This document shows positions 1 through 46,037 of a stretch of DNA of 46,037 nucleotides, one piece after another. The stretch lies in sequence record PZ445465.1. One strand, written 5' to 3'. The notes beneath the pieces were generated by a model that saw only the letters and a list, made by a program, of their open reading frames with translations, was not told where the DNA came from and did no database searches. Both the position numbers and the translations under genes were made by a program. The stretch is from a phage. How positions within the stretch are numbered: the stretch's first letter is position 1; every line of letters starts with the position of its first letter.

Positions 1-1425
1 ATGGCTCGTAAACGACTCTCCGCGCTGGCAATCGAAAAACTTGAACAGGTAGTTGGCAACTCAACTGCAAAGCCTGAATCAGCAGTTTTTGGGCTTGTAG
101 ATAAGTTACTTCAGGATGGTTCTCCCAATGTCGTAAAGCGACTTAAGATGACAGTCACTGGGGTATCTGAAACTGATGAAGAGCCAACAATATTAATTCC
201 TGAGCGGATGGAGCTTATCCTTTACCCACGGCGCTTTAAGGTGTTTTATGGTGGTAGGGGCAGTTCCAAGAGCCGAACGTGTATATCCTACCTTATCGAA
301 AAGGCAAGGTTCCGCAACAGTCGCGTTGGTTGTTTTCGTGAGATACAGAACTCAATCAAAGAATCAAGCTATGCAGAGCTGGTCGATGAGATAAACAGGA
401 AGGGGCACGCTCAGGAATATCGTTGCGTTGATGGTGAGATAACGCACCACTCAACGAGATCAAAGTTTGTTTTCCGTGGACTGTGGCGAAATATAACCGC
501 CATCAAGGGTATGGCTGGTCTGACTGATGTATTCTGCGAAGAGTCTGAAAACATCAGTCAGGTGTCATGGGATACGCTGATTCCAACAGTTCGCGCCGCT
601 GGCTCTGAAATTATTATTGTTTTTAACCCAAATAAAGAGACAGACCCGACGTGGACTAACTTTGTTGAGCCTTACATCGACAAGATGGTTGATGGCATAT
701 ATCAGGATGATGACATAGTTGTTGTTAATGTTAACTACGTCCACAACCCGTGGTTCACGGAAGAACTTAAACAGCATATGAACCAGATGAAGGCGGTGGA
801 TTATGACCGCTATCTGTGGGTGTATGAAGGATTATTCAACAAGCGGTCTGAGGAAGCTGTGCTTGGCGGGAAATGGCAAACGCTGGACTTCGAGCCATCT
901 CCCGAATGGGGAGGGCCATATTATGGCATTGACTTTGGTTTTTCTCAGGATGCAACCGCAGCAACAGAATCATATGTAGAAGATTTGGGAGATGGGCGCA
1001 GAAATCTATATATCTATCGTGACTTTGCAAAGGTTGGCCTTGAGATAACTGACACGCCGGAAGCGATGCGCTCAGCATTCCCAAATTCAGAGAAGTACAG
1101 GTGGTATGGGGATTGCGCAAGGCCTGAAACAATAAGCCATATACGACGATCTGGATTCGATATTCATCCGTGCGCAAAATGGCCGGGTAGCATTGAGGAC
1201 GGGATTACGTGGCTGCGTGGGTGTGACAGAATTTACGTACACTCAAGATGTAAGCACGTCATTGAAGAGATGACAATGTACAGCTACAAGGTGGATAAAT
1301 TAACAGGAAACATACTCCCTGACATAGTTGATAAGTACAATCACGCGATTGATAGCCTACGCTATGGCCTTGGTGACCACATCGTTCAGCGCGGTAGCGG
1401 AATGCTAATCCGGCGCAGGCGATAA
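1..1425 (+). CDS. terL: terminase large subunit
   Basis: 474-aa ORF with N-terminal P-loop-like motif VFYGGRGSSKSRT and C-terminal nuclease-like region; lies next to putative terS and HNH at the other end of the window. Confidence 0.85.
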   Translation: MARKRLSALAIEKLEQVVGNSTAKPESAVFGLVDKLLQDGSPNVVKRLKMTVTGVSETDEEPTILIPERMELILYPRRFKVFYGGRGSSKSRTCISYLIEKARFRNSRVGCFREIQNSIKESSYAELVDEINRKGHAQEYRCVDGEITHHSTRSKFVFRGLWRNITAIKGMAGLTDVFCEESENISQVSWDTLIPTVRAAGSEIIIVFNPNKETDPTWTNFVEPYIDKMVDGIYQDDDIVVVNVNYVHNPWFTEELKQHMNQMKAVDYDRYLWVYEGLFNKRSEEAVLGGKWQTLDFEPSPEWGGPYYGIDFGFSQDATAATESYVEDLGDGRRNLYIYRDFAKVGLEITDTPEAMRSAFPNSEKYRWYGDCARPETISHIRRSGFDIHPCAKWPGSIEDGITWLRGCDRIYVHSRCKHVIEEMTMYSYKVDKLTGNILPDIVDKYNHAIDSLRYGLGDHIVQRGSGMLIRRRR

Positions 1426-1501
1426 ATCCGCATAACCACACTTGACCAATCTACACCGAGCGCATAGTATAATCTACATCATGCTTACCGGAGATATCAC
1501 T

Positions 1502-1708
1502 ATGCGCAGCTATGCAGGATTCACACAGGAGGAAAAAGAGCAGGTTTATTCACTGGCTCGGGCTGGTGTGCCTGATGATGTGATTTGCCGTCGGTATGAC
1601 ATCGACGAGGATTTCCTGCTGCGCGTTTTGGATGACGTTTTCGTTAACCTGCAGGAGAAGCGCGGGTACAAGGGTATCTGCTGCAAGAATGATTTTTTGA
1701 GAGGGTGA
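1502..1708 (+). CDS. hypothetical protein
   Basis: ATG at 1502 preceded by GGAG (1490-1493); first gene after terL; track ORF 1442..1708 trimmed to the RBS-supported start. Confidence 0.5.
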   Translation: MRSYAGFTQEEKEQVYSLARAGVPDDVICRRYDIDEDFLLRVLDDVFVNLQEKRGYKGICCKNDFLRG

Positions 1709-1710
1709 TT

Positions 1711-1914
1711 ATGAGGGGTTTTGTAAGAGATTTCCTGTTTATTGGCATTAAGTACACCATTGCACTGGTGATTGCTGTTCCGCTTATCTGGTTGATTAGA
1801 TGGGAGGAGCCAAGTATTGATGACATTATAAACTGGCAGGTTTTCAGACTTGTTATCGGCTTGTGGATTATTTCAGCTATTGCCGCATGGTGGATTAATC
1901 ATGTTCAGAAATAA
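1711..1914 (+). CDS. small membrane protein, about two predicted TM helices
   Basis: ATG 1711 after GAGGGTG; hydrophobic segments IALVIAVPLIWLI and LVIGLWIISAIAAWWI. Confidence 0.5.
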   Translation: MRGFVRDFLFIGIKYTIALVIAVPLIWLIRWEEPSIDDIINWQVFRLVIGLWIISAIAAWWINHVQK

Positions 1915-2308
1915 ATTAAAGAAAATAATCCGCGATGCTGCGGATAAGAAGTACACCAAAAAGATTGACATATCATTTATCGACTGCACTGGACTGTACA
2001 ATCACGCATGCCACCTGAATGCAGTGAACCGTGCACGGGATGGTAGTTCGTGCGCAGTGGTTGAGGTGGTTATGATTAATGATGATGGCGCAACAGCGCA
2101 TTACATCAATATGCAGTCAGACGGCGCATACATCGACTACACGCTTGGATGGCACTGGTCTGGTGCTGATTACCGGTTTGTGCGGTTTGTTCCGTTTACT
2201 GAGTGGCCCGATATCACAGGATCGTTAAGCAAACTGAAAGCTGAACTGTGTAAGCCAGTGGCTAAATGGCAGAGGTTATTGATGGTAACTGATGGTGAAC
2301 TTTGTTGA
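1901..2308 (+). CDS. hypothetical protein
   Basis: in-frame ATG at 1901 inside track ORF 1850..2308; overlaps the upstream gene end by 14 nt. Confidence 0.45.
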   Translation: MFRNKLKKIIRDAADKKYTKKIDISFIDCTGLYNHACHLNAVNRARDGSSCAVVEVVMINDDGATAHYINMQSDGAYIDYTLGWHWSGADYRFVRFVPFTEWPDITGSLSKLKAELCKPVAKWQRLLMVTDGELC

Positions 2309-2316
2309 GGTGAGTG

Positions 2317-2490
2317 ATGAAAATCGAAGGTGATTACGGGCAGCATATTATGGTTGATAAGGATTTCAAGTATGGTAACGACCTATTAGTAGTTAGGCAA
2401 ACTGGTGATGTAATCGTCGTTGCAATTGAGCAAGCAGAGCAGCTTATCGAAGTCCTGCAACGCTGGGTTAATGGTGAGGAGATTGAGTGA
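2317..2490 (+). CDS. hypothetical small protein (57 aa)
   Basis: below the 60-aa cutoff of the ORF track; ATG 2317 preceded by GAGGTGAG; its stop overlaps the next start as TGATG. Confidence 0.4.
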   Translation: MKIEGDYGQHIMVDKDFKYGNDLLVVRQTGDVIVVAIEQAEQLIEVLQRWVNGEEIE

Positions 2491-2675
2491 TGAGCGTTTA
2501 TTTTATTCATGCTGAAGTGCTTAATGGTGGTGCTATTGTCGCAAAAATATGTGCTGTTTCTACTGCATCTGACCCAGAAAGAGCATTTGATATGTTTTTT
2601 AATTGCGACAGGGTGAAAGGCCACGAAAGCAAAGGTCGTGATGTTGTAATTGATAAACTGGAAAAGGTGGAGTGA
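2490..2675 (+). CDS. hypothetical protein
   Basis: ATG 2490 overlapping the upstream stop (TGATG); track ORF 2487..2675. Confidence 0.45.
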   Translation: MSVYFIHAEVLNGGAIVAKICAVSTASDPERAFDMFFNCDRVKGHESKGRDVVIDKLEKVE

Positions 2676-2836
2676 TGGCACTATTCTGGTCGTTCTGGAT
2701 TCCACTTAATTTTATGTTCTGGTGGGCTATGGCTGCCGGAGTGAATGAACCAAGCAGGATACATTTCATGGTTGGCTCATTTTTCGCTGTGGTAACTGGT
2801 ATTGTGCCATGCTTGTTGTATCAATATTTCAAATAG
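2675..2836 (+). CDS. small membrane protein (53 aa)
   Basis: unlisted short ORF; ATG 2675 overlaps the upstream TGA; Trp/Phe-rich hydrophobic sequence; RBS AAGGTGGAG. Confidence 0.4.
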   Translation: MALFWSFWIPLNFMFWWAMAAGVNEPSRIHFMVGSFFAVVTGIVPCLLYQYFK

Positions 2837-2846
2837 AGGTGGAGTG

Positions 2847-3095
2847 ATGATAGGGATAATTCTTACTCTTATCGTTACGGCGTTCTTTGTTTATATCCTG
2901 ATAAGACATCAGCTTGTTTATATTGCCAGAGGAAGATTCATAAACTACTTCTATACAGAAGACCATAATGGATATGCAGCCGGCAAGATATTCCATGAGT
3001 CGCTACCAAGCTACGATGAGATGCTGTGGAAATTCTGGGTGTGGCCTCTGTCAAAATTCTATCCGGCGTACAGAAATCGAAATCGCAATAAGTGA
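2847..3095 (+). CDS. small membrane protein
   Basis: ATG 2847 after GAGGTGGAG; TM segment IGIILTLIVTAFFVYILI; followed by a terminator. Confidence 0.5.
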   Translation: MIGIILTLIVTAFFVYILIRHQLVYIARGRFINYFYTEDHNGYAAGKIFHESLPSYDEMLWKFWVWPLSKFYPAYRNRNRNK

Positions 3096-3105
3096 CCATG
3101 CTATA

Positions 3106-3135
3106 ATCCCATCCAACGTGATGGGATTTTTTATT
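3106..3135 (+). terminator. rho-independent terminator
   Basis: hairpin TCCCATC-CAACGT-GATGGGA followed by TTTTTTATT. Confidence 0.55.
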
Positions 3136-3143
3136 GGTGACAT

Positions 3144-4556
3144 ATGTCAAAAATTGATGCATTAAACGCCTATATACGCGACCGCGTGGCGAACAATAAC
3201 CGGGCGCTTCAGCAGCAGCGGCTTTGTGCTGGCGGGAAGAATCTGGACCAGAAACGTGAGTTCATGTGGAAGGAACTGGGCTACCCGCAGGAAATAACCG
3301 CCGAGATGTTCCGCTATGCATACGAGCGACATCCAGCCGCCGCCGCTGGCATTAACCGCATTATTAATAAATGCTGGCAGAAATACCCAGAAGTGGTTGA
3401 GGATGGCGAGGATGACAAGAACTCAACGTCGTGGGAGCTGTCCATCAACGACATGATGAAGCGCGCCTACCCGTTCATCAAGGAGGCTGACAAGCGCAAC
3501 GCCATCAACCGCTATTCCGCTGTTATCCTGCAAATCCGTGACGGCAAACAGTGGAGTGAACCGGTAGACATCACCAAAACACGCCGCATTAAAGATAAAT
3601 CCATTGTTCGCTTTATCCCAGTATGGGAAGAGCAACTCCGCGTCAGCGCATGGAATAACGATGAAACAAGTGAAGACTACGGCATGCCTGAGATGTACGA
3701 ATATCAGGAAAGCGCCGTAGAGGATTTCGATAGCGACGGCAAGCCTGAGCGTTCCGTGCAGATTCATCCTGATCGCATTATCATTCTGGCAGAGGGTAGC
3801 TTCGATGGCAGTATGTTCAGTGGCATCCCGATGCTACGTGCTGGCTACAACAGCCTTATCGACATGGCTAAGGTTTCCGGTAGTTCAGCAGAAGGCTTCC
3901 TGAAGAATGCCAGCCGTCAACTGGCTGTTAACTACACGAAGGACAACGTAACGCCAGCAAGCCTTGCACAGTCAATGGGTGTATCTCAGGATGAGCTTAT
4001 TGACATCATGAATGACAATATCGAGATGCTGAATTCTGGCATTGACGCTGCACTATTTAGCATGGGCGCCGAGACTCAGGTGTTATCCGTAACGCCAGCT
4101 GACCCGAAACCAACATGGGAAGTGGCTGCCAACCAGTTCGCTGCATCAATGGCGCTTCCGTTCACCGTCATTTTCGGGCAGCAAACCGGACGCCTTGCGA
4201 GTGATGAAGACAAGATGCAGGAGGCGATGACTGCCAAGCAGCGCCGAGAAACATGGGTGGATTATGTTATCTCAATGTTCGTTGAGCGCATGATTCAGTT
4301 CGGCATCGTCGATAAAGCACCGGCAAATGGCTACAAGGTTAAGTGGGACGACCTGCTTGCTCCATCAGAGCTGGATAAGGCGGAGTTGCTGTCTAAGCTC
4401 GCCACTGCGAACAAGTCGTTCTTTGATGCTGGTCAATCTGCGTTGCTTACCGTCGATGAGGCTCGCGGCATGGTTGGTATGGAGCCGATTGAACTTGATG
4501 AAAGTTATCGCGAAGACACGCCACCGGAAGATGAAAATGAAGATACTCCGGTTTAA
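3144..4556 (+). CDS. portal protein (putative)
   Basis: 470-aa ORF directly upstream of a Mu F-like head morphogenesis gene; acidic C-terminal tail; position and size typical of portal. Confidence 0.7.
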
Positions 4557-4620
4557 CGCAAGACTTCCGCAGCCGCGCATATCGCAGAGCCTGACCGACC
4601 CGTTAGGCGCTGCAACCCGC

Positions 4621-5487
4621 ATGTCGAAGATGGACAAGGTGATAACGCGCAAATATAAGCAACTCAGGACTCGTGCGCTTGAGTTGTTTCGCACCATTCC
4701 GCATAGTCAGACTAACGCAGAATCAAGCGGTCTGTATTTCTATGATTTCAGTAGTGCGCGCGCCGCTACTTTCATGGATGAGTTGCAGGCGCTGATTGAC
4801 GAGATTCTGCTGGAAGGTGACGACTTCAGTCACGGCAGGATGTGGGCCAATGTGTTCATCGGTGATGCGTATCAGGCAGGAACGCAGAAGGCCAACTCTG
4901 AACTATCAAGCCTGTCTCCGGTTTATGCCGAGCAGAGGCCTATTGCCGCGATACTCTACAGTGAGCCATATCTGAATCGGCTGCGGCTTGCGTATACAGC
5001 TGGTTACTCGGACTGGCGAGGATTGAGTGATTACTCACGCCAACAACTGGCATCCGTCATTATGGAAGGCATTGCCCGTGGTGCCAATCCTCGAGATGTT
5101 GAAGCTGATATCGTCAAGCGTGTTGATGTATCTCATAGCTACGCGAAACAGATAGCACAGACTGAAATCACCGGAACGCTGCGTCAGGCTAACAGAAGAG
5201 AAGTCATTGAGGCGCGCGAGGAATTAGGAATTGAAACGGTGATGCTGTGGCAATCGGCATTAATGCGCACGACACGCCAGACTCACGCGGCGAGACATGG
5301 AAGGTTTTACACGCCAGAAGAAATTGATACGTTTTATAGTGAAGTTGCTAACCGCAGGAATTGTCACTGTGCGCAAACTCCGGCGTTATTAATGGATGGG
5401 AAACCAGTCATTCTTGAGTCATCACAGGAAAGGCTTGATAAGCAGCGCGAGGCATGGCAATCAGCAAACAAAAAGCCCTCTAAGTGA
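4621..5487 (+). CDS. head morphogenesis protein (Mu F / SPP1 gp7-like, putative)
   Basis: start set at ATG 4621 after the portal stop; the track ORF's upstream extension overlaps portal; position and size typical of the family. Confidence 0.55.
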   Translation: MSKMDKVITRKYKQLRTRALELFRTIPHSQTNAESSGLYFYDFSSARAATFMDELQALIDEILLEGDDFSHGRMWANVFIGDAYQAGTQKANSELSSLSPVYAEQRPIAAILYSEPYLNRLRLAYTAGYSDWRGLSDYSRQQLASVIMEGIARGANPRDVEADIVKRVDVSHSYAKQIAQTEITGTLRQANRREVIEAREELGIETVMLWQSALMRTTRQTHAARHGRFYTPEEIDTFYSEVANRRNCHCAQTPALLMDGKPVILESSQERLDKQREAWQSANKKPSK

Positions 5488-5500
5488 GGGCTTGGTTTTA
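5474..5500. terminator. bidirectional rho-independent terminator
   Basis: hairpin AGCCCTC-TAAGT-GAGGGCT flanked by A-run and T-run, between convergent genes. Confidence 0.6.
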
Positions 5501-5571
5501 TCTTATGAGCATACACAGAACGAATATTATTATCGCATAGCACAATATCTCTACGACGCTGAATATTGTCT

Positions 5572-6180
5572 TTAATCATCAAGTTTCACGCCGGGAATTT
5601 TGCCTGCTGCGATGGCTTCATAAATTAGCTTAGCCTCATCCTCGCGCTTGTAATCTTGCGCTACCATTTCTAATACCGCGCAGATAGATTCAAGTACAGC
5701 CTCATGCTTCCTTTCTGCTTCTGTGCGAAATGGGATGAAAACATCCTTATTGGATGGGGTTATTGCGTAGTAAATCTCACCAGATGGTCTGATAACTATT
5801 TTTTCGCCATCAAGACCAATAACCTTGACTTTTCCCCATGACGTTCCGTTGCTGATATACTCACATTCACACCCAACTGGCGGCAGTCCTTCTCCGTTCC
5901 ATGCTGAATTTTTCGATGCTGCGAGCGCTGCTTTGTATTGCCAATAGGTTACTATCGACTCCTTATGGTCGGAAGATAATGGCGTAGCCCATTCTTCTCC
6001 ATACCAGAAATGCACAAGGCTATTGCCAGTGTGGTGTTTCCATGAGAACCCTTCGTAGTGTGGGTCATTCGTGTCCCATACGCACAGTGAACCGTCATTA
6101 TCTTGAGTAATTGACAGCGCGTTTTGAGGCCACCCACCACGCTTAGGCAATTCTTGAACTAACAGGTCGATAAGTTTCAT
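5572..6180 (-). CDS. hypothetical protein (202 aa)
   Basis: ATG at 6180 with GGAGA RBS; last gene of a leftward four-gene cassette; no recognised domain. Confidence 0.6.
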   Translation of the reverse strand: MKLIDLLVQELPKRGGWPQNALSITQDNDGSLCVWDTNDPHYEGFSWKHHTGNSLVHFWYGEEWATPLSSDHKESIVTYWQYKAALAASKNSAWNGEGLPPVGCECEYISNGTSWGKVKVIGLDGEKIVIRPSGEIYYAITPSNKDVFIPFRTEAERKHEAVLESICAVLEMVAQDYKREDEAKLIYEAIAAGKIPGVKLDD

Positions 6181-6192
6181 TTTTGTTCTCCG

Positions 6193-6408
6193 TTAATAAT
6201 TTGGCTTTACGTCTTTCATTGTTAGTGGCTTCCATCCACTTGCGATTGCAATATCAATACAATCCTCAAGCGTTTCAGCTTTTATTGGCTCACCAACTTC
6301 ACTATCATCAAATTTTCTCTGTATTTGATAGCCATCTACGACATAAAGAATCTCTACAGAACCATGTAGTGTGTGCATCGACTCAAGCCATTGCAGGTGG
6401 TAGCTCAT
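6193..6408 (-). CDS. hypothetical protein (71 aa)
   Basis: ATG 6408 with AGGGGG RBS; ATGA overlap with the upstream gene. Confidence 0.55.
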   Translation of the reverse strand: MSYHLQWLESMHTLHGSVEILYVVDGYQIQRKFDDSEVGEPIKAETLEDCIDIAIASGWKPLTMKDVKPNY

Positions 6409-6701
6409 TTTGTTCCCCCTAATGCCTTATTAACCGCAGCACGCGCATTATCTAGAGCGCGGCGCTTACTTGATGTTGTCCAGACTTTGCCGTCTGCAGA
6501 ATCGTAGCATTCAATCATTTGCTGCGTAGCAATAATCAATTCGGAAATAAGCATGTCGCGATATGCTAACTCAGCAGCAATAGCTGATTTTGAGTGCAAT
6601 GATTCAGAGCTCATGGCGCCAACATGCTGTGAATAAAAGCCACCAATTTCATCAAGGATATCTATATCCCGCTCTGCATACAGATTATTGCTGTCAGTCA
6701 T
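6405..6701 (-). CDS. hypothetical protein (98 aa)
   Basis: start moved to ATG 6701, which has a GGAG RBS; track ORF 6405..6725. Confidence 0.5.
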   Translation of the reverse strand: MTDSNNLYAERDIDILDEIGGFYSQHVGAMSSESLHSKSAIAAELAYRDMLISELIIATQQMIECYDSADGKVWTTSSKRRALDNARAAVNKALGGTK

Positions 6702-6859
6702 TTGATATACTCCATAATCTCGCATTCACGCATCTGCACCAGACTAAATGGCGCAACCACTTTGCCGCATGGGCGGATTTTGATTTGCTCAAGGCCGAAC
6801 ATTCCGCAGCGTCCGTTTTCTTTGAATTTGACCATTACCATAATTTCTTCCTCACTCAT
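6698..6859 (-). CDS. hypothetical small protein (53 aa)
   Basis: unlisted ORF MSEEEIMVMVKFKENGRCGMFGLEQ...; stop overlaps the next start as ATGA; weak RBS. Confidence 0.3.
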   Translation of the reverse strand: MSEEEIMVMVKFKENGRCGMFGLEQIKIRPCGKVVAPFSLVQMRECEIMEYIK

Positions 6860-6889
6860 CGTTTGATGTAGATACTATGCACCACCACT

Positions 6890-6920
6890 CAATCTACGTC
6901 AATAGCCATTGTGATAGAAT
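6890..6920 (+). promoter_or_regulatory. promoter region for the lysis genes: motif CAATCTACGTC plus extended -10-like TGTGATAGAAT
   Basis: motif at 6890-6900; TGTG-ATAGAAT at 6910-6920; strong RBS AGGAGG and ATG 6947 downstream; region is divergent toward the leftward cassette. Confidence 0.4.
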
Positions 6921-6946
6921 TAATCATTATTTGAACAGGAGGCAGA

Positions 6947-7225
6947 ATGAAACTATCGCAACGCGGCATGGAGGTGTTTGGAATTACCGATGCCGTAGAT
7001 ATATCGCCTTACATCACCACTGAGACAACACAGAATCAGTTTGATGCGCTGACAAGCCTTGCCACCGACATCGGCATTGACTCGTTCCGCAAATCAACGC
7101 TTCTGAAGAAACACAATCTCCGCTGCTTCTCATGTGTCGTCGCGCATTTCATCGTGTGGGGTGAGAAGACTGGCGACAAAGCAAAACGCAAGGCTGAAAA
7201 AGAGGTTTACTGGTATGGCTATTAG
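6947..7225 (+). pseudogene. truncated GH24 (T4/P22-type) lysozyme remnant, C-terminal portion only
   Basis: 92-aa ORF containing QNQFDALTSLATDIGIDSFRKSTLLKKHN, the conserved GH24 C-terminal lobe motif, but lacking the N-terminal catalytic segment; overlaps the intact endolysin start. Confidence 0.5.
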
Positions 7226-7679
7226 CAAAAACATGAAGGCGTTTCTGGATATGCTGGCGTACAGCGAGGGCACTGATAACGGGCGGCAGAAAACCAATAA
7301 TCATGGTTATGATGTGATTGTTGGCGGCTCACTGTTTACCGACTATTCCGATCACCCGCGCAAGCTGATTAGCCTGCCTAAGCTGGGCATCAAATCCACT
7401 GCCGCCGGGCGCTATCAGGTGCTGGCTAAATTTTATGATGCGTACAAAAAGCAACTGCGCCTGCCTGACTTCTCCCCCGCGTCACAGGACGCTATCGCAA
7501 TGCAACTAATCCGTGAATGCAAAGCCACCGCCGATATTGAGACTGGTCGCATTGCTGATGCTATCCATAAATGCCGCTCCCGCTGGGCTTCATTACCGGG
7601 CGCTGGCTATGGTCAGCATGAGCAGAAGCTGGATAAGTTGATTCAGGTATACAAAGAGGCTGGCGGAGCTGTGGCATGA
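7215..7679 (+). CDS. R: endolysin, lambda R-type lytic transglycosylase
   Basis: MKAFLDMLAYSEGTDNGRQKTNNHGYDVIVGG...DYSDHPRKL...WASLPGAGYGQ closely matches lambda R; start ATG 7215 within track ORF 7134..7679. Confidence 0.85.
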   Translation: MAISKNMKAFLDMLAYSEGTDNGRQKTNNHGYDVIVGGSLFTDYSDHPRKLISLPKLGIKSTAAGRYQVLAKFYDAYKKQLRLPDFSPASQDAIAMQLIRECKATADIETGRIADAIHKCRSRWASLPGAGYGQHEQKLDKLIQVYKEAGGAVA

Positions 7680-7915
7680 AAAAGCTAAGCAACTGGCTGC
7701 TCGGCGCGTGGATTTCATTCTGCTCACTATTGCAGCTATGGCCTGATGCAATGATGCACGTGTGGGTAATGATGCCGGACGACCTGAAAGCGGCGCTACC
7801 GCCAATCGTGGTCAAAGGTGTAAGCTACTCCATCATGCTGGTTGGTATTCTCGGAAAAATGCACGGCATGAGGAAGGAGAACCGGAGGCTGCGCAATGAT
7901 GTCAATTCTCGCTAA
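7676..7915 (+). CDS. lysis-associated membrane protein (possible holin)
   Basis: 79-aa ORF between endolysin and spanins; ATGA overlap with the endolysin stop; two hydrophobic segments and a charged C-terminus. Confidence 0.35.
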   Translation: MKKLSNWLLGAWISFCSLLQLWPDAMMHVWVMMPDDLKAALPPIVVKGVSYSIMLVGILGKMHGMRKENRRLRNDVNSR

Positions 7916-8387
7916 ATACTGGCGACCACTGGCAATTATTATAATTGTTGTCTCTGGCGCGTTGTGGGCGCGTAGCGAAATCATCAGCTACGGCGACCAA
8001 CGATACGCAGAAGGCAAATCCCAAGCAATCGCCGAACAGAAGGCCGCAGACGAACAAGAGGAGCAACGACGCAATGCAGAACTGCAAAAGATTCAGGCTG
8101 ACGCACAGCAAAGGATTGACGCTGCGCGCAATGATGCTGTCAATGCTGCTGCTAAGTCTGGCAGGTTGCAGCAACAGCTCGCAAATATCCGCAAGCAGCT
8201 CGTCGGATATTCCACCGCTGAGTCCATTGGCAATCCAGCCGCAGAAACCGGAGTTTTGCTTGGAGACGTGCTCGGCAAATCTGTCGAAAGAAATCGACAA
8301 CTGGCAGATTATGCTGACAGGGCAAGAGAGGCAGGATTAGCGTGTGAGGCGCAGTATAATTCGCTGCGTAATAAAAAAGCCCCGTGA
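7896..8387 (+). CDS. Rz: i-spanin (Rz-like)
   Basis: N-terminal TM LAIIIIVVSGALW followed by a coiled-coil region rich in Q/A/E; follows the endolysin. Confidence 0.7.
   Translation: MMSILAKYWRPLAIIIIVVSGALWARSEIISYGDQRYAEGKSQAIAEQKAADEQEEQRRNAELQKIQADAQQRIDAARNDAVNAAAKSGRLQQQLANIRKQLVGYSTAESIGNPAAETGVLLGDVLGKSVERNRQLADYADRAREAGLACEAQYNSLRNKKAP
8131..8340 (+). CDS. Rz1: o-spanin (Rz1-like lipoprotein) embedded in Rz in the +1 frame
   Basis: MMLSMLLLSLAGC lipobox (LAGC) followed by a Pro-rich mature region; lies entirely inside the Rz ORF. Confidence 0.6.
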   Translation: MMLSMLLLSLAGCSNSSQISASSSSDIPPLSPLAIQPQKPEFCLETCSANLSKEIDNWQIMLTGQERQD

Positions 8388-8403
8388 TGGGGCTTGTGTT
8401 TAA
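8376..8403. terminator. bidirectional rho-independent terminator
   Basis: hairpin AGCCCC-GTGAT-GGGGCT flanked by A-run and T-rich tract, between convergent genes. Confidence 0.6.
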
Positions 8404-8411
8404 TTGGTTTG

Positions 8412-8555
8412 TTAAGATTCTTCCCGCTGCTTCCACATCTGTTTCAGCTGGAAATAAGCATACGCTTCATCACCATCTTTCGCATTGCGCTCCATTTGCT
8501 CACACCATGCCGATGGTTTTGGCGGCTCACTCTGCTGGCAATGTTGTTGGCTCAT
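8412..8555 (-). CDS. hypothetical small protein (47 aa)
   Basis: ATG 8555 with GAGGA RBS; overlaps the upstream gene by 29 nt; uncertain. Confidence 0.3.
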   Translation of the reverse strand: MSQQHCQQSEPPKPSAWCEQMERNAKDGDEAYAYFQLKQMWKQREES

Positions 8556-8832
8556 TAACAGATTCCTCAACCGCAGATTCAACGATGCGCACCAGTGAGC
8601 ACTCAAGATTCGGTGCATTGTAATTACCAGCCAGAAACAGAACACTGCCGGTGCTGATTAATACCTGCTTTGCGTTCGCCTGTGACAGATTCTGCACGAT
8701 GAATTGCGCTGTTTCCGTGCCGATTTTTAGCACTGCGCTGCCGTCGCTGTTCAGTGATACCGGTTGTGCTGAAGTGTCGGTAATATTGGTGTAGCTCGCG
8801 TTTCGTTGCGCGATTGTTATGTCTGTGAACAT
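8527..8832 (-). CDS. hypothetical protein (101 aa)
   Basis: ATG 8832 with AAGAGG RBS; part of a leftward cassette. Confidence 0.5.
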   Translation of the reverse strand: MFTDITIAQRNASYTNITDTSAQPVSLNSDGSAVLKIGTETAQFIVQNLSQANAKQVLISTGSVLFLAGNYNAPNLECSLVRIVESAVEESVNEPTTLPAE

Positions 8833-8833
8833 A

Positions 8834-9055
8834 TTAGCCTCTTACGTTTAATTTGATTTTTCCATCCACGTCGCGTGATGCACACTCAACAGTGATTGTT
8901 AACTTGGTGATCTCTTCGACGTCTGCATCAAGAATCAAGCGGACGCAACCACCAACTATTCTACCATCCTGATCAACAACGCGAATTTTATCATCGACTC
9001 TTTCAACGTGGAGCCAAACCTTTTCTTCATCACAGCCATTATTGAGAATTGACAT
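8834..9055 (-). CDS. hypothetical protein (73 aa)
   Basis: ATG 9055 overlaps the upstream stop (TAATG). Confidence 0.5.
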   Translation of the reverse strand: MSILNNGCDEEKVWLHVERVDDKIRVVDQDGRIVGGCVRLILDADVEEITKLTITVECASRDVDGKIKLNVRG

Positions 9056-9486
9056 TATTTAATCTCCAGTTCTTTTGCGCGAATTGCGCTGTCAATGATG
9101 TCTTGCAAATCCTGTTCGCGCGATTTATGTCCGCGCTCGCCAGCCTGTAATGCCTTCTTGATTAAGTGCTGCAATGCAGGGTTGGTGACATTCCACGCCA
9201 TGAGCACATCGTATACGTCAACAAATATACCCGGCTTAATCTCGTGCAGGTATTTGTTATCAGCCTCAGGAGCGCCAATGCAATCATTGAGGTCTTGTTC
9301 GTCGGTAATTGGCTCGCGGTATGCAATAACAACATCCCCGCGACCCTCAATCACTTCAATGCGATCAGCATAATATTTGCTTAGATAGAAAATCTCACCA
9401 GTCCTTTCTGACTTAACTACAAGATAAGCCGCGTTATGGCCAGCAAAATCATCCTCATAACCTTTCAGATATTTCCACTTTTTCAT
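9055..9486 (-). CDS. hypothetical protein (143 aa)
   Basis: ATG 9486; ATGA overlap with the upstream gene; no confidently recognised domain. Confidence 0.55.
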   Translation of the reverse strand: MKKWKYLKGYEDDFAGHNAAYLVVKSERTGEIFYLSKYYADRIEVIEGRGDVVIAYREPITDEQDLNDCIGAPEADNKYLHEIKPGIFVDVYDVLMAWNVTNPALQHLIKKALQAGERGHKSREQDLQDIIDSAIRAKELEIK

Positions 9487-9677
9487 TTCATCGTCACCCG
9501 ATTATTTTCATCAACATTAAAATTCGCACGAATCAAATCATACATGTCATTTTTAGGCATATCAGCCAGCGCCACATAGCAACGGGCAAAGTAGCGAACA
9601 TCACGGAGTGTCAGCGGCTGCCGCTTCTCCACAATGCTGGTGATAATGTCCATCGGCTCGCGTCGTGGTCTTGGCAT
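9483..9677 (-). CDS. hypothetical protein (64 aa), first gene of the leftward cassette
   Basis: ATG 9677 with AGGAG RBS, immediately downstream of the divergent regulatory region. Confidence 0.5.
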   Translation of the reverse strand: MPRPRREPMDIITSIVEKRQPLTLRDVRYFARCYVALADMPKNDMYDLIRANFNVDENNRVTMK

Positions 9678-9700
9678 ATTTACTACTCCTTCTCGAAAAA

Positions 9701-9749
9701 CATCTTGACGTTTCTACATCACTTAGTCAATACTTATTGACGTAGATTG
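9701..9749. promoter_or_regulatory. divergent regulatory region with inverted motif copies
   Basis: GTTTCTACATC (9710-9720) and TTGACGTAGATTG (9737-9749, reverse orientation) between divergent gene starts 9677 and 9777. Confidence 0.4.
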
Positions 9750-9776
9750 TACCACAACGGAAAAGGTGATGTGGAA

Positions 9777-9974
9777 ATGCGATACAAAGAAATAGCAGCG
9801 AGATACCAGAAAGAAGTGCGCGAGGTTATGGAAATCCTTAACGTTCGCGAAGATACCATTAAGTATGTGGAAACTGCCATGTGTTCACTTGCTCTTGAAG
9901 CGGAGGTTGCAGGTCGTGAAAAGGCTGACGAACTTATATCTGCGTTGGTTTATAGTTCAACCAGTAACGGTTGA
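9777..9974 (+). CDS. hypothetical protein (65 aa)
   Basis: ATG 9777 after AAAAGGTG; first gene of a rightward early cluster. Confidence 0.5.
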   Translation: MRYKEIAARYQKEVREVMEILNVREDTIKYVETAMCSLALEAEVAGREKADELISALVYSSTSNG

Positions 9975-10034
9975 ATATGAAGGTTATCTGTGCGTTGAGC
10001 ACGTTGTTATCAAGTTCTACGGGAGAAATTATAA

Positions 10035-10229
10035 ATGGCGCATGACGAACTGTACGAAGAATCGTTAATCCAGCGACTGAATGAAGTTGAGCGCACACGC
10101 GAATGGCTGGAGTGCGAATTGCGAGAGGTGCGCAATCGACTGCAACGCAAACGCAGTCAACAGAAAGATGTTATCGACTGGTCTGGCAATGCACCTAAAT
10201 TTAACAACATTGGAGAATGGTTGAAATGA
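10035..10229 (+). CDS. hypothetical protein, coiled-coil-like
   Basis: ATG 10035 after GGGAGA RBS. Confidence 0.5.
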   Translation: MAHDELYEESLIQRLNEVERTREWLECELREVRNRLQRKRSQQKDVIDWSGNAPKFNNIGEWLK

Positions 10230-10447
10230 GAAAGTTCAGTACGTTAGTTGATTTAATTTTTGCTGACATAAGTGAGGATAACGCCAGAAGCGAGAAGTCA
10301 AAAAATCAGCGTCAGGATATTACGTTTCGCACACTGCTTAAGCAATCAATGCGCAATAAGAAGGAGTGGAGATACAGGCGCGACAGAGTTCTGATAAGAC
10401 TGTGCAAATTGAATATGAATAAGATACTTAAGGATATGACCAAATGA
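10226..10447 (+). CDS. hypothetical basic protein
   Basis: ATG 10226 after GGAG; stop overlaps the next start as ATGA. Confidence 0.45.
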   Translation: MRKFSTLVDLIFADISEDNARSEKSKNQRQDITFRTLLKQSMRNKKEWRYRRDRVLIRLCKLNMNKILKDMTK

Positions 10448-10692
10448 CAGCACCACATATGCCAATGATGAATGATAGCGGGTTGCTGTGCTGCCCATTC
10501 TGTGGCGGGAATGAAGTTTACTTGAATATTGATTTAGTGCTTGTATCTGTCGAATGCGGAGATTGCTGTGCAAGTTCAGGTGAATGGGGTTCACCGGAAA
10601 CCGCTGTCAGGCACTGGAACACCCGCAACGGACACCTATACACCGCAGACGACTTCAATCAGGCAGCAGAGGAGCGTGATTATGGACTATAA
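10444..10692 (+). CDS. lar: Lar-family restriction alleviation protein (putative)
   Basis: CPFCGG ... ECGDC ... AVRHWNTRNG: the paired-Cys zinc ribbon and WN.R signature of Lar-like proteins. Confidence 0.6.
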   Translation: MTAPHMPMMNDSGLLCCPFCGGNEVYLNIDLVLVSVECGDCCASSGEWGSPETAVRHWNTRNGHLYTADDFNQAAEERDYGL

Positions 10693-11170
10693 ATCACAAA
10701 TCATGCGCGTGATTATGAATCACCCCGGTTCAACGCGCGCATATATTGAGAAGCATTGCGGAGGAAAGCATTCAAGCACCACAACGCATCGTTTGCATGA
10801 GATGCTTGCGCTTGGATTCATTCGCCGTGAGAAGTCCGTGATTCGCGGTGGGAAGTGGCAGTATAAATATTTCATCTCTGATGATGCAGCTGGTATTGAT
10901 GATGCTATTAAGTGCCATTTGCTTGATAACGCTGGCGCAGAGGTGAAAGAAATCAGCGTAGCCACTGGCATTGATTACCGAATCGTGAAAAGCCGCATCC
11001 GCATTATGTTTCATAACGGTGATGTAACGCGAAGATATGACCACCACAAGAAGCTGTGGCGTTATTCTTGGCATGAGAAGGAAGTTAACGTCAGCAACCT
11101 GTTTAATTCACTTCTTCGCAATGTAAGAGGTCGTCATGGGGAAAGCCAAACGCAAGAAGCAAGAGTATGA
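10682..11170 (+). CDS. hypothetical protein, possibly DNA-binding
   Basis: ATG 10682 after GGAG; 162 aa; helix-rich basic segments; function not established. Confidence 0.45.
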   Translation: MDYKSQIMRVIMNHPGSTRAYIEKHCGGKHSSTTTHRLHEMLALGFIRREKSVIRGGKWQYKYFISDDAAGIDDAIKCHLLDNAGAEVKEISVATGIDYRIVKSRIRIMFHNGDVTRRYDHHKKLWRYSWHEKEVNVSNLFNSLLRNVRGRHGESQTQEARV

Positions 11171-11312
11171 GCCATTACCGCCATGCGAAATGTCAGGAAT
11201 GCCGCAGCAGGAGGATGTGATTCTCACCGAGGCTGAGTGGCGCAAGGTGGCAAGAGTGCAAATCATGTTCCGCAAACTTGCTGAGGACGTACTAAATGAG
11301 ATGGGCTATTAA
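11136..11312 (+). CDS. hypothetical small protein (58 aa)
   Basis: unlisted ORF with AAGAGG RBS; overlaps neighbouring genes; uncertain. Confidence 0.25.
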   Translation: MGKAKRKKQEYEPLPPCEMSGMPQQEDVILTEAEWRKVARVQIMFRKLAEDVLNEMGY

Positions 11313-11643
11313 GCATAAATCTGGCAGAACTCTGTTTATTACATCGGATGAGTTTATTGCCAATAACCGTAGAAAGATGGGCTGGATAGTGGAGGAAGTG
11401 AAGATGACGAGTAGAGAGCAGTTTGAGGAGTGGGCCAAGGAGAACGGAATGAGTCTTGTTTATGGTGACTGTGATTATGTGTATTCGCCAACCGTATGGG
11501 CGTGGAAAGCATGGCGAGCATCGCGCTCAGCAATTGAGATTGAATTGCCAGCGGTAGAGATTGGTTATGAAATGATGGAATACTACGAGCCTCAACAGGT
11601 TATTGAGGCAATCAAACAAGCAGGCTTAAAGGTGAAAAAATGA
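11296..11643 (+). CDS. hypothetical protein (115 aa)
   Basis: ATG 11296 after GAGGA RBS. Confidence 0.5.
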   Translation: MRWAIKHKSGRTLFITSDEFIANNRRKMGWIVEEVKMTSREQFEEWAKENGMSLVYGDCDYVYSPTVWAWKAWRASRSAIEIELPAVEIGYEMMEYYEPQQVIEAIKQAGLKVKK

Positions 11644-11966
11644 TTATCCCATTAAACGACATTATGAAAGCAGACATCATTCAGCTTGAAGATTATGACA
11701 TGCAACTGGCGTTTGAAATAGAAACTGTTGAGCGTCAACTGCAATATGCTGATAAGAAGAATGATCGCATCTGGCATGAGAAAGCGCTTAAAGCACGGGA
11801 CCACATGAAGCGCACGCGCGCACTTATTAAAACTCGTCTGGATAAGCTGTATTTTGGCGAGGAAAGATATTTGCATGGCGCAATTCTGGCGCAAATCCGC
11901 AAGGAAATGCCTATTGGTAAGTTCATGTCATACGTGCACCGGGCAAAGCAGGAGGCTGGGTTATGA
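11640..11966 (+). CDS. hypothetical protein (108 aa)
   Basis: ATGA overlap with the upstream gene. Confidence 0.5.
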   Translation: MIIPLNDIMKADIIQLEDYDMQLAFEIETVERQLQYADKKNDRIWHEKALKARDHMKRTRALIKTRLDKLYFGEERYLHGAILAQIRKEMPIGKFMSYVHRAKQEAGL

Positions 11967-12151
11967 GCGGCCCAAAATTTCCAGAGCTGCCTGTTGAGGT
12001 TCAGGTTGCATTGATTAATGCAGCAAGTGCAATGGCGACAAAGAAGATTGAGGCAATAGGAAGCGATTACAACAGGAGCATAGACTGGTTTCAGAGGGAG
12101 TATCAAAAAATCTGCGACGCACTCTACAAAGAAAACAGGGGTAGACCATGA
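11963..12151 (+). CDS. hypothetical protein (62 aa)
   Basis: ATGA overlap with the upstream gene. Confidence 0.45.
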   Translation: MSGPKFPELPVEVQVALINAASAMATKKIEAIGSDYNRSIDWFQREYQKICDALYKENRGRP

Positions 12152-12294
12152 TCCAATTACTGTGGATATTATCAGCATACGCATTCGCGAGAGTATTTGA
12201 GGCTGATACTCTGTACCAGATGATTTGCTATGGCGCTCTGTTCTGTCTCTCTGGTGCCGCGCTTGCATTTATGGATGATGTGATTTCAGACTAA
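12148..12294 (+). CDS. small membrane protein (48 aa)
   Basis: unlisted ORF; ATGA overlap; hydrophobic MIQLLWILSAYAF... Confidence 0.3.
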   Translation: MIQLLWILSAYAFARVFEADTLYQMICYGALFCLSGAALAFMDDVISD

Positions 12295-12448
12295 CTCCGT
12301 ATATCTTTTGTTCATTATGGGCTGCTATCATTTAATCAGGAGGTAGCCCATGAATATAATCCCCATCACTTACTTTCTTACGCTATACGCACTTACCAAT
12401 TCTCCATTGTTTGCACTGGCTACCGCCTCATGGTGCTATATCTCCCTG

Positions 12449-12457
12449 TGTTATAAT
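12449..12457 (+). promoter_or_regulatory. extended -10-like element TGTTATAAT upstream of the head gene block
   Basis: TGnTATAAT match 32 nt upstream of ATG 12489; no clear -35. Confidence 0.3.
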
Positions 12458-12488
12458 TCGACCACAAACTAACCGTGGAGAGTTAACC

Positions 12489-14368
<1,880 letters not shown>

Positions 14369-14370
14369 TA

Positions 14371-15441
14371 ATGGAAAAGATTATTTTTACCAAAGACCTG
14401 GTAGCCAACTCCGCAGTGGTGGCTGACCAGTGGAAACATCTGACCATCGACCGCAAGGTGTTCTGCAATGCAGAAGCTGAACTGGCGAAAACATACGGTG
14501 TTAACGCCACCGCACTGGTAACGAAAGATTACTGGCGCGACGTGGATAACGTCACCACCCGCGTTTTCCGCAACGAAGCTGGTCAGGACATGATGGCTGA
14601 CCTGATGGGCATCGCGGCAAACATCAACATCGGAAAGACTGTGGCAATCAGCCGCATTGCTTCCGATGCTGGAAAGGTAGTCCGCACTCTGTCTGGTCAG
14701 GAGCCGGAAGATTTGGATAAAACTCGCTACGATTACACTGGCGATGTGATCCCAATCTTCAAAACTGGCTACAGCCGAGAATGGCGCGAGCTGCTGGGTA
14801 TGCAGTCTGAAGGCTTCGACCCACTGCTGGACGATCAGGCCAACGTCACCTTTAACCTGCGTTCCGACATGGCGCAGTATCTGCTGACCGGCGACCAGAC
14901 TCTGAACGTGAACGGCGTTTACACTGGCTATGGTATCACCAACCACCCGAACACTGTTCAGGTTAACCTGAATGCTCCCGGCGGCCTTAATATCGACCTG
15001 CAAACTGCAACGCCAGACGAAATCGTGACCTTCTTCAATCAGGATTTCCAGGCTATTCTGGATGCGCAGAACGTATTTGAGCAGGTGACTCTGTGGGTTT
15101 CTCCGGCAGTGCGTCGTAGCTTCATGCGTCCGTATTCTGATGCGGCAGGCTTCAAAGGCGGCACTGTTGAGCAGTACATCACGCAGTTTGGCAATGGTCG
15201 CATCGGTAAGATTGGCACCAACTTCCTGCTGACTGGTAACCATTTCGTTGGCTACGTTCGCAACGACATGTACATCCGTCCGCGTGTTGCTCAGCCAGTT
15301 TCCACCTACGCGGCAGCTCGTGCCAACCCGCACGATAACTTTAACTTCCTCGTGTGGTCTGCTTTTGGTTTGCAGATTCGCAAGGACGCCACTGGCAAGT
15401 CCAGAGTGTTCAACGGCTACGGTACGCAAACTCCGGTGTAA
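14371..15441 (+). CDS. major capsid protein
   Basis: 356-aa ORF after the scaffold-like gene, GGAG RBS, followed by a strong terminator; size typical of HK97-fold capsid proteins. Confidence 0.75.
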   Translation: MEKIIFTKDLVANSAVVADQWKHLTIDRKVFCNAEAELAKTYGVNATALVTKDYWRDVDNVTTRVFRNEAGQDMMADLMGIAANINIGKTVAISRIASDAGKVVRTLSGQEPEDLDKTRYDYTGDVIPIFKTGYSREWRELLGMQSEGFDPLLDDQANVTFNLRSDMAQYLLTGDQTLNVNGVYTGYGITNHPNTVQVNLNAPGGLNIDLQTATPDEIVTFFNQDFQAILDAQNVFEQVTLWVSPAVRRSFMRPYSDAAGFKGGTVEQYITQFGNGRIGKIGTNFLLTGNHFVGYVRNDMYIRPRVAQPVSTYAAARANPHDNFNFLVWSAFGLQIRKDATGKSRVFNGYGTQTPV

Positions 15442-15442
15442 T

Positions 15443-15468
15443 AAAAAAAGGGGCGAAAGCCCCTTTAT
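15443..15468 (+). terminator. rho-independent terminator
   Basis: AGGGGC-GAAA-GCCCCT followed by TTTAT. Confidence 0.55.
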
Positions 15469-15484
15469 GAATTTGAGGTGAATA

Positions 15485-15682
15485 ATGGCTAAATACGAAG
15501 TGATCGCTCGCGGAATCTTTGTTAAAGAGAAGGGCAAGATTCGTGAATTGCAGCTTGGCGAGGTGATTACCGAGCCAGACGAGCATCTGCTACCAAAACT
15601 GCGCGTTATGCCAGAACTGGAAAAGACTTTCGAAGTCGCAACCCCGCAACAAAAGACGACAAAGAAAAAGAAAGCAGAGTAA
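15485..15682 (+). CDS. hypothetical protein (65 aa), Lys-rich C-terminus
   Basis: ATG 15485 after GAGGTG. Confidence 0.45.
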   Translation: MAKYEVIARGIFVKEKGKIRELQLGEVITEPDEHLLPKLRVMPELEKTFEVATPQQKTTKKKKAE

Positions 15683-15685
15683 ACA

Positions 15686-15711
15686 AAACCCGCATCATGC
15701 GGGTTTTTTAT
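15686..15711. terminator. bidirectional rho-independent terminator
   Basis: CCCGCA-TCA-TGCGGG followed by TTTTTTATT, between convergent operons. Confidence 0.6.
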
Positions 15712-15713
15712 TG

Positions 15714-16250
15714 CTACAGACGCATCGGCATAACAACAATCTTAGCAGTCTCGCCAGATGGCGCATTAAGACAGCAAACTGCGGCATTTGTGTTTCCATT
15801 AAGTTCAAATTTGATACAACTGAATTTAGGATTAAACAGCTTCGCCACTTTCTCAACGTCAACCAGATATCCAGCATTGAAGCCAATTTCCTCTGCTGGC
15901 AAGGTCTGCTTCGGAATGACGCGATCAATATCAGGGAATCGCCCGTCAATCTCTTCACAGATACCAGCACCAACCATAACGCCAGCTTCATCATGATACG
16001 TTGCAATTTTCGACTTTGTATCAATGATGGCGTAGTCATAGCGTTTTGTTGGTGACTTGCCAATCTTGATAATCACATTTTCTGTAAGATTATTATCATG
16101 GTTTCCACCAATAAATGCGCGATGACCGTCAGTTGATGCAATACGACCATCAGGCATAAAGCAAATGCCATTCAGGTAATATCGCACATCGTTGCGCGCC
16201 TGAAATATTAATGCTGATTCAAGTAATAGTTTGCCGATTTTTAGTTTCAT
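15714..16250 (-). CDS. miniaturised beta sliding clamp (DnaN)-like protein
   Basis: 178 aa containing DVRYYLNG...TDGHR, IDGRFPDIDRVIPK, EIGFNAGYLVDV and C-terminal VVMPMRL; these match E. coli DnaN domain II/III segments and its C-terminus as recalled from memory, but the protein is under half DnaN length. Confidence 0.7.
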   Translation of the reverse strand: MKLKIGKLLLESALIFQARNDVRYYLNGICFMPDGRIASTDGHRAFIGGNHDNNLTENVIIKIGKSPTKRYDYAIIDTKSKIATYHDEAGVMVGAGICEEIDGRFPDIDRVIPKQTLPAEEIGFNAGYLVDVEKVAKLFNPKFSCIKFELNGNTNAAVCCLNAPSGETAKIVVMPMRL

Positions 16251-16423
16251 CACTTCACCTTAATCATATGCTGTTTTGCAACCTTCAGGCACTCCTCAAA
16301 AATGCCACCCTTCTTTGCGCTCTGATTGCGCTTGTAATACTGAACTGCCGCATCAATTGCCATCTGGTCGATTTCAGGCAGTTTGGTGCGTAGTTGTTTT
16401 TCAATGAATTGTTCTGGTGTCAT
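16250..16423 (-). CDS. hypothetical small protein (57 aa)
   Basis: unlisted ORF; ATG 16423 overlaps the methyltransferase stop (TAATG) and its stop overlaps the DnaN-like start (TGATG); GAGGT RBS. Confidence 0.4.
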   Translation of the reverse strand: MTPEQFIEKQLRTKLPEIDQMAIDAAVQYYKRNQSAKKGGIFEECLKVAKQHMIKVK

Positions 16424-17220
16424 TAAACGGACCTCATGAATGCTTTAATGAATTCTGCTGCGACTTGTGGAACTATGGCATTGCCATAACCGCGCAATCG
16501 TCCCACTCTTGCGGATACCCCATGAGTTGCCTCGCAAAATCCGCCTGGTATGACTCTAGTTTCCTTATCTGCTCCATGGTTGGGTTTCCATGAATCCCAT
16601 AAACATGAAGCCACATCTGGCGATAAAGAGTATCGTTCCTGAATTTTCCGTCCTTTCTGTAAAATGTCTTGCTGAGATCCCCGTAATCCTTCCATCCTCG
16701 CGCCGTTGGTGTCGCCCATCCTCGCGCCAAAGATGATTCTTTTCCTTTCCTGTGGAGAGCCGACGCTGCAAGCTGGCAATACTGACGCCCCGCAGGCGTA
16801 GCCTTTGTCTTCCAGGTTAAGGAATACAAAATCGAGCCAGTGCTTCCCAATTGCTGCTGCAACCTGCTCTCCAAACAGCAATTCAGGCTTGCACTCTCTG
16901 ATGAGCCTGAGAAATGCTGGGGCAAGGTGTCGATCGTCGTCAAATCCGAGAGACTTACCGGCAACGCTAAACGGCTGGCAAGGTGGTGATCCTGTCCAGA
17001 GTCGAGTGCTTTCTGGTATTCCTGCCAGCTGGAGTGCAAGGGGCCACCCTCCGATTCCGGCAAAGAAGTGACACTGTGTAAATCCTTCCAGGTCTGAAGG
17101 GGTGACTTCGGTGATTGATCGTTCATCGACATATCCGTAAGGAATTAGTTTATTGTTAATTAATTCACGCAGCCATGCCGCTGCGCCCTTGTCCCACTCA
17201 TTGTAATAGTGGACCATCAT
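16423..17220 (-). CDS. DNA (cytosine-5) methyltransferase
   Basis: motif I FFAGIGGW; motif IV GSPPCQPFSVAG (canonical PCQ motif); ENV-like FGEQV. Confidence 0.75.
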   Translation of the reverse strand: MMVHYYNEWDKGAAAWLRELINNKLIPYGYVDERSITEVTPSDLEGFTQCHFFAGIGGWPLALQLAGIPESTRLWTGSPPCQPFSVAGKSLGFDDDRHLAPAFLRLIRECKPELLFGEQVAAAIGKHWLDFVFLNLEDKGYACGASVLPACSVGSPQERKRIIFGARMGDTNGARMEGLRGSQQDILQKGRKIQERYSLSPDVASCLWDSWKPNHGADKETRVIPGGFCEATHGVSARVGRLRGYGNAIVPQVAAEFIKAFMRSV

Positions 17221-18029
17221 CACATCTTCTCCAGAATTGCCATCACCTCGTGAATATCAGCAACAGGAATCTGGATAAACTCCTCATTCTCTGCCACTAC
17301 ATGACCAGCAGGAAGAATAACGTGGTCAGCTGGCTTCAGTAACTCAATCAGTCGGTCTACTGGCTTAATCTTTTTCGACTTAAGCACCTTCGCCGTTACC
17401 TTATCCTTGCCTTGCGCCTTCGCTTCTTCGACTGCCTCGTCGATAACTTTAACCGCATCATCGCCATGTTCGCGAGTTACTGCTACGGCATTTGCATAGC
17501 TGATTTGCCCTGCACTGATTCGCGCTTTTACTTCGGCTGGCACATCACCCAGTGACAGGTGCATCTGCACGTCAGAAACTGAGCGCCCTACCTTCTTGGC
17601 GATTTCCTCGTTGGTCCAGCCAAAACCCTTCAGTCGCGTGTAAGCCTTTGCGCGTTCAAACGGGTCAAGCTGCTTACCCTGACTGGACGACACCATGAAG
17701 GCGATTTTATCTGCTTCGCCTCCTGTGAAATCCTTGCACTCAATACGAACAATTGGTGCGCCACGCTCAATGGCACGCAACGCTCCGAGATAGCGATGCT
17801 GACCATCAAGAATGCGGATTCCCTTCTCGTCTGGAATAACTGTTAATGCTGGCAATGGCTGACCTGACTCCCAGCACTGCGCGAAATACTCCACATGCTG
17901 CTCATCTGCCTCACGGATGTTGTATCCCGGCTCAAGATAGATTTGCTCAACTGGAACGAGATATGTTTTGTTAACAGCGATGCCGTTACGCGTTTCTTTG
18001 TCTGAATAGATTTTGCTGAGTGTTTTCAT
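17220..18029 (-). CDS. ParB-like nuclease domain protein
   Basis: ILDGQHRYLGALRA (the ParB/Srx DGQHR motif); start set at ATG 18029. Confidence 0.7.
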   Translation of the reverse strand: MKTLSKIYSDKETRNGIAVNKTYLVPVEQIYLEPGYNIREADEQHVEYFAQCWESGQPLPALTVIPDEKGIRILDGQHRYLGALRAIERGAPIVRIECKDFTGGEADKIAFMVSSSQGKQLDPFERAKAYTRLKGFGWTNEEIAKKVGRSVSDVQMHLSLGDVPAEVKARISAGQISYANAVAVTREHGDDAVKVIDEAVEEAKAQGKDKVTAKVLKSKKIKPVDRLIELLKPADHVILPAGHVVAENEEFIQIPVADIHEVMAILEKM

Positions 18030-18030
18030 A

Positions 18031-18222
18031 TCATTCACCACTTTCTTCTAACAATTGCTCATAATATGCGACGTATTCATTAGCCAGATGGTACAGGCGA
18101 TCAGCAGACTTGCGTTCTGCATTGCTTAAGTCATCAATAGACTCAATGTTGCCAATTGCATCAACACAATCATTGAAGTCTTGCTCCGTGTTACGGAATC
18201 TACAGTAGGACATGTTTGCCAT
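18031..18222 (-). CDS. small acidic protein (63 aa)
   Basis: ATG 18222 with GAGGAG RBS; high Asp/Glu content. Confidence 0.45.
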   Translation of the reverse strand: MANMSYCRFRNTEQDFNDCVDAIGNIESIDDLSNAERKSADRLYHLANEYVAYYEQLLEESGE

Positions 18223-18224
18223 AA

Positions 18225-18485
18225 TCACTCCTCGTCACCCTGAAAAATACCGCCAAACTCTTCAACCAGTTCATCAATGCATTCGTCCGCCTCAGCGCAA
18301 TTGCCAGCGGCACTCAGCAGAATATCAACAGCCTCATCGTCAGGAATGTTGATTGCCGAGAAGAACTCAACAATGCACATTTTCACAACCTGATATTCAC
18401 CTTCTGTCTGGCAAGATGCGAAACTGCAAGCGACCGCATCAATCAGCTTGGCTTTGTCATCACTTGGGTTATCAATATCAAACAT
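18225..18485 (-). CDS. small strongly acidic protein (86 aa), first gene of the leftward early operon
   Basis: ATG 18485 with AGAGGTG RBS; about 22 D/E versus 3 K/R. Confidence 0.5.
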   Translation of the reverse strand: MFDIDNPSDDKAKLIDAVACSFASCQTEGEYQVVKMCIVEFFSAINIPDDEAVDILLSAAGNCAEADECIDELVEEFGGIFQGDEE

Positions 18486-18505
18486 TTCATCACCTCTAAC
18501 ATTTA

Positions 18506-18552
18506 TTGTTGTTTCTACGTCACTAACTATAAACGCACCATCAATCTACGTC
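18506..18552. promoter_or_regulatory. divergent promoter/operator region
   Basis: GTTTCTACGTC (18511-18521) and CAATCTACGTC (18542-18552); plus-strand TTGTTG-N16-TATAAA (18506-18533); lies between divergent gene starts 18485 and 18602. Confidence 0.45.
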
Positions 18553-18601
18553 AACAGGAATATGCTAAAATCATGCTAATCAAAAAACAGGAGATTTGAG
18601 C

Positions 18602-18721
18602 ATGGGTTCAACAAACGGTCCTTCTCGTTCGCGCGCTACTGGAAATACCAAAACTGGCGGAAAAACTGGCGCAGTTAAGCCGAACGGTTCCACCCGTTCA
18701 CCATCGCGCGGGAAGAAATAA
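18602..18721 (+). CDS. small basic Gly/Ser/Thr/Lys-rich peptide (39 aa)
   Basis: unlisted ORF with AGGAG RBS 8 nt upstream; stop overlaps the next ATG (TAATG). Confidence 0.3.
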   Translation: MGSTNGPSRSRATGNTKTGGKTGAVKPNGSTRSPSRGKK

Positions 18722-19161
18722 TGTTCGGCGCAGACATTGCCATCATGATCATGTATGTGCTGGGTTTTGCCTGCACGGGCATGGTTGCGTTTCTGGTGTT
18801 CATTCCGGCAATGGCGATGTCTGTGTATCTTGGATGGGTGCTTGCTGATTCATTTCCCGCCGAATATCTGTATTACCTTGCGCAGTCTATGGTCTGGCTA
18901 TTCCCGGCTATTGCACTGCGCAAAAGTACAAAAATGGCGCTCTGCGTGCTGACGATGAGCCTTTACGAAAGGCTGGTAGCGATAGAGTCATTCGTATGGG
19001 AATTTATCACGCCTGTAGAAACGCCGCTTCATGCGCAGTACGCATTTATTATTATCGGCATCCATCTGTTCATCCTTTCCATCACTTTTAAATGGGGCGG
19101 CGAAATTGGACATTATTCTTGGCGTGGTCGCCATTGTTTTTTCGCTGATTCAAGTCTATAA
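18721..19161 (+). CDS. integral membrane protein (about four TM helices)
   Basis: several hydrophobic helices across 146 aa. Confidence 0.5.
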   Translation: MFGADIAIMIMYVLGFACTGMVAFLVFIPAMAMSVYLGWVLADSFPAEYLYYLAQSMVWLFPAIALRKSTKMALCVLTMSLYERLVAIESFVWEFITPVETPLHAQYAFIIIGIHLFILSITFKWGGEIGHYSWRGRHCFFADSSL

Positions 19162-19193
19162 GTGCTGGAAACATATCATCAGCGAGACACGCA

Positions 19194-19478
19194 ATGAACG
19201 AAACACTAAGGCAGGCAGCAGAGCAAGTTATAAGCGGGACGACAGGACAGGTGATTGACAAGGCTGGATATGCCTCCATTGGTACTGGTATTGGACTGAA
19301 AGTTGCAGAGCAAACGCCTGTCACGCAGTCTTATTTTGAGGCTATGATTCCACACAGTCTGACGGAGTGGGCGGCAGTAGCGTCAATCCTTGGCGCTCTG
19401 TCTCTGGTAATAAAGAACCTGTTTGAAATGTGGTGGAAAGTCCGGGAGTCAAAGAGAAATGACAGCACCAACACCTGA
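19194..19478 (+). CDS. membrane protein with holin-like topology
   Basis: TM segment WAAVASILGALSLVIKNLFEMWW followed by a charged tail KVRESKRNDSTNT. Confidence 0.35.
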   Translation: MNETLRQAAEQVISGTTGQVIDKAGYASIGTGIGLKVAEQTPVTQSYFEAMIPHSLTEWAAVASILGALSLVIKNLFEMWWKVRESKRNDSTNT

Positions 19479-19851
19479 AGAACTGGTCAGCCAAATGGCG
19501 AATCGCGGAATGACCATCACCACAACAGATGCGTCTGGCATTCTGTGTCTTGTGGCGTCAATCAGTGAATGCCTTGAGCTGAACTATCCCAATGATGAAT
19601 GCCGGCAAAATGCGATCATGCTGTGGGCTTCCATCCTGATTAGCGCAAATACCGCAGGGCGCTACGTCACCAGTCAGAGCGCACCATCTGGCGCATCGCA
19701 ATCATTCGCTTATGGCAGCAAGCCGTGGGTGGCGCTGTACAATCAGATGAAGCTACTGGATACGGCAGGATGCACTGGCGATTTGGTGGAAGACCCTGAC
19801 GGAAGCGGTAAGCCGTGGTTTGCGGTTGTGCGTGGGAGTAAGTGTAAATGA
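19459..19851 (+). CDS. head-tail connector/adaptor protein (putative)
   Basis: 130 aa at the start of the head-tail joining block; assignment is positional. Confidence 0.35.
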   Translation: MTAPTPEELVSQMANRGMTITTTDASGILCLVASISECLELNYPNDECRQNAIMLWASILISANTAGRYVTSQSAPSGASQSFAYGSKPWVALYNQMKLLDTAGCTGDLVEDPDGSGKPWFAVVRGSKCK

Positions 19852-20189
19852 CTTCACTGGCTAACTGGAGCTACACGCAACCATGCACCATCTGGCACAA
19901 AAGCGGCACTGACAAGTACGGAAAGCCGACTTTTGATGCACCAGTAAGCATCATGTGCGATTATGGCTTTAACGATGATGTATCGACCGATGCGAAAGGC
20001 AATGAGATTGTGCAGAAGAATACCTTCTGGACAGAATACACTGGCGCTAAGGTTGGTGATTACATCATGACTGGCACAGTGACAGAAGCTGACCCGCTGG
20101 CGGCTGGCGCAAACCAGATTCTGAATGTGATTAATTATGGCAACACGTTCAATCGTGCTGAGCCGCCTGACTTTGCACTGGTGACATAA
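19848..20189 (+). CDS. head-tail joining protein (putative)
   Basis: ATGA coupling; 113 aa; positional. Confidence 0.4.
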   Translation: MTSLANWSYTQPCTIWHKSGTDKYGKPTFDAPVSIMCDYGFNDDVSTDAKGNEIVQKNTFWTEYTGAKVGDYIMTGTVTEADPLAAGANQILNVINYGNTFNRAEPPDFALVT

Positions 20190-20653
20190 TGCCAGCGAAA
20201 TTAAGAGGCATTCAGGAGGCAATTCGCAAAACTGAGCAGATAGCTGGCACTATCACGGCAGAAAAAGCGGTGAGAGCAATCAAAAGTGCCAACTATATTA
20301 TTCGCACAGAAGCGGCAACAATAACGCCAATTGATACATCAAACCTTATCAATAGCCAATATGATACGGTGGAAGTGTCAGGGACGAGGATAACAGGAAA
20401 AATAGGATATTCTGCTGATTATGCTCTATATGTTCACCGCGCACCGGGGACACTAAAAGGAAAGCCACGCGCTCATTTTGGCAAGACCAATAACCTTTCA
20501 GATTTTGGCCCGAAACAGGTTAAGGAATTTGGTGGCGGCTCGCTGACAGGTAACTACTGGGACCCAAATGCCGAGCCACAATTCCTGACCAAGGCGGCGC
20601 AGCGCACAAAAGACCTGGTTGATAGTGTGATTAAGAAGGAGATGAAACTGTGA
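20189..20653 (+). CDS. HK97 gp10-like tail component (putative)
   Basis: NSQYDTVEVSGTRITGKIGYSADYALYVHRAPGT resembles the gp10 family pattern; TAATG coupling. Confidence 0.45.
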   Translation: MPAKLRGIQEAIRKTEQIAGTITAEKAVRAIKSANYIIRTEAATITPIDTSNLINSQYDTVEVSGTRITGKIGYSADYALYVHRAPGTLKGKPRAHFGKTNNLSDFGPKQVKEFGGGSLTGNYWDPNAEPQFLTKAAQRTKDLVDSVIKKEMKL

Positions 20654-21024
20654 ACATGCTTGAGCTGGTTGATGCATATCTTCAGGATGCAGGATTGTAT
20701 GATGGCTGGACTTCGCAGTTGCAGTTCTGGAACGACACCGGAGATGGCAACGAGCAATTTATTGTTCTGCAATCCAATGGTGGCACGCAGGTGATGGACG
20801 GCCTCGGCGGTGACTTCTATTTCTCGCTGTACGTTGTTGGGAAACAAGGCCAGTACAATGTTGCTGATGTCGACGCTAAAGCCAATGAGATTATCGAATA
20901 CATCAAGACACATCCGATTGATTCATGCGTGAACTACATCCAGTTGCAGGCTCCTCTCGGACGACCAATGTTGACGGAGGAGAAGCGCCCTGTGCATGAG
21001 TTGCTTTTGCGGGTTGTGAAATAA
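20650..21024 (+). CDS. tail terminator / neck protein (putative)
   Basis: 124 aa, last gene before a terminator and the major tail gene; start GTG 20650 or ATG 20656. Confidence 0.35.
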   Translation: MNMLELVDAYLQDAGLYDGWTSQLQFWNDTGDGNEQFIVLQSNGGTQVMDGLGGDFYFSLYVVGKQGQYNVADVDAKANEIIEYIKTHPIDSCVNYIQLQAPLGRPMLTEEKRPVHELLLRVVK

Positions 21025-21078
21025 ATAAAGCCGCACGAAGCGGCCTTATTGCTGGTTTAAGCATTGCCAGCATGCTTT

Positions 21079-21144
21079 CTTAATATCCAGCCCCGTAACC
21101 CATACATACCCCTACATATGATTGCGATAATGCTGGATATTAAG
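21079..21144. repeat. perfect 13-bp inverted repeat (CTTAATATCCAGC / GCTGGATATTAAG) separated by 40 nt
   Basis: read directly; a second small hairpin GCCGG-N9-CCGGC lies at 21155-21173; located in a ~0.65 kb region of low coding potential. Confidence 0.6.
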
Positions 21145-21688
21145 TGTTGTGGTGGCCGGTGCTGATATCCGGCATAAGGCGCTTATTCGGCGGCGTCGAG
21201 CTTGCTTATTCGCTTGAGCCATCCTCGTGAGTCAGCCACGTCCCACTGCGCATCAGCCTGCGCATTCACCACAACGGAAATAGCACTGGATAACCAAGCG
21301 CGCAGACTCTTCACGATTATCTGCTCAATGCTCTTACCTGTTGTGTGCCACGTTTCGTGTGGCTTACGGCAACGACATTACCTGGTTATTCGCTGCACCC
21401 TTGAGGGATTTACTAAGGCGACATGCCCGTTGTTACCCACGAATGAGAGTACTGTCTTCGAGCAGACTTTGCGCGCAAGAACGACGATCAATCACAATAC
21501 CCTCATTTGTGGGTGCCCATTATTAATCACAGCGGGCCACTGCGCCGAATTTGCTTACAAGGAATCGGAAGACCTTGCTGACTTACAGGCTATTACGCCG
21601 CCATCAGAACAACATCATCGTTTGCATTTATCTTTGTGGTCAGTTTCTAAAAAGTCCGCAAAGTCGCTTACGAAAACCATCTGAAATA

Positions 21689-21733
21689 CAATCTACACCA
21701 CAAAATAATCACTGTCAACACCTGTGATATAAT
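21689..21733 (+). promoter_or_regulatory. promoter of the major tail gene: CAATCTACACC motif, TGTCAACACC, extended -10 TGATATAAT
   Basis: motif 21689-21699; TGATATAAT 21725-21733; GGAGA RBS and ATG 21770 downstream. Confidence 0.5.
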
Positions 21734-21769
21734 CACCACGTTAGCAGCTAACACAATTCGGAGATCGAA

Positions 21770-22486
21770 ATGGCTATTTGTGCAAATGATAAAGGCGTTC
21801 TGGTCGGTCGCATGACCAGACTGTTCCTTGCTGAAGGGTGCGGAGACGCAGTTCCGGAGGCGGGAGACTGGAAGTATTTAGGCTCAACCACCAGTAAGGG
21901 TGTTGACTACTCGCCGCAGACTACCACGTCGGAGGCAGATACCACTGGCGGTTTTGTTTCCACTCTCGTTACCAGCTCTGATATGACCATCAGCGCAGAG
22001 GTGGAAATCCGCAAGAATGACCCGAGCGATGAGTTTGGCTTCCATCGTCTGGTTGAGATTTACGCCACCGAACTGAAAGCTCGTCGCCAGCCTTCCTTGT
22101 GGGTGCGTCAGGTGACTGGTGCGACTATCGTTACGGCGTATTGCAACATCACCAGCATCAGCTACGAAGGTGGTACGAACGATATCGTTACTGGCAGCCT
22201 TGAGTTCAAGGTTTACGATTCTGATAGCGTTACCGTCGAAAGCCTTGAGCCTCTGGCATTCACTACAGACCTGCCATCAACTGGCACGGCTGGCAGCCCG
22301 TTAACTGTTGCTGTTGAAGGTGGTGTCGCTCCTTACACTTATGTATGGCGCAAAGATGGCGTGGTTGTCGGCAGCGAATCAGGCGCGTCTCTGGCAAGCC
22401 CTGCCGCTGGCGTGTATACCGTCACGGTGACTGATTCGTCTACTGACCCTGAAATTATTATCAGCACGGCTTGCACTGTGTCCTGA
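21770..22486 (+). CDS. major tail protein with C-terminal Ig-like domain
   Basis: 238 aa; C-terminal GGVAPYTYVWRKDG...AGVYTVTVTDS is Ig-like; flanked by a strong promoter and a terminator. Confidence 0.65.
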   Translation: MAICANDKGVLVGRMTRLFLAEGCGDAVPEAGDWKYLGSTTSKGVDYSPQTTTSEADTTGGFVSTLVTSSDMTISAEVEIRKNDPSDEFGFHRLVEIYATELKARRQPSLWVRQVTGATIVTAYCNITSISYEGGTNDIVTGSLEFKVYDSDSVTVESLEPLAFTTDLPSTGTAGSPLTVAVEGGVAPYTYVWRKDGVVVGSESGASLASPAAGVYTVTVTDSSTDPEIIISTACTVS

Positions 22487-22493
22487 TAAATAA

Positions 22494-22520
22494 AAAAGCC
22501 CCGGAAGGGGCTTTGTTTTA
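22494..22520. terminator. bidirectional rho-independent terminator
   Basis: AGCCCC-GGAA-GGGGCT flanked by A-run and T-rich tract. Confidence 0.6.
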
Positions 22521-22784
22521 TTCTTGCGGTGGCTCTGGTAGTGGCATCCAGTGGGTGGCATCACTAATCAAGCCATATTCATTAGTTTGAGGGTGATTAC
22601 CGCGCCCATCTCCGTATTTAAAACTCTCCATAAAGCCATAATGTTTATCACCATTAATGTTCACAAAACCGTAATAAGCAGGAATAACGCCGATCTCACA
22701 CGTAACCAGTAAGGGAAAACTAGTTCTCCAGTTTAGCTCGCCAATTACAGGCATCCTCTCACTGCACTTAATCCACTGGATCAT
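22518..22784 (-). CDS. DUF551 domain protein
   Basis: N-terminal WIKCSERMP and C-terminal THWMPLPEPP, characteristic of DUF551. Confidence 0.65.
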   Translation of the reverse strand: MIQWIKCSERMPVIGELNWRTSFPLLVTCEIGVIPAYYGFVNINGDKHYGFMESFKYGDGRGNHPQTNEYGLISDATHWMPLPEPPQE

Positions 22785-22924
22785 ATCACCTTATCCTCAT
22801 CAAAAATCACACCAATCACACGAAGCAAGTCTTTCGCCATGCGTTCAGCTTCTTCATAGTCGTAACCCGCATCGACATACAAATCGGTGTAGAAAATCAG
22901 GTCGGATTTTGTTTGTTCGTTCAT
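22781..22924 (-). CDS. hypothetical small acidic protein (47 aa)
   Basis: unlisted ORF coupled by ATGA overlaps at both ends. Confidence 0.35.
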   Translation of the reverse strand: MNEQTKSDLIFYTDLYVDAGYDYEEAERMAKDLLRVIGVIFDEDKVI

Positions 22925-23115
22925 TTTTTATCGCCGCTCTTAACTAATGCCCAAACAAGCGCGGCGACCCAGCCAATAAAACTCCATCCAACGAGAATAT
23001 TCAGTACGCAGATTGCAGTCGTGTTTACGTGCTTGCGTTGCAGAGCCACAAAAGATGGCAGGAGGTACGCAAATATCACCAACCCAACAAAAAACAACAA
23101 AATAACGACGTCCAT
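22921..23115 (-). CDS. superinfection immunity (Imm-like) membrane protein (putative)
   Basis: 64 aa; LPSFVALQRKHVNTTAICVLNILVGWSFIGWVAALVWAL resembles the GW..GW..AL.WA pattern of small Imm-type superinfection immunity proteins; GAGGT RBS. Confidence 0.5.
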   Translation of the reverse strand: MDVVILLFFVGLVIFAYLLPSFVALQRKHVNTTAICVLNILVGWSFIGWVAALVWALVKSGDKK

Positions 23116-23147
23116 AGCTAACCTCAACTGTTAATAACTTGTTTATA

Positions 23148-23441
23148 TTACATGCCATTCTTTTCACACAAAGCAACAGCCACATCACGCAATTGCTCTT
23201 TAGTCATATCCTTGCGTGCATAAACCATTTCTACGATAGCAAGGCCGATTATTTCTGCTGATTCGTTGTTTTTTGCAGAACCTTTTACCACCACTTCCGC
23301 AAGATTCTTGCTGATACCGTTATCGCGAACATCAGCAGTGTTCATGGCGATTTCTCCAATGTTTTTGCACATATCGGAAGTCGCACTGGCGGCAAAAGAA
23401 GAAGCCAATAGTACAGATGCAATCAACATTTTAATTTTCAT
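23148..23441 (-). CDS. secreted small protein with cleavable signal peptide
   Basis: MKIKMLIASVLLASSFAASA signal peptide and no lipobox; GAGGTG RBS; first gene of the leftward cassette. Confidence 0.5.
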   Translation of the reverse strand: MKIKMLIASVLLASSFAASATSDMCKNIGEIAMNTADVRDNGISKNLAEVVVKGSAKNNESAEIIGLAIVEMVYARKDMTKEQLRDVAVALCEKNGM

Positions 23442-23479
23442 AACTCACCTCATTTATTCATCACTCGTTTCGATGACTT

Positions 23480-23529
23480 GAATCTACATCACCACCTCGC
23501 AGGTGTCAACACCACTGAGATGATATAAT
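23480..23529. promoter_or_regulatory. divergent promoter region: GAATCTACATC motif, GTGTCAACACC, extended -10 TGATATAAT
   Basis: motif 23480-23490; TGATATAAT 23521-23529; between divergent starts 23441 and 23559. Confidence 0.5.
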
Positions 23530-23558
23530 CAACATCAGTCAAATTCAGGATGCAAAAC

Positions 23559-24266
23559 ATGAGCAATCGCACGCCACTAACAGAAATCGGGGAGATGCGC
23601 ATCTCTCTTTCTGACAGGAGTTTTTTCTTTAAGCCATCATTCCGCGCCATGAATGAAATTGGCACACCAAAAGAAATCGTCGAGGTGTACGCTAAGCTCA
23701 ATGGCATTGATTATGTTGCGCCATTGCAGCACGTAGAATACCTACCATTTGGCGCGCAGATGCAGGTTATGAAGACTATCAATAAGCCTGTGTATGGTCG
23801 CCATGTGCTGAGCGCAGCCTATATTGTCATGCAGTCATGCTGTGAAGATGATGTTTCTGTGTTGATTGGTGGCTGGAAGCCAACACCGCGCGGCGTGCGA
23901 TATGTTCCAGGCATCATGCCAGTGAGCGACATTATTATTATTGCGCGTAACCTTATGCAGCATGGCATCATCGGAAAATCTCCACTCAAAGTGCCTGAGC
24001 GTCTGGAAGAGCAGGGAAAGAAAACCACAAACGAGTTTCATGCATCGCAATACATCATCTCAGCACGCACGCATTTCGACATGACGCGCGATGAGGCAGA
24101 AAACCTGTCTATGACAGAGTTTCAGATGATGATTAAGAATAAATATCCAGAGCCGAAAGGGTTAACGAAAGAAGAACGCGCAGCAGAGTACGATCAGGCT
24201 AAAGCAGACCGTGAGCGCATGAAGGCACTGGCTGAACGCAAAGCGAAAAAAGCGAGGAATACATAA
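23559..24266 (+). CDS. tail assembly chaperone (putative)
   Basis: 235-aa ORF immediately upstream of the tape measure gene with TAATG coupling; Lys/Arg-rich C-terminus. Confidence 0.45.
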   Translation: MSNRTPLTEIGEMRISLSDRSFFFKPSFRAMNEIGTPKEIVEVYAKLNGIDYVAPLQHVEYLPFGAQMQVMKTINKPVYGRHVLSAAYIVMQSCCEDDVSVLIGGWKPTPRGVRYVPGIMPVSDIIIIARNLMQHGIIGKSPLKVPERLEEQGKKTTNEFHASQYIISARTHFDMTRDEAENLSMTEFQMMIKNKYPEPKGLTKEERAAEYDQAKADRERMKALAERKAKKARNT

Positions 24267-26748
24267 TGGCTGAAGAAGTCGGCGGAATTGTCTATGAAGT
24301 CGGGATGGATGTATCCGGGCTGACGACTGGCGGGCAAAAGGTAAACAAGGTTCTTCAGGAGATTGAGAAGTCAATTGATGAGTCAATTGCCGGGATAAAT
24401 AAACTTGATACCGGATTAAAAAACACCGCATCGACAGCTGAGAAATCTGGCAGGAGTTTCTCCAGTTTAAATAACGCCATGAGACAGGGCGGCTACCAGA
24501 TTCAGGACTTTGTAGTTCAGGTGCAGAGCGGACAATCGGCACTCGTTGCTTTAAGTCAACAAGGTAGTCAGTTATTAAGCGTCTTTGGTTCTGGAGGCGC
24601 AGTTGCCGGTGCATTGCTAACCATCGGTACGGTAATCGTTGGCTCATTAATTGCTGGCATGGATAACGCAGCCGTTTCCACAAAGGCGCTCACCGCAGCA
24701 CAGCAGCGACTTGCTGACATATTCCAGCTTTCTGCTAATGGAGTTGTAGTTCTCTCTGACAAATTCGCAACACTGGCTAAACAGTCAGAAAACGCCGCCA
24801 GAGCACAGTTAACAATGGCTCTGATTGATGCAAACAATATCATCAAGGCTTCAGTGCAGGGCGTCAATGAGCTTGGCGACGCACTTGGCTCATGGAAAGC
24901 GCCACTATCAGCCGCCATCAGCCAGCTTGACACACTGAAAGCAAGAGGCATTGATGTAAACACAGCACTCAAGAATCTTGGCGGGACATATGAGGGTAAT
25001 ATCCTCGGACTAAACCAGCTTAATCAGGTGGTAAAAAGTCTGGCAGATGAGTTTGGCATAAGCGCCGAGGATGCTTTGAAGCTGGTTGAAGCTCTGGCGG
25101 CGGTGAGAAAAAACGCCAATCCTGAAACAATAGCAGAATTACGTGACCTGACTGTTGACCTTAGTCAGAAATATGGATATGCAAACAAGTCGCTATCTGA
25201 ACTGACTGGCAAGGTTGGCGAATATTCCATTTCAGCAGATCAGGCAGCAGAATCTACAAAAATGGCTACCGACATGCTTAACGGTCACAAGGTAGCTTCA
25301 GAAGAGGATGCGAGAGCAACTGAAGAAAACACGAAAAGGCTTCAGGCTTACATCCAGTCGATCAAGGAAGAAGGTGAAACCATCGCCTTTACCGCCAGAC
25401 AAAAGGCTCTGTACAGAGCAGAGCAGCTTGGAGCAAGTGACGCAGATAAGCAAACAATCAACTCGTCGTTCGACAAGATAGAGGCTTACAAAGCTGAACT
25501 TGCCGCAAAGAAAGAGCAGGAAAGGCAAGATAAAAAACGCATAACTGCATCAACAAAACAGGCCAATCTTGAAGAGTCGGTAGCTCAGAAGCTGGAAAAA
25601 TTACGCCAGCAAACCATGCTCAATGCCACGTCTACCAGCGAACTATCACGCGAGCAAGCAATTCTCAACGCGCAGCAATCGCTTGGCAAGGCCGCCACTC
25701 AGGAGCAAATAAAACTGGCTGGTGAGTACGCTGCGAAGATTTGGGACCAGAAGAATGCATTGAAGGAGCAAGCAGAAGCGGAAAAAGAAAAGCAACGCGT
25801 AGAAAAATCATATCAAGGGTTGCGCGCTATTGCATCGCCAACCACTGGCATTGACAGTGAATACCAGCAACGTATGGCTGACCTTGACGCCTACGCCGCA
25901 GCATATCCGCAGAAAATCACGGAGATTGAGCAGACTCGCGCAGCAATTGAAGCACAATACCGCCAACAGCGAATGGACGCTATGTGGGCTGAATGGCAGC
26001 AACAAAGCCTCGGTGCGCAACTGTTCGGTACCGCTCTTGATTCAGCAATGAGTACGGCATCAAACAGCATCACCGGATTGCTTACCGGAACGATGAGCGT
26101 TCAGGATGCCATGCGCAGCCTCGGCTCTACGGTGCTGAACTCTCTGGTAAACAGCTTCATTGAAATGGGTGTGCAGTGGGTTAAATCTGCTGTTATGGGG
26201 CAGACTGCACAGGTTGCGGCTACGGCAACCACAACGGCGGCGCAAACGGCAGGATTGGCAACCACAACAGCAGCATCTACGGCGGCGGCAGCAACCACTA
26301 CGGCGGCATGGACTCCGGCAGCAATCGTCGCATCAATCGGCTCATTCGGCGGGGCGGCTGCAATTGGGGTAGGTGCCGTTCTCGGAGCGCTGGCGATGGG
26401 CATTGCTGGCAAGCGTAAAAATGGTGGCCCTGTTAGTGCCGGAAGTATGTACGAAGTTGGCGAAAATGGCTTGCCTGAAATATTCCAGGCGTCCAACGGC
26501 CGCCAGTATATGATTCCCGGTAACGATGGATCAGTTATCAGCAACAAAGACCTGACAGGCGGCAGCAGTGGCGTTGTAGTTTATAATAGCATTATCAATA
26601 ACAGCTCAGCGCAGGTTAGCAGCAGCGCCAGAGATAATGGTGACGGCAGCGTGACGATTGAGACGATTGTGAGTGATATAGAAAACAACGGCCCCATTGG
26701 GCAAAGCATTAGCCGCAACTACTCAGCAAACCGGAGAGCAACCGAATA

Positions 26749-26749
<1 letters not shown>
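24266..26749 (+). CDS. tail tape measure protein
   Basis: 827 aa, extensive coiled-coil-like low-complexity sequence, Ala/Thr-rich repeat and hydrophobic C-terminal segment; located between chaperone and minor tail genes. Confidence 0.85.
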
Positions 26750-31471
<4,722 letters not shown>

Positions 31472-31510
31472 TACAATATACATCAAATTCACAAAGGAGC
31501 ATTTATTATA

Positions 31511-33418
31511 ATGGCTACCACACCAACTAATAAACCAATTCCGTCAGAAGATCCTCGCGACCTTAAATTTAATGCAGGGAAAATCGACGAGGTGGTAACA
31601 TCTAACGCGCATTACTACACCGACCGCTTCGGAGTTCGCCGGTTTACTATCGCCGGTTTCCAATATACAGCAGAAGAAGCTATCCGTAATTATGGCTATA
31701 TCACGATGGACAGTTTTGAGGATGGGGCGACACTGACGTTGCCTAATCAGGTTCTGCGCTATGAGGCTACTGGCGAATATTACCGCTGGGACGGTGAATT
31801 TCCTAAAACTGTTTCTTCCGGCTCAACACCTGAAGCATCTGGCGGTGTTGGTATTGGTGCATGGGTTAGTGTTGGTGATGCTTCATTGCGCAGTGATTTG
31901 GCCCTAAGCACTGGCGCAGGGTTAGTTGGGACAACATCCGGCAGGACCGTACAGGCAGAGTTTGACCATTTCAAAATAGGGTATATGACACCCGATGATT
32001 TCGGCGCGGTAGGTGATGGTGCCACCGACGACACCACGCCTTTGCAACAGGCTATTGACTATTGTTCAAGCAACGGTATCGCGTTAAGAATCCCCGCAAA
32101 ATCTTATGTTTGGAATGGCGGTATTATAACTTCACCCATAACAATAATCGGTGACAGACGTCCAGATTACAATTTTAGCTCCAATTCTATGTCTAACGGG
32201 TCTGTCATAATTGGCAATTTAAGATTTTCCGCAAGCCAGGTGATTATTAAGTCACTTGGTGTGCGTAGGCCTACAGGCTCCCCCGGAGATTGTCTGGTGT
32301 TATCGACCGATAACTATGCTGGTGGGTCTTGTATTGTTCAAGATGTAGTTGCCGCGGGCCTTTCCGGTTCGGACAAGTACCACAGCGTTCTTGTTGAAGG
32401 CTACGATTCCGCGCATGTATCTCAAATAACTGGCGGTTATAATCTTTTTGGCCTCGCGATTAAGTCAAGAAACGTTGTTGCCAGAGGCGTAATAACCGTA
32501 AGCTGTGATACTGGCGTTATCATTAAATCTGATAGTGAGTTCAGCACGGCAAAAAATGTGGTGCTGGACGGGCACATTAATGTCGGTAATGGTGTTTCTA
32601 GTCAAGGTGTTTGGATTTACAGCACAACCGCACAACTTGAGCGTATTACCTGCGCAAACTTACAAAGCATCGATTCCGCTATACATATGCGGATTAAGTC
32701 CGAAAACGTAGCTAATGACGTGCAAATTGTTGGGGCAAATTATTCAGGATCTACTTATGCGGATGTGCTCGTCGAAGGCACTTCGGCTGGCACGTTGTAC
32801 AATGTTAGTTTAGATAGTATAACCGCAGTAAATAGCCAGAAATTTATGGCTGCAGGTTTCTGTGAACAACTGATGGTAACAGGATTCTATGGGTCCCTGA
32901 AACCTGGCGCTCCCGCCGATACTGCGTTTGAGGTTAGCACCGCCGTAGGGCTTTTTAGCGGGTCAAATATCCAACTAGTCCGTCAATACAGCAGTGACCT
33001 AATGACAATTAATCTCGGTAACAGTTATCTTAATAATAGATTATCATCTGTTAAGGCGAAAGTAATAGGAAACGGCAAACCTAGGCCGGGGTATAAAGAA
33101 CAGAATCTTAGCGGCGCTGCGGCTACAATGATTGTTGGCGACAGTTTGGGGCCCTCTGGGGTTGTGTCTGTCACCGCGATATCCGCCGGCAGTTCATTCA
33201 GCAGTATTGCTATTAATGACGACTATGGTCAGCCGGTTAAGCCAGGTTTTCTTCTAATAATCCGAAACGCATCCGCTATCTCGTTCGTTATGAACCATAA
33301 TCCAGGGTCTGGTGGAATCGCAAATAACGGGGCGGTTGGTAAGACCATTGCGGGCGGAGACACTATAATGTACGTTTTTGACGGGGCGAATTGGCGTCAA
33401 ACTCCATCTATAGCTTAA
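31511..33418 (+). CDS. tailspike / depolymerase with pectate-lyase-like beta-helix
   Basis: DDFGAVGDGATDDTTPLQQAIDY is the pectate lyase-3 signature; 635 aa; last tail gene, followed by a terminator. Confidence 0.75.
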   Translation: MATTPTNKPIPSEDPRDLKFNAGKIDEVVTSNAHYYTDRFGVRRFTIAGFQYTAEEAIRNYGYITMDSFEDGATLTLPNQVLRYEATGEYYRWDGEFPKTVSSGSTPEASGGVGIGAWVSVGDASLRSDLALSTGAGLVGTTSGRTVQAEFDHFKIGYMTPDDFGAVGDGATDDTTPLQQAIDYCSSNGIALRIPAKSYVWNGGIITSPITIIGDRRPDYNFSSNSMSNGSVIIGNLRFSASQVIIKSLGVRRPTGSPGDCLVLSTDNYAGGSCIVQDVVAAGLSGSDKYHSVLVEGYDSAHVSQITGGYNLFGLAIKSRNVVARGVITVSCDTGVIIKSDSEFSTAKNVVLDGHINVGNGVSSQGVWIYSTTAQLERITCANLQSIDSAIHMRIKSENVANDVQIVGANYSGSTYADVLVEGTSAGTLYNVSLDSITAVNSQKFMAAGFCEQLMVTGFYGSLKPGAPADTAFEVSTAVGLFSGSNIQLVRQYSSDLMTINLGNSYLNNRLSSVKAKVIGNGKPRPGYKEQNLSGAAATMIVGDSLGPSGVVSVTAISAGSSFSSIAINDDYGQPVKPGFLLIIRNASAISFVMNHNPGSGGIANNGAVGKTIAGGDTIMYVFDGANWRQTPSIA

Positions 33419-33422
33419 AACT

Positions 33423-33448
33423 AAGGCCCCGAAAGGGGCCTTTTATCT
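33423..33448. terminator. rho-independent terminator between convergent genes
   Basis: AAGGCCCC-GAAA-GGGGCCTT followed by TTATCTTT. Confidence 0.55.
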
Positions 33449-33459
33449 TTGGTCACCAT

Positions 33460-33945
33460 TTAGAAGGGTATTGAATCATCGAAGTCTATCGGATGCTCAT
33501 TGCCTCCTTGTATGCTTTGTTGTTTTTGCTGTTGTTGTTGCTGTTGCGATTGTTGGCCTGATTGCTGTCGTGGTTGCTGCTGACTGGAATCATCACGTTT
33601 ACCACCAAGCATCTGCATAACGCCGCCCACCTGTGGAATAACAATCTCAGTGGTGTATCGGTCTACGCCATTGCTGTCAGTCCACTTACGAGTGCGTAGC
33701 TGACCTTCGATATAAACCTGCGATCCTTTGCGAAGGTATTCTCCTGCAACTTCTGCAAGTTTCCCGAAGATGACAACGCGATGCCATTCAGTTTGCTCTT
33801 TCTTTTCTCCTGTTTGCTTGTCCTTCCACTGTCCAGATGTTGCAACAGAAAGATTGGCAATTGCAGAGCCTGATGCTGAATATTTAACTTCAGGGTCGTT
33901 GCCGAGAGTGCCGACAATAATTACTTTATTTACGCCGCGTGCCAT
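33460..33945 (-). CDS. ssb: single-stranded DNA-binding protein
   Basis: OB-fold SSB sequence with Gln-rich linker and C-terminal DFDDSIPF tail (E. coli SSB ends DFDDDIPF). Confidence 0.9.
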
Positions 33946-33948
33946 TTA

Positions 33949-34986
33949 TTAAAATCCTTCAATTGGAGTTGGTTTGTGTTCTGTTTTTTCTTCCTGCGGT
34001 TCTGGCTGCTGTGGTTGCGGTTTAGCCAGTTTTGCAGGATTGAAATTATCCTGCGGAGTTATTACCACAGGAGATAATTGCTCATCATTGATAAAAGACT
34101 CAATGCGATCATATTCAGCGGCAGAAGCAGCCAGAGAAGGCCAGATTGCGCGAATTTTATCTTTCAGGTTATCAGGTATTGATTTTGCTTCTTCCTTCAG
34201 GCCTTCCATGCCTTTTGCTGCAGAAAGCTGAAGTCTTGAGCGCCATGACTCAAACTCTTCGTCAACTTTAACTCCAGAGTCCACCCATTTGATGAGTCCG
34301 CGACCATGCGCCTCGCCAATGTATCCATGACGAACACTTTCACGACCAGACTCAAAGAAGATTGGGCGTAGTTCTTCTGGTAATTTGGTGAACTCCTGGA
34401 TTTTTCCTCCATCGTGCATCATCATGCTCACGGTCATCTCGAACATGAAATCTTTCTCGCACACTGGCTGCAAACCAAGAGACACAGGTTCCTTCGGGTT
34501 TGCGAAATCAGTTTTCTGACGGGCGCGAAGGCATACAATGATATGCATATTGCTTTGCAGCATGGCGTTCATGAACTTCTTGTGTTCAGCTTTGGCGCGC
34601 TTCCAGTCAGCCATCTTTTTACCGTTAAGCAGCGGCTTTTCAGCAATCTCCGTGCAACTGCCTTCACCTTCCCATTCATGCGAACCTGAATCAATAACAA
34701 GAACCTTAACGCCGGCAGCCTGAAACTCTTCAATGGCCTGACGGTAACGGGCCGGGCTGAATGGAGCATACATATCAGCGTGCAGGAATTTGCCATCAAG
34801 GATGTTTGAGTACAGGCGACCGCGACCGTTTTCAGTATCAAGGAATCCGATTTCTTCTGGTGAATCAACCATCCCGCGAGCCAGCTTAAGTGCGCTATAT
34901 GTTTTGCCGCTACCTGACTGGCCTGAAATGCCGATGACCACGCGAGAACCTGAACGCTCTGCTGGTTTAATATTGAGAATACCCAT
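33949..34986 (-). CDS. P-loop ATPase (recombination/replication-associated, putative)
   Basis: Walker A GISGQSGSGKTYSAL; located between exonuclease and SSB; start set at ATG 34986. Confidence 0.55.
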   Translation of the reverse strand: MGILNIKPAERSGSRVVIGISGQSGSGKTYSALKLARGMVDSPEEIGFLDTENGRGRLYSNILDGKFLHADMYAPFSPARYRQAIEEFQAAGVKVLVIDSGSHEWEGEGSCTEIAEKPLLNGKKMADWKRAKAEHKKFMNAMLQSNMHIIVCLRARQKTDFANPKEPVSLGLQPVCEKDFMFEMTVSMMMHDGGKIQEFTKLPEELRPIFFESGRESVRHGYIGEAHGRGLIKWVDSGVKVDEEFESWRSRLQLSAAKGMEGLKEEAKSIPDNLKDKIRAIWPSLAASAAEYDRIESFINDEQLSPVVITPQDNFNPAKLAKPQPQQPEPQEEKTEHKPTPIEGF

Positions 34987-34996
34987 TTGCATTACC

Positions 34997-35185
34997 TCAC
35001 TCAAATTCTACAAAATCACCACCAACCATTTCGACGATAATGAATCCAGATTCATCATCATATGTTGCCTGCCATATAGCTCCAGTTTCGTCGCTTATGT
35101 TAAAGGTACCACCAAAAAAGTCAGCGCTATACCACTCATCTTCTTTAAATCTTTTGCTTGTTGAGCTTGCACAAAATAATTTCAT
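34997..35185 (-). CDS. hypothetical small acidic protein
   Basis: ATG 35185 with GAGGTG RBS. Confidence 0.4.
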   Translation of the reverse strand: MKLFCASSTSKRFKEDEWYSADFFGGTFNISDETGAIWQATYDDESGFIIVEMVGGDFVEFE

Positions 35186-35202
35186 TTGCATCACCTCACT
35201 AA

Positions 35203-36144
35203 TTATAAATTAAACTGTTTTTTGAACCATTCAGGCGTTTCCATTTCTATGACAGGATTACCCATTGAATAACCGGGCCACGAATTGGCTTTTTTGCACG
35301 CCTTGTAAATTTCCATAGCGCCATGCAACTGAATTCGACCGATGCGTAATTGCTCTTCAGTCAAGCGAATTAACGCAGGAATAAATGGTGCTTTCTTTTC
35401 CTGAACGAGAAGATTAACAGAGCGTGGCGCATGACCATATGCCGCAACAAACATGTCGTGCTGCATCGCCATTTTCATAAAGTACCCAAGTCTCGCAGCA
35501 TGACGGAAAAACTCTTCTGGCTTGGCGCTCACCGCTGTTTTGTAGTCGATGATGTCGCCACCTTTGGTAAGGCAGTCAAAGCGAACTTTTGCCTTCTCTC
35601 CGTTAATTTCACCTAGAATTGACACTTCAGCATAAGCACCAGCGAGAAGACTGCTGTAATAGCTGTTTGCGTGGATTACAGCACGCATTTGCTGAATAGC
35701 GTCATAATCACCACCTTCCAGCATTTGCTTTCCTACAGCAGCTTTTTCAGCCTCTTCACGGATGACATCGTAAATTTTCACTGGCTCGCCAGTCGCCTGG
35801 ATGATTTTGATCACCTCAGCTTTCGACTTTCCTGAAAGTCCTTTGATGCCTCGTTCTTTTGCCCATGAGTTCATATCACTTACAGTAACAAGCAGGTCAT
35901 CACCAAAATCTTCTTTGGTTGGCATTCGTGCATATTCAGCATCAAAACGCTCTGGTTCAAGCAACGCAGTATGGCTACCTGTACCGAATATAAGAGCTTT
36001 TGATTGCTCATCCTCTTCGTCTTTGTATCGCCATGCTGCTGGGCATCTGTCAAGTATATTCCATAATCCAGAGCCATTAATATGCTCTGTGTCTGCGTGG
36101 TAATCTTCATTACTGAGTTCATTATTGAAATAGACTTTCATCAT
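35203..36144 (-). CDS. PD-(D/E)XK-type recombination exonuclease (putative)
   Basis: DCLTKGGDIIDYKT motif; neighbours SSB and ATPase. Confidence 0.55.
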   Translation of the reverse strand: MMKVYFNNELSNEDYHADTEHINGSGLWNILDRCPAAWRYKDEEDEQSKALIFGTGSHTALLEPERFDAEYARMPTKEDFGDDLLVTVSDMNSWAKERGIKGLSGKSKAEVIKIIQATGEPVKIYDVIREEAEKAAVGKQMLEGGDYDAIQQMRAVIHANSYYSSLLAGAYAEVSILGEINGEKAKVRFDCLTKGGDIIDYKTAVSAKPEEFFRHAARLGYFMKMAMQHDMFVAAYGHAPRSVNLLVQEKKAPFIPALIRLTEEQLRIGRIQLHGAMEIYKACKKANSWPGYSMGNPVIEMETPEWFKKQFNL

Positions 36145-36770
36145 CACTCTCCGTGGTTACAGAATTCTTTATGCATCTTTTCTCTGAATTTCATCACAGA
36201 CAACCTCGCTCTCTCAATATCATTGAATAACCCAAGATGGTATCTTTTCCCGTTAACATCACAGTAAGCCTGCCACTTTTTAACCTGTTTTTGCCAATAC
36301 ACACCTTTAACTCCTGATGTGTTATTTTTTGGTTTTTTAGCGTTATACTGGTTCTGCATATTTGTTGCGATTCTTAAGTTGCAAATCCTGTTATCGTCAC
36401 GCACGCCGTTAATGTGATCAATTTGACCTTCAGGCCAGAAACCATAATAAATCAACCATGCCAAGCGATGCGCGTAGTATCTTTTATTATTTATGCTTAT
36501 CTCTATGTATCCGTTATGTTTTTTCCTGCCAGCGACACTACCCTTTCTTATACCTCCACCCGTCTTATTTCTAATGAAAACCCCCGTTTCAGGGTTGTAA
36601 TTTAAGCTATCCAAAACAACATCACGTGGTATTCTTTTTCTTCCTCCTATGGTGTTTGACTCTGCACTTCCCTGAGCAAAATCTTGCTTTTGCAGTTCCG
36701 ATAAACTCATTTCCACAAACCTCGCACTTCTTAACGGTGATAGCCATTTCTTATCCTCTATTGTAATCAT
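36144..36770 (-). CDS. HNH homing endonuclease with AP2-like DNA-binding domain
   Basis: HNH-type His/Asn core (YAHRLAWLIYYG...IDHINGVRDDN) and C-terminal SGVKGVYWQKQVKKWQAYCDVNGKRYHLGLF AP2-type segment. Confidence 0.65.
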   Translation of the reverse strand: MITIEDKKWLSPLRSARFVEMSLSELQKQDFAQGSAESNTIGGRKRIPRDVVLDSLNYNPETGVFIRNKTGGGIRKGSVAGRKKHNGYIEISINNKRYYAHRLAWLIYYGFWPEGQIDHINGVRDDNRICNLRIATNMQNQYNAKKPKNNTSGVKGVYWQKQVKKWQAYCDVNGKRYHLGLFNDIERARLSVMKFREKMHKEFCNHGE

Positions 36771-36815
36771 TTACCGTTACATTGCAAGTAACTTTTATTT
36801 GTTACTAACGATACA

Positions 36816-37241
36816 TTAATCTACGTCATCCAGCAAGCCAAAATAGAAAAGTGTGGCTTTTTTTAGTTCATCAAGACCGTAAGCGATGGCTGCATAATGA
36901 CCAAGCCTGCACATCTCTGTTAGAACTGCTGATTGATCCTTGCTCACTCTGCTCTTACTTTTGTCACGGCGCTTTGCCTCAATCATTCCGCAGCAGTGGT
37001 TCGCACCCGGAGTCATTATTACGTTATCGCCTATTCCAGGCTTAACCCCCATCTTCTGGCGCTTCAGTACGAACTGGACGCGGCTGGATGTTCCTGTTTC
37101 ATTCGGGACGTGAAACCATAGCACATCAGGGAAACAGTGTTGCATCCATGTACCGTAACCCATCTGGTCAGTCTCCTCTTTTGGGCATTCGCCGCGATAA
37201 CCGCTATCAAATACCCATATACCGCTATCAAGCTGCTTCAC
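36816..37241 (-). CDS. VRR-NUC domain nuclease
   Basis: GMIEAKRRD motif; start assigned to GTG 37241 after AGGAG; no in-frame ATG near the 5' end. Confidence 0.6.
   Translation of the reverse strand: MKQLDSGIWVFDSGYRGECPKEETDQMGYGTWMQHCFPDVLWFHVPNETGTSSRVQFVLKRQKMGVKPGIGDNVIMTPGANHCCGMIEAKRRDKSKSRVSKDQSAVLTEMCRLGHYAAIAYGLDELKKATLFYFGLLDDVD
36817..36827. promoter_or_regulatory. TAATCTACGTC motif upstream of the HNH gene
   Basis: copy of the recurrent motif in the short spacer between the VRR-NUC stop and the HNH start. Confidence 0.3.
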
Positions 37242-39165
37242 TTTGTTCTCCTGCAAAATCTTTTCTATGGATTATGTCGCGACCTTTATCATTAATGCGA
37301 TGAGTGATGCGTTTTGGCGCTTTAATCAATCCAGCATACATCATGAACTGCTTAGCATTCTGGCATTTCAGGATTTTCCCCGCCATTGACTTATCATCAA
37401 GGTGAGGAAAAATAGCCTTTGCCTTGAACATGTTTTTCATGTGAGTCGCACCGCCATATGGGTAGAAAACTTCGTTAGCCCAGCCTTCTTTGCCATCACA
37501 ACGATTAATCCAGTAGCGATACAAAATACCTTCTCCATCCTTTGTTAGCTGGACTTTGAAATCAATAACATCAGCCCACTCATTATCGGTATACGCACGC
37601 TCATTCAGTGCCGCATTCGGGTCGCGCAACACGTGATCGCAATGCCGGCAATAGCGCGCCGTTGGGTCGTTTTTAGTGCCGCATCCATCATCAAAAATCC
37701 GTATTCCGTGCTTATCAAAACCGCAACGAATATAACTGAAAAACTCCTCGCAGCGACCATCTGGCGACAATGCATCTTTGCCAATGCATCGACGCGCATA
37801 TGGGCTGTTCATTGTTCCACATGTATGACACGGAACTTGTTCGCCACTGCGTTTTGAACGTTGCGCTTCAGCTTCTTCCAGAATTGGGTCTTCATATAGC
37901 TGACCAAGCTCAAACATCGTGCCTGAGAAATCAAGAACCAGATGGTTTTCTTTATGATACCCGGCGTCAATTTGGTCTTTCTTCAGCAGTCGCATTCCGC
38001 GACCAAGCAACTGAACAAGAAGGGTGAGCGACATTATTTTTCGCAATATAACGCTTGTATCCCATAGCGGGATGTTTACGCCGGTCGTCAAGCAACCAAT
38101 TTGGAAAACATATTTAATCTTGCCAGTGTATGCATCCTTTAATGCCTTGCGTCTGGCTTTCTGTCCCATATCTTCGGTGACGATCGCATAACTTCCTTCA
38201 GGTAGGTATTTTGCCGCCTCCTGACAGTGCTTCTTGCCAGCGCATGTAATCAATACGCCGTTTCTGTTTTTTGTCAGCTCCATAACCTTGAGCATGATTT
38301 TCTGCGTGAGTGTTCCTTGCTCAAGGATTTCTTTCTGCATCTGCTTGAGTTGCTCGGTGGTAAATTCCTGAACTCCATCACTTCCTGACGCCTCAAATGC
38401 TGACAGGTCGTAATGCAGATCATCAATATCATGAAGACCAAAAATTGTAGGGACAAGAAAGCCATTATCAACAAGGTATTTGGTATCAATATTTATTATT
38501 TCATGCTTCCAGTAAGAACCCTTAATTGACTCAGTTCCACGAAATGGGCTGCCAGTGTAGCCAATAACAATGACATCGTGTCCGTATTTAGCTTTGCACC
38601 TACGGTTAAATTCGGTCATTATTACGCCGTACTGTGTGTCTGAATCTTCTCCAACAATATCCTCCCAGTTCACTTGATGGCACTCATCAACCAAAATATA
38701 TCGTGGGCAAAAGTCTGAAAGTGCACACTTTGAGATAACATTGCCTGATTCATCCTTTATGTCGAAAAGTGAGTTTTTTATTGTTCTCTCCGTCCCAGCA
38801 ATAAGCGGGTATGCCGTTGACTTTCTGCCAAGAGACGCGCTGAAAAGTGAGTTTTTAACACTCAGATTCCATAGCTCTTCCGCATCCTGCTCAATAATTT
38901 CCCCCTGTCTGGCAATAACAAGGCCTTCCCACCCCATATCCTGAAAGCGTCGCGCAATCATGGCAATCATAATGGTCTTTCCAGCACCTACAGATGCCGT
39001 CACAAAACTTGGCTTAGGGTCTTTGCCAAACTTGCGGATAACTTCAGCCGTCTTTTCATAAACCAGCCACTGATATGGTCGCGGCTCAATCTCACCCGTA
39101 TGAACAACTGACCGCAATTTGTCTATATCCAATTCAGCAATCATTGCGTCTATTTTATGCGTCAT
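37228..39165 (-). CDS. SF2 DEAD/DEAH-box DNA helicase with C-terminal zinc-ribbon region
   Basis: Walker A GAGKT, motif II DECH, multiple CxxC pairs in the C-terminal third. Confidence 0.8.
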   Translation of the reverse strand: MTHKIDAMIAELDIDKLRSVVHTGEIEPRPYQWLVYEKTAEVIRKFGKDPKPSFVTASVGAGKTIMIAMIARRFQDMGWEGLVIARQGEIIEQDAEELWNLSVKNSLFSASLGRKSTAYPLIAGTERTIKNSLFDIKDESGNVISKCALSDFCPRYILVDECHQVNWEDIVGEDSDTQYGVIMTEFNRRCKAKYGHDVIVIGYTGSPFRGTESIKGSYWKHEIINIDTKYLVDNGFLVPTIFGLHDIDDLHYDLSAFEASGSDGVQEFTTEQLKQMQKEILEQGTLTQKIMLKVMELTKNRNGVLITCAGKKHCQEAAKYLPEGSYAIVTEDMGQKARRKALKDAYTGKIKYVFQIGCLTTGVNIPLWDTSVILRKIMSLTLLVQLLGRGMRLLKKDQIDAGYHKENHLVLDFSGTMFELGQLYEDPILEEAEAQRSKRSGEQVPCHTCGTMNSPYARRCIGKDALSPDGRCEEFFSYIRCGFDKHGIRIFDDGCGTKNDPTARYCRHCDHVLRDPNAALNERAYTDNEWADVIDFKVQLTKDGEGILYRYWINRCDGKEGWANEVFYPYGGATHMKNMFKAKAIFPHLDDKSMAGKILKCQNAKQFMMYAGLIKAPKRITHRINDKGRDIIHRKDFAGEQSEAA

Positions 39166-39180
39166 AGCTACTAACCTTTG

Positions 39181-39221
39181 TTGATGTTTCTACGTCAGTT
39201 AGCTTATACTCAATCTACACC
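39181..39221. promoter_or_regulatory. divergent promoter/operator between helicase and primase
   Basis: TTGATG-N18-TATACT on the plus strand with GTTTCTACGTC (39186-39196) inside the spacer; CAATCTACACC at 39211-39221. Confidence 0.45.
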
Positions 39222-39240
39222 AACAATCAAGGGTCAATTT

Positions 39241-40194
39241 ATGAGATATGACTGGAAGGAAATCGAGCCAAAAATGATCGGCAACTGGCAGGCTGCCATC
39301 ATGTCTATCGTCAATGTGGATAGCAGAGTTTTCAATGGCAAGCACCAGCCATGCCCTCATTGCATGGGGGTTGACCGGTTCCGTTGGGATAATCACTTCG
39401 AAACAAAAGGCGATGGCGGCGCAATCTGCAATCAGTGCGGTTCCGGCAGCGGCATGAATTGGCTGATGAAACTCTCCGGAATGAGCTTTCCTGAAGCGCT
39501 GGAGGCGCTTGGTGGATTCCTGAACATGCACCCGCGCGAAAAGCTGGAGGCAATCAGGAAGGAGCTACCGAAGATAAATTATAGCGATGACTTCATCACT
39601 GAGCAGGAAGTCGCCGCAATAATGGCTAAAACGACTCGTGTCGCGATGAATGAGTGGACTTTGATAAATGGTATTGGTTGCGACGTTAACGTCACCAGAG
39701 GCAAATCTGGAGAACTTATTGCGGTTGAGATGATGCGAGCTGACACAATGAAACTGTGCAACGTGGCATTCATTGGCATGGATGGTGATTCAATCAGAAC
39801 GTTTTTCCGCGCAGGATACAACAAGGACTCAGCCATCAACGGCAAACTCACGCGCGGCGCGATAAGCCCAATCGGAGAAGACAACGGGAAGTTCATTTAC
39901 CTGGTATCTGATTATGCCGATGCGTGGAAGTGCCATTACTTCACTGGCGCGCATGTCTGGTGCTGCTGGTCGCCGGAAAACATGTGGGAAGTGGTGCGCT
40001 CTGTTAGCAATGAGATGAAGTCACGGTTACGCTGCATAGTTAATTATAAATTTGACGAACTTTGCGCTGCGGAAAACGCAGGGATTCCGGTGATGCTTCC
40101 TGATGATGCCGACACTATCAGGATGGCAAAGAGAATCAGGAGAAAGATTTATGACGCTGGCGAGTTGATAGAAAAAATGTCAGTCAACAGATAA
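39241..40194 (+). CDS. DNA primase (zinc-ribbon plus Toprim-like)
   Basis: CPHCMG...CNQCGSG zinc-binding motif typical of phage primase N-termini; start ATG 39241 after AAGGG. Confidence 0.65.
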   Translation: MRYDWKEIEPKMIGNWQAAIMSIVNVDSRVFNGKHQPCPHCMGVDRFRWDNHFETKGDGGAICNQCGSGSGMNWLMKLSGMSFPEALEALGGFLNMHPREKLEAIRKELPKINYSDDFITEQEVAAIMAKTTRVAMNEWTLINGIGCDVNVTRGKSGELIAVEMMRADTMKLCNVAFIGMDGDSIRTFFRAGYNKDSAINGKLTRGAISPIGEDNGKFIYLVSDYADAWKCHYFTGAHVWCCWSPENMWEVVRSVSNEMKSRLRCIVNYKFDELCAAENAGIPVMLPDDADTIRMAKRIRRKIYDAGELIEKMSVNR

Positions 40195-40195
40195 A

Positions 40196-40225
40196 AGAAA
40201 CCCTCCATATGGAGGGTTTTTTGTT
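40196..40225. terminator. bidirectional rho-independent terminator
   Basis: CCCTCC-ATAT-GGAGGG followed by TTTTTTG. Confidence 0.6.
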
Positions 40226-40640
40226 ATTTCTTGAACTCTGGTGCTTCAGTCCAGAAGGCTACATTTCGCAGAGACTTACTCGTGTGATTGCACCAGTATA
40301 TTCCTGAGTCATCATACTTGGCAGTAACCTTGACGCGATCAGTATCAATAATAACAACCTCCTGCCCATCTTTAGGGTCGAAAAGACGCGCATCCTTCCA
40401 GTTAGCAATCTCATTAAGGGAAAGAAGAACATAGCCTGGAAGATAAGCGCCGACATCAGCAATGTGAACTATTGTTCGCTCCGTTCTCTCTCCTGTGTAG
40501 TCGCCATTCCACTCATAAAGAATAACCGTGTCTCCAACCTTAAAATCACGATCGTTCTTCCTTAGTTCCGCCTTCTTGTGTCCGGTAACAACAGGCCAGA
40601 AGTGCTCAGGTAAGATTTTTAGTTCGTGTGTTTTGCTCAT
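40224..40640 (-). CDS. ASCH/PUA-like domain protein
   Basis: KILPEHF...GHKKAELRKNDRDFKVGDTV pattern typical of the ASCH domain. Confidence 0.55.
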   Translation of the reverse strand: MSKTHELKILPEHFWPVVTGHKKAELRKNDRDFKVGDTVILYEWNGDYTGERTERTIVHIADVGAYLPGYVLLSLNEIANWKDARLFDPKDGQEVVIIDTDRVKVTAKYDDSGIYWCNHTSKSLRNVAFWTEAPEFKK

Positions 40641-42217
40641 TTCAACCCCCTCATAAATCTCATGCGCTTAACAGCAGCAGAAAGATAATTTCTAACCGTT
40701 GAGTTCATTCGCAGTCCATCCCATGAACCATCGCTGCACATCTTAATCGCTCTTGGGTTATCTCTGTCCAGCATTAGTGGTGAATGCTTATTCTCCTCAA
40801 TCGCAAGAAGAACCTCATAAACAAATTTATCAGGTGTTAGTGTGATGTTATTAGAGTCAGCAGAATTAATTATCTTTTTAATTCTATCACGACACAGCTT
40901 GTTCTTTATAACAGACAAGTAAGGCGTTTTAATGAATGCCTGTGACTCACAAATTCGCTTAATTTTTTCTACAATGTTCTCCCATTCAGTATTTTCAAGT
41001 CCATCAAACTCCTGTTCGCCCTCAAGGAATCTTTGCAGACCAGCGAGATGCTCAAGAACCACGATATATCCCCATTCGACATGCTCCATCGTAACTGCTG
41101 GCGTCATTCCACGGCGACTTGACAGATCTGCGTAAGCCGCAAGAGTTGCAAGGTCTACAATCATCAGCCCCATGCGCGGGATAACGTCACCAACAACACC
41201 ATCGCGATCGCCAAGCTCACTTTCCAGTTTCATAGACAGAGATCTGTGCAGCTTTTTCACTTCATCATCAGCCCATACAGCGTTAGTTTTCGCGGTAAGA
41301 ATCCTACCTTTCCACTCATTGATTATTTTTCTTGAAATTGTGCCGCTAACTTCCACATCCTTCATCGCTGGCATTTCCTCACCAGCAAGATGTCCAAGCT
41401 GGAACAGCACTCGCCCCATACCGCCATCTTTCTGCCATGAACGCGCAGCATCTATTCCCTGCTCTGGAGTGACAGTAATCAGCGGAACAAATTTTGCGTT
41501 TTCAATTCCACCGTCTTTTGTTGCAATTTCGTATTCATTCATTGCCGACTTGAGCGCGCGACCAACGCTGTGGTCCATCATCGCAAGGCGCTTATAATCT
41601 ATGACGCCTTTACCATCATCACCACCAGTGAGTGGAACTATCCATCCCTCAGCGCTTGCTGCCGCCATAATGCGTTTTGGGTTTTGTTCCCAAGTAAGGT
41701 TTTCAAGCAACTCCTTTATTATTGGCCTGTTAGGAACCCACACTCCGCCGTCAGTAAGACCTCTATACCACGCCATAGTGCCGCCAAGATATGCATTACG
41801 CGGGTTGTTCCAGTCTTCAAGATGTTGCTTATCATCGTTCACAACGTAGAGCAAAGACCCACCTCCAGCAATAAGGTCTAACTGCATCTGTTTTGTCGAG
41901 GTTGATTTAGATGCGCAAACTCTGGACCCTATTCCCAGCGCGTTGGCATATGCCCTGACGAAACTCACCGGCGCACCCTTACCTGCACCAGAGCGAGCTA
42001 CCAGAAATATGCCGGTATTGCAGATACTACCTGTTGGACCAATCAAATATCGGCCAGCCATCGCCTGAGTAAGGCCCAATGCACCAGTTAAACGATACCT
42101 CTCACCATCATTACGGCGCTCAAAGTTTTTCGCAATCTCATCCATAAACTCACCAAGTGCACCAGGAGCATCCCTATTCATACCCATAGCCATGGACTCA
42201 AAATCAATAGCGCCCAT
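40637..42217 (-). CDS. large replication-module protein of unknown function
   Basis: 526 aa; start set at ATG 42217 (GGAGGG RBS, ATGA coupling); lies in the operon that starts next to the iteron array. Confidence 0.45.
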   Translation of the reverse strand: MGAIDFESMAMGMNRDAPGALGEFMDEIAKNFERRNDGERYRLTGALGLTQAMAGRYLIGPTGSICNTGIFLVARSGAGKGAPVSFVRAYANALGIGSRVCASKSTSTKQMQLDLIAGGGSLLYVVNDDKQHLEDWNNPRNAYLGGTMAWYRGLTDGGVWVPNRPIIKELLENLTWEQNPKRIMAAASAEGWIVPLTGGDDGKGVIDYKRLAMMDHSVGRALKSAMNEYEIATKDGGIENAKFVPLITVTPEQGIDAARSWQKDGGMGRVLFQLGHLAGEEMPAMKDVEVSGTISRKIINEWKGRILTAKTNAVWADDEVKKLHRSLSMKLESELGDRDGVVGDVIPRMGLMIVDLATLAAYADLSSRRGMTPAVTMEHVEWGYIVVLEHLAGLQRFLEGEQEFDGLENTEWENIVEKIKRICESQAFIKTPYLSVIKNKLCRDRIKKIINSADSNNITLTPDKFVYEVLLAIEENKHSPLMLDRDNPRAIKMCSDGSWDGLRMNSTVRNYLSAAVKRMRFMRGLK

Positions 42218-42507
42218 CAATATACCCTCCATACTCGCAAGAATTTGCCAGGGATAATACCTTGTTTCACAGTTACCACCGCACCAGCCCTGTCAGCCTC
42301 AATTTTTATCGCCTTCTGAAGTGACGTCATTGTCATCTGAAAACCTCGCTCTATATCGTATGCGTAGCACCCATCTCTTCCACCAATCAAAATTGAAGTT
42401 GAATACCCGTTCTCAAAGTAAAACTGACACCCATCAGGAGCTGTAAGATTATTTATCACGTCGTGAGCAAGAGATGTCGTGACAGGGAATATCTGAGCGC
42501 AACTCAT
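42217..42507 (-). CDS. hypothetical protein (96 aa)
   Basis: ATG 42507 with GGAGGT RBS. Confidence 0.45.
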   Translation of the reverse strand: MSCAQIFPVTTSLAHDVINNLTAPDGCQFYFENGYSTSILIGGRDGCYAYDIERGFQMTMTSLQKAIKIEADRAGAVVTVKQGIIPGKFLRVWRVY

Positions 42508-42509
42508 AC

Positions 42510-42749
42510 CTACCTCCACCCCATGTGTAACAATAAAATTTCGTCTTTATCAACATTCACCAACACCTTGATACCCATATCCATTGAAACAATACTGACA
42601 TTTGTTCGAAAACTCGGTAACCCCATCGCGCGCGCACGTTCCCAATCTTCACCACAAACAAACCACCCATCATGCGTTCTCCTCAGGCGCTTAAGTAACC
42701 CGTACACCCACTCAAGATTTGACCCTTTACGGTAATTTAGTTCTTTCAT
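42510..42749 (-). CDS. hypothetical protein (79 aa)
   Basis: ATG 42749 with GGAGGT RBS; first gene leftward of the AT-rich iteron region. Confidence 0.45.
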   Translation of the reverse strand: MKELNYRKGSNLEWVYGLLKRLRRTHDGWFVCGEDWERARAMGLPSFRTNVSIVSMDMGIKVLVNVDKDEILLLHMGWR

Positions 42750-42858
42750 ACTTACCTCCATCTCCAGTGACTCTAATTTTATATAAATAAAAAAGATATG
42801 CAATTCTAATATGTGCTGGCTGTACAGTTTGGCTAATTTTTGCTCGATTTATACCGTC

Positions 42859-43248
42859 TTTACCTGGTTTTTACCGTGCTATTTTTGATGCAACTAATTG
42901 ATTAATAAGATTTTACCGGTTTTACCGGATTTCTTAAGTGGTATTTTAATTATTAAGATTGGCAGTGTATTAATTTGATCTAATTTTAATAAACTTAAAT
43001 AAAATCAATATATTAATATGAATGAATAACTTACTTACCTCTATAGAATTTACCGGGTAAAACCGGTAACTCCTCCGCAAGCCGCGCCATTGCTGGCTTC
43101 ATTTTTACCACCTGTAGGTAAATACAGTAGTTTTTAAGTGATAATTGTTTTGGTAAGCTGTTGATTACCGGTGCTTTATTTAAAAAACCGGCATTTACCG
43201 GTATTTTGTGGAGTGATTAATAAGTGCGCAATTAGTCCTTGTTTACCA
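42859..43248. repeat. AT-rich iteron array (TTTACCGG-type repeats); candidate origin of replication
   Basis: nine or more direct and inverted copies of TTTACC(G/T)G or its reverse complement, e.g. 42859-42867, 42872-42877, 42912-42919, 42921-42928, 43049-43056 with inverted partner 43063-43070, 43105-43110/43117-43122, 43165-43172, 43184-43191, 43194-43201, 43242-43248. Confidence 0.55.
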
Positions 43249-43277
43249 GAATCAACAAGTGCGAAACCTAAATAATG

Positions 43278-43306
43278 TTGACGTAGAAACATCATTGATG
43301 TAGATT
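43278..43306 (+). promoter_or_regulatory. sigma70-like promoter TTGACG-N17-TAGATT overlapping motif copies
   Basis: TTGACGTAGAAAC (43278-43290) and GATGTAGATTG (43297-43307); GAGGG RBS and ATG 43337 downstream. Confidence 0.45.
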
Positions 43307-43336
43307 GAACTCATCGGAACAAACGAGGGTGAAGAG

Positions 43337-43522
43337 ATGAACAAAGAAAGCACGTACAGCATCGACCAGATGAAGTTGTTCAGCGATATATGCATGGCAT
43401 TGTCACAACAGGTTCCAAGTCTACCTGCTGATATGCGCTCAAATGCCATCATTGATGCGGCAAACATGATTTGTGAGGCATATGCTATGACTGAAGATGA
43501 ATATAAGGCATCGAAGAAATGA
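43337..43522 (+). CDS. hypothetical protein (61 aa)
   Basis: ATG 43337 with GAGGG RBS. Confidence 0.5.
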   Translation: MNKESTYSIDQMKLFSDICMALSQQVPSLPADMRSNAIIDAANMICEAYAMTEDEYKASKK

Positions 43523-43614
43523 CAGGCGCAGCATTCGAGCTTATCTCCAGTCTGGTTATCGTGGCATTCATCATTATCGCAGTGGCGGTTTCTAAATCAG
43601 GGTATAAGGAGTAA
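43519..43614 (+). CDS. small hydrophobic peptide (31 aa)
   Basis: unlisted ORF with ATGA overlap; single hydrophobic helix. Confidence 0.3.
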   Translation: MTGAAFELISSLVIVAFIIIAVAVSKSGYKE

Positions 43615-43617
43615 CAA

Positions 43618-43800
43618 ATGGCAAAGACTATCTATCGTCGCGAGAAACTGGAGCCTGAACTCGGTCACGTTGGCGCGCAAAACTTTATGAGCAAGCAGGC
43701 ACGCAATGCAATGGAATCTATACGCGTGAATCGCGTTGTGCGCGTGTTTAACGGTGAAGGTAAGCGAAGAGTAATGGATGAACTGATTATCGTATTTTGA
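43618..43800 (+). CDS. hypothetical protein (60 aa)
   Basis: AAGGAG RBS 6 nt upstream of ATG 43618. Confidence 0.5.
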   Translation: MAKTIYRREKLEPELGHVGAQNFMSKQARNAMESIRVNRVVRVFNGEGKRRVMDELIIVF

Positions 43801-43836
43801 CATCGATTCAGCAGGCTTATTTCTAATGGTGATGAT

Positions 43837-44064
43837 ATGGAAAAAGTAAAAACATACGAGTTCTGGTTTGTGCAGAACAAAATGTATGCAAGCAGGACAA
43901 TCAAGAGAGTCAGCTGGTGGAATAAGTGGTTAATCCTCTCCGGCTGCATCGTGCTGGCAAAGTGCAAATTCAAAGCGATTGACATCACTGATGAAAACGC
44001 ACTCAAAATCGCAAAGATTGTGTTTGAAGAGGATGGCTATTACGAAGAAATTATGGGGGGTTAG
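43837..44064 (+). CDS. hypothetical protein (75 aa)
   Basis: ATG 43837; internal hydrophobic segment. Confidence 0.4.
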   Translation: MEKVKTYEFWFVQNKMYASRTIKRVSWWNKWLILSGCIVLAKCKFKAIDITDENALKIAKIVFEEDGYYEEIMGG

Positions 44065-44067
44065 GGT

Positions 44068-44349
44068 ATGAGTGAAGTTAAAACGTATGCAGTAAACTGC
44101 AACGACGCGTGGCTTAATACAGATGGTGATGACATCTCTGGCTCATATGTTAAGTATGCTGATTACGCAGCTCTTCAAGCTAAATGCGATGAGCTACTTA
44201 AAGAAATTAAAAACATGCAGGACCAAGCCCTTGATGATGGATGCCGAATTACAGAGCTTGAAGAAGCCTTGCAAGATAAGCAGGCACTAATTCCTGATGA
44301 GCACGACACCACCGCTCTGCAATTCGAAAGCCTGGCTAAAAGTGAATAG
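44068..44349 (+). CDS. hypothetical acidic protein (93 aa)
   Basis: ATG 44068 after a GGGGG RBS. Confidence 0.5.
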   Translation: MSEVKTYAVNCNDAWLNTDGDDISGSYVKYADYAALQAKCDELLKEIKNMQDQALDDGCRITELEEALQDKQALIPDEHDTTALQFESLAKSE

Positions 44350-44412
44350 CCACCCATTCATATTAATTATCAGTGCGCTCTATGTGGCGCACGCTTTAGT
44401 GGAGGAATACAT

Positions 44413-44520
44413 ATGACCAGACACCAACGACGAAAGCACACCACTGGCGCTAAAATATTTCTTGCTGTTTATGTGCTGGCATTGGTAGCAGCTATCGCAG
44501 GAGTAGTGCATTATGTTTAA
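44413..44520 (+). CDS. small membrane peptide (35 aa)
   Basis: unlisted ORF with GGAGG RBS; basic N-terminus then a TM helix. Confidence 0.3.
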   Translation: MTRHQRRKHTTGAKIFLAVYVLALVAAIAGVVHYV

Positions 44521-44692
44521 CGATATCAGTGACGCAATGCAAAACATGTGGGAACGATACTGGAACAGCATGAAGACGTGTCACTACATGATGGTACAGA
44601 TAGGTAATTACATTGAGGTTGTGCCTGATACTGGTGTTCACAACATTAAGTGCATGTGTTCTACGAGGGCTTTTGCGAATGCAAACAACTAA
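44513..44692 (+). CDS. hypothetical small protein (59 aa)
   Basis: unlisted ORF with AGGAG RBS 8 nt upstream. Confidence 0.3.
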   Translation: MFNDISDAMQNMWERYWNSMKTCHYMMVQIGNYIEVVPDTGVHNIKCMCSTRAFANANN

Positions 44693-44846
44693 GCATAAAG
44701 TCTGGCAACTCGCCAAACAACACGAATTAGACGATTTCATCGCGAAGGTTGCAAAGACATTCCCTGACGCGCTTGAAGTCGTTCATGTGCAGACGCGAAA
44801 TGAAAATGCATGGTGCTACACAAAAAATCATACAAATGGTAGATGA
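44679..44846 (+). CDS. hypothetical small protein (55 aa)
   Basis: in-frame ATG inside track ORF 44613..44846; weak RBS. Confidence 0.25.
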   Translation: MQTTKHKVWQLAKQHELDDFIAKVAKTFPDALEVVHVQTRNENAWCYTKNHTNGR

Positions 44847-45273
44847 AATGAAGCTAACAAAAAAACAACGCGAAGAGCTACGCATGAAGTTCGGTGGTCG
44901 CTGTGCTTATTGTGGGTGTGAGCTACCCGAGAAAGGTTGGCATGCAGACCATGTTGAACCAGTGCTACGTAAATCTGAACAGTGCATGAAGGCAGCGGCG
45001 AAAGGGATTTTCAAGCTGAAGGCAACCGGTGAGCTATATCGACCAGAAGCCGAGCGACTGGAAAACCTTTACCCTGCGTGCGCCCCCTGCAATCTGATGA
45101 AAACTTCCTATTCCCTGGAAATGTTCAGGAAGCAGGTATCTCTTCAGGTTGCTCGTGGGCGCAAAAGCAGCATGAATTTCCGCACTGCAGAGCGTTTCGG
45201 TCTTATCGCCGTGGTGGAGAAACCAGTTGTTTTCTGGTTTGAGAAATACCAGGAAGAGAACGAAAAAAAATAA
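44836..45273 (+). CDS. HNH endonuclease (packaging-associated, putative)
   Basis: CAYCGCEL...HADHVEP...CAPCNLMK: zinc-finger HNH core; start uncertain (ATG 44836 or 44848); directly upstream of terS. Confidence 0.65.
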   Translation: MVDEMKLTKKQREELRMKFGGRCAYCGCELPEKGWHADHVEPVLRKSEQCMKAAAKGIFKLKATGELYRPEAERLENLYPACAPCNLMKTSYSLEMFRKQVSLQVARGRKSSMNFRTAERFGLIAVVEKPVVFWFEKYQEENEKK

Positions 45274-45371
45274 ATGTGTTTATGATGCTCTGTTGGCAAG
45301 CGCGATAATGATGGTGTACAATAAACGCATAACCACCATTGCTTTCACTCATATCATCACCCAACCTTTAA

Positions 45372-45404
45372 TCCGCCTTGTGCGGGTTCTTTTTTATCTA
45401 CGTC
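45372..45404 (+). promoter_or_regulatory. weak terminator-like hairpin followed by TTATCTACGTC motif upstream of terS
   Basis: CCGC-CTTGT-GCGG plus T-run (45373-45395); motif at 45394-45404. Confidence 0.3.
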
Positions 45405-45453
45405 TATGTGTTAAAATTAGCGTATGTGAGTTACTCAAAGAACACAAAAAGAC

Positions 45454-45897
45454 ATGGCGAATCCAAATCCAAAACACAAGTTTTCCTCTACAAATCAACC
45501 GCCTCCGCGCGGTAAGAGTTATCGCACAGTGCTGCTTGAGGCGCTTCGTGCTGCAAATACACCGATGAATGAGATTGAATTCGTCACGTATTACATCAAT
45601 AGGGCCATGACATGCGAAGACGCTCAGGCAACTGGTATGCTTCGAGAGATATTCCTGCGGCTCAACCCAATTCCTAAGCCTGTAGCTCCTCCTGTGGAGT
45701 TTGACTTCCCTGCTGACGGAACTCCGGTTCAGAAAATGGATGCAATCATCAAGGGTGTATCCACTGGCGTTGTGCCTGCTGACATAGGCAAGATGATGGC
45801 TGACATTATCAAGTCTGGCCTTGATATTCAGGAAATCACCGAACTCGCCGCGCGACTTGAGCGACTGGAGAAATTACTGGAGCAGCAGAATGCGTGA
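45454..45897 (+). CDS. terS: terminase small subunit (putative)
   Basis: 147 aa with basic Pro-rich N-terminus (NPNPKHKF...PPPRGK) and coiled-coil C-terminus; lies between HNH and terL across the junction. Confidence 0.5.
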   Translation: MANPNPKHKFSSTNQPPPRGKSYRTVLLEALRAANTPMNEIEFVTYYINRAMTCEDAQATGMLREIFLRLNPIPKPVAPPVEFDFPADGTPVQKMDAIIKGVSTGVVPADIGKMMADIIKSGLDIQEITELAARLERLEKLLEQQNA

Positions 45898-46037
45898 TGT
45901 TGTTACGTGGTGCTTTGTGGCATCTATCGCTATGAGCATGATCAGCGTCATTACGCCATCGGGAGATTTTGCTGGAAGCATATTCGGTTTTATGTTCCGG
46001 ATATCAGGATTGGTTATCGCTTGGGGGCGGATTCGAT
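45890..46037 (+). CDS. partial ORF, hydrophobic, truncated at the window end
   Basis: ATG 45890 overlapping the terS end; runs off the window; if joined to position 1 it would stop at nt 9-11. Confidence 0.3.
   Translation, partial: MRDVVTWCFVASIAMSMISVITPSGDFAGSIFGFMFRISGLVIAWGRIR

Follow-up and report, generated by a model that had tools for sequence, protein, structure and literature searches.

The stretch of DNA analysed here, 46,037 nucleotides in all and called the window below, is a near-complete genome with 98% identity to Escherichia phage Bas79, and its phage is virulent, Skate-like and has E. coli as host. A family of nearly identical 11-mers had been predicted at 15 sites, and these 11-mers or their reverse complements are present at all 15. 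The motif could be refined to a 12-bp asymmetric sequence, S-W-W-TCTAC-R-Y-C-A, the reverse complement of which, TTGAYGTAGATTG, contains one -35-like and one -10-like hexamer. Using a PWM score of at least 14 as the cut-off for strong copies and Markov shuffles as the null, 16 strong copies are found in the 46-kb window, with ca 0.5 expected. The predicted sites are thus all real, but the list was not complete, as the strong copy at 6864-6875 (-) had been overlooked. The strong copies, 12 of which are on one strand, and two weak variants are the following:

1447-1458 (+): CAATCTACACCG, in the spacer directly after the -35 of the rightward promoter TTGACC-17-TAGTAT (1442-1470)
1470-1481 (+): TAATCTACATCA, covering the -10 end and +1 of the same promoter
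6864-6875 (-): GTATCTACATCA, around +1, immediately downstream of the -10 of the leftward promoter TTGACG-17-CATAGT (6902-6874)
6890-6901 (+): CAATCTACGTCA, reverse complement forming the -35 (TTGACG) of promoter 6902-6874; the lysis operon's rightward extended -10, TGATAGAAT (6912-6920), is ca 14 nt downstream
9710-9721 (+): GTTTCTACATCA, in the spacer of the rightward promoter TTGACG-18-AATACT (9705-9734)
9738-9749 (-): CAATCTACGTCA, overlapping the -10 (TACAAT, with TG) of the leftward promoter 9775-9746 and just downstream of the rightward -10 of promoter 9705-9734
18511-18522 (+): GTTTCTACGTCA, around +1 of the leftward promoter serving the ParB-like operon
18542-18553 (+): CAATCTACGTCA, reverse complement forming the -35 of the leftward promoter TTGACG-17-TATAGT (18554-18526); a rightward extended -10, TGCTAAAAT (18563-18571), is 13 nt downstream
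21689-21700 (+): CAATCTACACCA, reverse complement forming the -10 (TAGATT) of the leftward promoter TTGACA-17-TAGATT (21718-21690)
23480-23491 (+): GAATCTACATCA, reverse complement forming the -10 (TAGATT) of the leftward promoter TTGACA-17-TAGATT (23509-23481)
36817-36828 (+): TAATCTACGTCA, between two minus-strand genes
39186-39197 (+): GTTTCTACGTCA, between the -35 and -10 of the rightward primase promoter TTGATG-18-TATACT (39181-39210) and over the +1 region of the replication operon's leftward promoter
39211-39222 (+): CAATCTACACCA, at +1, directly after the -10 of the primase promoter, and in the spacer of the leftward replication-operon promoter
43279-43290 (-): GTTTCTACGTCA, reverse complement forming the -35 (TTGACG) of the early rightward promoter 43278-43306
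43296-43307 (-): CAATCTACATCA, reverse complement forming the -10 (TAGATT) of the same early promoter
45394-45405 (+): TTATCTACGTCT, just after the terminator 45370-45388; the packaging operon's extended -10, TGTTAAAAT (45409-45417), is 7 nt downstream
23526-23537 (+): weak variant TAATCAACATCA, immediately downstream of the -10 of the promoter TGATATAAT of the tail operon
31474-31485 (+): weak variant CAATATACATCA, intergenic, upstream of the tailspike gene

Shorter forms of the motif are also strongly enriched in the window: TCTACGTC occurs 8 times compared to 0.58 expected, a number that none of 100 shuffles reaches, and WTCTACRYC occurs 19 times compared to 2.2 expected. The sequence flanks outside the 12 bp were found to carry no information, and where copies are paired, both their spacing (17, 23, 25 and 31 bp) and their orientation vary. 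The motif is almost restricted to intergenic DNA, with 12 of the 15 matches to WTCTACRYCA being fully intergenic in a window whose intergenic share is 4.9% (binomial p = 8e-14). It is important to point out that the sites had all been described as intergenic, which needs qualification at four of them. Namely, the copy at 21689 is within a small annotated ORF that is probably spurious, that at 36817 overlaps a stop codon, and those at 39186 and 39211 are inside the primase ORF according to the Bas79 annotation, which uses a TTG start; the likely primase ATG is at 39235, and both copies are upstream of it.

Site-specific nicks in virion DNA are known from T5, tf and Rembedalsseter-type phages (PMC11780129), and one can therefore ask whether the motif marks such single-strand nicks, or another DNA-level process. 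A short asymmetric motif with ca 13-16 copies per genome, conserved in weakly related phages and with 12 of 16 copies on one strand, does match the statistics of nick-associated motifs (PMC11780129). However, in nicked phages these motifs are on one strand only or nearly so and lie throughout coding sequences (PMC11780129), whereas the copies in the window are on both strands, almost all intergenic and superimposed on promoter hexamers. In addition, no conserved nickase candidate was found, since the HNH genes vary between relatives. We consider this explanation highly improbable.

The association with promoters is borne out by a consensus promoter scan, which independently lists promoters that carry the motif on their -35, spacer, -10 or +1, namely 18554-18526 (the top score in bases 1-20000), 6902-6874, 1442-1470 and 9705-9734, and further 21718-21690, 23509-23481, 39181-39210 and 43278-43306. 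Every strong copy overlaps a -35 or a -10 (read on the opposite strand as TTGACG and TAGATT, respectively), the spacer adjoining the -35, or the +1 region. Divergent promoter regions have two copies, one on each side of the -10 region, and the copies at 43279 and 43296, 17 bp apart, together constitute one complete promoter. Two promoters that had been given as examples, TTGACG-N17-TAGATT (43278-43306) and TTGATG-N18-TATACT (39181-39210), were both found by the scan, and the extended -10 TGATATAAT can be read from the sequence at 21725-21733 and 23521-23529. The element GTCAACACC, on the other hand, is not an element upstream in these rightward extended -10 promoters, contrary to the original prediction. 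It is the reverse complement of the consensus -35 TTGACA, and constitutes instead the opposite-strand -35 of the leftward TTGACA-17-TAGATT promoters. One of these, 21718-21690, drives an unannotated RNA locus, and this RNA carries a tmRNA-like tag frame. In the lambdoid-prophage counterpart of the same promoter, the part of the motif that reads TAGATT in the Skate-like phages is TAAATT, which makes it look as if an operator has been laid over an ordinary promoter.

The motif is also present at syntenic promoter regions of Salmonella phage E1 (12 copies), Klebsiella phages GP-1 (12 copies, 1.9 expected) and VLCpiS13a (13 copies, 1.9 expected), and E. coli phage Sa179lw (16 copies, 1.5 expected), and it is thereby shared with at least four further phage lineages. 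In Jilinvirus ep3 it is not enriched genome-wide. In an unbiased 7-mer screen of four genomes the top shared enriched words were CTACGTC, CTACATC and CTACACC, and no other dispersed short sequence is enriched in each of the four phage genera that were compared. In the comparison of the window with GP-1, identity is 75% over the motif bases but 46% over the remainder of these intergenic regions (Fisher p = 4e-13), which requires selection acting on precisely the motif bases. Judged from these comparisons, the motif is under purifying selection in the related phages. In E1 and GP-1 the reverse complement of the 36817 site provides an internal leftward promoter (TTGCCT / TTGATG-17-TAGATT) with its -10; the spacing of this promoter, as read from the sequence, is disturbed in the window.

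This conservation also bears on the option that there is no dedicated binder, the copies being remnants of a promoter cassette that was mobile or became duplicated, or short homology blocks for module shuffling between phages. The genes between motif-bearing promoters do differ among relatives, E1 and Sa179lw have a duplicated early-promoter pair upstream of the orthologue of the gene at 1502, and a 51-bp stretch with the 43278/43297 pair, 88% identical to Sa179lw, is the sole match there of a 7.4-kb replication-module query. However, conservation is confined to 12 bp with uninformative flanks, and the motif is kept across genera at the identities given above, and we find this option quite improbable.

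Another alternative is that the motif is a positive, directional promoter element that replaces the -35, and through which middle or late transcription is driven by a phage-encoded activator or MotA-like sigma-appropriation factor, or by an RNA polymerase that the phage has modified. Promoters of the lysis and head-tail operons indeed lack a -35 and have the motif centred near -30, with the extended -10 located 12-14 nt downstream of it, a geometry seen at 6890 and 18542 in the window and at 6000 and ca 18094 in GP-1. Also, the five spacer copies (1447, 9710, 18511, 39186 and 45394) are all co-oriented relative to transcription, and outside the divergent regions 4-5 of 5-6 copies face the downstream gene. 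However, at least three classes of distance to the -10 can be told apart (6-8, 12-14 and 23-33 nt upstream), copies at +1 exist in either orientation, and many copies lie on -35/-10 pairs good enough to work without an activator. A gene for a sigma-like or MotA-like protein or an RNA polymerase was looked for but none was found, and E1 retains the extended -10 promoter of its major tail gene without the motif. Such an element is thus unlikely to be the explanation. Between phages, the position relative to the promoter is conserved while the orientation is variable, and this, together with conservation confined to the 12 bp, fits the operator of a DNA-binding protein better than a pure RNA polymerase element.

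On balance, we lean towards the motif being a dispersed asymmetric operator of one phage-encoded DNA-binding regulator, laid over the core elements of host-type (sigma70) promoters genome-wide. A single phage-encoded global regulator is most likely because the motif is on nearly every promoter core and is conserved across several related phage genera. The regulator would compete with RNA polymerase for the core elements, and a protein bound at a site could exclude the polymerase, leading to global repression or temporal shut-off. At the -35-less extended -10 promoters of the lysis and head-tail operons, where the site is centred near -30, the bound protein could instead activate, so that one and the same site might shut down an early promoter reading leftward while favouring a late promoter that reads rightward.

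The following gene products were considered as the binder:

17220-18041 (-): ParB/KorB-like HTH protein, transcribed from the motif-bearing promoter 18554-18526
1502-1708: 68-aa three-helix protein, alternative candidate
43618-43800: DUF7540 protein, alternative candidate

The ParB/KorB-like HTH protein is the leading candidate. It matches the Pfam families HTH_ParB (2.6e-11) and KorB (4.4e-6), aligns with structures of Spo0J, ParB, Noc and KorB, and is a member of PHROG 1033. It is 80-99% identical in E1, GP-1 and Sa179lw, and in GP-1 the HTH segment matches that of the window at 100% identity. Two Jilinviruses, in which the protein is 50% identical, have one TTCTACATCA each, in the spacer of the promoter that precedes the operon of this gene. 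Iterons in the ori-like region are not the same in the window, E1 and GP-1 and do therefore not track ParB. The only other recognisable transcription-factor-like protein, which is MarR-like, is 37% identical between the window and GP-1 and its recognition helix differs; no further HTH protein was found among 30 proteins scanned. Against the ParB-like candidate, the motif is asymmetric and its pairs are variable, whereas the characterised ParB, KorB and Noc proteins have palindromic sites (parS, OB and NBS). Other small conserved proteins without an assigned function, such as the 1502-1708 product and DUF7540, could also be the binder.

In VLCpiS13a the ParB-like protein is reduced to its C-terminal 60 residues while the 13 sites are kept. 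The deletion is unique and recent, since its flank is 100% identical to GP-1, and that the sites are still there is therefore not informative. This phage was isolated by its plaques and is thus a viable natural deletion mutant, which means that the protein cannot be an essential activator. Its viability with intact sites, and the identical motif in phages of three host genera, would also suit a host transcription factor or nucleoid protein common to Escherichia, Salmonella and Klebsiella. However, the motif does not fit the E. coli consensus sites of DnaA, IHF, FNR, NarL, MetJ, Cra, EvgA, PhoP and sigma E/28/32/54, compared by eye, and the nearest, the DnaA box TTATCCACA, is always mismatched at its critical C6. 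A host factor seems accordingly improbable, and we retain the ParB/KorB-like protein as the most likely binder, in which case it would be a non-essential global regulator whose targets include its own operon.

Parts of this arrangement have parallels elsewhere. The T4 MotA box, an asymmetric 9-bp element centred at -30, ca 12 nt upstream of a good sigma70 -10, replaces the -35, and its geometry is that seen at 6890 and 18542; the window has however no MotA or AsiA homologue, and most copies are in the spacer, -10 or +1 and in either orientation. In phi29, one p4 site covers the -35 of an early promoter and at the same time takes the -35 place of the divergent late promoter, which has no -35 of its own, a dual arrangement also present at 18542 and 6890, but the p4 site is an inverted repeat at a single locus and not a genome-wide motif.

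In kind, the system would resemble P1 C1 operators, RK2 KorB sites and L5 stoperators. The C1 operators, which are asymmetric, 17 bp long and found at at least 17 places in the genome, overlap promoters of many operons and are scattered in the same manner, although P1 is temperate, its operator sequence is unrelated to the motif, and C1 is outside the ParB family. KorB of the IncP plasmid RK2, of the ParB family, is a global repressor of most operons, including its own, through 12 OB operators, some of which adjoin a -35. The candidate of the window matches the KorB domain and structures, and about a dozen dispersed sites are likewise found in RK2. However, OB is a 13-bp palindrome (TTTAGCSGCTAAA) and KorB acts with KorA and CTP-dependent sliding, while the motif is asymmetric, the window encodes no recognisable KorA or ParA partner, and its ParB-like protein has GQHRYL in place of the GERRxR arginine motif. 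The L5 repressor gp71 with its stoperators and operators in Cluster A mycobacteriophages was reportedly described by Brown and colleagues in 1997. This single phage HTH protein is the immunity repressor of temperate L5, and the stoperators mainly block elongation, strictly co-oriented with transcription, whereas the phage group of the window is described as lytic, its sites are on promoter cores and their orientation is variable. The gp71 sites are nevertheless 13 bp long and asymmetric, with ca 24-30 copies in short intergenic regions, one of them overlapping a promoter -35, and it is in these respects, a short asymmetric site, many short-intergenic copies across the genome and overlap with the -35, that the two systems are alike.

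The window covers nearly the whole genome of a Skate-like siphovirus. Most of it matches Escherichia phage SusanneMuster_Bas79 at 98% identity, and the annotation of that phage was carried over by tblastn to obtain the gene map. The phages Bas77-81 have been assigned in or near the genus Skatevirus and are O-antigen-dependent small siphoviruses (PMC11990801). The window is 95% coding, with 2,268 intergenic bases (4.9%), and its genes form a patchwork of ca 12 short operons of alternating direction. Promoter and terminator scans place promoters at the divergent junctions and bidirectional terminators at the convergent ones. The latter are GC-rich hairpins with T-runs, of which a sixth is read on one strand only:

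5473-5493, both strands, terminator at convergent junction
8377-8395, both strands, terminator at convergent junction
15685-15707, both strands, terminator at convergent junction
22495-22514, both strands, terminator at convergent junction
40195-40222, both strands, terminator at convergent junction
33423-33442, plus strand only, junction hairpin

Together with the promoters that carry the motif discussed here, these terminators delimit the transcription units of the window.

The original prediction had listed 15 sites of a recurrent 11-mer family, and each of them was found to contain the 11-mer claimed for it. The word TCTACGTC is present in 8 copies where 0.58 are expected, and the degenerate form WTCTACRYC in 19 against 2.2. 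With a weight matrix trained on the motif sites, 16 matches reach a score of at least 14, compared to 0.5 in the Markov shuffles used as background. The matrix adds a strong copy on the minus strand at 6864-6875, which was missing from the original list, and also recovers two weak intergenic variants (23526-23537 and 31474-31485). When 60 distinct sites from five genomes were pooled, the consensus was S-W-W-T-C-T-A-C-R-Y-C-A-(A), with the information confined to positions -3 to +9 around TCTAC and none in the flanks. This means that the motif is a 12-bp asymmetric unit and not a piece of a longer repeat. An imperfect dyad, TGAYG-N6-CRTCA, is formed only by the subclass adjacent to a -35 element, and the spacing of paired copies is variable (17, 23, 25 or 31 bp).

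That the sites belong to intergenic rather than coding DNA is borne out, since 12 of the 15 matches to WTCTACRYCA are fully intergenic, compared to 4.9% of the genome (p = 8e-14). The other strict matches are:

21689, in a doubtful ORF
36817, on a stop codon
27439-27450, in a tail gene

We have also considered that the copies could be nick-associated motifs, as in T5, tf and Rembedalsseter, which are similar in copy number and conservation but lie on one strand and throughout genes (PMC11780129). This does not agree with the present motif, with its 12 plus-strand and 4 minus-strand copies, almost all of them intergenic.

The motif was found to be enriched in four related phages as well:

Salmonella phage E1, Macdonaldcampvirus: 12 copies
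Klebsiella phage GP-1, ca 72% nucleotide identity in the replication genes: 12 copies, 1.9 expected
E. coli phage Sa179lw, Buchananvirus with another replication module: 16 copies, 1.5 expected
Klebsiella phage VLCpiS13a, Skate-like: 13 copies, 1.9 expected

The copies occupy the same syntenic places, some in the divergent regions that precede the lysis genes, the ParB-like and tail operons, the helicase/primase pair and the early region, and others upstream of the major tail gene and of the packaging genes. When ten orthologous intergenic regions were aligned pairwise, the window and GP-1 proved identical at 75% of the motif bases but at only 46% of the other bases (Fisher p = 4e-13). Among 7-mers with an enrichment of at least 2.5-fold in each of the four genera, an unbiased screen ranked CTACGTC, CTACATC and CTACACC at the top, and found no other word resembling a regulatory site. 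Judging from these comparisons, the motif sites are kept by selection in related phages. The possibility that the copies are relics of a mobile promoter cassette is contradicted by the same data, as the flanks are not conserved and selection acts on the 12 bp.

The reverse complement of the motif, TTGAYGTAGATTG, consists of a -35-like hexamer, TTGACG, followed directly by a -10-like hexamer, TAGATT. The proposed overlap with sigma70-type core elements was confirmed by a consensus promoter scan that is blind to the motif, which returned the following:

18554-18526, leftward, TTGACG-17-TATAGT, motif as -35, best-scoring promoter in the first 20 kb
6902-6874, leftward, TTGACG-17-CATAGT, motif as -35
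23509-23481, leftward, TTGACA-17-TAGATT, motif as -10
21718-21690, leftward, TTGACA-17-TAGATT, motif as -10
43278-43306, TTGACG-17-TAGATT, two motif copies 17 bp apart forming both elements
1442-1470, TTGACC-17-TAGTAT, motif in the spacer by the -35
9705-9734, TTGACG-18-AATACT, motif in the spacer by the -35
39181-39210, TTGATG-18-TATACT, motif in the spacer by the -35

One of the promoter elements named in the original prediction, GTCAACACC, had been read on the wrong strand, as it is the reverse complement of TTGACA, the consensus -35 used by the leftward promoters at 21718 and 23509.

In the spacer class the orientation of the motif is constant, and a second copy, pointing either way, covers the start site 0-8 nt past the -10. 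At 18.5 and 39.2 kb, the divergent regions resemble pairs of promoters placed back to back, whose -10 regions overlap and are flanked on either side by one motif copy. In the Bas79 annotation the primase ORF has a TTG start (39184 in the window), which would engulf the promoter together with two motif copies (39166-39238); a more likely start is the ATG at 39235, which has AAGGG before it. Another side observation concerns the copy at 36817, which is directly followed by a plus-strand terminator-like hairpin (AGCCAaaatagaaaagtgTGGCT + TTTTTTT, 36832-36860) inside a minus-strand gene. The segment CAAGCCAAAATAGAA is conserved in E1 and near-identical in GP-1, and the hairpin may be a stop for antisense transcription.

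At 6890 (lysis) and 18542 (head-tail), one and the same copy serves as -35 for leftward transcription and is followed, 13-14 nt further on, by the extended -10 (TGATAGAAT and TGCTAAAAT) of a rightward promoter without a -35 of its own; both geometries are retained in GP-1. These two promoters would fit a scenario in which the motif is an activator or sigma-appropriation box. The existence of three spacing classes and of copies at +1 speaks against it, as does the fact that no MotA- or AsiA-like gene was found in the Bas79 annotation or among the 30 proteins scanned.

Plain sigma70 elements alone were also considered. In the -35-type copies, TTGAYG is always followed by TAGAWW, and in the -10-type copies TAGATT always follows TGAYG, so that the conservation exceeds the hexamers; furthermore, half of the copies are located in the spacer or at +1. 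Contacts with sigma70 thus fail to explain both the selection on the full 12 bp and these copies, which points to a separate sequence-specific binder. At promoter 21718, a lambdoid-prophage counterpart has TAAATT where the Skate-like phages have TAGATT within the motif, and this copy looks like an operator written onto a pre-existing promoter.

No protein gene lies downstream of this leftward promoter (21718-21690). Instead, the minus strand at 21025-21725 holds an unannotated RNA locus of ca 650 nt, which ends at the terminator GGCCGCttcgtGCGGCtttatttatt (about 21044-21025). The part at 21593-21646 resembles a tmRNA tag-coding region, below the Rfam threshold (RF04321, 28.5 bits, E 0.001; RF01850, 17 bits). 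Apart from a variable middle the tag frame is preserved, and reads ANDDVVLMAA* in both the window and Sa179lw, ANEDRFLMAA* in GP-1 and ANDDLMLMAA* in a lambdoid prophage. Rfam at curated thresholds and ARAGORN returned nothing on the window, and a tRNA-like domain was not found at the locus. Among 5,426 complete E. coli genomes, 1,205 have a homologue, also unannotated; one of these was inspected and lies between Q antiterminator and holin genes. Within the locus, a 150-nt block (21139-21287, minus strand) is 97% identical to GP-1 (20478-20627 of that genome, L003), compared to ca 72% for the genomes, and has no Rfam match. It folds into a multi-branched structure with closing stem GUUGUGGUG/CCACCACAAC, and its hairpin UGCGCA-N6-UGCGCA becomes UGCACA-N6-UGUGUA in a prophage copy, a compensatory change. 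In GP-1 the counterpart of this block is followed on the same strand by tRNA-Thr, tRNA-Arg and tRNA-Met.

Repressor operators classically sit on the -35, on the -10, in the spacer or at +1. The position of the motif is kept while its orientation varies, which favours an operator over a directional promoter element. In our reading the copies are dispersed operator sites for a single regulator. The features expected of such a regulon, namely genome-wide excess, intergenic concentration, overlap with promoters and start sites, and selection in relatives, are all found, and as far as can be read from the genomes the motif would qualify as one. At nearly every promoter of the phage, RNA polymerase would then have to compete with the bound regulator. 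At the -35-less extended -10 promoters for lysis and head-tail genes, the motif at about -30 could also act positively, and such a dual role at these two promoters would amount to an early/late switch similar to that of phi29 p4.

Among the 30 proteins compared to Pfam, ten of them also to PHROGs, only two resemble transcription factors, one ParB/KorB-like and one MarR-like, and neither scan returned a further HTH protein. The ParB-like protein (17220-18041, minus strand) matches HTH_ParB (2.6e-11) and KorB (4.4e-6) in Pfam, while phmmer gives Spo0J (1vz0, 6e-13 over residues 44-206) and also KorB (8qa8). It aligns with the Spo0J, ParB, Noc and KorB structures across the N-terminal domain and HTH. 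The position of the CTP-binding motif GERRxRA reads D-G-Q-H-R-Y-L-G-A, with one arginine kept and two replaced. The protein is 80-99% identical in E1, GP-1 and Sa179lw, its HTH segment is residue-for-residue the same in the window and GP-1, and its gene is predicted to be transcribed from a motif-bearing promoter.

Another target considered for this protein was the set of TTTACCGG repeats at 42850-43210, but these differ in E1 and GP-1 and track a swapped helicase module, not ParB. The repeats lie in the 533 bp that separate the helicase operon from the early genes and give this region an origin-like layout, with ca 14 copies of TTTACC(GG) in both orientations around an AT-rich stretch. The repeat unit is GTGGGGCA... 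in E1 and GGGGTA/TACCCC in GP-1, and the adjacent helicase genes differ likewise, which suggests an exchangeable initiator-iteron module.

The Jilinviruses ep3 and ECOO78 are myoviruses otherwise unrelated to the window phage, and their ParB-like protein is about 50% identical to that of the window. Neither genome has a genome-wide enrichment of the motif. Both have a single TTCTACATCA upstream of the operon of the ParB-like gene (38741-38750 in ep3, L005; 1647-1656 in ECOO78, L130), in the spacer of a promoter-like TTGCAA/TTGTAA-16-TATATC. We estimate ca 0.65 chance matches of this type per genome, and hence ca 0.001-0.002 for that 90-bp region. The lambdoid phages Mulock and AH07 have no motif near their ParB-like genes.

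On the basis of its conservation, its motif-bearing promoter, the mismatch with the iterons and the Jilinvirus site, the ParB-like protein is the leading candidate for the binder, and would then recognise the sequence CAATCTACGTCA. There are real objections to this. The sites of ParB, KorB and Noc proteins that have been characterised are palindromic, and the 13-16 bp palindrome expected of this type is at odds with the asymmetric motif. The variable spacing of paired copies also counts against the candidate.

A further objection comes from a natural deletion in VLCpiS13a (7618-7800 of that genome, L127; corresponding to 17220-18485 of the window), which cuts the ParB-like gene to its C-terminal 60 codons and also removes the gene upstream of it. 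VLCpiS13a was isolated as a viable phage, which shows that the ParB-like protein is dispensable. It could act as a non-essential modulator at best, and a role as essential late activator is excluded. The deletion is found in that isolate alone, and its flank is 100% identical to that of GP-1, a close relative that has the ParB-like gene, in a comparison that spans the deletion junction only. The deletion is therefore recent, and the retention of 13 motif copies is uninformative on binding. An exact 14-mer scan of IMG/VR gave mainly Skate-like contigs and single chance matches, and was unhelpful for locating motif-positive phages without ParB. If the motif were instead bound by a host factor, this would explain both its identity across host genera and the viable deletion; in a comparison made by eye, though, it fits no E. 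coli consensus known to us.

The other phage proteins considered as binders are less suitable than the ParB-like protein. The window and GP-1 versions of the MarR-like protein (10682-11170) share only 37% identity and differ in the recognition helix, although the motif is identical in the two phages, which makes this protein a poor fit. A 68-residue protein (1502-1708) is a weak alternative: it is predicted to be a three-helix bundle (pLDDT 82) with an invariant, acidic third helix, and its Foldseek similarity to the HTH domains of GerE, NarL and ArdK is non-significant (E at least 0.3). The DUF7540 protein (43618-43800) would be another weak one. Sequence searches gave no structural relatives for it, and its family is restricted to the same phage group, so that its distribution is not discriminating.

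Skate-like siphoviruses are frequent isolates for the biocontrol of Salmonella, Klebsiella and E. coli, and are included in the BASEL collection. In the full-text literature searched, no description of their promoters or of the motif was found, matches to the motif sequence were unrelated primers only, and the work on the group consists of genome announcements and host-range studies that do not address gene regulation. The motif provides a ready map of ca 12 transcription units and a directly testable regulon, and its sites mark places for promoter replacement or de-repression in phage engineering. A more far-reaching scenario, which we consider possible but rather doubtful, is that a virulent siphovirus has put a ParB/KorB-family protein to use as genome-wide transcription regulator via an asymmetric 12-bp site that doubles as -35 or -10 of host-type, often bidirectional promoters, and that this protein balances leftward early against rightward late operons in Skatevirus, Macdonaldcampvirus, Buchananvirus and Roufvirus-like phages. 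Should the ParB-like protein indeed be the binder, the branch of ParB-family transcription regulators represented by KorB and VirB would reach to lytic phages and to asymmetric sites.

Compared to known systems, phi29 p4 and T4 MotA are analogues of individual window promoters only. MotA boxes have a fixed position at -30, whereas the spacing from the motif to the -10 is 6-8, 12-14 or 23-33 nt, with some copies at +1. The KorB system uses a palindromic site and a partner protein, while the present motif is asymmetric and a ParA/KorA partner was found neither in the Bas79 annotation nor among the 30 proteins scanned. The stoperators of L5 are strictly co-oriented with transcription, unlike the motif, whose +1 copies occur in both orientations and whose copy at 36817 is antisense to the gene cluster. 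With these differences, the closest known kinds would by analogy be the operator/stoperator sites of L5 gp71, the operators of P1 C1 and the OB sites of RK2 KorB.

Follow-up and report, generated by a model that had tools for sequence, protein, structure and literature searches.

A leftward four-gene cassette of variable content between the head-morphogenesis and lysis genes of a small siphovirus

Genes and control elements of the cassette

The window, by which we mean the whole 46,037-nt stretch of DNA analysed here, covers nearly all of the genome of a small siphovirus that belongs to the Skatevirus cluster. Over positions 5300-7300 its nearest relatives are the Escherichia phages Bas78, Bas79 and Bas80 of the BASEL collection (95-97% identity), and about 150 Salmonella, Escherichia and Shigella phages match this region in part only. 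Bas77-81 appear in the BASEL paper as small siphoviruses, 46-48 kb in size, that depend on O16-antigen. From the left, the region holds a portal gene; a Mu F-like head-morphogenesis gene that ends at 5487; four minus-strand ORFs (5572-6859) running against the direction of the virion genes, exactly where the earlier note on this DNA had placed them; two lysozyme-type ORFs (from 6947); a holin; and an Rz-like spanin. Nucleotide composition sets the cassette apart, at a GC content of 0.44 (lowest in the 71-aa gene, 0.39) versus 0.51 in the flanking core genes. All four genes are annotated as hypothetical proteins in Bas79, where the other minus-strand genes are RusA, a methyltransferase, ParB, SSB, exonuclease VIII, a helicase and further non-virion genes, so that the cassette occupies the same strand as the RusA/methylase/ParB and replication clusters.

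The four genes form a single leftward operon that sits at a fixed place in the phage backbone, an expression slot delimited on one side by a conserved control region in common with the lysis genes and on the other by a bidirectional terminator in common with the head genes. Translational coupling, proposed earlier for the cassette as a whole, is apparent as ATGA overlaps where the first ORF meets the 98-aa gene (6698-6701) and where the 98-aa gene meets the 71-aa gene (6405-6408); the 71- and 202-aa genes are instead separated by a 12-nt gap with GGAG, the ribosome-binding-site junction GGAGAACAAAA (6181-6192, minus strand) ahead of the 202-aa ATG. The lengths first given for the last three products (98, 71 and 202 aa) stand. 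That of the first is in all likelihood too long: the 53-aa ORF (6698-6859, minus strand; PHROG 21280) probably yields a 47-aa protein that begins at M7 (6841). We prefer this start because GAGGA lies 8 nt 5' of M7, because the whole 47-position profile of PHROG 21280 aligns to residues 7-53 (E 9.4e-33), because conservation among 27 distinct relatives begins at M7, and because the predicted transcription start leaves a leader of just ~8 nt ahead of M1. A choice of starts is also present at the 98-aa gene (6405-6701, minus strand), where a longer, 106-aa ORF begins at 6725; the shorter form is favored because GGAG lies 8 nt upstream of its start at 6701 and no SD sequence precedes the longer one. 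The 71-aa gene (6193-6408, minus strand) and the 202-aa gene (5572-6180, minus strand; PHROG 7798) both encode acidic proteins.

All four ORFs are real genes under purifying selection. In comparisons with relatives, the 47-aa gene has a dN/dS of 0.12 (n=29), the 98-aa gene 0.15, the 71-aa gene 0.02 and the 202-aa gene 0.08, values that exclude spurious ORFs and settle in the affirmative a doubt raised when the cassette was first described, namely whether its ORFs stay coding in relatives. The products are soluble and mostly acidic. No transmembrane segment was detected in any of the four (maximum 19-residue Kyte-Doolittle mean 0.5-1.2), where holins, antiholins, spanins or membrane superinfection-exclusion proteins would have at least one such segment or a signal peptide. 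Scans of the four proteins against Pfam-A, NCBIfam and PADLOC gave nothing over noise, PDB sequence searches with the single proteins and with three family profiles gave nothing of note, and the known anti-defence proteins represented in Pfam or the PDB (such as Ocr, ArdA, Lar, Gam, and anti-CRISPRs with solved structures) show no similarity to them. The initial impression that none belongs to a recognised family was essentially right, the only assignments being PHROGs of unknown function and, for relatives of the 98-aa protein, the uncharacterised family PF27050. A full-text literature search for the sequence motifs and family accessions returned no paper. A PDB sequence search did produce a borderline local similarity between the 53-aa ORF and ribosomal protein uS8/S15a (E 0.023), which we take to be chance.

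The downstream limit of the slot is an intrinsic terminator (5473-5493) whose hairpin lies over the Mu F-like stop codon. It is called on both strands, as the earlier note had it, with a strong fold on each (-14.5 / -14.9 kcal/mol, z -3.8 / -3.7) and a U-run on either side, and it closes the head operon, which runs rightward, as well as the leftward cassette. An Rfam search of 5200-7400 returned just one match, a sub-threshold Trp-leader at this terminator region.

At the upstream limit, the motif copies of the divergent promoter region originally described are clear, and the promoter itself amounts to a weak match. A sigma-70-like candidate on the minus strand (6874-6902; -35 TTGACG at 6902-6897, 17-nt spacer, -10 CATAGT at 6879-6874) agrees with the consensus at 9 of 12 positions in a consensus scan; it is the sole promoter-like match facing the cassette, in a region where such sites are no more frequent than chance. 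Its -35 coincides with one copy of a conserved motif, TTGAYGTAGAT, that occurs here as an inverted pair (6863-6902; copies at 6863-6873 on the plus strand and 6892-6902 on the minus strand). The window contains 14 copies of this motif versus 1.8 expected, a count reached in 0 of 100 shuffles. Perfect copies and most one-mismatch copies are intergenic, 5' of gene clusters and oriented toward the downstream genes, and a few one-mismatch copies are intragenic. Counting from the lysozyme start, the inverted pair is fixed at -84/-55 in 32 of 35 close relatives, regardless of which gene comes first in the cassette. An extended -10-like element, TGATAGAAT (6912-6920, plus strand), was read by eye and missed by the scan; it is a candidate promoter for the rightward lysis genes, and would then stand back-to-back with that of the cassette.

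Gene turnover within the slot

Comparison of 69 related viral loci, fetched via the Mu F-like protein, reveals how freely the content of the slot changes between the same flanking genes. The interval from the Mu F-like gene to the lysozyme ORF, delimited in 72 loci that have both genes, ranges from 214 to 2461 nt and holds none to six genes, and its minus-strand ORFs fall into 35 clusters. In the shortest case (locus L024, 214 nt) no cassette gene is present and the lysis genes remain; in two others (L033 and L034, 443 nt) the first small ORF stands alone. Given a slot that may be empty or filled to ~2.4 kb, and 35 ORF clusters to fill it, the cassette genes are both dispensable and shuffled. 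A member of the 202-aa family is found in most loci, at 37-100% identity, and the 71-aa gene in 6 of 72. Two phages, Bas80 and Shigella phage Sf11, carry an HNH endonuclease in place of the 71-aa gene, and a metagenomic relative has an IS605 TnpB element inserted at the same control region. The cassette of the window is itself a mosaic: its 98-aa gene resembles that of Bas80 (97%) but matches the Bas79 version in the C-terminal half only, and its 71-aa gene is that of Bas79 (100%) and is missing from Bas80.

Because related phages put different genes into the slot, we regard it as an ordinary hypervariable accessory region. This designation, first proposed in the earlier note, is supported by the variation from none to six genes between constant flanks, by the low GC content, by the lack of structural family matches, and by the presence of a corresponding locus (in Salmonella phage Akira, see below) in a published accessory-gene screen; the check that the note had suggested, presence or absence in related phages, has thus found a cassette that varies and that some relatives do without. 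Each of ten alternative cassette genes of the relatives either falls in a PHROG of unknown function or has none. Against Pfam they yielded weak matches under the gathering cut-off, from one representative only, and no recognised counter-defence gene was found among the representatives in PHROGs or Pfam.

Turnover of this kind could in principle be driven by the mobile elements themselves, the cassette being selfish or near-neutral cargo of little benefit to the phage that homing endonucleases and recombination at the junctions keep in motion. The HNH endonuclease and TnpB insertions are consistent with such a process, as are the strongly mosaic content and the low GC. We nevertheless consider it unlikely, given the strong purifying selection on all four genes, the persistence of the 202-aa family in phages of many genera, its conserved motifs still varying synonymously, and the retention of the 47-aa gene in 32 loci (~80-96% identity).

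That first gene is the best-conserved member of the cassette; its product is limited to this phage cluster, is basic (pI 9.0) and has one invariant cysteine. Together with the divergent arrangement of cassette and lysis genes around one conserved control region, these properties might suggest regulation of lysis, whether of its timing, in an antiholin-like manner, or through control of the divergent lysis promoter by the 47-aa protein. Such a role is very improbable in our estimation: the products lack the transmembrane segments that an antiholin-like function would lead one to look for, none matches a DNA-binding family, the motif of the control region also stands at the heads of other operons genome-wide, and L024 has its lysis genes and no cassette.

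Returning to the accessory-region reading, the sequence at gene boundaries offers an indication of how the exchange might proceed. The 25-30 nt ahead of the 202-aa gene (GGAGAAACAAAATG followed by ATGAAACTTATCGACC) show conservation of the nucleotide sequence whatever gene lies upstream, with the consequence that unrelated upstream genes end in ...GETK. The same junction sequence precedes the 71-aa gene. Conservation extends into the 202-aa gene itself, where codon identity at conserved residues is 0.84-0.88 over codons 1-18 versus ~0.6-0.75 elsewhere in the family. These conserved junctions look like recombination linkers, and we infer that cassette genes are swapped by homologous recombination at such short stretches. 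Exchange would take place at the ribosome-site junction GGAGAAACAAAATG together with codons 1-18 of the 202-aa gene, and at the half of the 98-aa gene that encodes the invariant C terminus.

The 98-, 71- and 202-aa protein families

The 98-aa protein has 260 relatives, most with a precomputed match to PF27050 (Phage_P22_Y8K6), a model that the Pfam copy used for our own scans did not include. Within this family the C-terminal ~40 aa are invariant and are joined to several unrelated, swappable N-terminal halves. The N-terminal type found in the window recurs in T5-like Klebsiella phages, in 68-kb Escherichia phages of the Bas98 type and in Vibrio phages, always amid small early-region hypotheticals. 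The name of PF27050 appears to be taken from P22 orf78, and alignment of our family profile with orf78 (hhalign probability 84%, E 7.5e-6, over the C-terminal 43 columns) suggests that the two are remote homologues. P22 orf78, uncharacterised itself, adjoins ral in the early-left (PL) operon.

The 71-aa family is by comparison narrow and sporadic (26 relatives/clusters). The structure model of this protein is poor (pLDDT 56) and gave no fold match; a HicB-like antitoxin fold was considered and dropped, no structural match to HicB/UPF0150 domains having been found.

The 202-aa family is both very large and modular. The protein of the window matches PHROG 7798 over its full length (residues 1-202, E 1.1e-50), a word-indexed search identified 2992 homologues, and an exhaustive search returned 2289 clusters at 50% identity. 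Where their source is recognisable, all derive from phage genomes or phage-sized contigs, and the phages concerned infect Enterobacteria, Pseudomonas, Vibrio and Aeromonas. Alignment separates four invariant or nearly invariant segments (residues 1-18; ~85-108, with WNGEGLPPVGCECE; 151-160; and 187-202, with IAAGKIPGVKLDD) from the three variable blocks between them. Synonymous differences persist in the conserved segments, indicating that these are constrained at the protein level. In structural terms the protein is soluble and has three parts: residues 19-80 make up a variable N domain, residues ~105-150 a Tudor/SH3-like barrel and residues 154-191 a helical hairpin. Among 172 parsable members we distinguished 20 types of the N block, 34 of the barrel and 55 of the C block, which occur in 101 combinations. 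This distribution suggests three swappable modules mounted on a constant scaffold that would consist of an N-terminal helix, a linker with WNGEGLPPVGCECE and a tail with IAAGKIPGVKLDD.

An AlphaFold model of the 202-aa protein has moderate overall confidence (pLDDT 71.5); it shows a five-stranded barrel and a helical hairpin, and its N domain is badly predicted. Its middle module superposes on solved Tudor-type domains, which identifies that module as a Tudor/SH3-like beta-barrel; a Foldseek search of the model against viral predicted structures matched uncharacterised phage proteins only. A SUKH (SMI1-KNR4) assignment for the N module was rejected, as it rested on one match among 23 members, with E 0.11 and 12.8 bits versus a cut-off of 27. 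Longer members of the family carry additional modules that have no Pfam domain, and a Pfam scan of 23 members and 10 long members detected no known domain fused to the family.

The usual upstream partner of the 202-aa protein would be the 98-aa protein. An apparent grouping of the two as one family proved to be a clustering artefact, caused by ORF extensions and one read-through fusion, and does not reflect homology. In a metagenomic contig the two are joined as one 290-aa protein (P0044), which may be either a true fusion or the result of a lost stop codon.

The genomic settings of these families raise two further possibilities. Four temperate or unrelated phages (Serratia phage Eta, Pseudomonas phages Medea1 and phi1, and Pantoea phage PdC23) have a homologue of the 202-aa protein that lies in or adjoins an exonuclease VIII/bet/erf block, a setting that is an early recombination or accessory region; in Eta the homologue is directly 5' of exonuclease VIII. 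The 202-aa protein, perhaps with the 98-aa protein, might accordingly modulate DNA ends or recombination, either as an inhibitor of a host nuclease (RecBCD, for instance) or as an aid to the phage exonuclease VIII/annealase pathway, a specific sub-case of host takeover. It fits this idea that the P22 region to which orf78 belongs also contains the anti-RecBCD genes abc1/abc2, and that Bas79 has no annotated Gam-like gene yet possesses exonuclease VIII and SSB. In the present phage and in Klebsiella myovirus IME346, however, the gene is distant from the recombination genes and adjoins head genes; the cassette is missing from some relatives; and there is no similarity to Gam, Abc2 or solved nuclease inhibitors. 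On balance a recombination role seems improbable.

Proximity to head genes raises the second possibility, that the proteins are head-associated, either as assembly helpers or as proteins packaged and injected in the style of T4 internal proteins, with the N-terminus of the 202-aa protein as a targeting signal. The cassette adjoins the portal and Mu F-like genes; the 98/202 pair appears again in another genus, in IME346, as an opposite-strand two-gene insert between portal and head protein; the 71-aa protein has a homologue, gp19 of Salmonella phage 9NA, in another opposite-strand cassette that adjoins a portal gene; and the first 18 residues of the 202-aa family are almost invariant, as a signal might be. 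The direction of transcription is nonetheless opposite to that of the virion genes, the cassette is missing in relatives that have the same head genes, and the temperate-phage homologues belong to early recombination operons. No cassette protein matches a structural or assembly family in PHROGs or Pfam, which also bears on the question, posed with the first description, of whether the homologues would turn out to be such proteins. We therefore judge head association to be quite unlikely.

Proposed role and known counterparts

The reading we prefer is that the cassette encodes accessory, non-structural, shuffled binder proteins, to which we assign a probability of roughly 0.6. Host RNA polymerase would transcribe the operon along with the other leftward clusters of DNA-metabolism type, and not with the virion genes; the timing of its expression is suggested by the strand, by the promoter-like sequence and by the settings in which distant homologues lie. 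The products would act as stoichiometric protein binders of factors belonging to the host or to rival phages. Counter-defence or anti-competitor activity is the likeliest driver, a proposal that we advance tentatively. An anti-defence role, also envisaged in the earlier note, is a plausible guess. According to the BASEL paper, Bas77-81, of which Bas78-80 carry near-identical cassettes, are notably vulnerable to RM systems and to Old; this RM sensitivity argues against a strong anti-restriction function in the Bas78-80 cassettes.

Accessory regions have been defined as places between core genes where variable genes concentrate, and 200 accessory genes, drawn from 200 top-scoring accessory regions, have been screened (Silas et al., bioRxiv 10.1101/2023.04.06.535777). 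The list of that study includes two genes of Salmonella phage Akira (MK599416.1), QBZ71463.1 (orf20) and QBZ71465.1 (orf110). Both map to the interval considered here (locus L005), orf110 belonging to the 98-aa family; neither is among the named conditional-lethal or counter-defence hits of the paper or its follow-up. The resemblance between our slot and the regions in the screen lies in small variable genes (~50-100 aa) between core genes that are non-essential and horizontally exchanged, the difference being that no known counter-defence gene is recognised at this locus. Since counter-defence and host-takeover genes are repeatedly found in accessory regions, a well-delimited slot and its alternative cargo amount to a practical list of candidates. 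The genes themselves were already deposited as hypotheticals in near-identical phages, and the locus had been sampled by a published accessory screen.

Three further systems invite comparison. The accessory genes of the P22/lambdoid PL operon (ral, orf78, abc1/2 and ea genes) share with the cassette the likeness of the 98-aa family to P22 orf78 and the location of 202-aa homologues in the equivalent exo/bet/erf region of temperate phages, whereas the cassette of the window sits amid late genes. Morons are independent promoter-gene-terminator units between core genes of lambdoid phages. Like them, the cassette has its own promoter-like site (weak, 9/12) and terminator, runs against its neighbors and has a lower GC content than its flanks; unlike them, it takes its promoter and terminator from the conserved backbone and changes in its cargo alone, and, as this phage group appears to be virulent, prophage expression does not enter into it. 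The T-even hyperplastic internal-protein locus encodes proteins with a conserved N-terminal signal and a variable body. The similarity here is a short invariant N-terminus followed by highly polymorphic sequence, in a locus of variable content, and the dissimilarity is that the cassette is transcribed opposite to the virion genes and has homologues in temperate early operons. The organisation of the cassette stays within these known kinds of phage genome and adds no new mechanism.

The most interesting element, and the most useful lead, is the 202-aa family itself, very large, found in phages only and shuffled combinatorially through freely recombining modules; its target, once found, could explain a widespread part of phage dark matter. 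We consider one more specific version of the binder reading, though with considerable doubt: that the 202-aa family, usually paired with the 98-aa family, constitutes a combinatorial recognition system, in which a constant scaffold presents three swappable binding modules. Phages would reshuffle these modules at the conserved linkers and so retarget them to host immune proteins or to proteins of rival phages, and the family might then represent a counterpart, on the phage side, of polymorphic toxin/immunity systems.

The cassette slot and its genes in other phages

In Escherichia phage Bas80 (locus L002, 2864-3349) and Shigella phage Sf11 (locus L016), the position held in the window by the 71-aa gene (6193-6408, minus strand) is occupied instead by an HNH endonuclease gene, flanked by the 98-aa and 202-aa genes (6405-6701 and 5572-6180 in the window, minus strand), which suggests that homing-endonuclease traffic passes through this slot. 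A metagenomic relative (locus L081) carries an IS605-type OrfB/TnpB gene with a Cas12f1-like TNB domain (1428-2519), an insertion that separates the lysozyme gene from the 47-aa gene and so lies within the divergent control region. The pair formed by the 98-aa-type and 202-aa-type genes is found again on the opposite strand in Klebsiella phage IME346, a myovirus of another genus (gp49-gp50; locus L082, 3720-4495), with the portal on one side and a head protein on the other.

A recurrent 11 nt motif and a second leftward cassette

The window contains 14 copies of the 11 nt motif TTGAYGTAGAT, against 1.8 expected, among them those at 6863-6873, 6892-6902, 9737-9747, 18544-18554 and 43278-43305; the motif is often partnered at a spacing of 17-30 nt by the variant TGACGTAGAA. 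Gene clusters lie downstream of the perfect copies and of most one-mismatch copies, which occur in both orientations. Because it contains a -35-like TTGAC, the motif could serve as a promoter element or as an operator bound by a phage regulator.

Directly past the lysis genes, four to five small hypothetical genes form a second leftward cassette (8527-9677, minus strand), which is built in the manner of the 5572-6859 cassette: start and stop codons overlap, and GC is 0.46. It has a motif copy of its own at about 9710-9721, and is probably a further accessory slot.

Reading frames flanking and opening the cassette

Two consecutive lysozyme-type ORFs (6947-7225 and 7215-7679) overlap by 11 nt. 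The first encodes 92 aa and matches Pfam Phage_lysozyme only over model positions 55-114 of 125, in the C-terminal half, so the catalytic N-terminal portion seems to be missing; every close relative nevertheless keeps this ORF, at 89-99%. The second, of 154 aa, has a match to endolysin PHROG 90; phage NX263 carries a counterpart with the annotation glycoside hydrolase family 104.

For the Mu F-like gene, the longest ORF (4327-5487, 386 aa) has its start codon within the portal gene; in relatives the product is annotated as 317 aa, from a start equivalent to 4534 (4534-5487), and the 386-aa ORF matches the PHROG from residue 68 onwards.

Residues 20-50 of the cassette's first ORF (6698-6859, minus strand) are similar to eukaryotic/archaeal ribosomal protein uS8 (S15a) in its N-terminal region, aligning IRPCGKVV...VQMRE with IRPCSKVI...VMMKH (E 0.023, PDB), a similarity probably due to chance.

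Follow-up and report, generated by a model that had tools for sequence, protein, structure and literature searches.

Why should a phage that carries a complete endolysin gene place directly before it a short gene that resembles part of another one? The question arises in the lysis region of PZ445465.1, the 46,037-nucleotide phage record that was analysed over its whole length (the window), which represents a Skatevirus-like siphophage with ~99% identity to Escherichia phages Bas79 and Bas78 across the lysis region. The short gene, ORF92 (6947..7225, plus strand), starts with ATG and encodes 92 aa, and it was characterized from the open reading frame list together with Pfam, PHROG (PHROG 10457), AF2 and Foldseek comparisons. 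Members of its family are labelled 'endolysin', 'lysozyme' or 'endolysin/glycosidase' in GenBank and PHROGs. To judge from the sequence, ORF92 is instead a real conserved gene, an internally deleted and catalytically dead derivative of a GH24 lysozyme that has been mis-annotated as an endolysin. No earlier account that treats the family as a pseudoenzyme, or reports a dead lysozyme in such cassettes, turned up in literature searches.

ORF92 is homologous to the C-terminal lobe and the N-terminal A-helix of the GH24 lysozymes (T4/P22 gp19-type, PF00959). Pfam returned PF00959 (Phage_lysozyme) with an E-value of 3.6e-10 and a score of 40.7 bits, above the gathering cut-off of 22.3 bits, over a part of the profile in which ORF92 residues 19-78 correspond to positions 55-114 of 125. 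A phmmer search of the PDB (E 3e-9) aligned residues ~19-79 with residues ~70-131 of GH24 enzymes of 146-149 aa, with P22 gp19 (2anv), 6et6, 8app and 9kbs among the matches; the best-scoring chains are longer, and the equivalent stretch lies there at ~107-178. The match to phrog_10457, which PHROGs keeps as a separate group of 95 positions, was full-length (E 3.5e-41). The C-terminal-lobe core (residues 19-78, QNQFDAL...KSTLLKKHN...F..W; 7001..7180, plus strand) contains a CxxC motif (C60, C63; 7124..7135, plus strand) that is invariant across the short-family alignment. The same motif occurs in most of the nearest full-length GH24 genes of Klebsiella phages, and in 74% of a 35-sequence comparison set that also holds 8 database homologues and P22 gp19; other GH24 enzymes carry D..G at this position. 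The predicted protein has a GRAVY of -0.32 and a pI of 8.6, with no transmembrane domain and no signal peptide, and its AF2 model is globular and helical. A holin or antiholin would need at least one transmembrane domain, and the longest hydrophobic run in ORF92 is ~12 residues (CFSCVVAHFIVW).

A preliminary description of this DNA, made from its letters, had reported a 92-aa reading frame with the C-terminal lobe of GH24 lysozymes, as the significant profile match bears out, and had held that the N-terminal catalytic segment was missing, which is correct for the catalytic part and incorrect as to where the loss lies. Residues 1-12 of ORF92 (MKLSQRGMEVFG; 6947..6982, plus strand) align to the N-terminus of full-length GH24 relatives (MKLSQRGIDLIK) as a remnant of the A-helix, and residues 13-92 align to the C-lobe; the full-length GH24 HMM accordingly matches in two blocks (HMM 1-22 and 65-140), and the AF2 model places a helix at residues 5-11. 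Because the extreme N-terminus (MKLSQRG...) is homologous and the HMM matches in two blocks, the loss is an internal deletion and not an N-terminal truncation. On the evidence of these alignments, ~50 internal codons have been deleted, the catalytic Glu, Asp and Thr and the beta-hairpin are gone, and the A-helix and C-terminal subdomain are kept in a protein of 92 aa, compared with ~145 aa for the full-length form.

The alignment to P22 gp19 and other GH24 enzymes, proposed in the preliminary description, shows an incomplete catalytic core. The columns of T4 lysozyme (T4L) E11, D20 and T26 are gaps in ORF92, and hold E, D and T in P22 gp19 and the nearest full-length relatives. Glu fills the E11 column in 99-100% of the 155 full-length sequences compared, whereas all 13 short-family members lack that column, and the Asp/Cys and Thr columns of the E-x8-D/C-x5-T triad (T4L D20 and T26) are both deleted in ORF92. 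Changes also occur in what remains: Asn88, equivalent to T4L Q105 and Asn in 99-100% of the 155 enzymes, has given way to D, S or A in every one of the 13 short-family members; at 87, where active GH24 has an aromatic residue (Y/F), the same 13 carry T or A; and Arg132, which opens the RR pair and is invariant in the full-length enzymes, is K, Q, I or L in 12 of the 13, being retained in a single member (L040). A second small deletion in ORF92 removes the conserved G128-L129, and with it part of the GL..RR..E motif. The short family keeps the core residues QxQFDA, S97, LL, N104, F115, W118, R133 and E136, and adds features of its own that are themselves conserved, namely T87, D92, a DIS motif and a Y[WY]YGY tail. 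From these lost and replaced active-site residues we infer that ORF92 would lack muramidase activity. A GenBank note on phage Skate states that the protein 'has Ex5Dx8T motif' (E9, D15 and T24), and this candidate triad was rejected: its spacing is reversed relative to the canonical E-x8-D/C-x5-T, and the three positions vary between alleles, with K, N, E, S or R in the type-B class described below. Nor did a search for a split, two-gene lysozyme succeed: when the whole window was translated in six frames and searched with an N-lobe HMM, no match emerged (best E 0.43).

Structure prediction is consistent with the retention of a single lobe. The AF2 model of ORF92 is a compact, all-helical domain of six helices (pLDDT 96.3, pTM 0.88; 40-sequence MSA), and the 11 short-family sequences alone give the same helices at a pLDDT of 75, so that the high confidence is partly due to the full-length homologues. 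Foldseek comparisons with GH24 structures gave query-side TM-scores of 0.7-0.8 and target-side scores of 0.35-0.5, with matches spanning about half of each target; the model superposes on the helical lobe of 8app, 9kbs, 3hde and 2anv, and the two-lobe GH24 fold with its substrate cleft between the lobes is predicted to be absent. The C-terminal subdomain of T4L, which can fold on its own, is itself discontinuous in sequence, being made up of residues 75-164 together with 1-12 (bioRxiv 10.1101/353649). The T4L CTF and LCTF constructs (1-12 plus 60/75-164) resemble ORF92 in joining the A-helix to the C-terminal helical subdomain; however, they were engineered from a distant member of GH24, whereas ORF92 occurs naturally and is subject to selection. 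The muramidase domain of SpmX (6h9d) was also among the Foldseek matches. SpmX, from Caulobacter/Asticcacaulis, exemplifies a phage-type GH24 fold kept for a role besides bulk cell-wall lysis, although it is a bacterial membrane protein that retains both lobes and the catalytic cleft, in contrast to a phage protein without the catalytic lobe.

ORF92 opens a compact lysis operon on the plus strand. It is followed by a lambda R-type lytic transglycosylase of 154 aa (7215..7679), the catalytic endolysin, which matches phrog_90 (endolysin) and lambda lysozyme (3d3d/1am7; E 4.3e-62, residues 3-153 on 4-153) and conserves the catalytic SEGT motif (SEGTDNG). Next come a class II holin of 79 aa with two transmembrane domains (7676..7915; Pfam DUF7940, E 1.1e-9; phrog_13249 holin, E 3e-52), whose homologue in phage Skate is annotated as a class II holin, and an Rz-like i-spanin of 163 aa (7896..8387; DUF2514, E 1.7e-30), in agreement with the Skate and Bas79 annotations. 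A putative Rz1-like o-spanin lipoprotein, with an LSLAGC lipobox in the open reading frame translation, is embedded in the +1 frame of Rz (8074..8340, plus strand); its position follows the O-spanin annotation of Skate, and an ATG is present at 8074. A predicted bidirectional intrinsic terminator, found by a scan of both strands and lying in the same place as that of Skate, ends the operon (8377..8395).

Signals for expression precede the operon. An extended -10 element (TG at 6912-6913 and TAGAAT at 6915-6920; 6912..6920, plus strand) is kept as TGnTA[GA]AAT in 12 of 12 diverse related loci, whether a short or a full-length GH24 gene stands first, and may serve as the lysis-operon promoter. 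The preliminary description had credited ORF92 with a promoter and a strong ribosome-binding site; the former claim gains from the conserved element, although a consensus scan of the plus strand found no canonical sigma-70 -35/-10 pair, and the latter is confirmed by AGGAGG at 6937..6942 (plus strand), 4 nt before the ATG, whose GGAG core is kept in related loci. The stop of ORF92 overlaps the start of the complete R-type gene, again as first described, the overlap being 11 nt, and the Shine-Dalgarno sequence of the latter (AAGAGG, 7200..7205, plus strand) lies within the 3' end of ORF92, 9 nt before the ATG at 7215. The overlap suggests translational coupling of the two genes, and ATGA-type or short overlaps run throughout the cassette. 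Fusion of ORF92 to R by programmed frameshifting was considered, since the R frame is open for 36-68 codons 5' of its ATG, but was rejected for want of a slippery site or other support.

Related loci bear on how this arrangement could have come about. Full-length GH24 genes of 144-145 aa occupy the ORF92 locus in 42 related viral contigs (L043-L084), and likewise in Klebsiella phages and a few Salmonella and E. coli phages in GenBank, as a comparison suggested in the preliminary description had anticipated. These sibling proteins share 49-51% identity and a KHN-x-x-C-x-x-C signature with ORF92, and their genes sit 3' of the same conserved extended -10; each is followed directly by a homologous DUF7940 holin (57-69%), Rz (55-62%) and Rz1, with no R gene. 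Since siblings thus carry a full-length GH24 with the same holin and spanins and without R, an origin by module replacement is supported. In the scenario that we envisage, the ancestor of the Skatevirus-like siphophage lineage would have carried a cassette of GH24 lysozyme, DUF7940 holin and Rz/Rz1; a lambda R-type transglycosylase would then have been inserted as a second muralytic gene between lysozyme and holin; and the GH24 gene, now redundant, would have lost ~50 internal codons of its catalytic N-terminal subdomain in situ, leaving a product composed of the A-helix and the C-terminal helical subdomain.

The short gene appears to have been stable in its new context. An ORF92+R query is matched, over 80% or more of its length, by each of the 139 phage-database records that contain the short gene (approximately 70 of the 139 are laboratory derivatives of phage seszw, leaving roughly 69 independent isolates). 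It is first in the lysis cassette at every locus seen and is found nowhere else, and it is always paired with a complete muralytic enzyme, either R or GH108. The GH108 case is contig L088, in which a distant member of 98 aa with a CFQC motif and an EREIYYYGY tail precedes a GH108+PG_binding_3 endolysin, and not an R-type enzyme, together with a DUF7940 holin. The short gene has therefore outlived a further endolysin exchange. Thus, of the earlier proposal that the gene is the footprint of an endolysin module replacement, the origin holds and the implication of debris does not, as is also evident from the selection analysis.

Substitution rates were estimated for 36 type-A loci (35 distinct sequences) by the pairwise Nei-Gojobori method (NG86), in which loci were treated without phylogeny or recombination, giving a dN/dS of 0.119 for ORF92 (codon-bootstrap 95% CI 0.063-0.185). 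This is similar to the holin (0.134), with R at 0.035 and Rz at 0.282. Within ORF92, the lysozyme-like core (residues 19-70) has a value of 0.07 and the N-terminal 18 residues are the least constrained (0.33); the C-lobe of active GH24 enzymes from Klebsiella phages gave 0.13. A second allele class, type B, shares 52-55% identity with type A, has the same length and carries both deletions; within type B dS is saturated and dN only 0.12-0.23. The gene is intact at all 36 type-A and all 7 type-B loci (92-93 aa), the short family spans 92-98 aa down to about 50% identity, and 32 positions, including C60 and C63, are invariant across its alleles. The low dN/dS and the intact loci are not what neutral evolution predicts, and a pseudogene or decaying remnant was rejected on this basis. 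Frameshift variants in two database entries (P0029 and P0033; contigs ENA ERZ1948695/7) were likewise dismissed as signs of relaxed constraint: they are probably assembly indels, because the R and Rz calls there are also truncated or missing. On these comparative data, ORF92 is under purifying selection as the first lysis-operon gene in over a hundred phage genomes. That a truncated protein may be made, as had been suggested, is indirectly supported by this selection together with the conserved promoter and ribosome-binding site.

Laboratory mutants offer a further view of constraint. Mutants with genomes cut to as little as 36 kb were deposited by a CRISPR study of genome reduction in seszw (PMC9825161), and at least 58 of these have ORF92 and R unchanged with adjacent genes deleted; this retention carries little weight, because known essential or lysis genes may have been left out of targeting. 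In one mutant (seszw_100L, MZ375313.1), loss of a single nucleotide joins ORF92 to the reading frame of R, which itself has a 46-nt deletion; the frameshift suggests that ORF92 may be dispensable in culture.

What, then, would a catalytically dead lysozyme be selected for? We favour, with a probability of roughly 0.6, the reading that ORF92 is a domesticated pseudo-lysozyme, derived from GH24, with a non-catalytic accessory role in lysis; operon position and selection are the grounds on which such a role is probable. The protein would be soluble and cytoplasmic and would be made first from the late lysis transcript, and its translation would probably also supply ribosomes to the overlapping endolysin start. 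Insofar as a mode of action can be guessed, we would expect ORF92 to contact proteins, whether further copies of itself or the holin/endolysin machinery, sooner than glycans, because it has lost the cleft residues to replacement and new family-specific residues are conserved. A partial analogy comes from mycobacteriophage Ms6, for which Catalao et al. in 2010 reportedly described Gp1, a small chaperone-like protein encoded directly 5' of, and overlapping, lysA; the host is Gram-positive-like, and Gp1 is said to bind LysA for export by way of Sec. Gp1 and ORF92 are both small soluble proteins encoded first in their cassettes, by genes whose stop overlaps the start of the endolysin gene, and both are proposed to be non-enzymatic helpers; unlike Gp1, to which it has no sequence or fold kinship, ORF92 is kept with two unrelated endolysin types. 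More speculatively, and in our view with the odds against it, phrog_10457 could constitute a new class of non-enzymatic lysis factors that work with the DUF7940 holin and spanins under any endolysin, for example in lysis timing or endolysin release, in which case the CxxC motif might act as a redox or metal switch after holin opening and the divergent alleles might represent host or partner specificities.

The distribution of those alleles gives the best-surviving alternative its substance. Between the window and contig L003, the promoter region is 92-97% and R 93-97% identical, yet the ORF92 coding sequence is 52-73% identical; because the divergent ORF92 sits between near-identical flanks, a whole-gene allele swap with frame and length kept is indicated. 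Which ORF92 allele is present does not track variation in R, holin or Rz: the type-B allele, at 54% identity, adjoins an R gene of 95-97% identity and, in L004, a 99% identical holin, which argues against a tightly co-evolved interface. An exchangeable island of this kind is a pattern often shown by host-interaction genes, and GH24 domains have been reused non-lytically elsewhere, as in SpmX; ORF92 could accordingly have been co-opted for a function outside lysis (host takeover, counter-defence or superinfection exclusion) that rides on the lysis promoter. We consider this unlikely, since the gene heads the lysis cassette at all loci seen without exception, a late lysis promoter would be odd timing for takeover or defence, and no matches to defence-related features were found in searches that lay outside PADLOC.

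A less probable alternative is that the open frame matters and its product does not, ORF92 being an inert translated leader kept for its ribosome-binding site, for the endolysin Shine-Dalgarno sequence and for re-initiation. The 11-nt overlap, the AAGAGG inside ORF92, the short overlaps across the whole cassette and the weak constraint on the N-terminal residues would all suit such a leader. However, an open frame would suffice for this purpose, yet the core is strongly constrained and 32 residues are invariant, and the substitutions particular to the short family (T87, D92 and the DIS motif) are themselves conserved. L088, moreover, keeps the core and the YYYGY tail despite a different downstream start and enzyme, so that the Y[WY]YGY tail is a feature of the protein and not a by-product of the overlap. 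An idle protein is quite improbable.

Published activity has been reported for one member of the family. The 'lysin2' of phage swi2, which is among the compared loci (L030; H49), belongs to the ORF92 family and is named an active lysin on the strength of a viable-count drop of ~1 log in vivo and in vitro (0.01<P<0.05) (PMC8185280). In those assays the 10 kDa protein was fused to a 52-kDa trigger-factor tag and the read-out was viable counts, not peptidoglycan (PMC8185280); because the active site is missing, the killing is insufficient to establish enzymatic activity. A paper on 'two endolysins' in phage S10 (PMC9677904) was considered as a precedent and set aside, as it concerns an unrelated Jerseyvirus cassette. 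That ORF92 is a genuine second endolysin, a 92-aa active muramidase alongside the R-type transglycosylase, has the GenBank and PHROG annotations, the Skate motif note and the swi2 titre reduction in its favour, and is very improbable in view of the deleted canonical triad, the wrong spacing and allelic variation of E9/D15/T24, a window with no N-lobe elsewhere, the replaced cleft Asn and aromatic residue, the constant presence of a complete muralytic enzyme beside the short gene, and the modest effect of a large fusion protein on viable counts.

The labels 'endolysin' and 'lysozyme' in Skatevirus annotations, like 'lysin2' in swi2, imply an enzyme, whereas the sequence points to a non-catalytic family. 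If the family is indeed a pseudoenzyme, these labels, which PHROGs and well over a hundred phage genomes carry, would be misdirected, as would enzybiotic work on the family, which one paper promotes as an antibacterial lysin. ORF92 would represent a natural case of domestication of the T4-lysozyme fold at the level of a subdomain. The system is open to experiment in Bas78 and Bas79, on E. coli K-12 with O16, and in seszw on Salmonella. That a dead lysozyme has been kept at the head of a lysis operon while the endolysin changed at least twice suggests that phage lysis of Gram-negative hosts involves an accessory function that may have gone unrecognised.

In a pairwise nucleotide comparison between window 6864-7225 and 4915-5282 of the related locus L003, the coding sequence of ORF92, the gene at the head of the lysis operon, was only 52-73% identical; this divergent island was flanked by a promoter region with 92-97% identity on one side and by the R gene, with 93-97%, on the other. 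The two allele classes of the short family, types A (window-like) and B, share 54% amino acid identity. Types A and B are old alleles, swapped as a precise one-gene cassette. The 87-nt intergenic region 5′ of ORF92 carries promoter-like elements on both strands, arranged back to back: TTGACG-17-CATAGT on the minus strand (window 6874-6902) and an extended −10 on the plus strand (window 6912-6920). The CAATCTACGTCAA motif of this region is kept in most of the aligned distant relatives.

Within the short family, a CxxC pair (window 7124-7135) occupies the positions of the usual GH24 D..G. The same replacement is found in the nearest full-length GH24 relatives, from Klebsiella phages (GH24 genes of L044 and L074), which are presumably active enzymes; since the motif is common to the short family and these full-length proteins, it is older than the deletion.

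In a related 45-kb metagenomic phage (L088), the lysis cassette at 4001-5414 encodes, in order, a 98-aa short GH24-like protein, a 171-aa endolysin with GH108 and PG_binding_3 domains, the DUF7940 holin and the spanins; the presence of GH108 and PG_binding_3 in the endolysin slot indicates that the slot was exchanged again, with retention of the short gene. Further along, the gap between holin and Rz gains 140-190 nt in several related phages (L004; L008, L009, L011, L022 and L039; L016 and L035-L038), which in L004 (5950-6120) is called as a 56-aa ORF. In L008, L009, L011, L022 and L039 the Rz start moves from 3449 to 3591, and the holin accompanying the extra segment has 76 aa versus 79. This segment is a variable insertion within the lysis cassette.

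Upstream of the R start codon (ATG at 7215), the R frame is stop-free over 36 codons (window 7107-7214) in 34 of the 36 type-A loci, over 54 codons in L003-L005 and over 68 in L040-L042, some of which possess an upstream ATG that yields ORFs of 199-211 aa. This openness may be due to chance, or may permit an R isoform that is fused or carries an N-terminal extension. In seszw_100L, a lab-evolved mutant of Salmonella phage seszw (MZ375313.1, described in its record as a mutant clone, complete genome; L091, region 1501-2186), ORF92 has a 1-nt deletion at codon 56/57 that leads to readthrough into the R frame, and a 46-nt deletion cuts R short after 43 residues.

Short GH24-like proteins also occur elsewhere. 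P0084, a 101-aa protein encoded on an unrelated short contig (L087 120-425, JGI 3300049733), matches phrog_10457, the short family (E 1e-19), and shares the layout of ORF92, with the A-helix joined to the C-lobe and 'TADIGID' replacing 'YNIGxG'. PHROGs holds another short GH24-like family, phrog_7910 (~96 positions). Together, P0084 and phrog_7910 suggest that lysozyme derivatives without the catalytic lobe may be more widely distributed.

Follow-up and report, generated by a model that had tools for sequence, protein, structure and literature searches.

The founding member of the Lar family (PF14354) is the 64-aa Lar/RalR protein of the Rac prophage (E. coli K-12 b1348), which is encoded in the recombination module of the prophage and is paired with the antisense sRNA RalA. 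The activity of this protein is disputed, with restriction alleviation reported on the one side and a DNase toxin on the other. In the genetic analyses of Rac, Lar alleviates EcoKI restriction and enhances de novo modification, and removal of Lar enhances restriction by EcoKI; it is believed that both Lar and the Ral protein of phage lambda promote de novo methylation, through a mechanism that is unexplained (PMC3177214). By contrast, Guo et al. (2014) described RalR as a toxic, Mg/Ca-dependent non-specific DNase with RalA as its sRNA partner (PMC4041452), and the RalR equivalog is named an endodeoxyribonuclease toxin in NCBIfam. Two further kinds of small proteins directed at Type I restriction-modification (R-M) systems are relevant for comparison. 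Ocr and ArdA, which are encoded by phages and plasmids, are strongly acidic, helical DNA mimics. Lambda Ral is a small phage protein for which alleviation of Type IA restriction and enhancement of modification have been proposed, and which constitutes a separate Pfam family (PF11058). Ral is not known to prevent the restriction of unmodified lambda, and its effect is modest.

Here we consider a Lar-like gene of a lytic phage. The window, that is, the whole stretch of 46,037 nucleotides that was analysed, is the genome of Escherichia phage ClaudiaMuster (Bas77, PQ850598, Skatevirus) in its entirety. Its GC content (0.467) and the numbers of its restriction sites (1 for EcoKI, 2 for EcoCFT_I (GAGN7GTCA), 5 for EcoRI, 11 for EcoRV and 47 for EcoP1) agree with those tabulated for Bas77 in the paper on the completed BASEL collection (S1 Table), where palindromic sites are counted in both orientations (EcoRI 10, EcoRV 22; PMC11990801), and the N-terminus of the tailspike, MATTPTNK, agrees with Bas77 as well. 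The closest phage-database record found is that of Escherichia phage SusanneMuster (Bas79), which is 97.4% identical over the surrounding 4 kb and encodes a 100% identical protein (Bas79_0028, XPK43395.1). Given that this protein is already annotated as 'Lar-like restriction alleviation protein' in GenBank, both the gene and its label are known. Comparable genes are carried by Bas78, Bas80, Bas81, Skate, C1, ASO78B and IME207, all Skatevirus-type phages, and by Klebsiella phage VLCpiS13a. These genes and the one of Bas77 are all located behind the divergent promoter region, and most of the relatives also have in common with Bas77 the upstream DUF7301 and downstream winged-helix (wHTH) genes as well as the conserved N-terminal and C-terminal ends of the protein. 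All relatives other than Bas79 encode a different core allele, with 46-65% amino acid identity; values of 80-85% are reached in just three metagenomic sequences.

The 82-aa ORF reported in the earlier note is present as described, on the + strand with an ATG start codon, and so are the motifs that were attributed to its product, namely CPFCGG (aa 17-22), CGDC (aa 38-41) and AVRHWNTRN (aa 54-62). Because the product matches PF14354 and PHROG 599, has positional homologues and is encoded with constrained C-terminal codons, the ORF can be regarded as a real conserved gene and not a chance reading frame. Indeed, full-length homologues at the equivalent genomic position were found in 201 phage records. 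At its 5' end, the gene begins within the stop codon of the ORF before it (ATGA at 10444-10447), suggesting that the two genes are translationally coupled, and the 3' end shares 11 nt with the following ORF, which starts at 10682. With overlaps at both ends, the gene is apparently embedded in a string of small, translationally coupled genes. An antisense ORF of the same length (82 aa; 10346..10594, minus strand) was dismissed as a mechanical ORF without support. The coordinates of the features discussed below are collected in Table 1.

Table 1. Features of the Bas77 genome bearing on the Lar-like gene; coordinates refer to the whole window.
Feature	Coordinates	Strand	Details
Candidate sigma-70-like promoter	9705..9734	+	9/12 match, no better than chance
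DUF7301 (PF23975) gene	10217..10447	+	76 aa, basic (pI 10.4); upstream, translationally coupled
Shine-Dalgarno-like AAGGA	10430..10434	+	9 nt before the ATG, read from the sequence
Lar-family C4 zinc-ribbon gene	10444..10692	+	ATG ORF, 82 aa, MTAPHMPMMNDSGLLCCPFCGGNEVYLNIDLVLVSVECGDCCASSGEWGSPETAVRHWNTRNGHLYTADDFNQAAEERDYGL
Hypervariable cassette	10480..10600	+	approximately aa 13-52, zinc-ribbon core; from sliding-window identity
Lar_restr_allev domain	10483..10629	+	aa 14-62, Pfam envelope
Clade-specific conserved C-terminal tail	10615..10689	+	W58-L82, WNTRNGHLYTADDFNQAAEERDYGL; largely beyond the Pfam domain
Winged-helix gene	10682..11170	+	basic (pI 9.8); downstream, overlapping; PHROG 1687 'MarR family'
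C5-cytosine DNA methyltransferase gene	16423..17223	-	265 aa; central PF00145 only (positions 59-165 of 324)
ParB/KorB-HTH protein gene	17220..18041	-	directly adjoins the methyltransferase gene

Membership in the Lar family, as proposed from the motifs, was borne out by the Pfam search, in which the protein scored 34.2 bits on the Lar_restr_allev profile PF14354 (gathering score 28.6, E=2.9e-8), its aa 14-62 spanning positions 3-58 of the 58 in the profile. A match to PHROG 599, 'Lar-like restriction alleviation protein', was obtained as well (E=5e-14). Two narrower NCBIfam models were missed, the subfamily model TIGR03655 (anti_R_Lar) with 35.2 bits, below the cut-off of 39.6, and the RalR equivalog NF007260 with 18.3 bits, far below the cut-off of 113. 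Thus, by these profiles, the protein belongs to the Pfam Lar family but not to the narrower curated Lar and RalR groups. The four cysteines of the ribbon (C17/C20 and C38/C41) are followed by a helix (aa 51-58) carrying A54 and leading into W58-N59-T60-R61 (W-N-x-R). PF14354 was the sole Pfam match, with none to Ocr, ArdA, PF11058, Ogr/Delta or other regulator families. The family is very large, with 6950 relatives recovered at E<=1e-3 when 1.84 billion cluster representatives were searched with a profile. Many of these relatives are tandem arrays of 2-5 Lar domains, reaching up to 431 aa, an architecture that suggests a multivalent binding module and of which we found no description in the literature searched. 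Among the longer relatives, there was no informative fusion to an enzymatic or DNA-binding domain, and matches to other zinc fingers or ribbons were sub-threshold.

The AlphaFold2 model, built with 30 homologues, has a pLDDT of 85 and a pTM of 0.72, with pLDDT above 90 for aa 11-60, and predicts a zinc ribbon with the helix at aa 51-58 and an additional C-terminal helix at aa 68-80. In BFVD, it is most similar to phage proteins annotated as Lar, which match with a probability of 1.00 and an rmsd of 0.9-1.0 A over 45-48 aa; the E-values are only 2.5e-3 to 1e-2, the domain being so small. A sequence search of the PDB revealed no Lar-family protein with a solved structure, and the fold search returned nothing significant (best E=0.08, TM 0.3-0.4) and no nuclease-like fold. 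The best PDB fold matches, the zinc ribbons of Elf1, TFIIB/Brf, Rpb9/C11 and eIF2-beta, have the same three-stranded topology, but none of these matches is significant. Accordingly, the PDB sequence and fold searches were set aside as a source of mechanistic clues, having yielded only insignificant generic zinc ribbons.

Lar/RalR and the Bas77 protein share a zinc-ribbon domain with the CPFC...C..C and A..WN.R helix signatures, and can be aligned without gaps over 45 aa at 33% identity, with the four cysteines and WN.R retained. The differences between the two proteins are nevertheless considerable. RalR scores 53.5 bits on PF14354, compared to 34.2 for the Lar-like protein; it is basic (pI 9.1, net charge +5), whereas the Lar-like protein is acidic (computed pI 4.27, net charge -9), so that a RalR-like binding surface is unlikely; and it lacks both the 20-residue C-terminal helix and the N-terminal extension of the Lar-like protein. 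Mutations at RalR positions 14, 37, 39, 49, 51 and 52 reduced toxicity, and K52Q abolished DNA cleavage (PMC4041452). The corresponding residues of the Lar-like protein are G22, S45, E47, H57, N59 and T60, so that one of the six is kept (N51, equivalent to N59), and the residue at the K52 position, T60, is a nearly invariant threonine across the clade. Furthermore, whereas RalR is paired with RalA in a prophage recombination module, the Lar-like gene belongs to a lytic phage and no sRNA was detected with it: no Rfam family reached threshold anywhere in the window, a scan limited to RNAs with Rfam models. Collectively, the differences in residues, charge and extensions, along with the empty Rfam scan, argue against a DNase toxin of the RalR type and in favour of a protein-binding role. 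They also make it uncertain whether the binding mode would be identical to that of Lar.

The resemblance to the other two groups is more limited. With lambda Ral, only the proposed phenotype is held in common, and BLASTP finds nothing between Ral and the Lar-like protein at E<=100. Ocr and ArdA are likewise small and strongly acidic, but the Lar-like protein is a zinc ribbon and has no match to the Ocr or ArdA profiles. A full-text literature search recovered annotation mentions of 'Lar-like' phage proteins but no functional study of any of them. Considering the conflicting reports on Lar/RalR and this annotation-only literature, the Lar label goes back to a single distant and disputed homologue, and the statement that such proteins counteract Type I restriction is best read as a name transferred from it.

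Published plating data allow this label to be confronted with the restriction phenotype. Bas77, which contains one EcoKI site, plates on the type IA system EcoKI with efficiencies (EOP) of 0.08, 0.042 and 0.1 (S1 Data, PMC11990801). With two sites for EcoCFT_I, a system nearly identical to the type IB system EcoAI (PMC8594841), the EOP drops to 6e-4, 1e-3 and 1e-3 (PMC11990801). Restriction is stronger still by EcoRI (about 3e-5 to 5e-5) and EcoRV (1e-7 to 5e-7) and by the Type III systems EcoCFT_II (1e-6 to 5e-6) and EcoP1 (1e-5 to 3e-5), and Bas79, with the identical protein, shows the same plating behaviour; the authors described these phages as 'markedly sensitive to RM systems' (PMC11990801). 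Bas81, which carries a Lar-like allele and has two EcoKI sites, plates on EcoKI at 6e-4 to 1.8e-3, and the Kagunavirus Bas73, also with two EcoKI sites, at 2e-4 to 6e-4, the latter values being those of the data block just before Bas74, which we assumed to be Bas73 (PMC11990801). Annotation, a clade HMM and a motif scan revealed no Lar-like ORF in Bas73. The EcoKI plating of the phage with the allele and the phage without it thus lies within about 3-fold. By comparison, T7-like phages of the same collection that encode Ocr or a SAM hydrolase show no considerable Type I sensitivity, despite 4-5 EcoKI sites (PMC8594841), whereas Bas77 and Bas81 are restricted.

These data contradict the proposal of the earlier note that the Lar-like gene, together with an orphan methyltransferase and acidic proteins, indicates a layered anti-restriction strategy. 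EcoRI, EcoRV, EcoCFT_II and EcoP1 restrict Bas77 to 1e-5 to 1e-7 and, at the level of Type I systems, EcoKI (0.04-0.1) and EcoCFT_I (about 1e-3) restrict it as well. Of the other proposed layers, the methyltransferase is a short C5-cytosine enzyme in a phage that is still restricted by six R-M systems, and the neighbouring acidic ORFs match no Ocr, ArdA or other anti-restriction family, so that Ocr/ArdA-like proteins among them were discarded on the basis of the profile searches. Viewed by itself, the methyltransferase gives Bas77 no protection from any of the six R-M systems of the BASEL study. The published plating of Bas77 and Bas81 therefore speaks against any strong anti-Type I activity as well as against a layered strategy. 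Avoidance of Type I sites was also considered as an anti-restriction route and rejected. EcoKI sites (AACN6GTGC) are few, with one in the genome (36909-36921, minus strand) versus 6.9 +/- 2.7 in shuffled sequences, but EcoBI-type sites (TGAN8TGCT) are enriched, with 22 versus 10.8 +/- 3.5 and none of 100 shuffles reaching 22, which argues against general avoidance of Type I sites. The Lar-like gene itself contains one of the EcoBI-type sites, at 10473.

The gene is located in a rightward cluster (9747-12294) of small accessory genes, which is parted from leftward small genes by a divergent intergenic region (9677-9747) and runs on into the head genes, with no convincing terminator in between. 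Early expression of the cluster is plausible, judging from this layout. Promoter-like matches in the intergenic region were no more frequent than in shuffled sequence, and the annotation of one relative places a promoter in the same gap on the opposite strand. To the other side, the leftward small genes are separated from the lysis cassette by a candidate bidirectional terminator at 8377-8395, which consists of a GC-rich hairpin (AAGCCCC...GGGGCTT) flanked on either side by T-runs. In most relatives, Klebsiella phages among them, the Lar-like gene occurs together with the wHTH gene, whose product was below the cut-off of Pfam MarR_2. The products of the three coupled genes alternate in charge, DUF7301 being basic, the Lar-like protein acidic and the wHTH protein basic, and a complex among the three is conceivable. 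The remaining genes of the rightward cluster have no assignable function. Among them, the segment 11950-12130 (gene 11963..12151) is present in Bas78, Bas79 and Bas80, whereas Bas81 has a diverged version and Skate, C1 and ASO78B either lack it or have it replaced; hence, it constitutes an indel/replacement module. In Bas78, the module containing the Lar-like gene is itself replaced (1227-2264 of the compared Bas78 locus): DUF7301 is missing, the core of the Lar-like gene differs, as does its C-terminal tail, GFVYSNADYEDINNEVRS, and the gene is followed by an HNH endonuclease gene instead of the wHTH gene, suggesting a homing-endonuclease-associated exchange of the module.

There is considerable variation within the Lar-like gene itself. 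Sliding-window comparison with six relatives (Bas78, Bas80, Bas81, Skate, C1 and ASO78B) shows that nucleotide identity falls to 25-60% across the cassette spanning the zinc-ribbon core, compared to about 90% in its flanks, and recovers by 10630. Most of the flanking DNA is approximately 85-100% identical to these relatives, the exceptions being the replaced blocks in Bas78 and Skate. Consistently, in the protein alignment, the first 15 and the last 25 residues are near-invariant, whereas in between only the cysteine ligands and a few other positions are kept. The alignment contains at least eight deeply diverged core types, and the core is saturated at both synonymous and nonsynonymous sites (pS/pN). 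By contrast, the last 25 codons have a pN of 0.00-0.07 against a pS of 0.25-0.44 in the five relatives with the same tail type, with pN values of 0.15 and 0.45 in two relatives with diverged tails, indicating that the C-terminal tail, within which the predicted helix at aa 68-80 falls, is under strong purifying selection. Relatives in which the wHTH gene is exchanged for NinX or a member of the phiTE_015 family retain the tail motif, GHL[YW]T..DF..AA.ER, too. Accordingly, a link between the conserved tail and the downstream wHTH gene was ruled out, and the tail is intrinsic to the protein rather than a by-product of the overlapping neighbour. Acidity persists as well, being found in 30 of the 30 aligned members of the clade (median pI 4.6).

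Within the allele class of Bas77, which comprises three metagenomic relatives with 80-85% amino acid identity, the core has a pS of 0.04-0.15 and the ends one of 0.13-0.66; in five of the six pairwise comparisons, the pS of the core is below that of the ends of the same gene. This difference indicates exchange of the core, with recombination in the conserved ends carrying cassettes from one genomic background to another. Positive selection was not demonstrable within the class, where the core omega is 0.4-0.9 on 6-9 changes. A second hypervariable pocket is located at 11410-11600, inside the gene 11296..11643 (PHROG 343), with 26-70% identity to the six relatives versus 90-100% in the flanks. 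Given this similar pocket in a neighbouring gene, part of the core pattern probably reflects the general mosaicism of the accessory cluster. The combination of a hypervariable core with a constrained tail can be considered the one new observation of this analysis.

As to function, we tentatively propose that the Lar-like protein binds stoichiometrically and exerts a weak bias on host Type I (IA) enzymes in favour of methylation, in the manner suggested for Lar and Ral. The protein would act as a protein-binding modulator and not as an enzyme, and its target would be the Type IA R-M complex, which is the sole experimentally grounded target for the family and hence makes a weak shift of the Ral/Lar type the most likely role. 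The host enzymes would be nudged from cutting towards methylating; a larger fraction of infections would escape and become modified, restriction would not be blocked outright, and the effect would be small or invisible when wild-type phage is plated. In favour of this proposal are the Pfam and PHROG matches, the ungapped alignment to Rac Lar/RalR, the confident model with its Lar-annotated viral fold matches and the genetics of Rac Lar. Conserved acidity over hypervariable cores, along with the conserved tail, fits a binding protein better than a catalyst, and the location of the gene among the small accessory genes of a lytic phage, at a position kept in 201 phage genomes, was likewise taken into account. 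Since the effect of lambda Ral itself is modest, a weak activity of this type is compatible with the plating data. Against this proposal, the function is transferred from one homologue with 33% identity, and the fold concerned is known to be functionally plastic; the TIGR03655 and RalR cut-offs are missed; the charge is opposite to that of RalR; Bas77 is restricted by EcoKI and EcoCFT_I; and Bas81, with its Lar-like allele, plates about like the Lar-less Bas73 on EcoKI. The alternative derived from the same founder, a RalR-like toxin that would degrade host DNA as a non-specific Mg/Ca-dependent DNase, appears highly improbable: DNA cleavage in vitro and toxicity have been reported for RalR (PMC4041452), and NCBIfam now names the equivalog a toxin, but the Lar-like protein retains one of the six toxicity positions, has T60 in place of K52, carries a net charge of -9 instead of +5, scores 18.3 against the equivalog cut-off of 113, and lacks both a nuclease-like fold match and an Rfam-detectable antitoxin-type sRNA.

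A somewhat less probable alternative to the Type IA modulator is that the protein is directed at a different host target, possibly a polymorphic one, such as another defence system or a target of host takeover, in which case 'Lar' would be the name of a fold only. The variable face of the ribbon would then set the specificity, and the conserved C-terminal helix would serve as a common effector or anchor. Such a role would be in line with the many deeply diverged core alleles in genomes that are otherwise approximately 90% identical, with the cassette exchange indicated by the low within-class core pS (0.04-0.15, versus 0.19-0.55 in the flanks), with the conserved acidity, with the absence of any measurable protection from either EcoKI or EcoCFT_I, and with the size of the family (6950) and its tandem arrays of 2-5 domains, which are typical of a generic binding module. 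However, the within-class core dN/dS of 0.4-0.9 is based on very few changes and does not demonstrate positive selection, and the pocket at 11410-11600 indicates that the mosaicism may be regional, in addition to which zinc ribbons tolerate drift. In a more specific and, in our estimate, unlikely version, the Skatevirus Lar-like gene would be a specificity-cassette locus, in which the conserved N-terminus and a C-terminal effector helix frame a hypervariable, always-acidic ribbon face that is exchanged among phage genomes through recombination in these ends, and each allele neutralises a different variant of a polymorphic component of host immunity; such variants may be found, for instance, among the families of Type I R-M systems or in some other sensor of host defence. 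This version would explain why the alleles of Bas77-81 fail to protect against EcoKI and EcoCFT_I. Also unlikely is a phage-internal function, either as a partner or antagonist of the downstream wHTH protein or as a zinc-finger transcription factor for the head genes. The translational coupling to the wHTH gene in most relatives (Klebsiella phages included), the head genes lying directly downstream in the same orientation with no convincing terminator, and the PDB fold matches to ribbons of the transcription machinery (Elf1, TFIIB/Brf and Rpb9, none significant) would be compatible with such a function, whereas the retention of the same tail where a NinX or phiTE_015-family gene replaces the wHTH gene, the acidity of the protein, which makes it an unlikely DNA binder, and the lack of a match to Ogr/Delta or regulator families argue against it.

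As it stands, the finding of the gene matters little, because the label adds no tested biology. It does, however, call for caution with respect to annotation: pipelines assign the name 'Lar-like restriction alleviation protein' to thousands of small zinc-ribbon proteins, and this label rests on one 1995 genetic study of a protein that has since been reported to be a DNase toxin. The BASEL phages Bas77-81, five near-isogenic and tractable phages of E. coli K-12 with four core alleles and published quantitative restriction data, represent a ready-made test bed for the link between the Lar domain and Type I restriction, and the cassette architecture of their Lar-like gene might reflect an arms race.

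Follow-up and report, generated by a model that had tools for sequence, protein, structure and literature searches.

Bacterial replication and repair converge on a central hub, the beta sliding clamp (DnaN), whose client-binding cleft is an active antibiotic target. In Escherichia coli, DnaN (PDB 1mmi and 2pol) is a protein of 366 aa and three domains with a dimer interface, and forms a two-subunit ring. Its cleft consists of subsite I (R152, L155, T172, G174, H175, R176, L177, P242, R246, V247, V360 and M362) and subsite II (H175, N320, Y323, V344, M362, P363, M364 and R365) (PMC11139829). Mutation of I272/L273 turns E. coli beta monomeric, and a monomeric beta variant shows ~50-fold tighter binding of the delta subunit than the dimer, confers no processivity on Pol III and still binds DNA (PMC11139829). 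Phage factors that act at the beta clamp include Gp168 of phage Twort, which plugs the DNA channel of the host beta, and MuC of phage Mu, which exploits the host beta for late transcription through its own clamp-binding motif and is reported to cause over-initiation; neither is a clamp homologue. E. coli itself makes a shortened clamp, beta*, the product of an internal in-frame start in dnaN that comprises domains II and III.

Here we analyse a window, that is, a whole stretch of 46,037 nucleotides (sequence record PZ445465.1) representing a siphophage genome of ~46 kb, which encodes a 178-aa homologue of DnaN, hereafter short beta. This protein shares the fold of DnaN but lacks the three-domain organization, the dimer interface and the two-subunit ring. 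Like beta*, it is a clamp truncated at the N-terminus, with a start close to the boundary between domains I and II; however, beta* keeps the whole of domain III, whereas short beta is without half of this domain and one additional helix. As a predicted non-ring clamp protein with an intact cleft, short beta also resembles E. coli beta I272A/L273A, although the latter is engineered, full-length and composed of three domains, and has no role in infection. In contrast to Gp168 and MuC, short beta appears to imitate the docking site of the clamp instead of binding the clamp. The segment of the window between positions 15000 and 19000 is 99.5% identical to Escherichia phage SusanneMuster_Bas79, and the short beta protein is identical to Bas79_0040.

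The short beta gene and its operon

Short beta is encoded on the minus strand, from an ATG at 16250 to a TAG at 15714-15716, and is the last gene of its operon, which consists of a promoter, the anti-restriction-family gene, a 65-aa ORF, the ParB-like gene, the C5 methyltransferase gene, a 57-aa ORF, short beta and a terminator, in that order (Table 1). The original prediction, made from the letters of the sequence and a list of its open reading frames, assigned the gene a ribosome-binding site, translational coupling and an operon shared with a methyltransferase and a ParB-like protein, and all three assignments stand: the Shine-Dalgarno-like AAGGTG precedes the ATG, which overlaps the stop codon of the upstream 57-aa ORF (TGATG), and the two neighbours are identified by Pfam and PHROG matches. 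The short beta start likewise overlaps a small gene upstream in phages LPSTLL, ZCKP8 and HC6. None of the families in the PADLOC defence-system models matches short beta (E up to 0.01).

The replication genes of the window, which encode an SF2 helicase, a primase, a second helicase/primase-like protein, a Sak4-like protein, an exonuclease and an SSB, lie ~17 kb away from the short beta gene. No DNA polymerase was detected among the large non-structural ORFs of the window that were tested, nor in the annotation of the 99.5%-identical Bas79, in agreement with the initial reading of the sequence, in which no polymerase gene had been seen.

Table 1. Features of the short beta operon and cleft-forming segments of short beta, with positions in the window
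Feature	Position	Strand	Description
Short beta-clamp homologue	15714..16250	-	178 aa plus TAG stop; Bas79_0040; in PHROG 3007
DVRYYLNG, residues 21-28 (DnaN 150-157)	16167..16190	-	Includes the cleft residues R152 and L155
TDGHR, residues 40-44 (DnaN 172-176)	16119..16133	-	Wall of subsite I; bridging His175
IDGRFPDIDRVIPK, residues 101-114 (DnaN 237-250)	15909..15950	-	Interdomain connector with P242, R246 and V247
EIGFNAGYLVDV, residues 121-132 (DnaN 316-327)	15855..15890	-	N320 and Y323 of subsite II; start of the retained domain III helix
VVMPMRL, residues 172-178 (DnaN tail 360-366)	15717..15737	-	C-terminal tail that closes the cleft
57-aa ORF	16250..16423	-	phrog_4439, function unassigned; stop overlaps the short beta start
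C-5 cytosine DNA methyltransferase, 266 aa	16423..17223	-	Pfam PF00145, E 1e-21; phrog_363, E 3e-75
ParB-like protein, 273 aa	17220..18041	-	Pfam HTH_ParB, E 2.6e-11; phrog_1033, E 2.6e-90
65-aa ORF	18031..18228	-	phrog_8760, function unassigned
86-aa protein, anti-restriction family by annotation	18225..18485	-	First gene of the operon; phrog_14587, E 1.2e-46
Sigma70-like promoter, TTGACG / 17-nt spacer / TATAGT	18526..18554	-	Consensus scan, 10/12; pattern match only
Bidirectional intrinsic terminator AAAACCCGCATCATGCGGGTTTT	15685..15707	.	Flanked by the capsid operon and the end of the short beta operon

Distant homology to DnaN

When PDB sequences were searched with phmmer, the top matches of short beta were beta clamps only, among them the DnaN of E. 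cloacae (E 1.2e-11) and that of E. coli (1mmi, E 6e-11). Pairwise BLASTP against E. coli DnaN, for which the reference sequence is identical to that of PDB 1mmi, likewise produced a significant alignment (E 1e-11), with 29% identity over 175 aa. The five segments that the original prediction had listed as near-identical to DnaN are indeed highly similar: DVRYYLNG is identical to DnaN 150-157 at all 8 positions, TDGHR to DnaN 172-176 at all 5 and the C-terminal VVMPMRL to the DnaN tail at all 7, whereas IDGRFPDIDRVIPK matches DnaN VDGRFPDYRRVLPK at 10 of 14 positions and EIGFNAGYLVDV matches DnaN EIGFNVSYVLDV at 8 of 12. In the latter two blocks, short beta and DnaN have the patterns DGRFPD..RV.PK and EIGFN..Y..DV in common. 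Near-identity thus holds for these blocks but not for the protein as a whole, given the overall identity of 29%, and, judging from the alignments, short beta is a distant homologue of DnaN rather than a near copy.

Profile searches yield scores below the curated cut-offs, namely, 15.2 bits for PF02767 and 17.2 bits for PF02768, against 27, and 36.2 bits for TIGR00663, against 137.65. Residues 1-115 of short beta correspond to DnaN about 130-253, that is, domain II, and the second half of domain III (DnaN 315-366) is matched by residues 120-178 in both HMMER and BLAST alignments; in the Pfam model DNA_pol3_beta_3, residues 120-177 align with model positions 71-121 of 121. There is no counterpart of domain I or of DnaN about 253-314, and no Pfam match to the N-terminal clamp domain was found in the 178-aa protein. 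The view of short beta as a miniaturised DnaN homologue, with less than half the length of DnaN (178 aa against 366 aa), devoid of domain I and with a large internal deletion, is therefore upheld by the alignments.

Predicted structure and loss of the ring-forming parts

The AlphaFold2 model of short beta, built from a family alignment of 122 sequences, has a mean pLDDT of 96.7 and a pTM of 0.91. In a Foldseek comparison with the PDB, E. coli beta clamps rank first, with a query-normalised TM-score of ~0.66, and about 155 residues of the model superpose on DnaN at under 3.1 A; all structural neighbours of the model are sliding clamps. The model contains just two long helices, at residues 7-16 and 126-139. 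The second channel-lining helix of DnaN domain II is replaced, in the model, by a 9-residue loop (residues 64-72) between strands 59-63 and 73-77. Thus, according to the prediction, the retained parts are domain II, in which a loop stands in for the second inner helix, and the C-terminal beta-alpha-beta-beta-beta half of domain III.

The region of the dimer interface that includes I272/L273 falls within DnaN about 253-314, which is missing from short beta. Because the protein has neither domain I nor the dimer-interface half of domain III, the alignments and the predicted structure together show that short beta could not build the canonical head-to-tail two-subunit ring.

Conservation of the client-binding cleft

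Of the 18 cleft residues of DnaN (listed in PMC11139829), 16 are identical in short beta. We assessed conservation within the family in an alignment of 132 members that were taken from clusters at no more than 50% identity. Twelve positions are conserved in at least 90% of these members (D21, R23, Y25, L26, G28, T40, G42, H43, P106, Y128, M174 and P175), and 9 of the 12 correspond to DnaN cleft residues (hypergeometric p 2.4e-8). The mean conservation over the 132 members is 0.74 for the cleft positions versus 0.37 elsewhere. In the DVRYYLNG segment, R23, Y25, L26 and G28 reach family conservation values of 0.90-0.98; T40, G42 and H43 of the TDGHR segment are each conserved in at least 91% of the 132 members, P106 in the interdomain connector in 131 and Y128, in the segment that contains the start of the retained domain III helix, in 122. 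The C-terminal MP.R motif is present throughout the family. Conservation across the family drops to 31-46% at the counterparts of R176, L177 and M364, and short beta of phage HC6 carries the changes H43R and R110H at cleft positions.

The claim that the client-binding cleft is kept, which was initially made for the window protein, thus extends to the family, in which the cleft accounts for the most conserved positions. The alignments show that this family has dropped most of the clamp yet keeps the docking pocket, which is the strongest functional clue available. At the level of conservation, the predicted hydrophobic peptide-binding cleft is shown to be what selection preserves.

An old and widespread phage family

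Short beta matches the profile of phrog_3007 over its entire length (residues 1-178 on profile positions 1-186 of 190; E 2e-61). A tblastn search identified 271 phage records with a homologue, which is full length in 263 of them, and the hosts of the family include Escherichia, Salmonella, Klebsiella, Vibrio, Acinetobacter, Proteus, Burkholderia and others. A search of 1.84 billion cluster representatives produced 1,784 matches (E up to 1e-3), of which the best 150 are, almost without exception, 165-215 aa long; a profile search recovered more than 6,400 clusters at 90% identity, and the best 120 of these are close relatives only. Many phage protein models of 178-250 aa in BFVD have the same fold, with TM-scores of 0.8-0.9. 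Members of PHROG 3007, such as Bcep781 gp15, EP23p08 and Acinetobacter phage Cato_36, share with the window protein the truncated architecture, a length of 165-215 aa and the MP.R C-terminus, but distant members have only 27-39% identity to it and, unlike short beta of the window with its operon, other members are encoded by lone genes in structural modules or beside Dam/Dcm genes. Given that the truncated architecture is common to hundreds of diverged clusters in phages of many hosts, the family of miniaturised beta-clamp homologues to which short beta belongs is old and widespread among phages.

The reading frame, originally noted as intact across the deletion junctions, evolves under purifying selection, with dN/dS of 0.10-0.19 against three relatives, and the proposed check of its presence and length in related phages has the same outcome, in view of the full-length homologues in the 263 records. 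A different fate befell the suggestion that the gene is a recently captured fragment of a host gene. The best matches of short beta among the sequences of solved structures are enterobacterial DnaN proteins, as would be expected of a decaying, functionless piece of host dnaN, but the protein identity to DnaN is only 29%, and no nucleotide similarity to the short beta gene was detected in 5,426 complete E. coli genomes (blastn, distant mode). Moreover, the gene shows translational coupling and has a terminator downstream. Together with the breadth of the family and the dN/dS values, these observations led us to reject recent capture from the host, which we consider extremely improbable.

The similarity to the clamp has already been recorded in GenBank, where the annotation of Bcep781 gp15 reads 'DNA Pol III b subunit fragment' and that of numerous further members 'DNA polymerase III beta subunit'. 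However, many GenBank and RefSeq records, including those derived from Pharokka/PHROG, label short beta 'RusA-like Holliday junction resolvase'. This identity is highly implausible: it derives from the label of PHROG 3007 and the annotations that descend from that label only, whereas scans with Pfam (E up to 0.1) and NCBIfam detect no RusA family, and both the sequence and the predicted fold, with none but sliding clamps among its structural neighbours, are those of a beta clamp. We therefore rejected the resolvase label at the level of both sequence and fold, in which it has neither profile nor fold support. In the full-text literature, we found annotation-level mentions of the family but no structural, biochemical or genetic study of any of its members; thus, the homology is already annotated, and a functional study of the family was not found.

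Variable genomic contexts

The neighbourhood of short beta differs among phages. In Skarpretter and Vibrio phage R20L, the gene adjoins Dam/Dcm methyltransferases; in these two phages and in Pseudoalteromonas phage C7, it adjoins replication genes, SSB or primase-polymerase, the neighbour in C7 being the primase-polymerase. Pseudomonas phage Riah has a gene for a ParB-N protein and a PAPS reductase-family gene near short beta. In EP23, Bcep781, Shewanella phage 1/41, Acinetobacter phage Cato, Proteus phage 2207-N35 and Kagunavirus fPoEco01, short beta is a lone gene within head/tail modules. We accordingly rejected a fixed gene neighbourhood: the contexts vary, and methyltransferase and ParB-like neighbours recur inconsistently. 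The possibility that short beta is carried only by phages without a polymerase was rejected as well, because Dhillonvirus EP23 encodes its own divergent family A polymerase-like protein, so that the family is not confined to polymerase-less phages. The scattered placement fits an accessory gene involved in host interaction better than it fits a core subunit of the replisome.

A search for phage proteins that could dock onto the cleft yielded no convincing partner. A strict scan for clamp-binding motifs produced a single match, QMKLF, at the start of a small ORF (34997-35194, minus strand). We rejected this candidate: the spacing of the ribosome-binding site favours a later ATG, with which the protein begins MKLFC, the upstream codon gives D or E rather than Q in the homologues, and this ORF is present in only 23 phage records versus 271 for short beta. 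The relaxed motif matches QMHLSL in the ParB-like protein and QMQLDL in a 531-aa helicase-like protein were discarded because relaxed matches occur at about the estimated chance frequency. The proteomes of EP23 and Cato revealed no terminal clamp-binding motifs, and none is conserved across the phage proteomes scanned.

Possible functions of short beta

The selective preservation of the cleft suggests that the protein is a soluble receptor, and, on the sequence evidence, its most likely function would be that of a non-sliding receptor for clamp-binding motifs. A possible course of events is that the host-type promoter drives the expression of short beta along with the anti-restriction-family, ParB-like and methyltransferase genes, and that short beta then binds motifs of the Q-L-x-L-F type in solution via its cleft. 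In doing so, it would be a rival of the host beta clamp for clients, of which the delta subunit of the clamp loader, Hda, MutS/MutL and translesion polymerases are candidates, with Pol III alpha and epsilon as further possibilities, and these clients would be titrated or redirected during infection. We rank such competition with, or decoying from, the host beta first among the functional readings, albeit tentatively, because the cleft is where conservation is concentrated and the neighbours of the gene are accessory; an adaptor role, a tether similar to UL42 and a multi-subunit ring follow, in this order. The placement of the gene is accessory rather than that of a core replication gene, both in the window, where it belongs to the operon with the anti-restriction-family, ParB-like and methyltransferase genes, and in the six phages in which it lies alone in structural modules.

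The main objection to a decoy is the dependence of the phage on the host replisome. Without a polymerase, the phage of the window must use the host Pol III, beta and clamp loader, and consequently, indiscriminate sequestration of delta or alpha would hurt the phage itself, so that a decoy would need selectivity or controlled dosage. The cleft is also the most conserved part of DnaN itself; its retention thus speaks for a functional cleft rather than for the nature of the ligand. The variation within the family at the cleft positions equivalent to R176, L177 and M364, together with the two changes in HC6, counts against a receptor acting through the cleft.

Alternatively, short beta might be an adaptor that captures a component of the host replisome with its cleft (the candidates are Pol III alpha or epsilon, delta, Pol I and ligase) and binds phage DNA or the phage helicase-primase with a second surface, in which case the host polymerase would be brought to phage forks built on the phage helicase and primase. 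The set of replication genes in the window, complete with helicases, primase, Sak4-like protein, exonuclease and SSB yet without a polymerase, would suit such a protein, and the location of the gene next to replication genes in Skarpretter, R20L and C7 is compatible with this role, as are the conserved basic residues on both retained helices (positions 11, 19, 134, 137 and 142) and the median pI of the family, 8.3 versus 5.25 for DnaN. However, short beta lies outside the replication module in the window and stands alone in head or tail modules in many phages. Furthermore, the argument that a phage without a polymerase recruits Pol III by this means is weakened by EP23, which carries the family in addition to its own family A polymerase-like protein. 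The conserved positions outside the cleft are mostly Gly, Pro or Ala, or are adjacent to the cleft, so that no clear second interface is visible, and the motif scans of the phage proteomes offer no conserved terminal ligand. On balance, we regard the adaptor as rather doubtful.

The basic residues also bear on a non-ring tether, in which a basic face would bind duplex DNA while the cleft holds a polymerase, with no need for a clamp loader. Herpesvirus UL42 and UL44 provide a precedent by analogy only, inasmuch as their two domains are complete, their DNA-binding face is strongly basic and no sequence relationship to short beta is detectable. The mildly basic pI of the family, the conserved Lys/Arg on the retained helices, the persistence of DNA binding in the monomeric beta variant and the occurrence of the family in EP23, which itself encodes a family A polymerase-like protein, are all compatible with a tether, but the net charge is small (family median +2; +1 for the window protein, with a pI of 7.6), one inner helix is lost in the model, and monomeric beta fails as a tether of Pol III in processive synthesis. 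Such a tether is improbable, and even less probable is a multi-subunit sliding clamp that would be loaded by the host clamp loader and used by the host Pol III on phage DNA. Such a ring might, for instance, comprise four chains of 1.5 domains, six domains in total, with half-domains pairing between subunits; this pairing is conceivable because clamp domains are internally duplicated and the C-terminal segment of short beta aligns with both halves of DnaN domain III. E. coli beta*, with only domains II and III, reportedly assembles into a functional trimeric clamp, which lends some credence to this arrangement. However, each chain of short beta has two helices of the channel type, the second helix of domain II being lost in the model, the canonical interface residues are absent, and AlphaFold2 predicts a compact, confident monomer (pTM 0.91).

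Implications

Returning to the receptor with a free cleft, we propose, with slightly more reserve than for the decoy as such, that a loader-independent, non-ring copy of the clamp cleft could be a widespread phage device, a selective sponge for proteins with clamp-binding motifs that would rewire the host network early. Candidate targets of such a sponge are free delta, Hda, MutS/MutL and translesion polymerases. If real, this strategy would be the reverse of that of the known phage factors, which bind the clamp itself.

The system can be tested directly, because Bas79, with its 99.5% identity and identical protein, belongs to a collection of E. coli K-12 phages. A natural clamp-like cleft outside a ring would reveal a new way in which phages manipulate the replisome and the repair network of the host, and the 178-residue protein would serve as a compact scaffold to study and screen ligands of the clamp cleft. 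Furthermore, a function would be gained for a protein family that is present in hundreds of sequenced phages, in many of which it is mislabelled as a beta subunit or as RusA-like.

Annotation of the short beta clamp family

The name attached to PHROG 3007, to which the short beta clamp (DnaN) homologue of the window belongs, is 'RusA-like Holliday junction resolvase', and this label has been inherited by many phage records in GenBank and RefSeq (for example, PQ850629 Bas79_0040 and NC_054645). The protein has a beta clamp sequence and fold, and no RusA signal was detected in the window protein by sequence or by fold. The RusA-like label on PHROG 3007 is a systematic misannotation.

Variation and genomic context

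The short beta homologue of Escherichia phage HC6 carries the substitutions H43R and R110H, at the positions matching the DnaN cleft residues H175 and R246, and a one-residue insertion near residue 87, and is otherwise 84% identical to the window protein. This homologue is possibly a naturally occurring variant of the cleft.

The window and phage Bas79 differ in the first genes of the operon that ends with the short beta gene. Across window positions 15000-19000, the two are 99.5% identical, but the alignment covers only 89% of the segment. Where the window has the anti-restriction-family gene and the adjacent ORF, the Bas79 annotation shows a single gene, in what looks like a cassette swap. 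In several unrelated phages, short beta is a solitary insert inside tail or head gene blocks; in Acinetobacter phage Cato, it lies on the same strand as the flanking tail tube initiator and baseplate hub genes.

Coordinates of the short beta genes and other features discussed
Genome	Coordinates	Strand	Feature
Window	15714-16250	-	Short beta gene (PHROG 3007)
Window	18031-18485		86-aa anti-restriction-family gene and 65-aa ORF, upstream of ParB-like gene
Window	34997-35194	-	Small ORF between Sak4-like and exonuclease genes
Window	36144-36770	-	HNH endonuclease with AP2 DNA-binding domain, between exonuclease and SF2 helicase genes
Bas79	18922-19545		207-aa hypothetical gene (annotated)
HC6 (OL362274)	16791-17327		Short beta homologue
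Cato	21007-21564		Short beta gene, solitary insert
Shewanella phage 1/41	5004-5552		Short beta gene, solitary insert
Kagunavirus fPoEco01	2962-3483		Short beta gene, solitary insert
Shigella phage EP23	29110-32298	-	'DNA polymerase family A' (annotation; 1,062 aa)

Replication genes and possible clamp-related sequences

The HNH-AP2 gene looks like a homing endonuclease insertion in the replication/recombination module of the window. The nearby small ORF, present in only 23 phage records, includes the reading MMQMKLF, which resembles a clamp-binding motif. This candidate was rejected because ribosome-binding site spacing and homologues place the protein start at MKLFC; the upstream Q varies among homologues.

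The annotated family A polymerase of EP23 aligns with Pol I models over only about 75 residues (around 394-469; E 1e-12), with scores far under the cut-offs. By its sequence, this is a polymerase-like, very divergent protein.

Among the BFVD phage protein models, A0A6J7W9M3_1, which comes from an uncultured phage, is 1,394 aa long and is named for a 'large polyvalent protein-associated domain', showed a weak Foldseek match to the AlphaFold2 model of the window protein (E 1.2e-5; TM 0.39). If this match is real, a large multidomain (polyvalent) phage protein would contain a clamp-like module.

Follow-up and report, generated by a model that had tools for sequence, protein, structure and literature searches.

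A predicted minus-strand RNA operon in a phage genome carries a tmRNA-like messenger module with complementarity to host tmRNA

The window, by which we mean the whole 46,037-nucleotide stretch of phage DNA analysed here (sequence record PZ445465.1), contains between positions 21020 and 21718 what is best read as a minus-strand operon of small structured RNAs, complete from promoter to terminator (Table 1). A preliminary description of the same sequence had pointed to a perfect 13-nt inverted repeat and a second hairpin in a low-coding region, to a terminator-like hairpin and a leftward promoter motif at its borders, and to a long open reading frame (ORF) lacking a ribosome-binding site. Each of these features is present. 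The arms of the repeat (21079-21091 and 21132-21144) lie 40 nt apart, the second hairpin (GCCGG-N9-CCGGC) occupies 21155-21173, and a hairpin with its T-run is found at 21030-21044. The leftward motif belongs to a near-consensus minus-strand sigma-70 promoter with its -35 element (TTGACA) at 21718-21713, a spacer of 17 nt and its -10 element (TAGATT) at 21695-21690, for which transcription is predicted to start at approximately A21682. The promoter sequence is identical in five relatives, and comparable TTGACA promoters precede the first RNA module, module c, in Sf16 and Aeromonas pIS4-A. The same terminator hairpin closes the unit 3' of tRNA genes in relatives. The assignment of the RNA to the minus strand thus follows from the promoter and terminator, from G.U wobbles that pair only on that strand and from same-strand tRNA genes located downstream in relatives. 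Host RNA polymerase would transcribe the operon from TTGACA-17-TAGATT to the hairpin at 21044-21030.

Table 1 Predicted features of the RNA operon, in order of transcription
Feature	Position	Strand	Details
Sigma-70 promoter of the RNA operon	21690..21718	-	TTGACA-17-TAGATT; 10/12 consensus matches
Guide arm of module c	21638..21678	-	GGUUUUCGUAAGCGACUUUGCGGACUUUUUAGAAACUGACC; 41 nt, colinearly antisense to E. coli tmRNA nt 54-106
Messenger part of module c	21590..21637	-	Rfam tmRNA_permuted match, 28.5 bits, E = 0.0018
Helix-5 analogue	21578..21607	-	Encloses last tag codons and stop (CUGA...UCAG)
Pseudoknot a	21545..21577	-	Stem CAAGG/CCUUG; loop CCGA pairs with UCGG downstream
Pseudoknot b	21513..21544	-	Stem CGCAGU/GCUGUG; loop GGCCC pairs with GGGC downstream
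X1	21436..21513	-	20-bp spacer stem, one A.C mismatch; 38-nt cassette-like loop
Module d	21346..21435	-	Structured segment ending in hairpin GCCAC-ACGAAAC-GUGGC
X2	21270..21345	-	Second spacer stem-loop, CACAACAGGUAAGAGCAUUG...CAGUGCUAUUUCCGUUGUG
Module a, tRNA-like	21146..21275	-	9-bp acceptor-like stem GUUGUGGUG/CACCACAAC; D-arm 21263-21248; T-arm-like hairpin; 73-nt middle
13-bp inverted repeat hairpin	21079..21144	-	Arms CTTAATATCCAGC (21079-21091) / GCTGGATATTAAG (21132-21144); 40-nt G-rich loop
Small hairpin	21051..21071	-	GCUGG-N11-CCAGC; 5' of the terminator here, 5' of tRNA genes in relatives
Bidirectional intrinsic terminator	21020..21045	-	GCCGC-UUCGU-GCGGC, then UUUAUUUAUU on the minus strand

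The low-coding character of the region is supported by searches of all its ORFs, none of which gave a Pfam match above cutoff or a PHROG match. The long ORF (21202..21684, plus strand) has a TTG start and 160 codons for amino acids, with no Shine-Dalgarno sequence evident upstream. Doubt already cast on it was borne out: in a relative with 95% identity, indels and stops interrupt the frame, and the substitutions number 7, 5 and 8 at codon positions 1, 2 and 3. Protein-coding conservation had been proposed as the evidence that would count against an RNA; in this comparison no third-position bias was seen. On these grounds (broken frame, substitution pattern and lack of a family) we reject this ORF and the smaller ones, and conclude from the comparison that the plus-strand ORF is evidently not a gene.

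Relatives carry an operon of small RNAs and tRNAs at the same place, of which the window operon appears to be a tRNA-less version. The tRNA genes in those operons are for Ser, Arg, Met and Ile, the adjacent tRNAs including Arg-UCU together with tRNAs bearing CAU and AAU anticodons. The codons AGA and AUA are rarely used, and their shortage induces tagging by tmRNA. ARAGORN finds no canonical tRNA in the window copy, which holds only tRNA-like and other structured modules. In niche, strand, promoter-to-terminator layout and modular shuffling the operon resembles phage tRNA gene clusters; those clusters, however, carry canonical tRNAs, whereas the window copy has none.

The 13-bp inverted repeat, which headed the preliminary description, proves to be a minor element of the unit. 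A perfect repeat of this length within 100 nt is expected approximately 0.0015 times per 1 kb by our own estimate, and its occurrence is thus more than chance. It is conserved: DS8 has a compensatory change from U:A to C:G, and the two G.U wobbles seen, in two relatives, pair on the minus-strand transcript only. We read it as a hairpin in the RNA, close to the 3' end of the unit. Module a, which precedes it in the transcript, includes the second hairpin as its T-arm-like hairpin (GCCGG-AUAUCAGCA-CCGGC, 21173-21155) with a 9-nt T loop. The D loop is complementary to the T loop, and the loop-loop pairing covaries, GCUGAU:AUCAGC becoming GUCGA:UCGAC in DS8 and acquiring G.U in other variants, while the 73-nt middle is variable. 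Neither ARAGORN nor Rfam calls a tRNA here, and the cloverleaf, anticodon arm, 7-bp acceptor stem and 7-nt T loop of a tRNA were not found. Module d is conserved in Bas78, BUCT_XGG_PSM_3377 and Bas81, and its hairpin reads GCUCC/GGAGC in L028. Stems of the X1 type also stand behind module c in other phage families, where they show compensatory changes; Bas78 retains the arms around a replaced loop, and the X loop of L008 is hammerhead-like. The 20-bp X stems resemble spacers that would serve in processing or insulate one module from the next. Two further ideas concerning them were abandoned: a long-range interaction between GACUUUGCG and CGCAAAGUC in the X1 loop is not conserved where the loop cassette differs, and integron attC-like sites are a poor description, as the core motifs do not fit in our own reading and no integrase is present.

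The core of the operon is instead its first unit, module c (approximately 21682-21513, minus strand, followed by the X1 stem), which lies on the opposite strand beneath the ORF and which appears to derive from tmRNA, from the messenger half only. Its messenger part opens with a 12-nt A-rich linker ending in AUAAAU, followed by the resume codon GCA (21625-21623) and the frame GCA AAC GAU GAU GUU GUU CUG AUG GCG GCG, which would encode the tag ANDDVVLMAA before the stops UAA (21595-21593) and UAG (21592-21590). The frame has no start codon and is preceded, 24 nt upstream, by an in-frame UAG. When read directly, the layout is that of E. coli tmRNA: an alanine resume codon opens the frame with no initiation signal, and the stop falls inside the helix-5 analogue. 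Positions -5 and -4 of tmRNA (U-5 and A-4 in E. coli) are functionally important for setting the frame. Immediately 5' of GCA, AUAAAU or GUAAAU occurs in 50 of 52 arm variants, where E. coli has AUAGUC, so that the upstream frame-setting context is also retained.

Comparison of 130 modules from unrelated phage families yielded 20 variants of the tag peptide, all of exactly ten codons plus a stop, which may be TAA, TAG or TGA. The phage tags end in hydrophobic residues and then A-A or V-A. There are 35 nucleotide versions of the tag frame overall, seven of them synonymous versions encoding ANDDVVLMAA, and single-nucleotide codon differences at positions 1, 2 and 3 number 498, 95 and 951, in counts that ignore kinship among the modules. 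We take this pattern to establish that the tag frame is under coding-type selection.

The structures downstream are likewise maintained. In the helix-5 analogue CUGA/UCAG becomes CUGG/CCAG, both sides having changed in four sequences. Pseudoknot a shows compensatory changes at 4/4 pseudoknot pairs and 3/5 stem pairs. Pseudoknot b has a conserved loop, GAUUAAUAA; its stem 1 is supported by comparison of homologues, and the pairing of its stem 2 is kept by six different sequences when the alignment is read directly. Across the module 95.4% of alignment cells are paired and compensatory changes occur at 11 of 23 pairs, values that were reached by none of 500 shuffles, with slid controls giving 24-45% paired. 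By this covariation, module c evidently contains conserved RNA structures, among them two H-type pseudoknots. No equivalent of pseudoknot 1 is definable because the upstream segment is an antisense arm; one candidate 5' of the tag (CUUUG/CAAAG) was dropped, since its register is not kept in N4-like variants.

These results bear on the three interpretations originally offered. A structured non-coding RNA was among them, and the covariance comparison, in which helices covary among relatives, agrees with it; what was missed was the reading of the whole stretch as one minus-strand unit. A decayed gene is at variance with covarying helices and a short tag frame under coding selection. A packaging or replication element has no support: the modules recur within tRNA arrays of unrelated phages and in the leader of the late operon of lambdoid prophages, and the strand is always that of the tRNAs.

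The relation of module c to known tmRNA families (Rfam clan CL00001) is recognizable at low scores. Rfam tmRNA_permuted matches over the tag region reach 28.5 and 33.7 bits, below gathering threshold (28.5 against 47 for RF04321; 17.2 against 84 for beta_tmRNA). Rfam at gathering threshold gave no match at 17 loci, and at E <= 5 it gave nothing in the whole window beyond the tag-region matches; among known RNA families, the region therefore yields sub-threshold tmRNA matches only, and relatives yield tRNAs in addition. Simple pairwise alignment to E. coli ssrA scores 25, which does not differ significantly from shuffles (21.9 +/- 3.3). ARAGORN detects no canonical tRNA or tmRNA gene in the window or at the module in 30 related loci. 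A tRNA-like domain, with its acceptor stem containing G3.U70, T arm and 3' CCA, is absent from module c by both ARAGORN and Rfam.

Like one-piece tmRNA (SsrA), module c has a resume GCA with AUA at -6 to -4, a ten-codon tag of the form AN[DE]... that lacks a start codon and ends in hydrophobic residues and A, a stop inside a helix-5-like hairpin and H-type pseudoknots downstream. Unlike it, module c lacks the G3.U70 acceptor stem, a T arm at its ends, CCA, helix 2 and pseudoknot 1; it comprises only approximately 170 nt plus a spacer stem, scores below the Rfam threshold and bears an antisense arm against tmRNA itself. Its best Rfam match is to two-piece, circularly permuted tmRNA (RF04321, with the alpha-, beta- and cyanobacterial families), whose tag-proximal consensus CAAAaccaUAAaUGCaAACGAuAA is nearly the same, and in both cases the messenger part is an RNA apart from any acceptor function. 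Permuted genes, however, encode the acceptor piece just upstream in the same precursor, pairing through helices 1 and 2, whereas module c has a promoter approximately 55 nt upstream of the resume codon and no acceptor piece. Phage-borne tmRNA genes and fragments are known from the mycobacteriophage Bxz1 group, Bacillus phage G and DS6A (PMC4131195, PMC11915505), the last having a TLD-only RNA, a partial tmRNA able to interfere with the host system (PMC4131195). All of these, module c included, are phage-encoded derivatives of a ribosome-rescue RNA. Yet those systems supply complete tmRNAs or the tRNA-like half, while module c would be the complementary messenger half with a targeting arm, and its hosts, unlike theirs, are phages and prophages of Enterobacterales and Aeromonas. 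Across Rfam, the tmRNA-database papers and the other literature searched, we found no description of this RNA, of its tags or of an antisense to tmRNA.

The segment upstream of the messenger part is the guide arm, whose target on E. coli tmRNA comprises the 3' half of pseudoknot 1 (PK1), the A-rich linker, the resume codon and tag codons 1-6. RNAduplex gives -41.9 kcal/mol for the arm with tmRNA, against -28.3 +/- 3.1 for dinucleotide shuffles (1 of 200 as good), in an energy model that ignores the cost of opening PK1. With the same cost ignored, the minimum-energy structure on cofolding is the hybrid, with a ddG of -13.4. Pairing of the arm with its own messenger region is much weaker (-24.0), and the controls give -16.2 for the arm with the tmRNA 3' strand and -21.4 for the 5' part of tmRNA itself with nt 51-112. 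By eye, approximately 70% of the arm's bases match the tmRNA 5' part (D-loop and helix 2a strand), a homology that we reject as a functional reading on the strength of these two control values.

The predicted best site ends at nt 105-107 for all but 3 of 52 distinct arms. The exceptions belong to the short-arm class, 3 of 8 of which score best elsewhere (nt 316-358, 190-225 and 38-106); short arms form weak duplexes, with 29/200 and 7/200 shuffles as good for Sf16 and Faunus. Two arm classes of different sequence are predicted onto the same tmRNA site, the arms being homologous and hence not independent tests. The seed GUUUUCG is present in 52/52 arms while phage tag codons 3-6 vary, a retention built into the set by the search pattern, which required GTTTTCG; in an independently aligned set UUUUCG(U) is kept in 16 of 18 sequences. 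The arm segment GUUUUCGU would pair with tmRNA codons 3-5. The target is nearly invariant in the hosts sampled (Enterobacterales, Erwinia and Aeromonas) and differs in Yersinia proxima (AUAAUUGCAAACGACUCGCAAUAC) and Haemophilus (GACGAACAAUAC). In Erwinia and Aeromonas hosts the target is conserved, so that comparing arms with their tmRNAs for coevolution was uninformative. The arm thus has extended and statistically unusual complementarity to a defined site on tmRNA, conserved among homologues as a predicted pairing. Phage and prophage anti-sRNAs are trans-acting antisense RNAs that combine a 5'-end seed with extended imperfect complementarity to a host non-coding RNA. Module c shares this design; unlike them, it is directed at tmRNA, and it joins the antisense part to a tmRNA-like template that could be translated.

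It is tempting to speculate on what such an RNA would do. The arm would seed on the single-stranded messenger region of host tmRNA and zip into pseudoknot 1, masking the host resume codon. The phage resume codon would then stand 12 nt beyond the duplex, approximately where the host codon normally sits, and ribosomes rescued by host tmRNA-SmpB would add ANDDVVLMAA in place of ANDENYALAA. At minimum, pairing of the arm would block host tagging. We infer both hybrid formation in vivo and template substitution from the sequence relationships described above. To our knowledge, a ribosome resuming on a template merely base-paired to tmRNA has never been demonstrated. The hydrophobic ending before A-A or V-A, which the phage tags keep, also counts against a swap, as it leaves the phage no obvious gain. 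Taken as a whole, a minus-strand RNA operon whose module c hybridises with host tmRNA and either swaps the tag template or at least blocks host tagging seems to us an evenly balanced proposition. Its bolder form, to which we give somewhat less than an even chance, is a guide-plus-template RNA that reprograms host ribosome rescue in trans, a split tmRNA composed of the host tRNA-like half and a viral messenger half. This would be a mobile cassette, carried, with the same reservation, by siphophages, N4-like, Felix O1-like, P1-like and Ackermannviridae phages and by lambdoid prophages. Tagging by tmRNA with degradation can limit phage propagation upon ribosome stalling (PMC6207430).

In a rival account the RNA only inhibits, pairing with tmRNA (perhaps as an RNase III substrate) or titrating tmRNA-binding proteins so that trans-translation is switched off, with the tag frame an untranslated relic of a tmRNA piece once captured. 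The arm covers the host resume codon, no new ribosomal mechanism is needed, and the TLD-only RNA of DS6A offers the precedent of a tmRNA fragment that inhibits tmRNA (PMC4131195). We nevertheless consider this unlikely. A relic would not keep a ten-codon frame and the AUA context, yet ten codons and a stop persist through 35 nucleotide versions with mostly third-position or synonymous change, AUA is conserved at -6 to -4, and compensatory changes keep the helix-5 analogue and both pseudoknots.

Decidedly improbable is a second arrangement, in which module c is the coding piece of a split tmRNA whose acceptor function comes from a phage tRNA-like RNA such as module a, which joins it. Natural two-piece tmRNAs exist, the best Rfam match is the permuted family, and the operon itself contains tRNA-like modules that have acceptor, D and T arms. 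However, Sf16, L039, a P1-like phage and others carry module c but no module a; module a already possesses a full 9-bp acceptor stem, which lacks G3.U70, and the window encodes no CCA; no complementarity was found between the two modules; and neither ARAGORN nor Rfam detects a tmRNA tRNA-like domain anywhere in the window. We see similarly little prospect for an array of tRNA-derived or other structured RNAs unrelated to trans-translation, its tmRNA likeness and complementarity being by-products of past ssrA recombination. The modules are indeed shuffled like cassettes, and modules a and d, the X stems and the 13-bp hairpin have no assignable function, but this account leaves unexplained why the arm is conserved toward the host sequence while the phage tag diverges, and why a frame without a start codon is under coding-type selection. 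Finally, that the region holds plus-strand genes or a cis-acting packaging or replication site is barely credible: GenBank lists CDS features across it (three hypothetical proteins in Bas79 and Bas78) and the 160-aa ORF exists, but besides its broken frame, 7/5/8 substitutions and want of a Pfam or PHROG family, different ORFs are annotated in relatives, the helices covary on the other strand and the modules sit at unrelated genome positions in other phages, so that the three annotations are probably spurious.

Trans-translation is nearly universal in bacteria, and its tag decides the fate of proteins from stalled ribosomes. If the proposed exchange or blocking of the host tag is true, a viral RNA that does either would be a new phage route to the takeover of host quality control, and the exchange would be a natural case of tmRNA using a template supplied in trans. 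It would also account for gaps that are conserved yet "non-coding" in many well-studied phages, among them the late leader of lambdoid prophages, P1-like phages and the tRNA arrays of Felix O1-like and Vi1-like phages. Module c, the X stems and the tRNA-like module a are all without an Rfam family. X2 is approximately 90% identical to the stem-loop directly 3' of tR' in phage lambda.

Module c is the first RNA unit downstream of a minus-strand promoter in the region that separates the last head-tail connector gene (stop 21024) from the major tail gene (start 21770). It is a tmRNA-derived phage RNA, widespread and previously undescribed, whose mode of action is plausible and testable. The genome in the window is that of a siphophage, and this region is 99.8% identical to that of Escherichia phage SusanneMuster_Bas79. 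It reads as one minus-strand unit, promoter to terminator, over 21718-21020, and the fold of the 661-nt minus-strand RNA is more stable than those of shuffled sequences (z = -3.8). In relatives, tRNA genes (Ser, Arg, Met, Ile) occupy the same locus, also on the minus strand and upstream of the same terminator hairpin. The preliminary description had recorded a terminator-like hairpin, a GCCGG-N9-CCGGC hairpin, a perfect 13-bp inverted repeat and a long ORF, and all were recovered at the coordinates given, the last two by inverted-repeat search and ORF listing, respectively; the first hairpin has a T-run, and the ORF is a 160-aa TTG ORF on the plus strand. Where the description had noted a promoter-associated motif pointing leftward, a near-consensus sigma-70 promoter (TTGACA-17-TAGATT) lies on the minus strand. 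The interpretation offered there was partly right: of its candidates the structured RNA was sound, but the core is a minus-strand RNA derived from tmRNA.

Features of the minus-strand RNA operon and its immediate surroundings (window coordinates)
Feature	Position	Strand
Major tail gene, apparent extended -10 promoter	21724-21734	plus
Sigma-70 promoter of the RNA operon	21718..21690	minus
Module c (unit 1 from promoter)	~21682-21513	minus
Spacer stem X1 (unit 2)	21513-21436	minus
Module d (unit 3)	21435-21346	minus
Module d hairpin	21369-21351	minus
Spacer stem X2 (unit 4)	21345-21270	minus
tRNA-like module a (unit 5)	21275-21146	minus
GCCGG-N9-CCGGC hairpin	21155-21173	
13-bp hairpin (unit 6)	21144-21079	minus
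Loop of the 13-bp hairpin	21092-21131	minus
Small hairpin (unit 7)	21071-21051	minus
Terminator (unit 8)	21045-21020	minus
Hairpin with T-run	21030-21044	

The plus-strand ORF is not a gene. Searches matched it to no PHROG and, above cutoff, to no Pfam family, and when coding conservation was examined in the relative Bas78 (95% identical) the frame was found to be broken by indels and stops, with substitutions distributed 7/5/8 over codon positions 1/2/3. GenBank places three different hypothetical proteins across the region in Bas79, and relatives are annotated with other ORFs. The three plus-strand hypothetical-protein CDS lying across the RNA operon in each of Bas79 (Bas79_0053-0055) and Bas78 (Bas78_0055-0057) are very probably spurious. 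The apparent promoter of the major tail gene (TGTGATATAAT) stands back to back with the RNA-operon -35, nearly overlapping it, and the two may compete.

Module c is similar in sequence to tmRNA's messenger half. In an Rfam scan at a permissive threshold, tmRNA families were the only matches, all on the minus strand; module c matched tmRNA_permuted (28.5 bits, E = 0.0018) and also beta_tmRNA, and the copy in the N4-like phage EC1-UPM reached 33.7 bits, all of these scores being under the gathering thresholds. The tag region reads AUAAAU GCA AAC GAU GAU GUU GUU CUG AUG GCG GCG UAA UAG (ANDDVVLMAA), and its equivalent in E. coli tmRNA is AUAGUC GCA AAC GAC GAA AAC UAC GCU UUA GCA GCU UAA UAA (ANDENYALAA). 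The frame lacks a start codon and is preceded, 24 nt upstream, by an in-frame UAG. Across the 130 copies recovered we found 20 tag peptides in 35 nucleotide versions, each of exactly 10 codons followed by a variable stop (TAA, TAG or TGA), with the consensus A-N-[DES]-[DENST]-x-x-[LMR]-[MAVI]-[AV]-A and a single exception with an AP ending; ANDDVVLMAA itself occurs in seven synonymous versions. Single-nucleotide codon differences number 498/95/951 at positions 1/2/3, these being pairwise counts among copies related by descent, and at locus L015 one substitution leaves the tag peptide unchanged and introduces a stop into the AUG frame that overlaps it. This pattern clearly points to a tag frame that behaves as coding sequence.

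Analysis of structure and covariance across related phages, a check named in the preliminary description, was run on an alignment of 18 diverse copies and yielded a helix and pseudoknots with compensatory changes. The helix surrounds the tag end and stop codon in the manner of tmRNA helix 5, and two H-type pseudoknots follow on its 3' side. Overall, 95.4% of cells are paired and compensatory changes occur in 11 of 23 pairs, including a second stem of the first pseudoknot in which all four pairs are altered on both sides; none of 500 shuffles reached the observed values, and slid controls were 24-45% paired. Module c is without a tRNA-like domain: ARAGORN found none, and Rfam, run at E <= 5 on all 46 kb of the window, gave no further tRNA or tmRNA signal. 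Only about 55 nt separate the promoter from the resume codon (GCA, the first of the tag), and several phages carry module c without the tRNA-like module a.

The 5' 41 nt of module c are predicted to pair colinearly with nt 54-106 of E. coli tmRNA, the target used being the true E. coli ssrA sequence. The helix GGUUUUCGU : ACGAAAACU covers tmRNA tag codons 3-6, GCGACU : AGUCGC runs across the resume codon, UUGCGG : CCGCAA and CUUUUUAGA : UC(G)UAAAAAG involve the 3' strands and loop of pseudoknot 1, and a further helix is CUGACC : GGUUGG. RNAduplex gave -41.9 kcal/mol for the window arm against -28.3 +/- 3.1 for dinucleotide shuffles, one of 200 being as good; for the arms from a P1-like phage, a lambdoid prophage and an N4-like phage, which find the same target, no shuffle in 200 was. 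Control pairings gave -21.4 (the tmRNA's own 5' part with nt 51-112), -16.2 (arm with tmRNA 3' region) and -24.0 (arm with its own messenger region), and in RNAcofold the hybrid was the minimum-energy dimer (ddG -13.4 kcal/mol). Of the 52 distinct arms, 44 form the main class, and every one of these pairs with nt 49/54/56-105/107 over 34-42 bp, in two cases extending to nt 129. The eight shorter arms of a second class differ in sequence (e.g. GCGUCUAUUUU); five pair best with nt 76/79-107, and the best sites of the other three lie elsewhere or reach well beyond (nt 316-358, 190-225 and 38-106). The arm seed is kept in all 52 arms while phage tag codons 3-6 vary, a retention that is partly built in because the search pattern demanded GTTTTCG; UUUUCG(U) is kept in 16 of 18 independently aligned copies. 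Conservation of the arm fits its target, since this tmRNA stretch is near-invariant in Enterobacterales, Erwinia and Aeromonas. At bases -3 to -1 of the resume codon the phage has AAU and the host GUC, and the phage's own template is therefore spared from the arm.

We infer, at a little under an even chance, that the phage RNA acts by docking and tag substitution on host tmRNA. The guide arm would dock it onto host tmRNA, masking the host resume codon and presenting the phage resume codon 12 nt past the duplex, compared with a spacing of ~11 nt between pseudoknot 1 and the resume codon in host tmRNA; rescued ribosomes would then attach the phage tag. One docking model covers the translated start-less tag frame, the missing tRNA-like domain and the guide arm directed at host tmRNA. 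Plain antisense inhibition of trans-translation would be simpler but is rather unlikely, as selection on the tag must then be explained away. A split tmRNA using a phage tRNA-like piece is improbable, with nothing pointing to such a partner. The operon context of the proposed docking RNA fits a theme of stalled-ribosome handling. In relatives, Arg-UCU and tRNAs with CAU and AAU anticodons are among the neighbours; AGA and AUA are rare codons, and their scarcity sets off tagging by tmRNA. Such tagging can limit phage growth upon ribosome stalling (PMC6207430).

Modular matches to parts of the region occur in 696 phage records. Module c is found in the window's siphophage group, N4-like phages, Ackermannviridae, the Felix O1-like Sf16 (within a tRNA array, with its own TTGACA promoter), Erwinia phage Faunus, a Klebsiella phage, a P1-like phage, Aeromonas phage pIS4-A and lambdoid prophages, where it lies between Q antiterminator and holin. 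Of 5426 complete E. coli genomes, 124 contain it, none with an annotated feature beneath it; annotation under it in phage records is a hypothetical protein each time. Phage ssrA in the tmRNA database papers is confined to mycobacteriophages and Bacillus phage G (PMC4131195, PMC11915505), with a tRNA-like-domain-only form in phage DS6A (PMC4131195), and our literature search returned no paper containing the tag strings or describing such an RNA.

The 13-bp inverted repeat is an RNA hairpin. A U:A pair is replaced by C:G in phage DS8, and BUCT_XGG_PSM_3377 and locus L038 each carry one G.U wobble, a position that would read as a C-A mismatch on the opposite strand. The G-rich loop of the hairpin contains a 10-nt direct repeat (GGGGUAUGUA / UGGGUUAC...); DS8 has one additional repeat unit, giving four G-tracts, and could conceivably form an RNA G-quadruplex here. 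GCCGG-N9-CCGGC forms the T-arm-like hairpin in module a, alongside a D-arm and a 9-bp acceptor-like stem. The D and T loops (GCUGAU and AUCAGC) are complementary, and in DS8 both are altered together (GUCGA and UCGAC); neither ARAGORN nor Rfam calls a tRNA in module a. In Salmonella phage SW16-7, a tRNA-like element (GGCGAGG...GUGUGGUUCGAUUCCACAC CCUCGCCA) lies ~100-170 nt upstream of module c on the RNA strand, with a canonical T arm and acceptor stem, no recognisable anticodon arm and no ARAGORN call. Module d contains the hairpin GCCAC-ACGAAAC-GUGGC, whose stem covaries (GCUCC/GGAGC at locus L028). Its 7-nt loop is similar to host tag codons 3-5 (ACGAAAAC) and complementary to the arm seed UUUCGU, and could be an internal mimic of the arm target.

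The spacer stem-loops X1 and X2 have stems of ~20 bp with a bulge or A.C mismatch. In most families such stems come 3' of module c, and compensatory changes are seen in them; our guess is that they are processing or insulating elements. The X1 loop (21474-21436 region) is unrelated in the window and Bas78 despite 95% identity, with the arms kept, which looks like cassette exchange at the stem. After module c in a lambdoid prophage (L008, 7921-7967, minus strand), the spacer-stem loop matches the type I hammerhead ribozyme (RF00163; 24.7 bits against a gathering threshold of 34, E = 0.0012) with every core nucleotide present (CUGACGA...GAAAC...GUC), which suggests that these loops can hold self-cleaving cargo. 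Phage lambda (strain lambdaS3243) has an X2-type stem-loop, CACAACAGGUAAGAGCAUUG...CAGUGCUCUUUCCGUUGUG, ~90% identical to X2 of the window and placed directly 3' of the 6S RNA terminator tR', ~400 nt upstream of gene S. We know of no description of this conserved element of the lambda late leader. Elsewhere in the window, weak Rfam matches (RsmY, rimP leader, Phe leader and rnk leader; E = 0.6-4.6) cluster at 40055-40256, a segment that is probably rich in hairpins and terminators.

Follow-up and report, generated by a model that had tools for sequence, protein, structure and literature searches.

A Modular Leftward Gene Cassette with a T4 Imm-Family Gene in the Tail Module of a Bas79-Related Phage

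Introduction

To our knowledge, the way in which virulent phages exclude superinfection is understood in detail only in T4, where Imm and Spackle are responsible, and in the case of receptor-blocking lipoproteins such as Llp of T5 and Cor of T1. T4 Imm is active against injection by T-even myoviruses. Exclusion in T4 is exerted by Imm and Spackle jointly, and Spackle is described as an early gene product (PMC7677548). Cor, present in T1 and phi80, and Llp of T5 are outer-membrane lipoproteins of small siphoviruses which block a porin receptor and whose genes are linked to the locus of the receptor-binding protein. The presence of exclusion genes among tail genes is an arrangement noted for porin-targeting phages (PMC11990801).

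The locus described here is a cassette of four leftward genes in the tail module of phage PZ445465.1, analysed within a window of 46,037 nucleotides (the whole stretch of DNA under study). Its second gene, imm, is homologous to T4 imm, sharing the invariant residues and encoding a similarly small protein with two predicted transmembrane segments, and in both cases the phage lacks a lysogenic cycle. The Imm of the T-even phage MX01 is 78 aa long, compared with 64 aa here, and its gene adjoins a DNA polymerase gene, whereas the present imm lies reversed within a siphovirus tail module. The location of an exclusion-type gene among the tail genes of a virulent siphovirus recalls Cor and Llp, but here the O-antigen serves as receptor, and Imm, the candidate factor, is a probable inner-membrane protein whose gene lies beside the tape-measure region.

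The cassette also resembles the morons of temperate phages such as HK97 and lambda, being an extra block between conserved structural genes that relatives lack, that has a promoter and a terminator to itself and that is slightly lower in GC content. However, a moron is a single gene serving prophage expression and lysogenic conversion, whereas this locus has at least five exchangeable slots and no such function, in a group described as lytic. The term "moron", used in the earlier note on this DNA, is therefore apt for the insertion and for the conserved promoter and terminator, but not for expression from a prophage; it fits only loosely, and T4's own imm is a closer analogy.

The reading favoured here, with a probability of about 0.6, is that the cassette is an independently transcribed accessory operon at a hotspot where genes are swapped in, that Imm most likely acts like T4 Imm, and that the first gene product, g97, is probably a separate envelope factor.

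The Phage and Its Relatives

The cassette region of PZ445465.1 is ~98.5% identical to that of the BASEL phage Bas79, a member of the virulent Skatevirus group in which imm and the DUF551 gene have already been annotated. The annotation of Bas79, which comprises 90 genes, lists no integrase or repressor, and members of Skatevirus are lytic according to the papers describing them. On these grounds, the phage looks like a virulent Skatevirus-type siphovirus of E. coli or Salmonella. The Skatevirus isolates Bas77-81 depend on the O-antigen, a receptor whose blocking during lytic infection is impractical, as the BASEL authors argue (PMC11990801). A block of DNA entry would thus be a sensible strategy for such phages.

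Anatomy of the Cassette

The features of the region are as follows.

21770..22486, + strand: major tail protein gene (left flank); phrog_853 "major tail protein", E 1.7e-87
22495..22514, both strands: bidirectional intrinsic terminator; stem AAAGCCCC, loop GGAA, stem GGGGCTTT
22518..22784, - strand: DUF551 gene, 88 aa, pI 5.2, C-terminus WMPLPEPPQE; last and variable gene of the operon; phrog_60
22781..22924, - strand: g47, 47 aa, acidic, pI 4.1; phrog_17424, E 2e-36
22921..23115, - strand: imm, 64 aa, ATG start with GAGG ribosome-binding site; T4 Imm superinfection-immunity family
23148..23441, - strand: g97, 97 aa, first gene of the operon; phrog_2315
23509..23481, - strand: leftward sigma-70-type promoter; -35 TTGACA, 17-nt spacer, -10 TAGATT
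23521-23529, + strand: rightward extended -10 element TGATATAAT, read from the sequence, back-to-back with the leftward promoter
23550..24266, + strand: DUF6246 gene (right flank), directly upstream of the tape measure gene; PF19759, E 1e-73
24266-26749: following ORF (tape measure), TMP_2 match

All four ORFs (22518-23441) were found on the - strand inside the tail module, as the earlier note had proposed, running from the promoter through g97, imm, g47 and the DUF551 gene to the terminator. At the imm/g47 and g47/DUF551 junctions, start and stop codons overlap within 4 nt, and the GC content of the cassette is 42.4%, against 46.7%. The right-hand neighbour, previously called the tail chaperone, does lie where that note placed it, but Pfam gives DUF6246; a role as tail assembly chaperone is suggested by its position only.

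The bracketing of the cassette by a bidirectional terminator and a divergent promoter was also borne out. The hairpin, whose two sides carry an A-run and a T-run, folds as RNA with -15.4 and -16.1 kcal/mol on the two strands and is kept in all 35 related loci. In the two most divergent of these loci (L049/L050), a G-C pair of the stem is replaced by C-G, a compensatory change. Transcription rightward from the major tail gene and transcription leftward through the cassette are both predicted to end here. No Rfam family matched at the gathering threshold over the whole window.

The leftward promoter matches 10 of 12 consensus positions. Its -35 and -10 hexamers are invariant in 15/15 aligned loci, including divergent ones with altered flanks, and the same 5' leader is present whichever gene leads, g97 or imm. 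The opposing TGATATAAT element, a putative promoter for the DUF6246 and tape-measure genes, is conserved in the clade, with TGGTATAAT at the equivalent position in L049/L050. An exact twin of the leftward promoter occurs at 21718..21690, itself paired with the same rightward extended -10 element at 21725-21733; the promoter pattern has three matches in the window, compared with 0.21 expected. In relatives, a leftward tRNA array sits behind the twin, which suggests that such promoters may be read by the host polymerase and need not depend on the structural operon. By its consensus match and conservation, the cassette promoter may be active during infection without regard to the late structural genes.

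The g97 Protein and the Question of a Spackle Analogue

The description of the 97-aa product as a signal-peptide protein is supported by an n/h/c-type signal peptide of ~20 residues (MKIK / MLIASVLLASSF / AASA, then TS). A mature domain of ~77 residues follows, and the protein has two cysteines. In the AF2 model it forms a four-helix bundle (pLDDT 81 overall, ~90 over residues 23-94). The family is small: a set of 1.84 billion proteins contains only 22 representatives, in which C25, R39 and C92 are invariant, and D40, G42 and Y74 nearly so. Export, cleavage of the signal peptide and a Cys25-Cys92 disulfide are putative features of the protein.

No Pfam, NCBIfam or PADLOC family was assigned to g97 beyond signal-peptide or transmembrane noise, and profile, fold and database searches returned no functional annotation. 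Its BFVD matches, with probability ~1.0, are other small phage proteins that are exported or are lipoproteins, among them the "Exported phage protein" of Vi II-E1. In effect, g97 represents an uncharacterised family of exported proteins with a predicted four-helix fold. A saposin-like fold (3s64, 2jsa, 4uex) is not claimed for g97, as the Foldseek E-values exceed 1, a level no better than noise for small helical bundles; in addition, saposins have three disulfides, compared with the single cysteine pair of g97.

One alternative, an unlikely one, holds that g97 is an analogue of Spackle, i.e., a periplasmic inhibitor of the cell-wall hydrolase of an incoming tail, which together with Imm would provide a two-layer exclusion like that of T4. 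The gross design of the two exported proteins is indeed common (PMC7677548). Both g97 and T4 Spackle (gp61.3, PF25676) are 97-aa precursors with a signal peptide, a helical mature domain of ~75-77 residues and one cysteine pair. Two distant members of the g97 family give faint matches to PF25676 T4_Spackle (E 0.24), g97 homologues adjoin a GH24 endolysin gene in two distant phages, and the phage's own tail includes a gpK-like NlpC/P60 domain protein (28558-29073); no GH24 domain was found among its tail proteins. The conserved motif of the g97 family, C-x3-G...RDxG[VI][SP]...VY...C, is nevertheless different from that of Spackle. Similarly, Spackle is partnered by Imm, and g97 stands alongside imm in 13/35 loci, but it also occurs without imm. 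Homology to Spackle was tried and rejected, since g97 has no Pfam match and hhalign against the Spackle alignment covers only residues 1-20, the signal peptide; no fold homology to Spackle was found either.

The imm Product

The small membrane protein had been likened to Imm-type immunity proteins, and the Pfam search agrees. The protein matches Imm_superinfect (PF14373) with E 1.6e-17 and 63.6 bits (cutoff 27.9), the alignment spanning positions 2-42 of the 42-position profile. It also matches phrog_1039 "immunity to superinfection" with E 1e-23. With tblastn, T-even imm genes are found at 40-47% identity over residues 16-60. The residues invariant across 8 lineages of the family (Y17, P20, N39, G43, W44, W49) are all present. 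Two hydrophobic segments, at about residues 1-25 and 35-59 (Kyte-Doolittle windows >1.6), and a GRAVY of 1.31 indicate a probable inner-membrane protein; an alternative TTG start, giving 68 aa, is also open. Judged by its sequence, the imm product is a genuine member of the T4 Imm family, and this membership suggests a function in exclusion.

It is unlikely that Imm instead has a role outside exclusion, namely in membrane integrity, lysis timing or protection against lysis from without, with its label simply carried over from T4. The family name is based on T4 genetics alone, and the literature searched yielded no tested homologue with a demonstrated phenotype outside T-even phages. Moreover, the members are very short proteins with two transmembrane segments, and imm is dispensable in many members of the clade. 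However, the phage has a separate lysis cluster, consisting of an endolysin-like ORF, a DUF7940 membrane protein and a DUF2514 protein, the latter two annotated in Bas79 as holin and Rz-like spanin, respectively. The signature Y..P...N...GW....W, preserved from T-even phages through actinophages, also suggests a conserved molecular activity.

Three siphovirus lineages, Skatevirus, Jerseyvirus and Nonanavirus, have a reversed imm adjoining the genes of the tail chaperone and the tape measure. On a speculative and unlikely reading, this linkage could reflect blocking by Imm of an inner-membrane DNA channel mediated by the tape measure protein. If so, imm would be placed with respect to DNA entry much as the Cor and Llp genes, linked to receptor-binding protein genes, are with respect to the receptor.

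g47 and the DUF551 Protein

The two remaining products are probably small, soluble and cytoplasmic. For g47, the acidic 47-aa protein of the earlier description, a two-helix hairpin is predicted by AF2 (helices 3-18 and 23-36, pLDDT 89.8). Its homologues are confined to this phage clade, and Pfam, NCBIfam and PADLOC gave nothing past signal-peptide or transmembrane noise. The identification of the last product as a DUF551 protein was upheld by PF04448 (E 4.9e-12, 47 bits, cutoff 22), with a match covering all 68 positions of the profile. Neither protein has a signal peptide or a hydrophobic segment, and DUF551 is a portable domain which occurs in cytoplasmic proteins (PMC10834534, PMC4776307). 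The notion of an envelope-acting cassette can accordingly be retained for g97 and Imm as probable envelope proteins, but not for g47 and the DUF551 protein.

Insertion, Gene Exchange and Selection

The cassette is a clade-specific insertion. It is present between the major tail and DUF6246 genes in loci L017-L052, whereas more distant relatives (L053-L065), with 39-47% identity in the DUF6246 protein, lack the cassette and have nothing separating these two genes.

The gene content of the cassette varies considerably. Among 35 relatives, 13 carry both g97 and imm, 8 g97 alone, 12 imm alone and 2 neither; imm is thus absent from 10/35 and g97 from 14/35, which means that neither gene is needed for viability and that any benefit from them must be conditional. 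The only near-constant gene is g47, present in 34/35 loci. The g97 family occurs in the hotspot as 97-aa and as 112-116-aa alleles, and some relatives encode, close to the promoter, an additional protein of 91-93 aa that has a hydrophobic stretch at its C-terminus. The DUF551 allele of most relatives has 58-70 aa and is 44-51% identical to the present one, while the 88-aa allele is found only in Bas79, L022 and L047.

These short ORFs are more than chance occurrences, as indicated by dN/dS values across relatives of 0.050 (g47), 0.071 (imm) and 0.121 (g97), compared with 0.053 and 0.028 for the structural genes on either side. Thus, g97, imm and g47 are under purifying selection, with dN/dS of 0.05-0.12; the alleles of the DUF551 gene were too divergent for inclusion.

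The pattern of exchange bears on the proposal that the four genes form one coordinated moron-type envelope system, in which a secreted protein, an Imm-like protein and two helpers jointly exclude superinfection. One promoter and one terminator are common to all four genes, and translational coupling links the last three. The products of the two genes nearest the promoter are probable envelope proteins, and in other relatives the extra 91-93-aa protein with its hydrophobic stretch is likewise encoded near the promoter. Nevertheless, g97 and imm assort independently (Fisher p = 0.25 over the 35 loci), and distant g97 homologues lie in unrelated contexts without imm. The two supposed helpers lack export signals and membrane segments, the DUF551 gene is absent or replaced by its divergent alleles, and the annotation of Bas79 includes no integrase or repressor. 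Such a coordinated system is consequently quite improbable, and the region is a modular hotspot in which genes are mixed and matched, not a single system of four parts. An obligate partnership of g97 and imm is ruled out by the contexts of the distant homologues and by the architecture counts.

That the cassette genes are essential virion or assembly components on the opposite strand, as their location inside the tail module and the near-constancy of g47 might suggest, is very improbable and largely refuted for g97, imm and the DUF551 gene, each of which is naturally missing in some members, including isolated phages (the Vi II-E1-type L031; L017, probably seszw), in a cassette that is absent from distant relatives with homologous flanking tail genes and is served by a promoter and a terminator of its own; g47 alone escapes these grounds.

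Discussion

According to the favoured reading, that of an independently transcribed accessory operon, the cassette came by insertion into one Skatevirus-type clade, where it follows the major tail gene and precedes the genes for DUF6246 and the tape measure. Genes would be exchanged exactly at the start codon, behind a constant promoter and leader, so that each could work alone. Imm would be an inner-membrane protein made during infection from a promoter read by the host RNA polymerase, and it would most likely act as T4 Imm does, barring the DNA of later phages from crossing the inner membrane. The g97 product would be a periplasmic, disulfide-stabilised four-helix protein, probably a second, independent factor at the level of the envelope.

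A broader and more speculative reading, which is unlikely to hold in full, would see the promoter-proximal slots of the hotspot as interchangeable envelope modules against superinfection. These would be Imm, the g97 family in both allele sizes and the 91-93-aa protein, with the g97 family forming a new periplasmic exclusion class that is analogous, yet unrelated, to Spackle.

The feature is fairly ordinary and has been annotated before. If none of the functional proposals holds, the locus is an ordinary accessory-gene hotspot, already annotated in part. As a small, tractable system in a publicly collected phage (Bas79), the cassette allows the role of the Imm family to be asked about outside T-even phages and in a setting where the O-antigen receptor cannot practically be masked. 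The g97 family and the proximity of imm to the tape-measure gene in three siphovirus lineages provide concrete, testable hypotheses. Additionally, mutual exclusion among members would be of practical importance in therapy cocktails composed of Skatevirus or Jerseyvirus phages of Salmonella and E. coli. Within the Bas77-81 collection, natural differences in the carriage of imm or g97 may exist; Bas79 and Bas81, the two that were checked, both contain imm and g97.

Organization of the leftward cassette

The region of this siphovirus genome (~46 kb) described here is an ordinary but tidy accessory hotspot with a bona fide Imm-family gene. Over 21700-24300, identity to Escherichia phage SusanneMuster_Bas79 (Bas79), a close relative from the BASEL collection, is 98.5%, and this segment matches 159 phage records, chiefly of Salmonella and Escherichia phages; the genera of sampled relatives include Skatevirus and Deseoctovirus. 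The earlier note had described four leftward genes between the major tail gene and the tail chaperone gene, bracketed by a bidirectional terminator and a divergent promoter. This observation is confirmed, as the genes lie where they were placed and both signals were found and are conserved in relatives, while its interpretation is partly supported.

Features of the cassette and its surroundings
21718..21690, - strand: exact twin of the cassette promoter, TTGACA-17-TAGATT, upstream of the major tail gene
21725-21733, + strand: TGATATAAT paired with the twin promoter
21770-22486: major tail protein gene, left flank (phrog_853)
22495-22514, both strands: bidirectional terminator hairpin (terminator scoring on each strand)
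22518-22784, - strand: DUF551 gene, ORF of 88 aa
22781-22924, - strand: g47, ORF of 47 aa, pI 4.1
22921-23115, - strand: imm, ORF of 64 aa, GAGG ahead of ATG
23148-23441, - strand: g97, ORF of 97 aa
23509..23481, - strand: cassette promoter, TTGACA-17-TAGATT (consensus and conservation)
23521-23529, + strand: extended -10 TGATATAAT, back-to-back with the leftward cassette promoter
23550-24266: DUF6246 gene, right flank, directly upstream of the tape measure gene

The imm/g47 and g47/DUF551 junctions are 4-nt start/stop overlaps. The profile searches proposed in the earlier note were positive for both Imm_superinfect (63.6 bits; Pfam curated cutoff 27.9) and DUF551 (47 bits; cutoff 22), and PHROGs assignments agree for both. 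Comparison among relatives gave dN/dS values of 0.050 (g47), 0.071 (imm) and 0.121 (g97, the fastest-evolving of the three), next to 0.053 and 0.028 for the flanking structural genes; the DUF551 gene was left out, its alleles being too divergent. Therefore, the short ORFs g47, imm and g97 are coding and under selection.

Transcription signals

The terminator hairpin is kept in 35/35 related loci; in the two that have diverged furthest, the stem carries a compensatory change. In the cassette promoter, the -35 and -10 hexamers are invariant in 15/15 aligned loci, even amid diverged surroundings. Cassettes that open with g97 and those that open with imm share one and the same 5' leader and ribosome-binding site, which indicates that the promoter stays in place while modules are swapped exactly from the start codon.

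The promoter pattern has three matches in the window against 0.21 expected. In relatives, the twin promoter drives a leftward tRNA array whose size varies from 0 to 4 genes (Met, Arg, Ser, Thr and Ile types); this suggests that the cassette promoter is transcribed by the host polymerase, independently of the structural operon. No tRNA genes occur in this leftward unit in the window or Bas79. The third match, at 43278-43306 (+), reads TTGACG-17-TAGATT, with one mismatch, and could be a further promoter of this class; the corresponding part of Bas79 contains small hypothetical genes.

About 650 bp (21030-21770) separate the major tail gene from the gene before it and hold no convincing ORF; the same stretch in Bas79 is annotated with three + strand 'hypothetical' ORFs. 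A likely terminator hairpin at ~21028-21050 was spotted by eye. The only Rfam match in this stretch, to tmRNA_permuted, is sub-threshold (28.5 bits against 47), overlaps the promoter and is probably spurious.

A modular insertion

With the DUF6246 protein as anchor, 54 viral loci were fetched, and the ORFs between the major tail and DUF6246 genes were classified. In loci L053-L065, whose DUF6246 protein is 39-47% identical, the two genes abut or slightly overlap (largest gap ~60 bp), which marks the cassette, by gene order, as a clade-specific insertion.

Module combinations among the 35 clade loci
g97 and imm: 13/35
g97 (or its 112-116-aa allele) without imm: 8/35
imm without g97: 12/35
neither: 2/35

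Across these loci, g97 and imm show no association (Fisher p = 0.25). The sole near-constant gene is g47 (34/35 loci), whose homologues are confined to the clade. The DUF551 gene is either absent from relatives or represented by alleles 44-51% identical to that of the window, and an optional 96-137-aa gene may stand between it and g47. In some clade phages, an extra leftward gene of 91-93 aa separates the promoter from g97 or imm (L038 3636-3917; L051 3636-3917; L007 2098-2373); given its C-terminal hydrophobic stretch, the product of this promoter-proximal slot is probably a membrane protein too. One phage carries a 222-aa ORF with a DNA methyltransferase-like N-terminal motif, as judged by eye. 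In the minimal form, a 112-aa g97 allele is followed directly by g47, without imm or DUF551 (L012 53-547; L031 3398-3892); this allele shares the signal peptide of the window's g97, and its mature domain is ~34% identical.

The moron reading of the earlier note fits the anatomy: like a moron, the cassette occupies a site between conserved genes that is empty in some relatives, carries a promoter and a terminator of its own, and is slightly lower in GC (42.4% vs 46.7%). The label fails biologically, however, because nothing indicates a prophage state. No integrase or repressor is found among Bas79 annotations, and other members of the genus are described as lytic in papers on them.

The Imm-family protein

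Membership of the imm product in the T4 Imm family is solidly supported by sequence. Annotated T-even imm genes are matched by tblastn at 40-47% identity, and the protein has two hydrophobic segments. It retains every invariant residue (Y17, P20, N39, G43, W44, W49) of an alignment of T-even, Jerseyvirus, Nonanavirus, N4-like, Acinetobacter, Gordonia and Mycobacterium phage proteins. In T4, Imm and Spackle jointly confer superinfection exclusion (PMC7677548); because T4 Imm acts in this process, we infer by analogy an exclusion function for the window protein. A literature search found no functionally tested Imm homologue outside T-even phages.

An Imm-family gene also lies reversed next to the genes for the tail assembly chaperone and the tape measure in Jerseyvirus (Salmonella phage Shelanagig, L078 1468-1647) and Nonanavirus (Escherichia phage PJ16, L079 1462-1641). 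A common permissive site, or a functional connection with the tape measure protein, could explain this recurrence in two other siphovirus lineages. Elsewhere the location differs: imm occupies early, replication or immunity regions in T-even, N4-like, Acinetobacter, Gordonia and Mycobacterium phages. In Mycobacterium phage Pelly (L083 811-1110 and 2318-2635), an annotated Sec-signal 'secreted protein' lies three genes from an Imm-like gene, adjoining the immunity repressor; this proximity is possibly coincidence.

The g97 family

The g97 product starts with a canonical signal peptide, for which the -3/-1 rule predicts cleavage after A18-S19-A20, and its AF2 model is a confident four-helix domain (pLDDT ~90 over residues 23-94). 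When 1.84 billion representative proteins were searched exhaustively by profile, only 22 family members came up, all consisting of a signal peptide and a ~75-residue domain, with C25, R39 and C92 invariant and D40, G42 and Y74 near-invariant. Many other small phage proteins in BFVD, exported ones or lipoproteins and none of them characterised, show this fold; among them, the 'Exported phage protein' of Vi II-E1 is the 112-aa allele.

Because T4 pairs Imm with Spackle, a 97-aa periplasmic helical protein, g97 was compared directly with the latter. The Spackle sequence used equals T4 orf 61.3 at 100%. Comparison of the two families by hhalign aligned the signal peptides alone, and g97 is therefore rejected as a Spackle homologue; a Spackle-like job is at most a remote possibility.

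Distant homologues lie in varied accessory or early regions, never with imm in the examined contexts. Two of them (24-30% identity; L008 4001-4297; L011 4001-4291) lie outside the tail module, where each opens a cassette oriented divergently from a GH24 endolysin gene; the next ORF encodes 43 aa in both. These ~48 kb phages share portal, Mu-F-like head morphogenesis and lysis gene layout with the window, whose equivalent cassette (5572-6859, -) holds no g97 paralogue.

Proposed mechanism and novelty

For the functional steps, we infer the following scheme. A host-type promoter would yield a leftward transcript of g97, imm, g47 and DUF551, ending at the shared hairpin terminator. Imm, placed in the inner membrane, would keep out the DNA of phages that arrive later, as in T4; g97 would have a separate role in the periplasm, and g47 and DUF551 would work in the cytoplasm. 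Neither of the last two resembles an envelope protein. The g47 product is a predicted acidic two-helix hairpin (pLDDT 90) without a hydrophobic segment, and DUF551 is a portable domain, reported for YfdS and an Ea22 variant among other cytoplasmic proteins (PMC10834534, PMC4776307). The Skatevirus siblings Bas77-81 are small, O16-antigen-dependent siphoviruses (PMC11990801). A DNA-entry block would be a sensible strategy for such a phage, because its O-antigen receptor is abundant and masking it during the lytic cycle was argued to be impractical by the BASEL authors (PMC11990801).

Many GenBank entries for this phage group already carry annotations for both imm and DUF551. Modestly new are the modular-slot structure, the definition of the g97 family, and the recurrence of reversed imm in Jerseyvirus and Nonanavirus.

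Observations in the lysis region

Upstream of the endolysin, a 92-aa ORF (6947-7225) aligns with Pfam Phage_lysozyme over the C-terminal part of the profile alone (positions 55-114 of 125) and so looks like a GH24 fragment. The next ORF (7215-7679, 154 aa) has no Pfam match at E <= 0.1 and appears lambda R-like by eye. Both are labelled 'endolysin' in Bas79.
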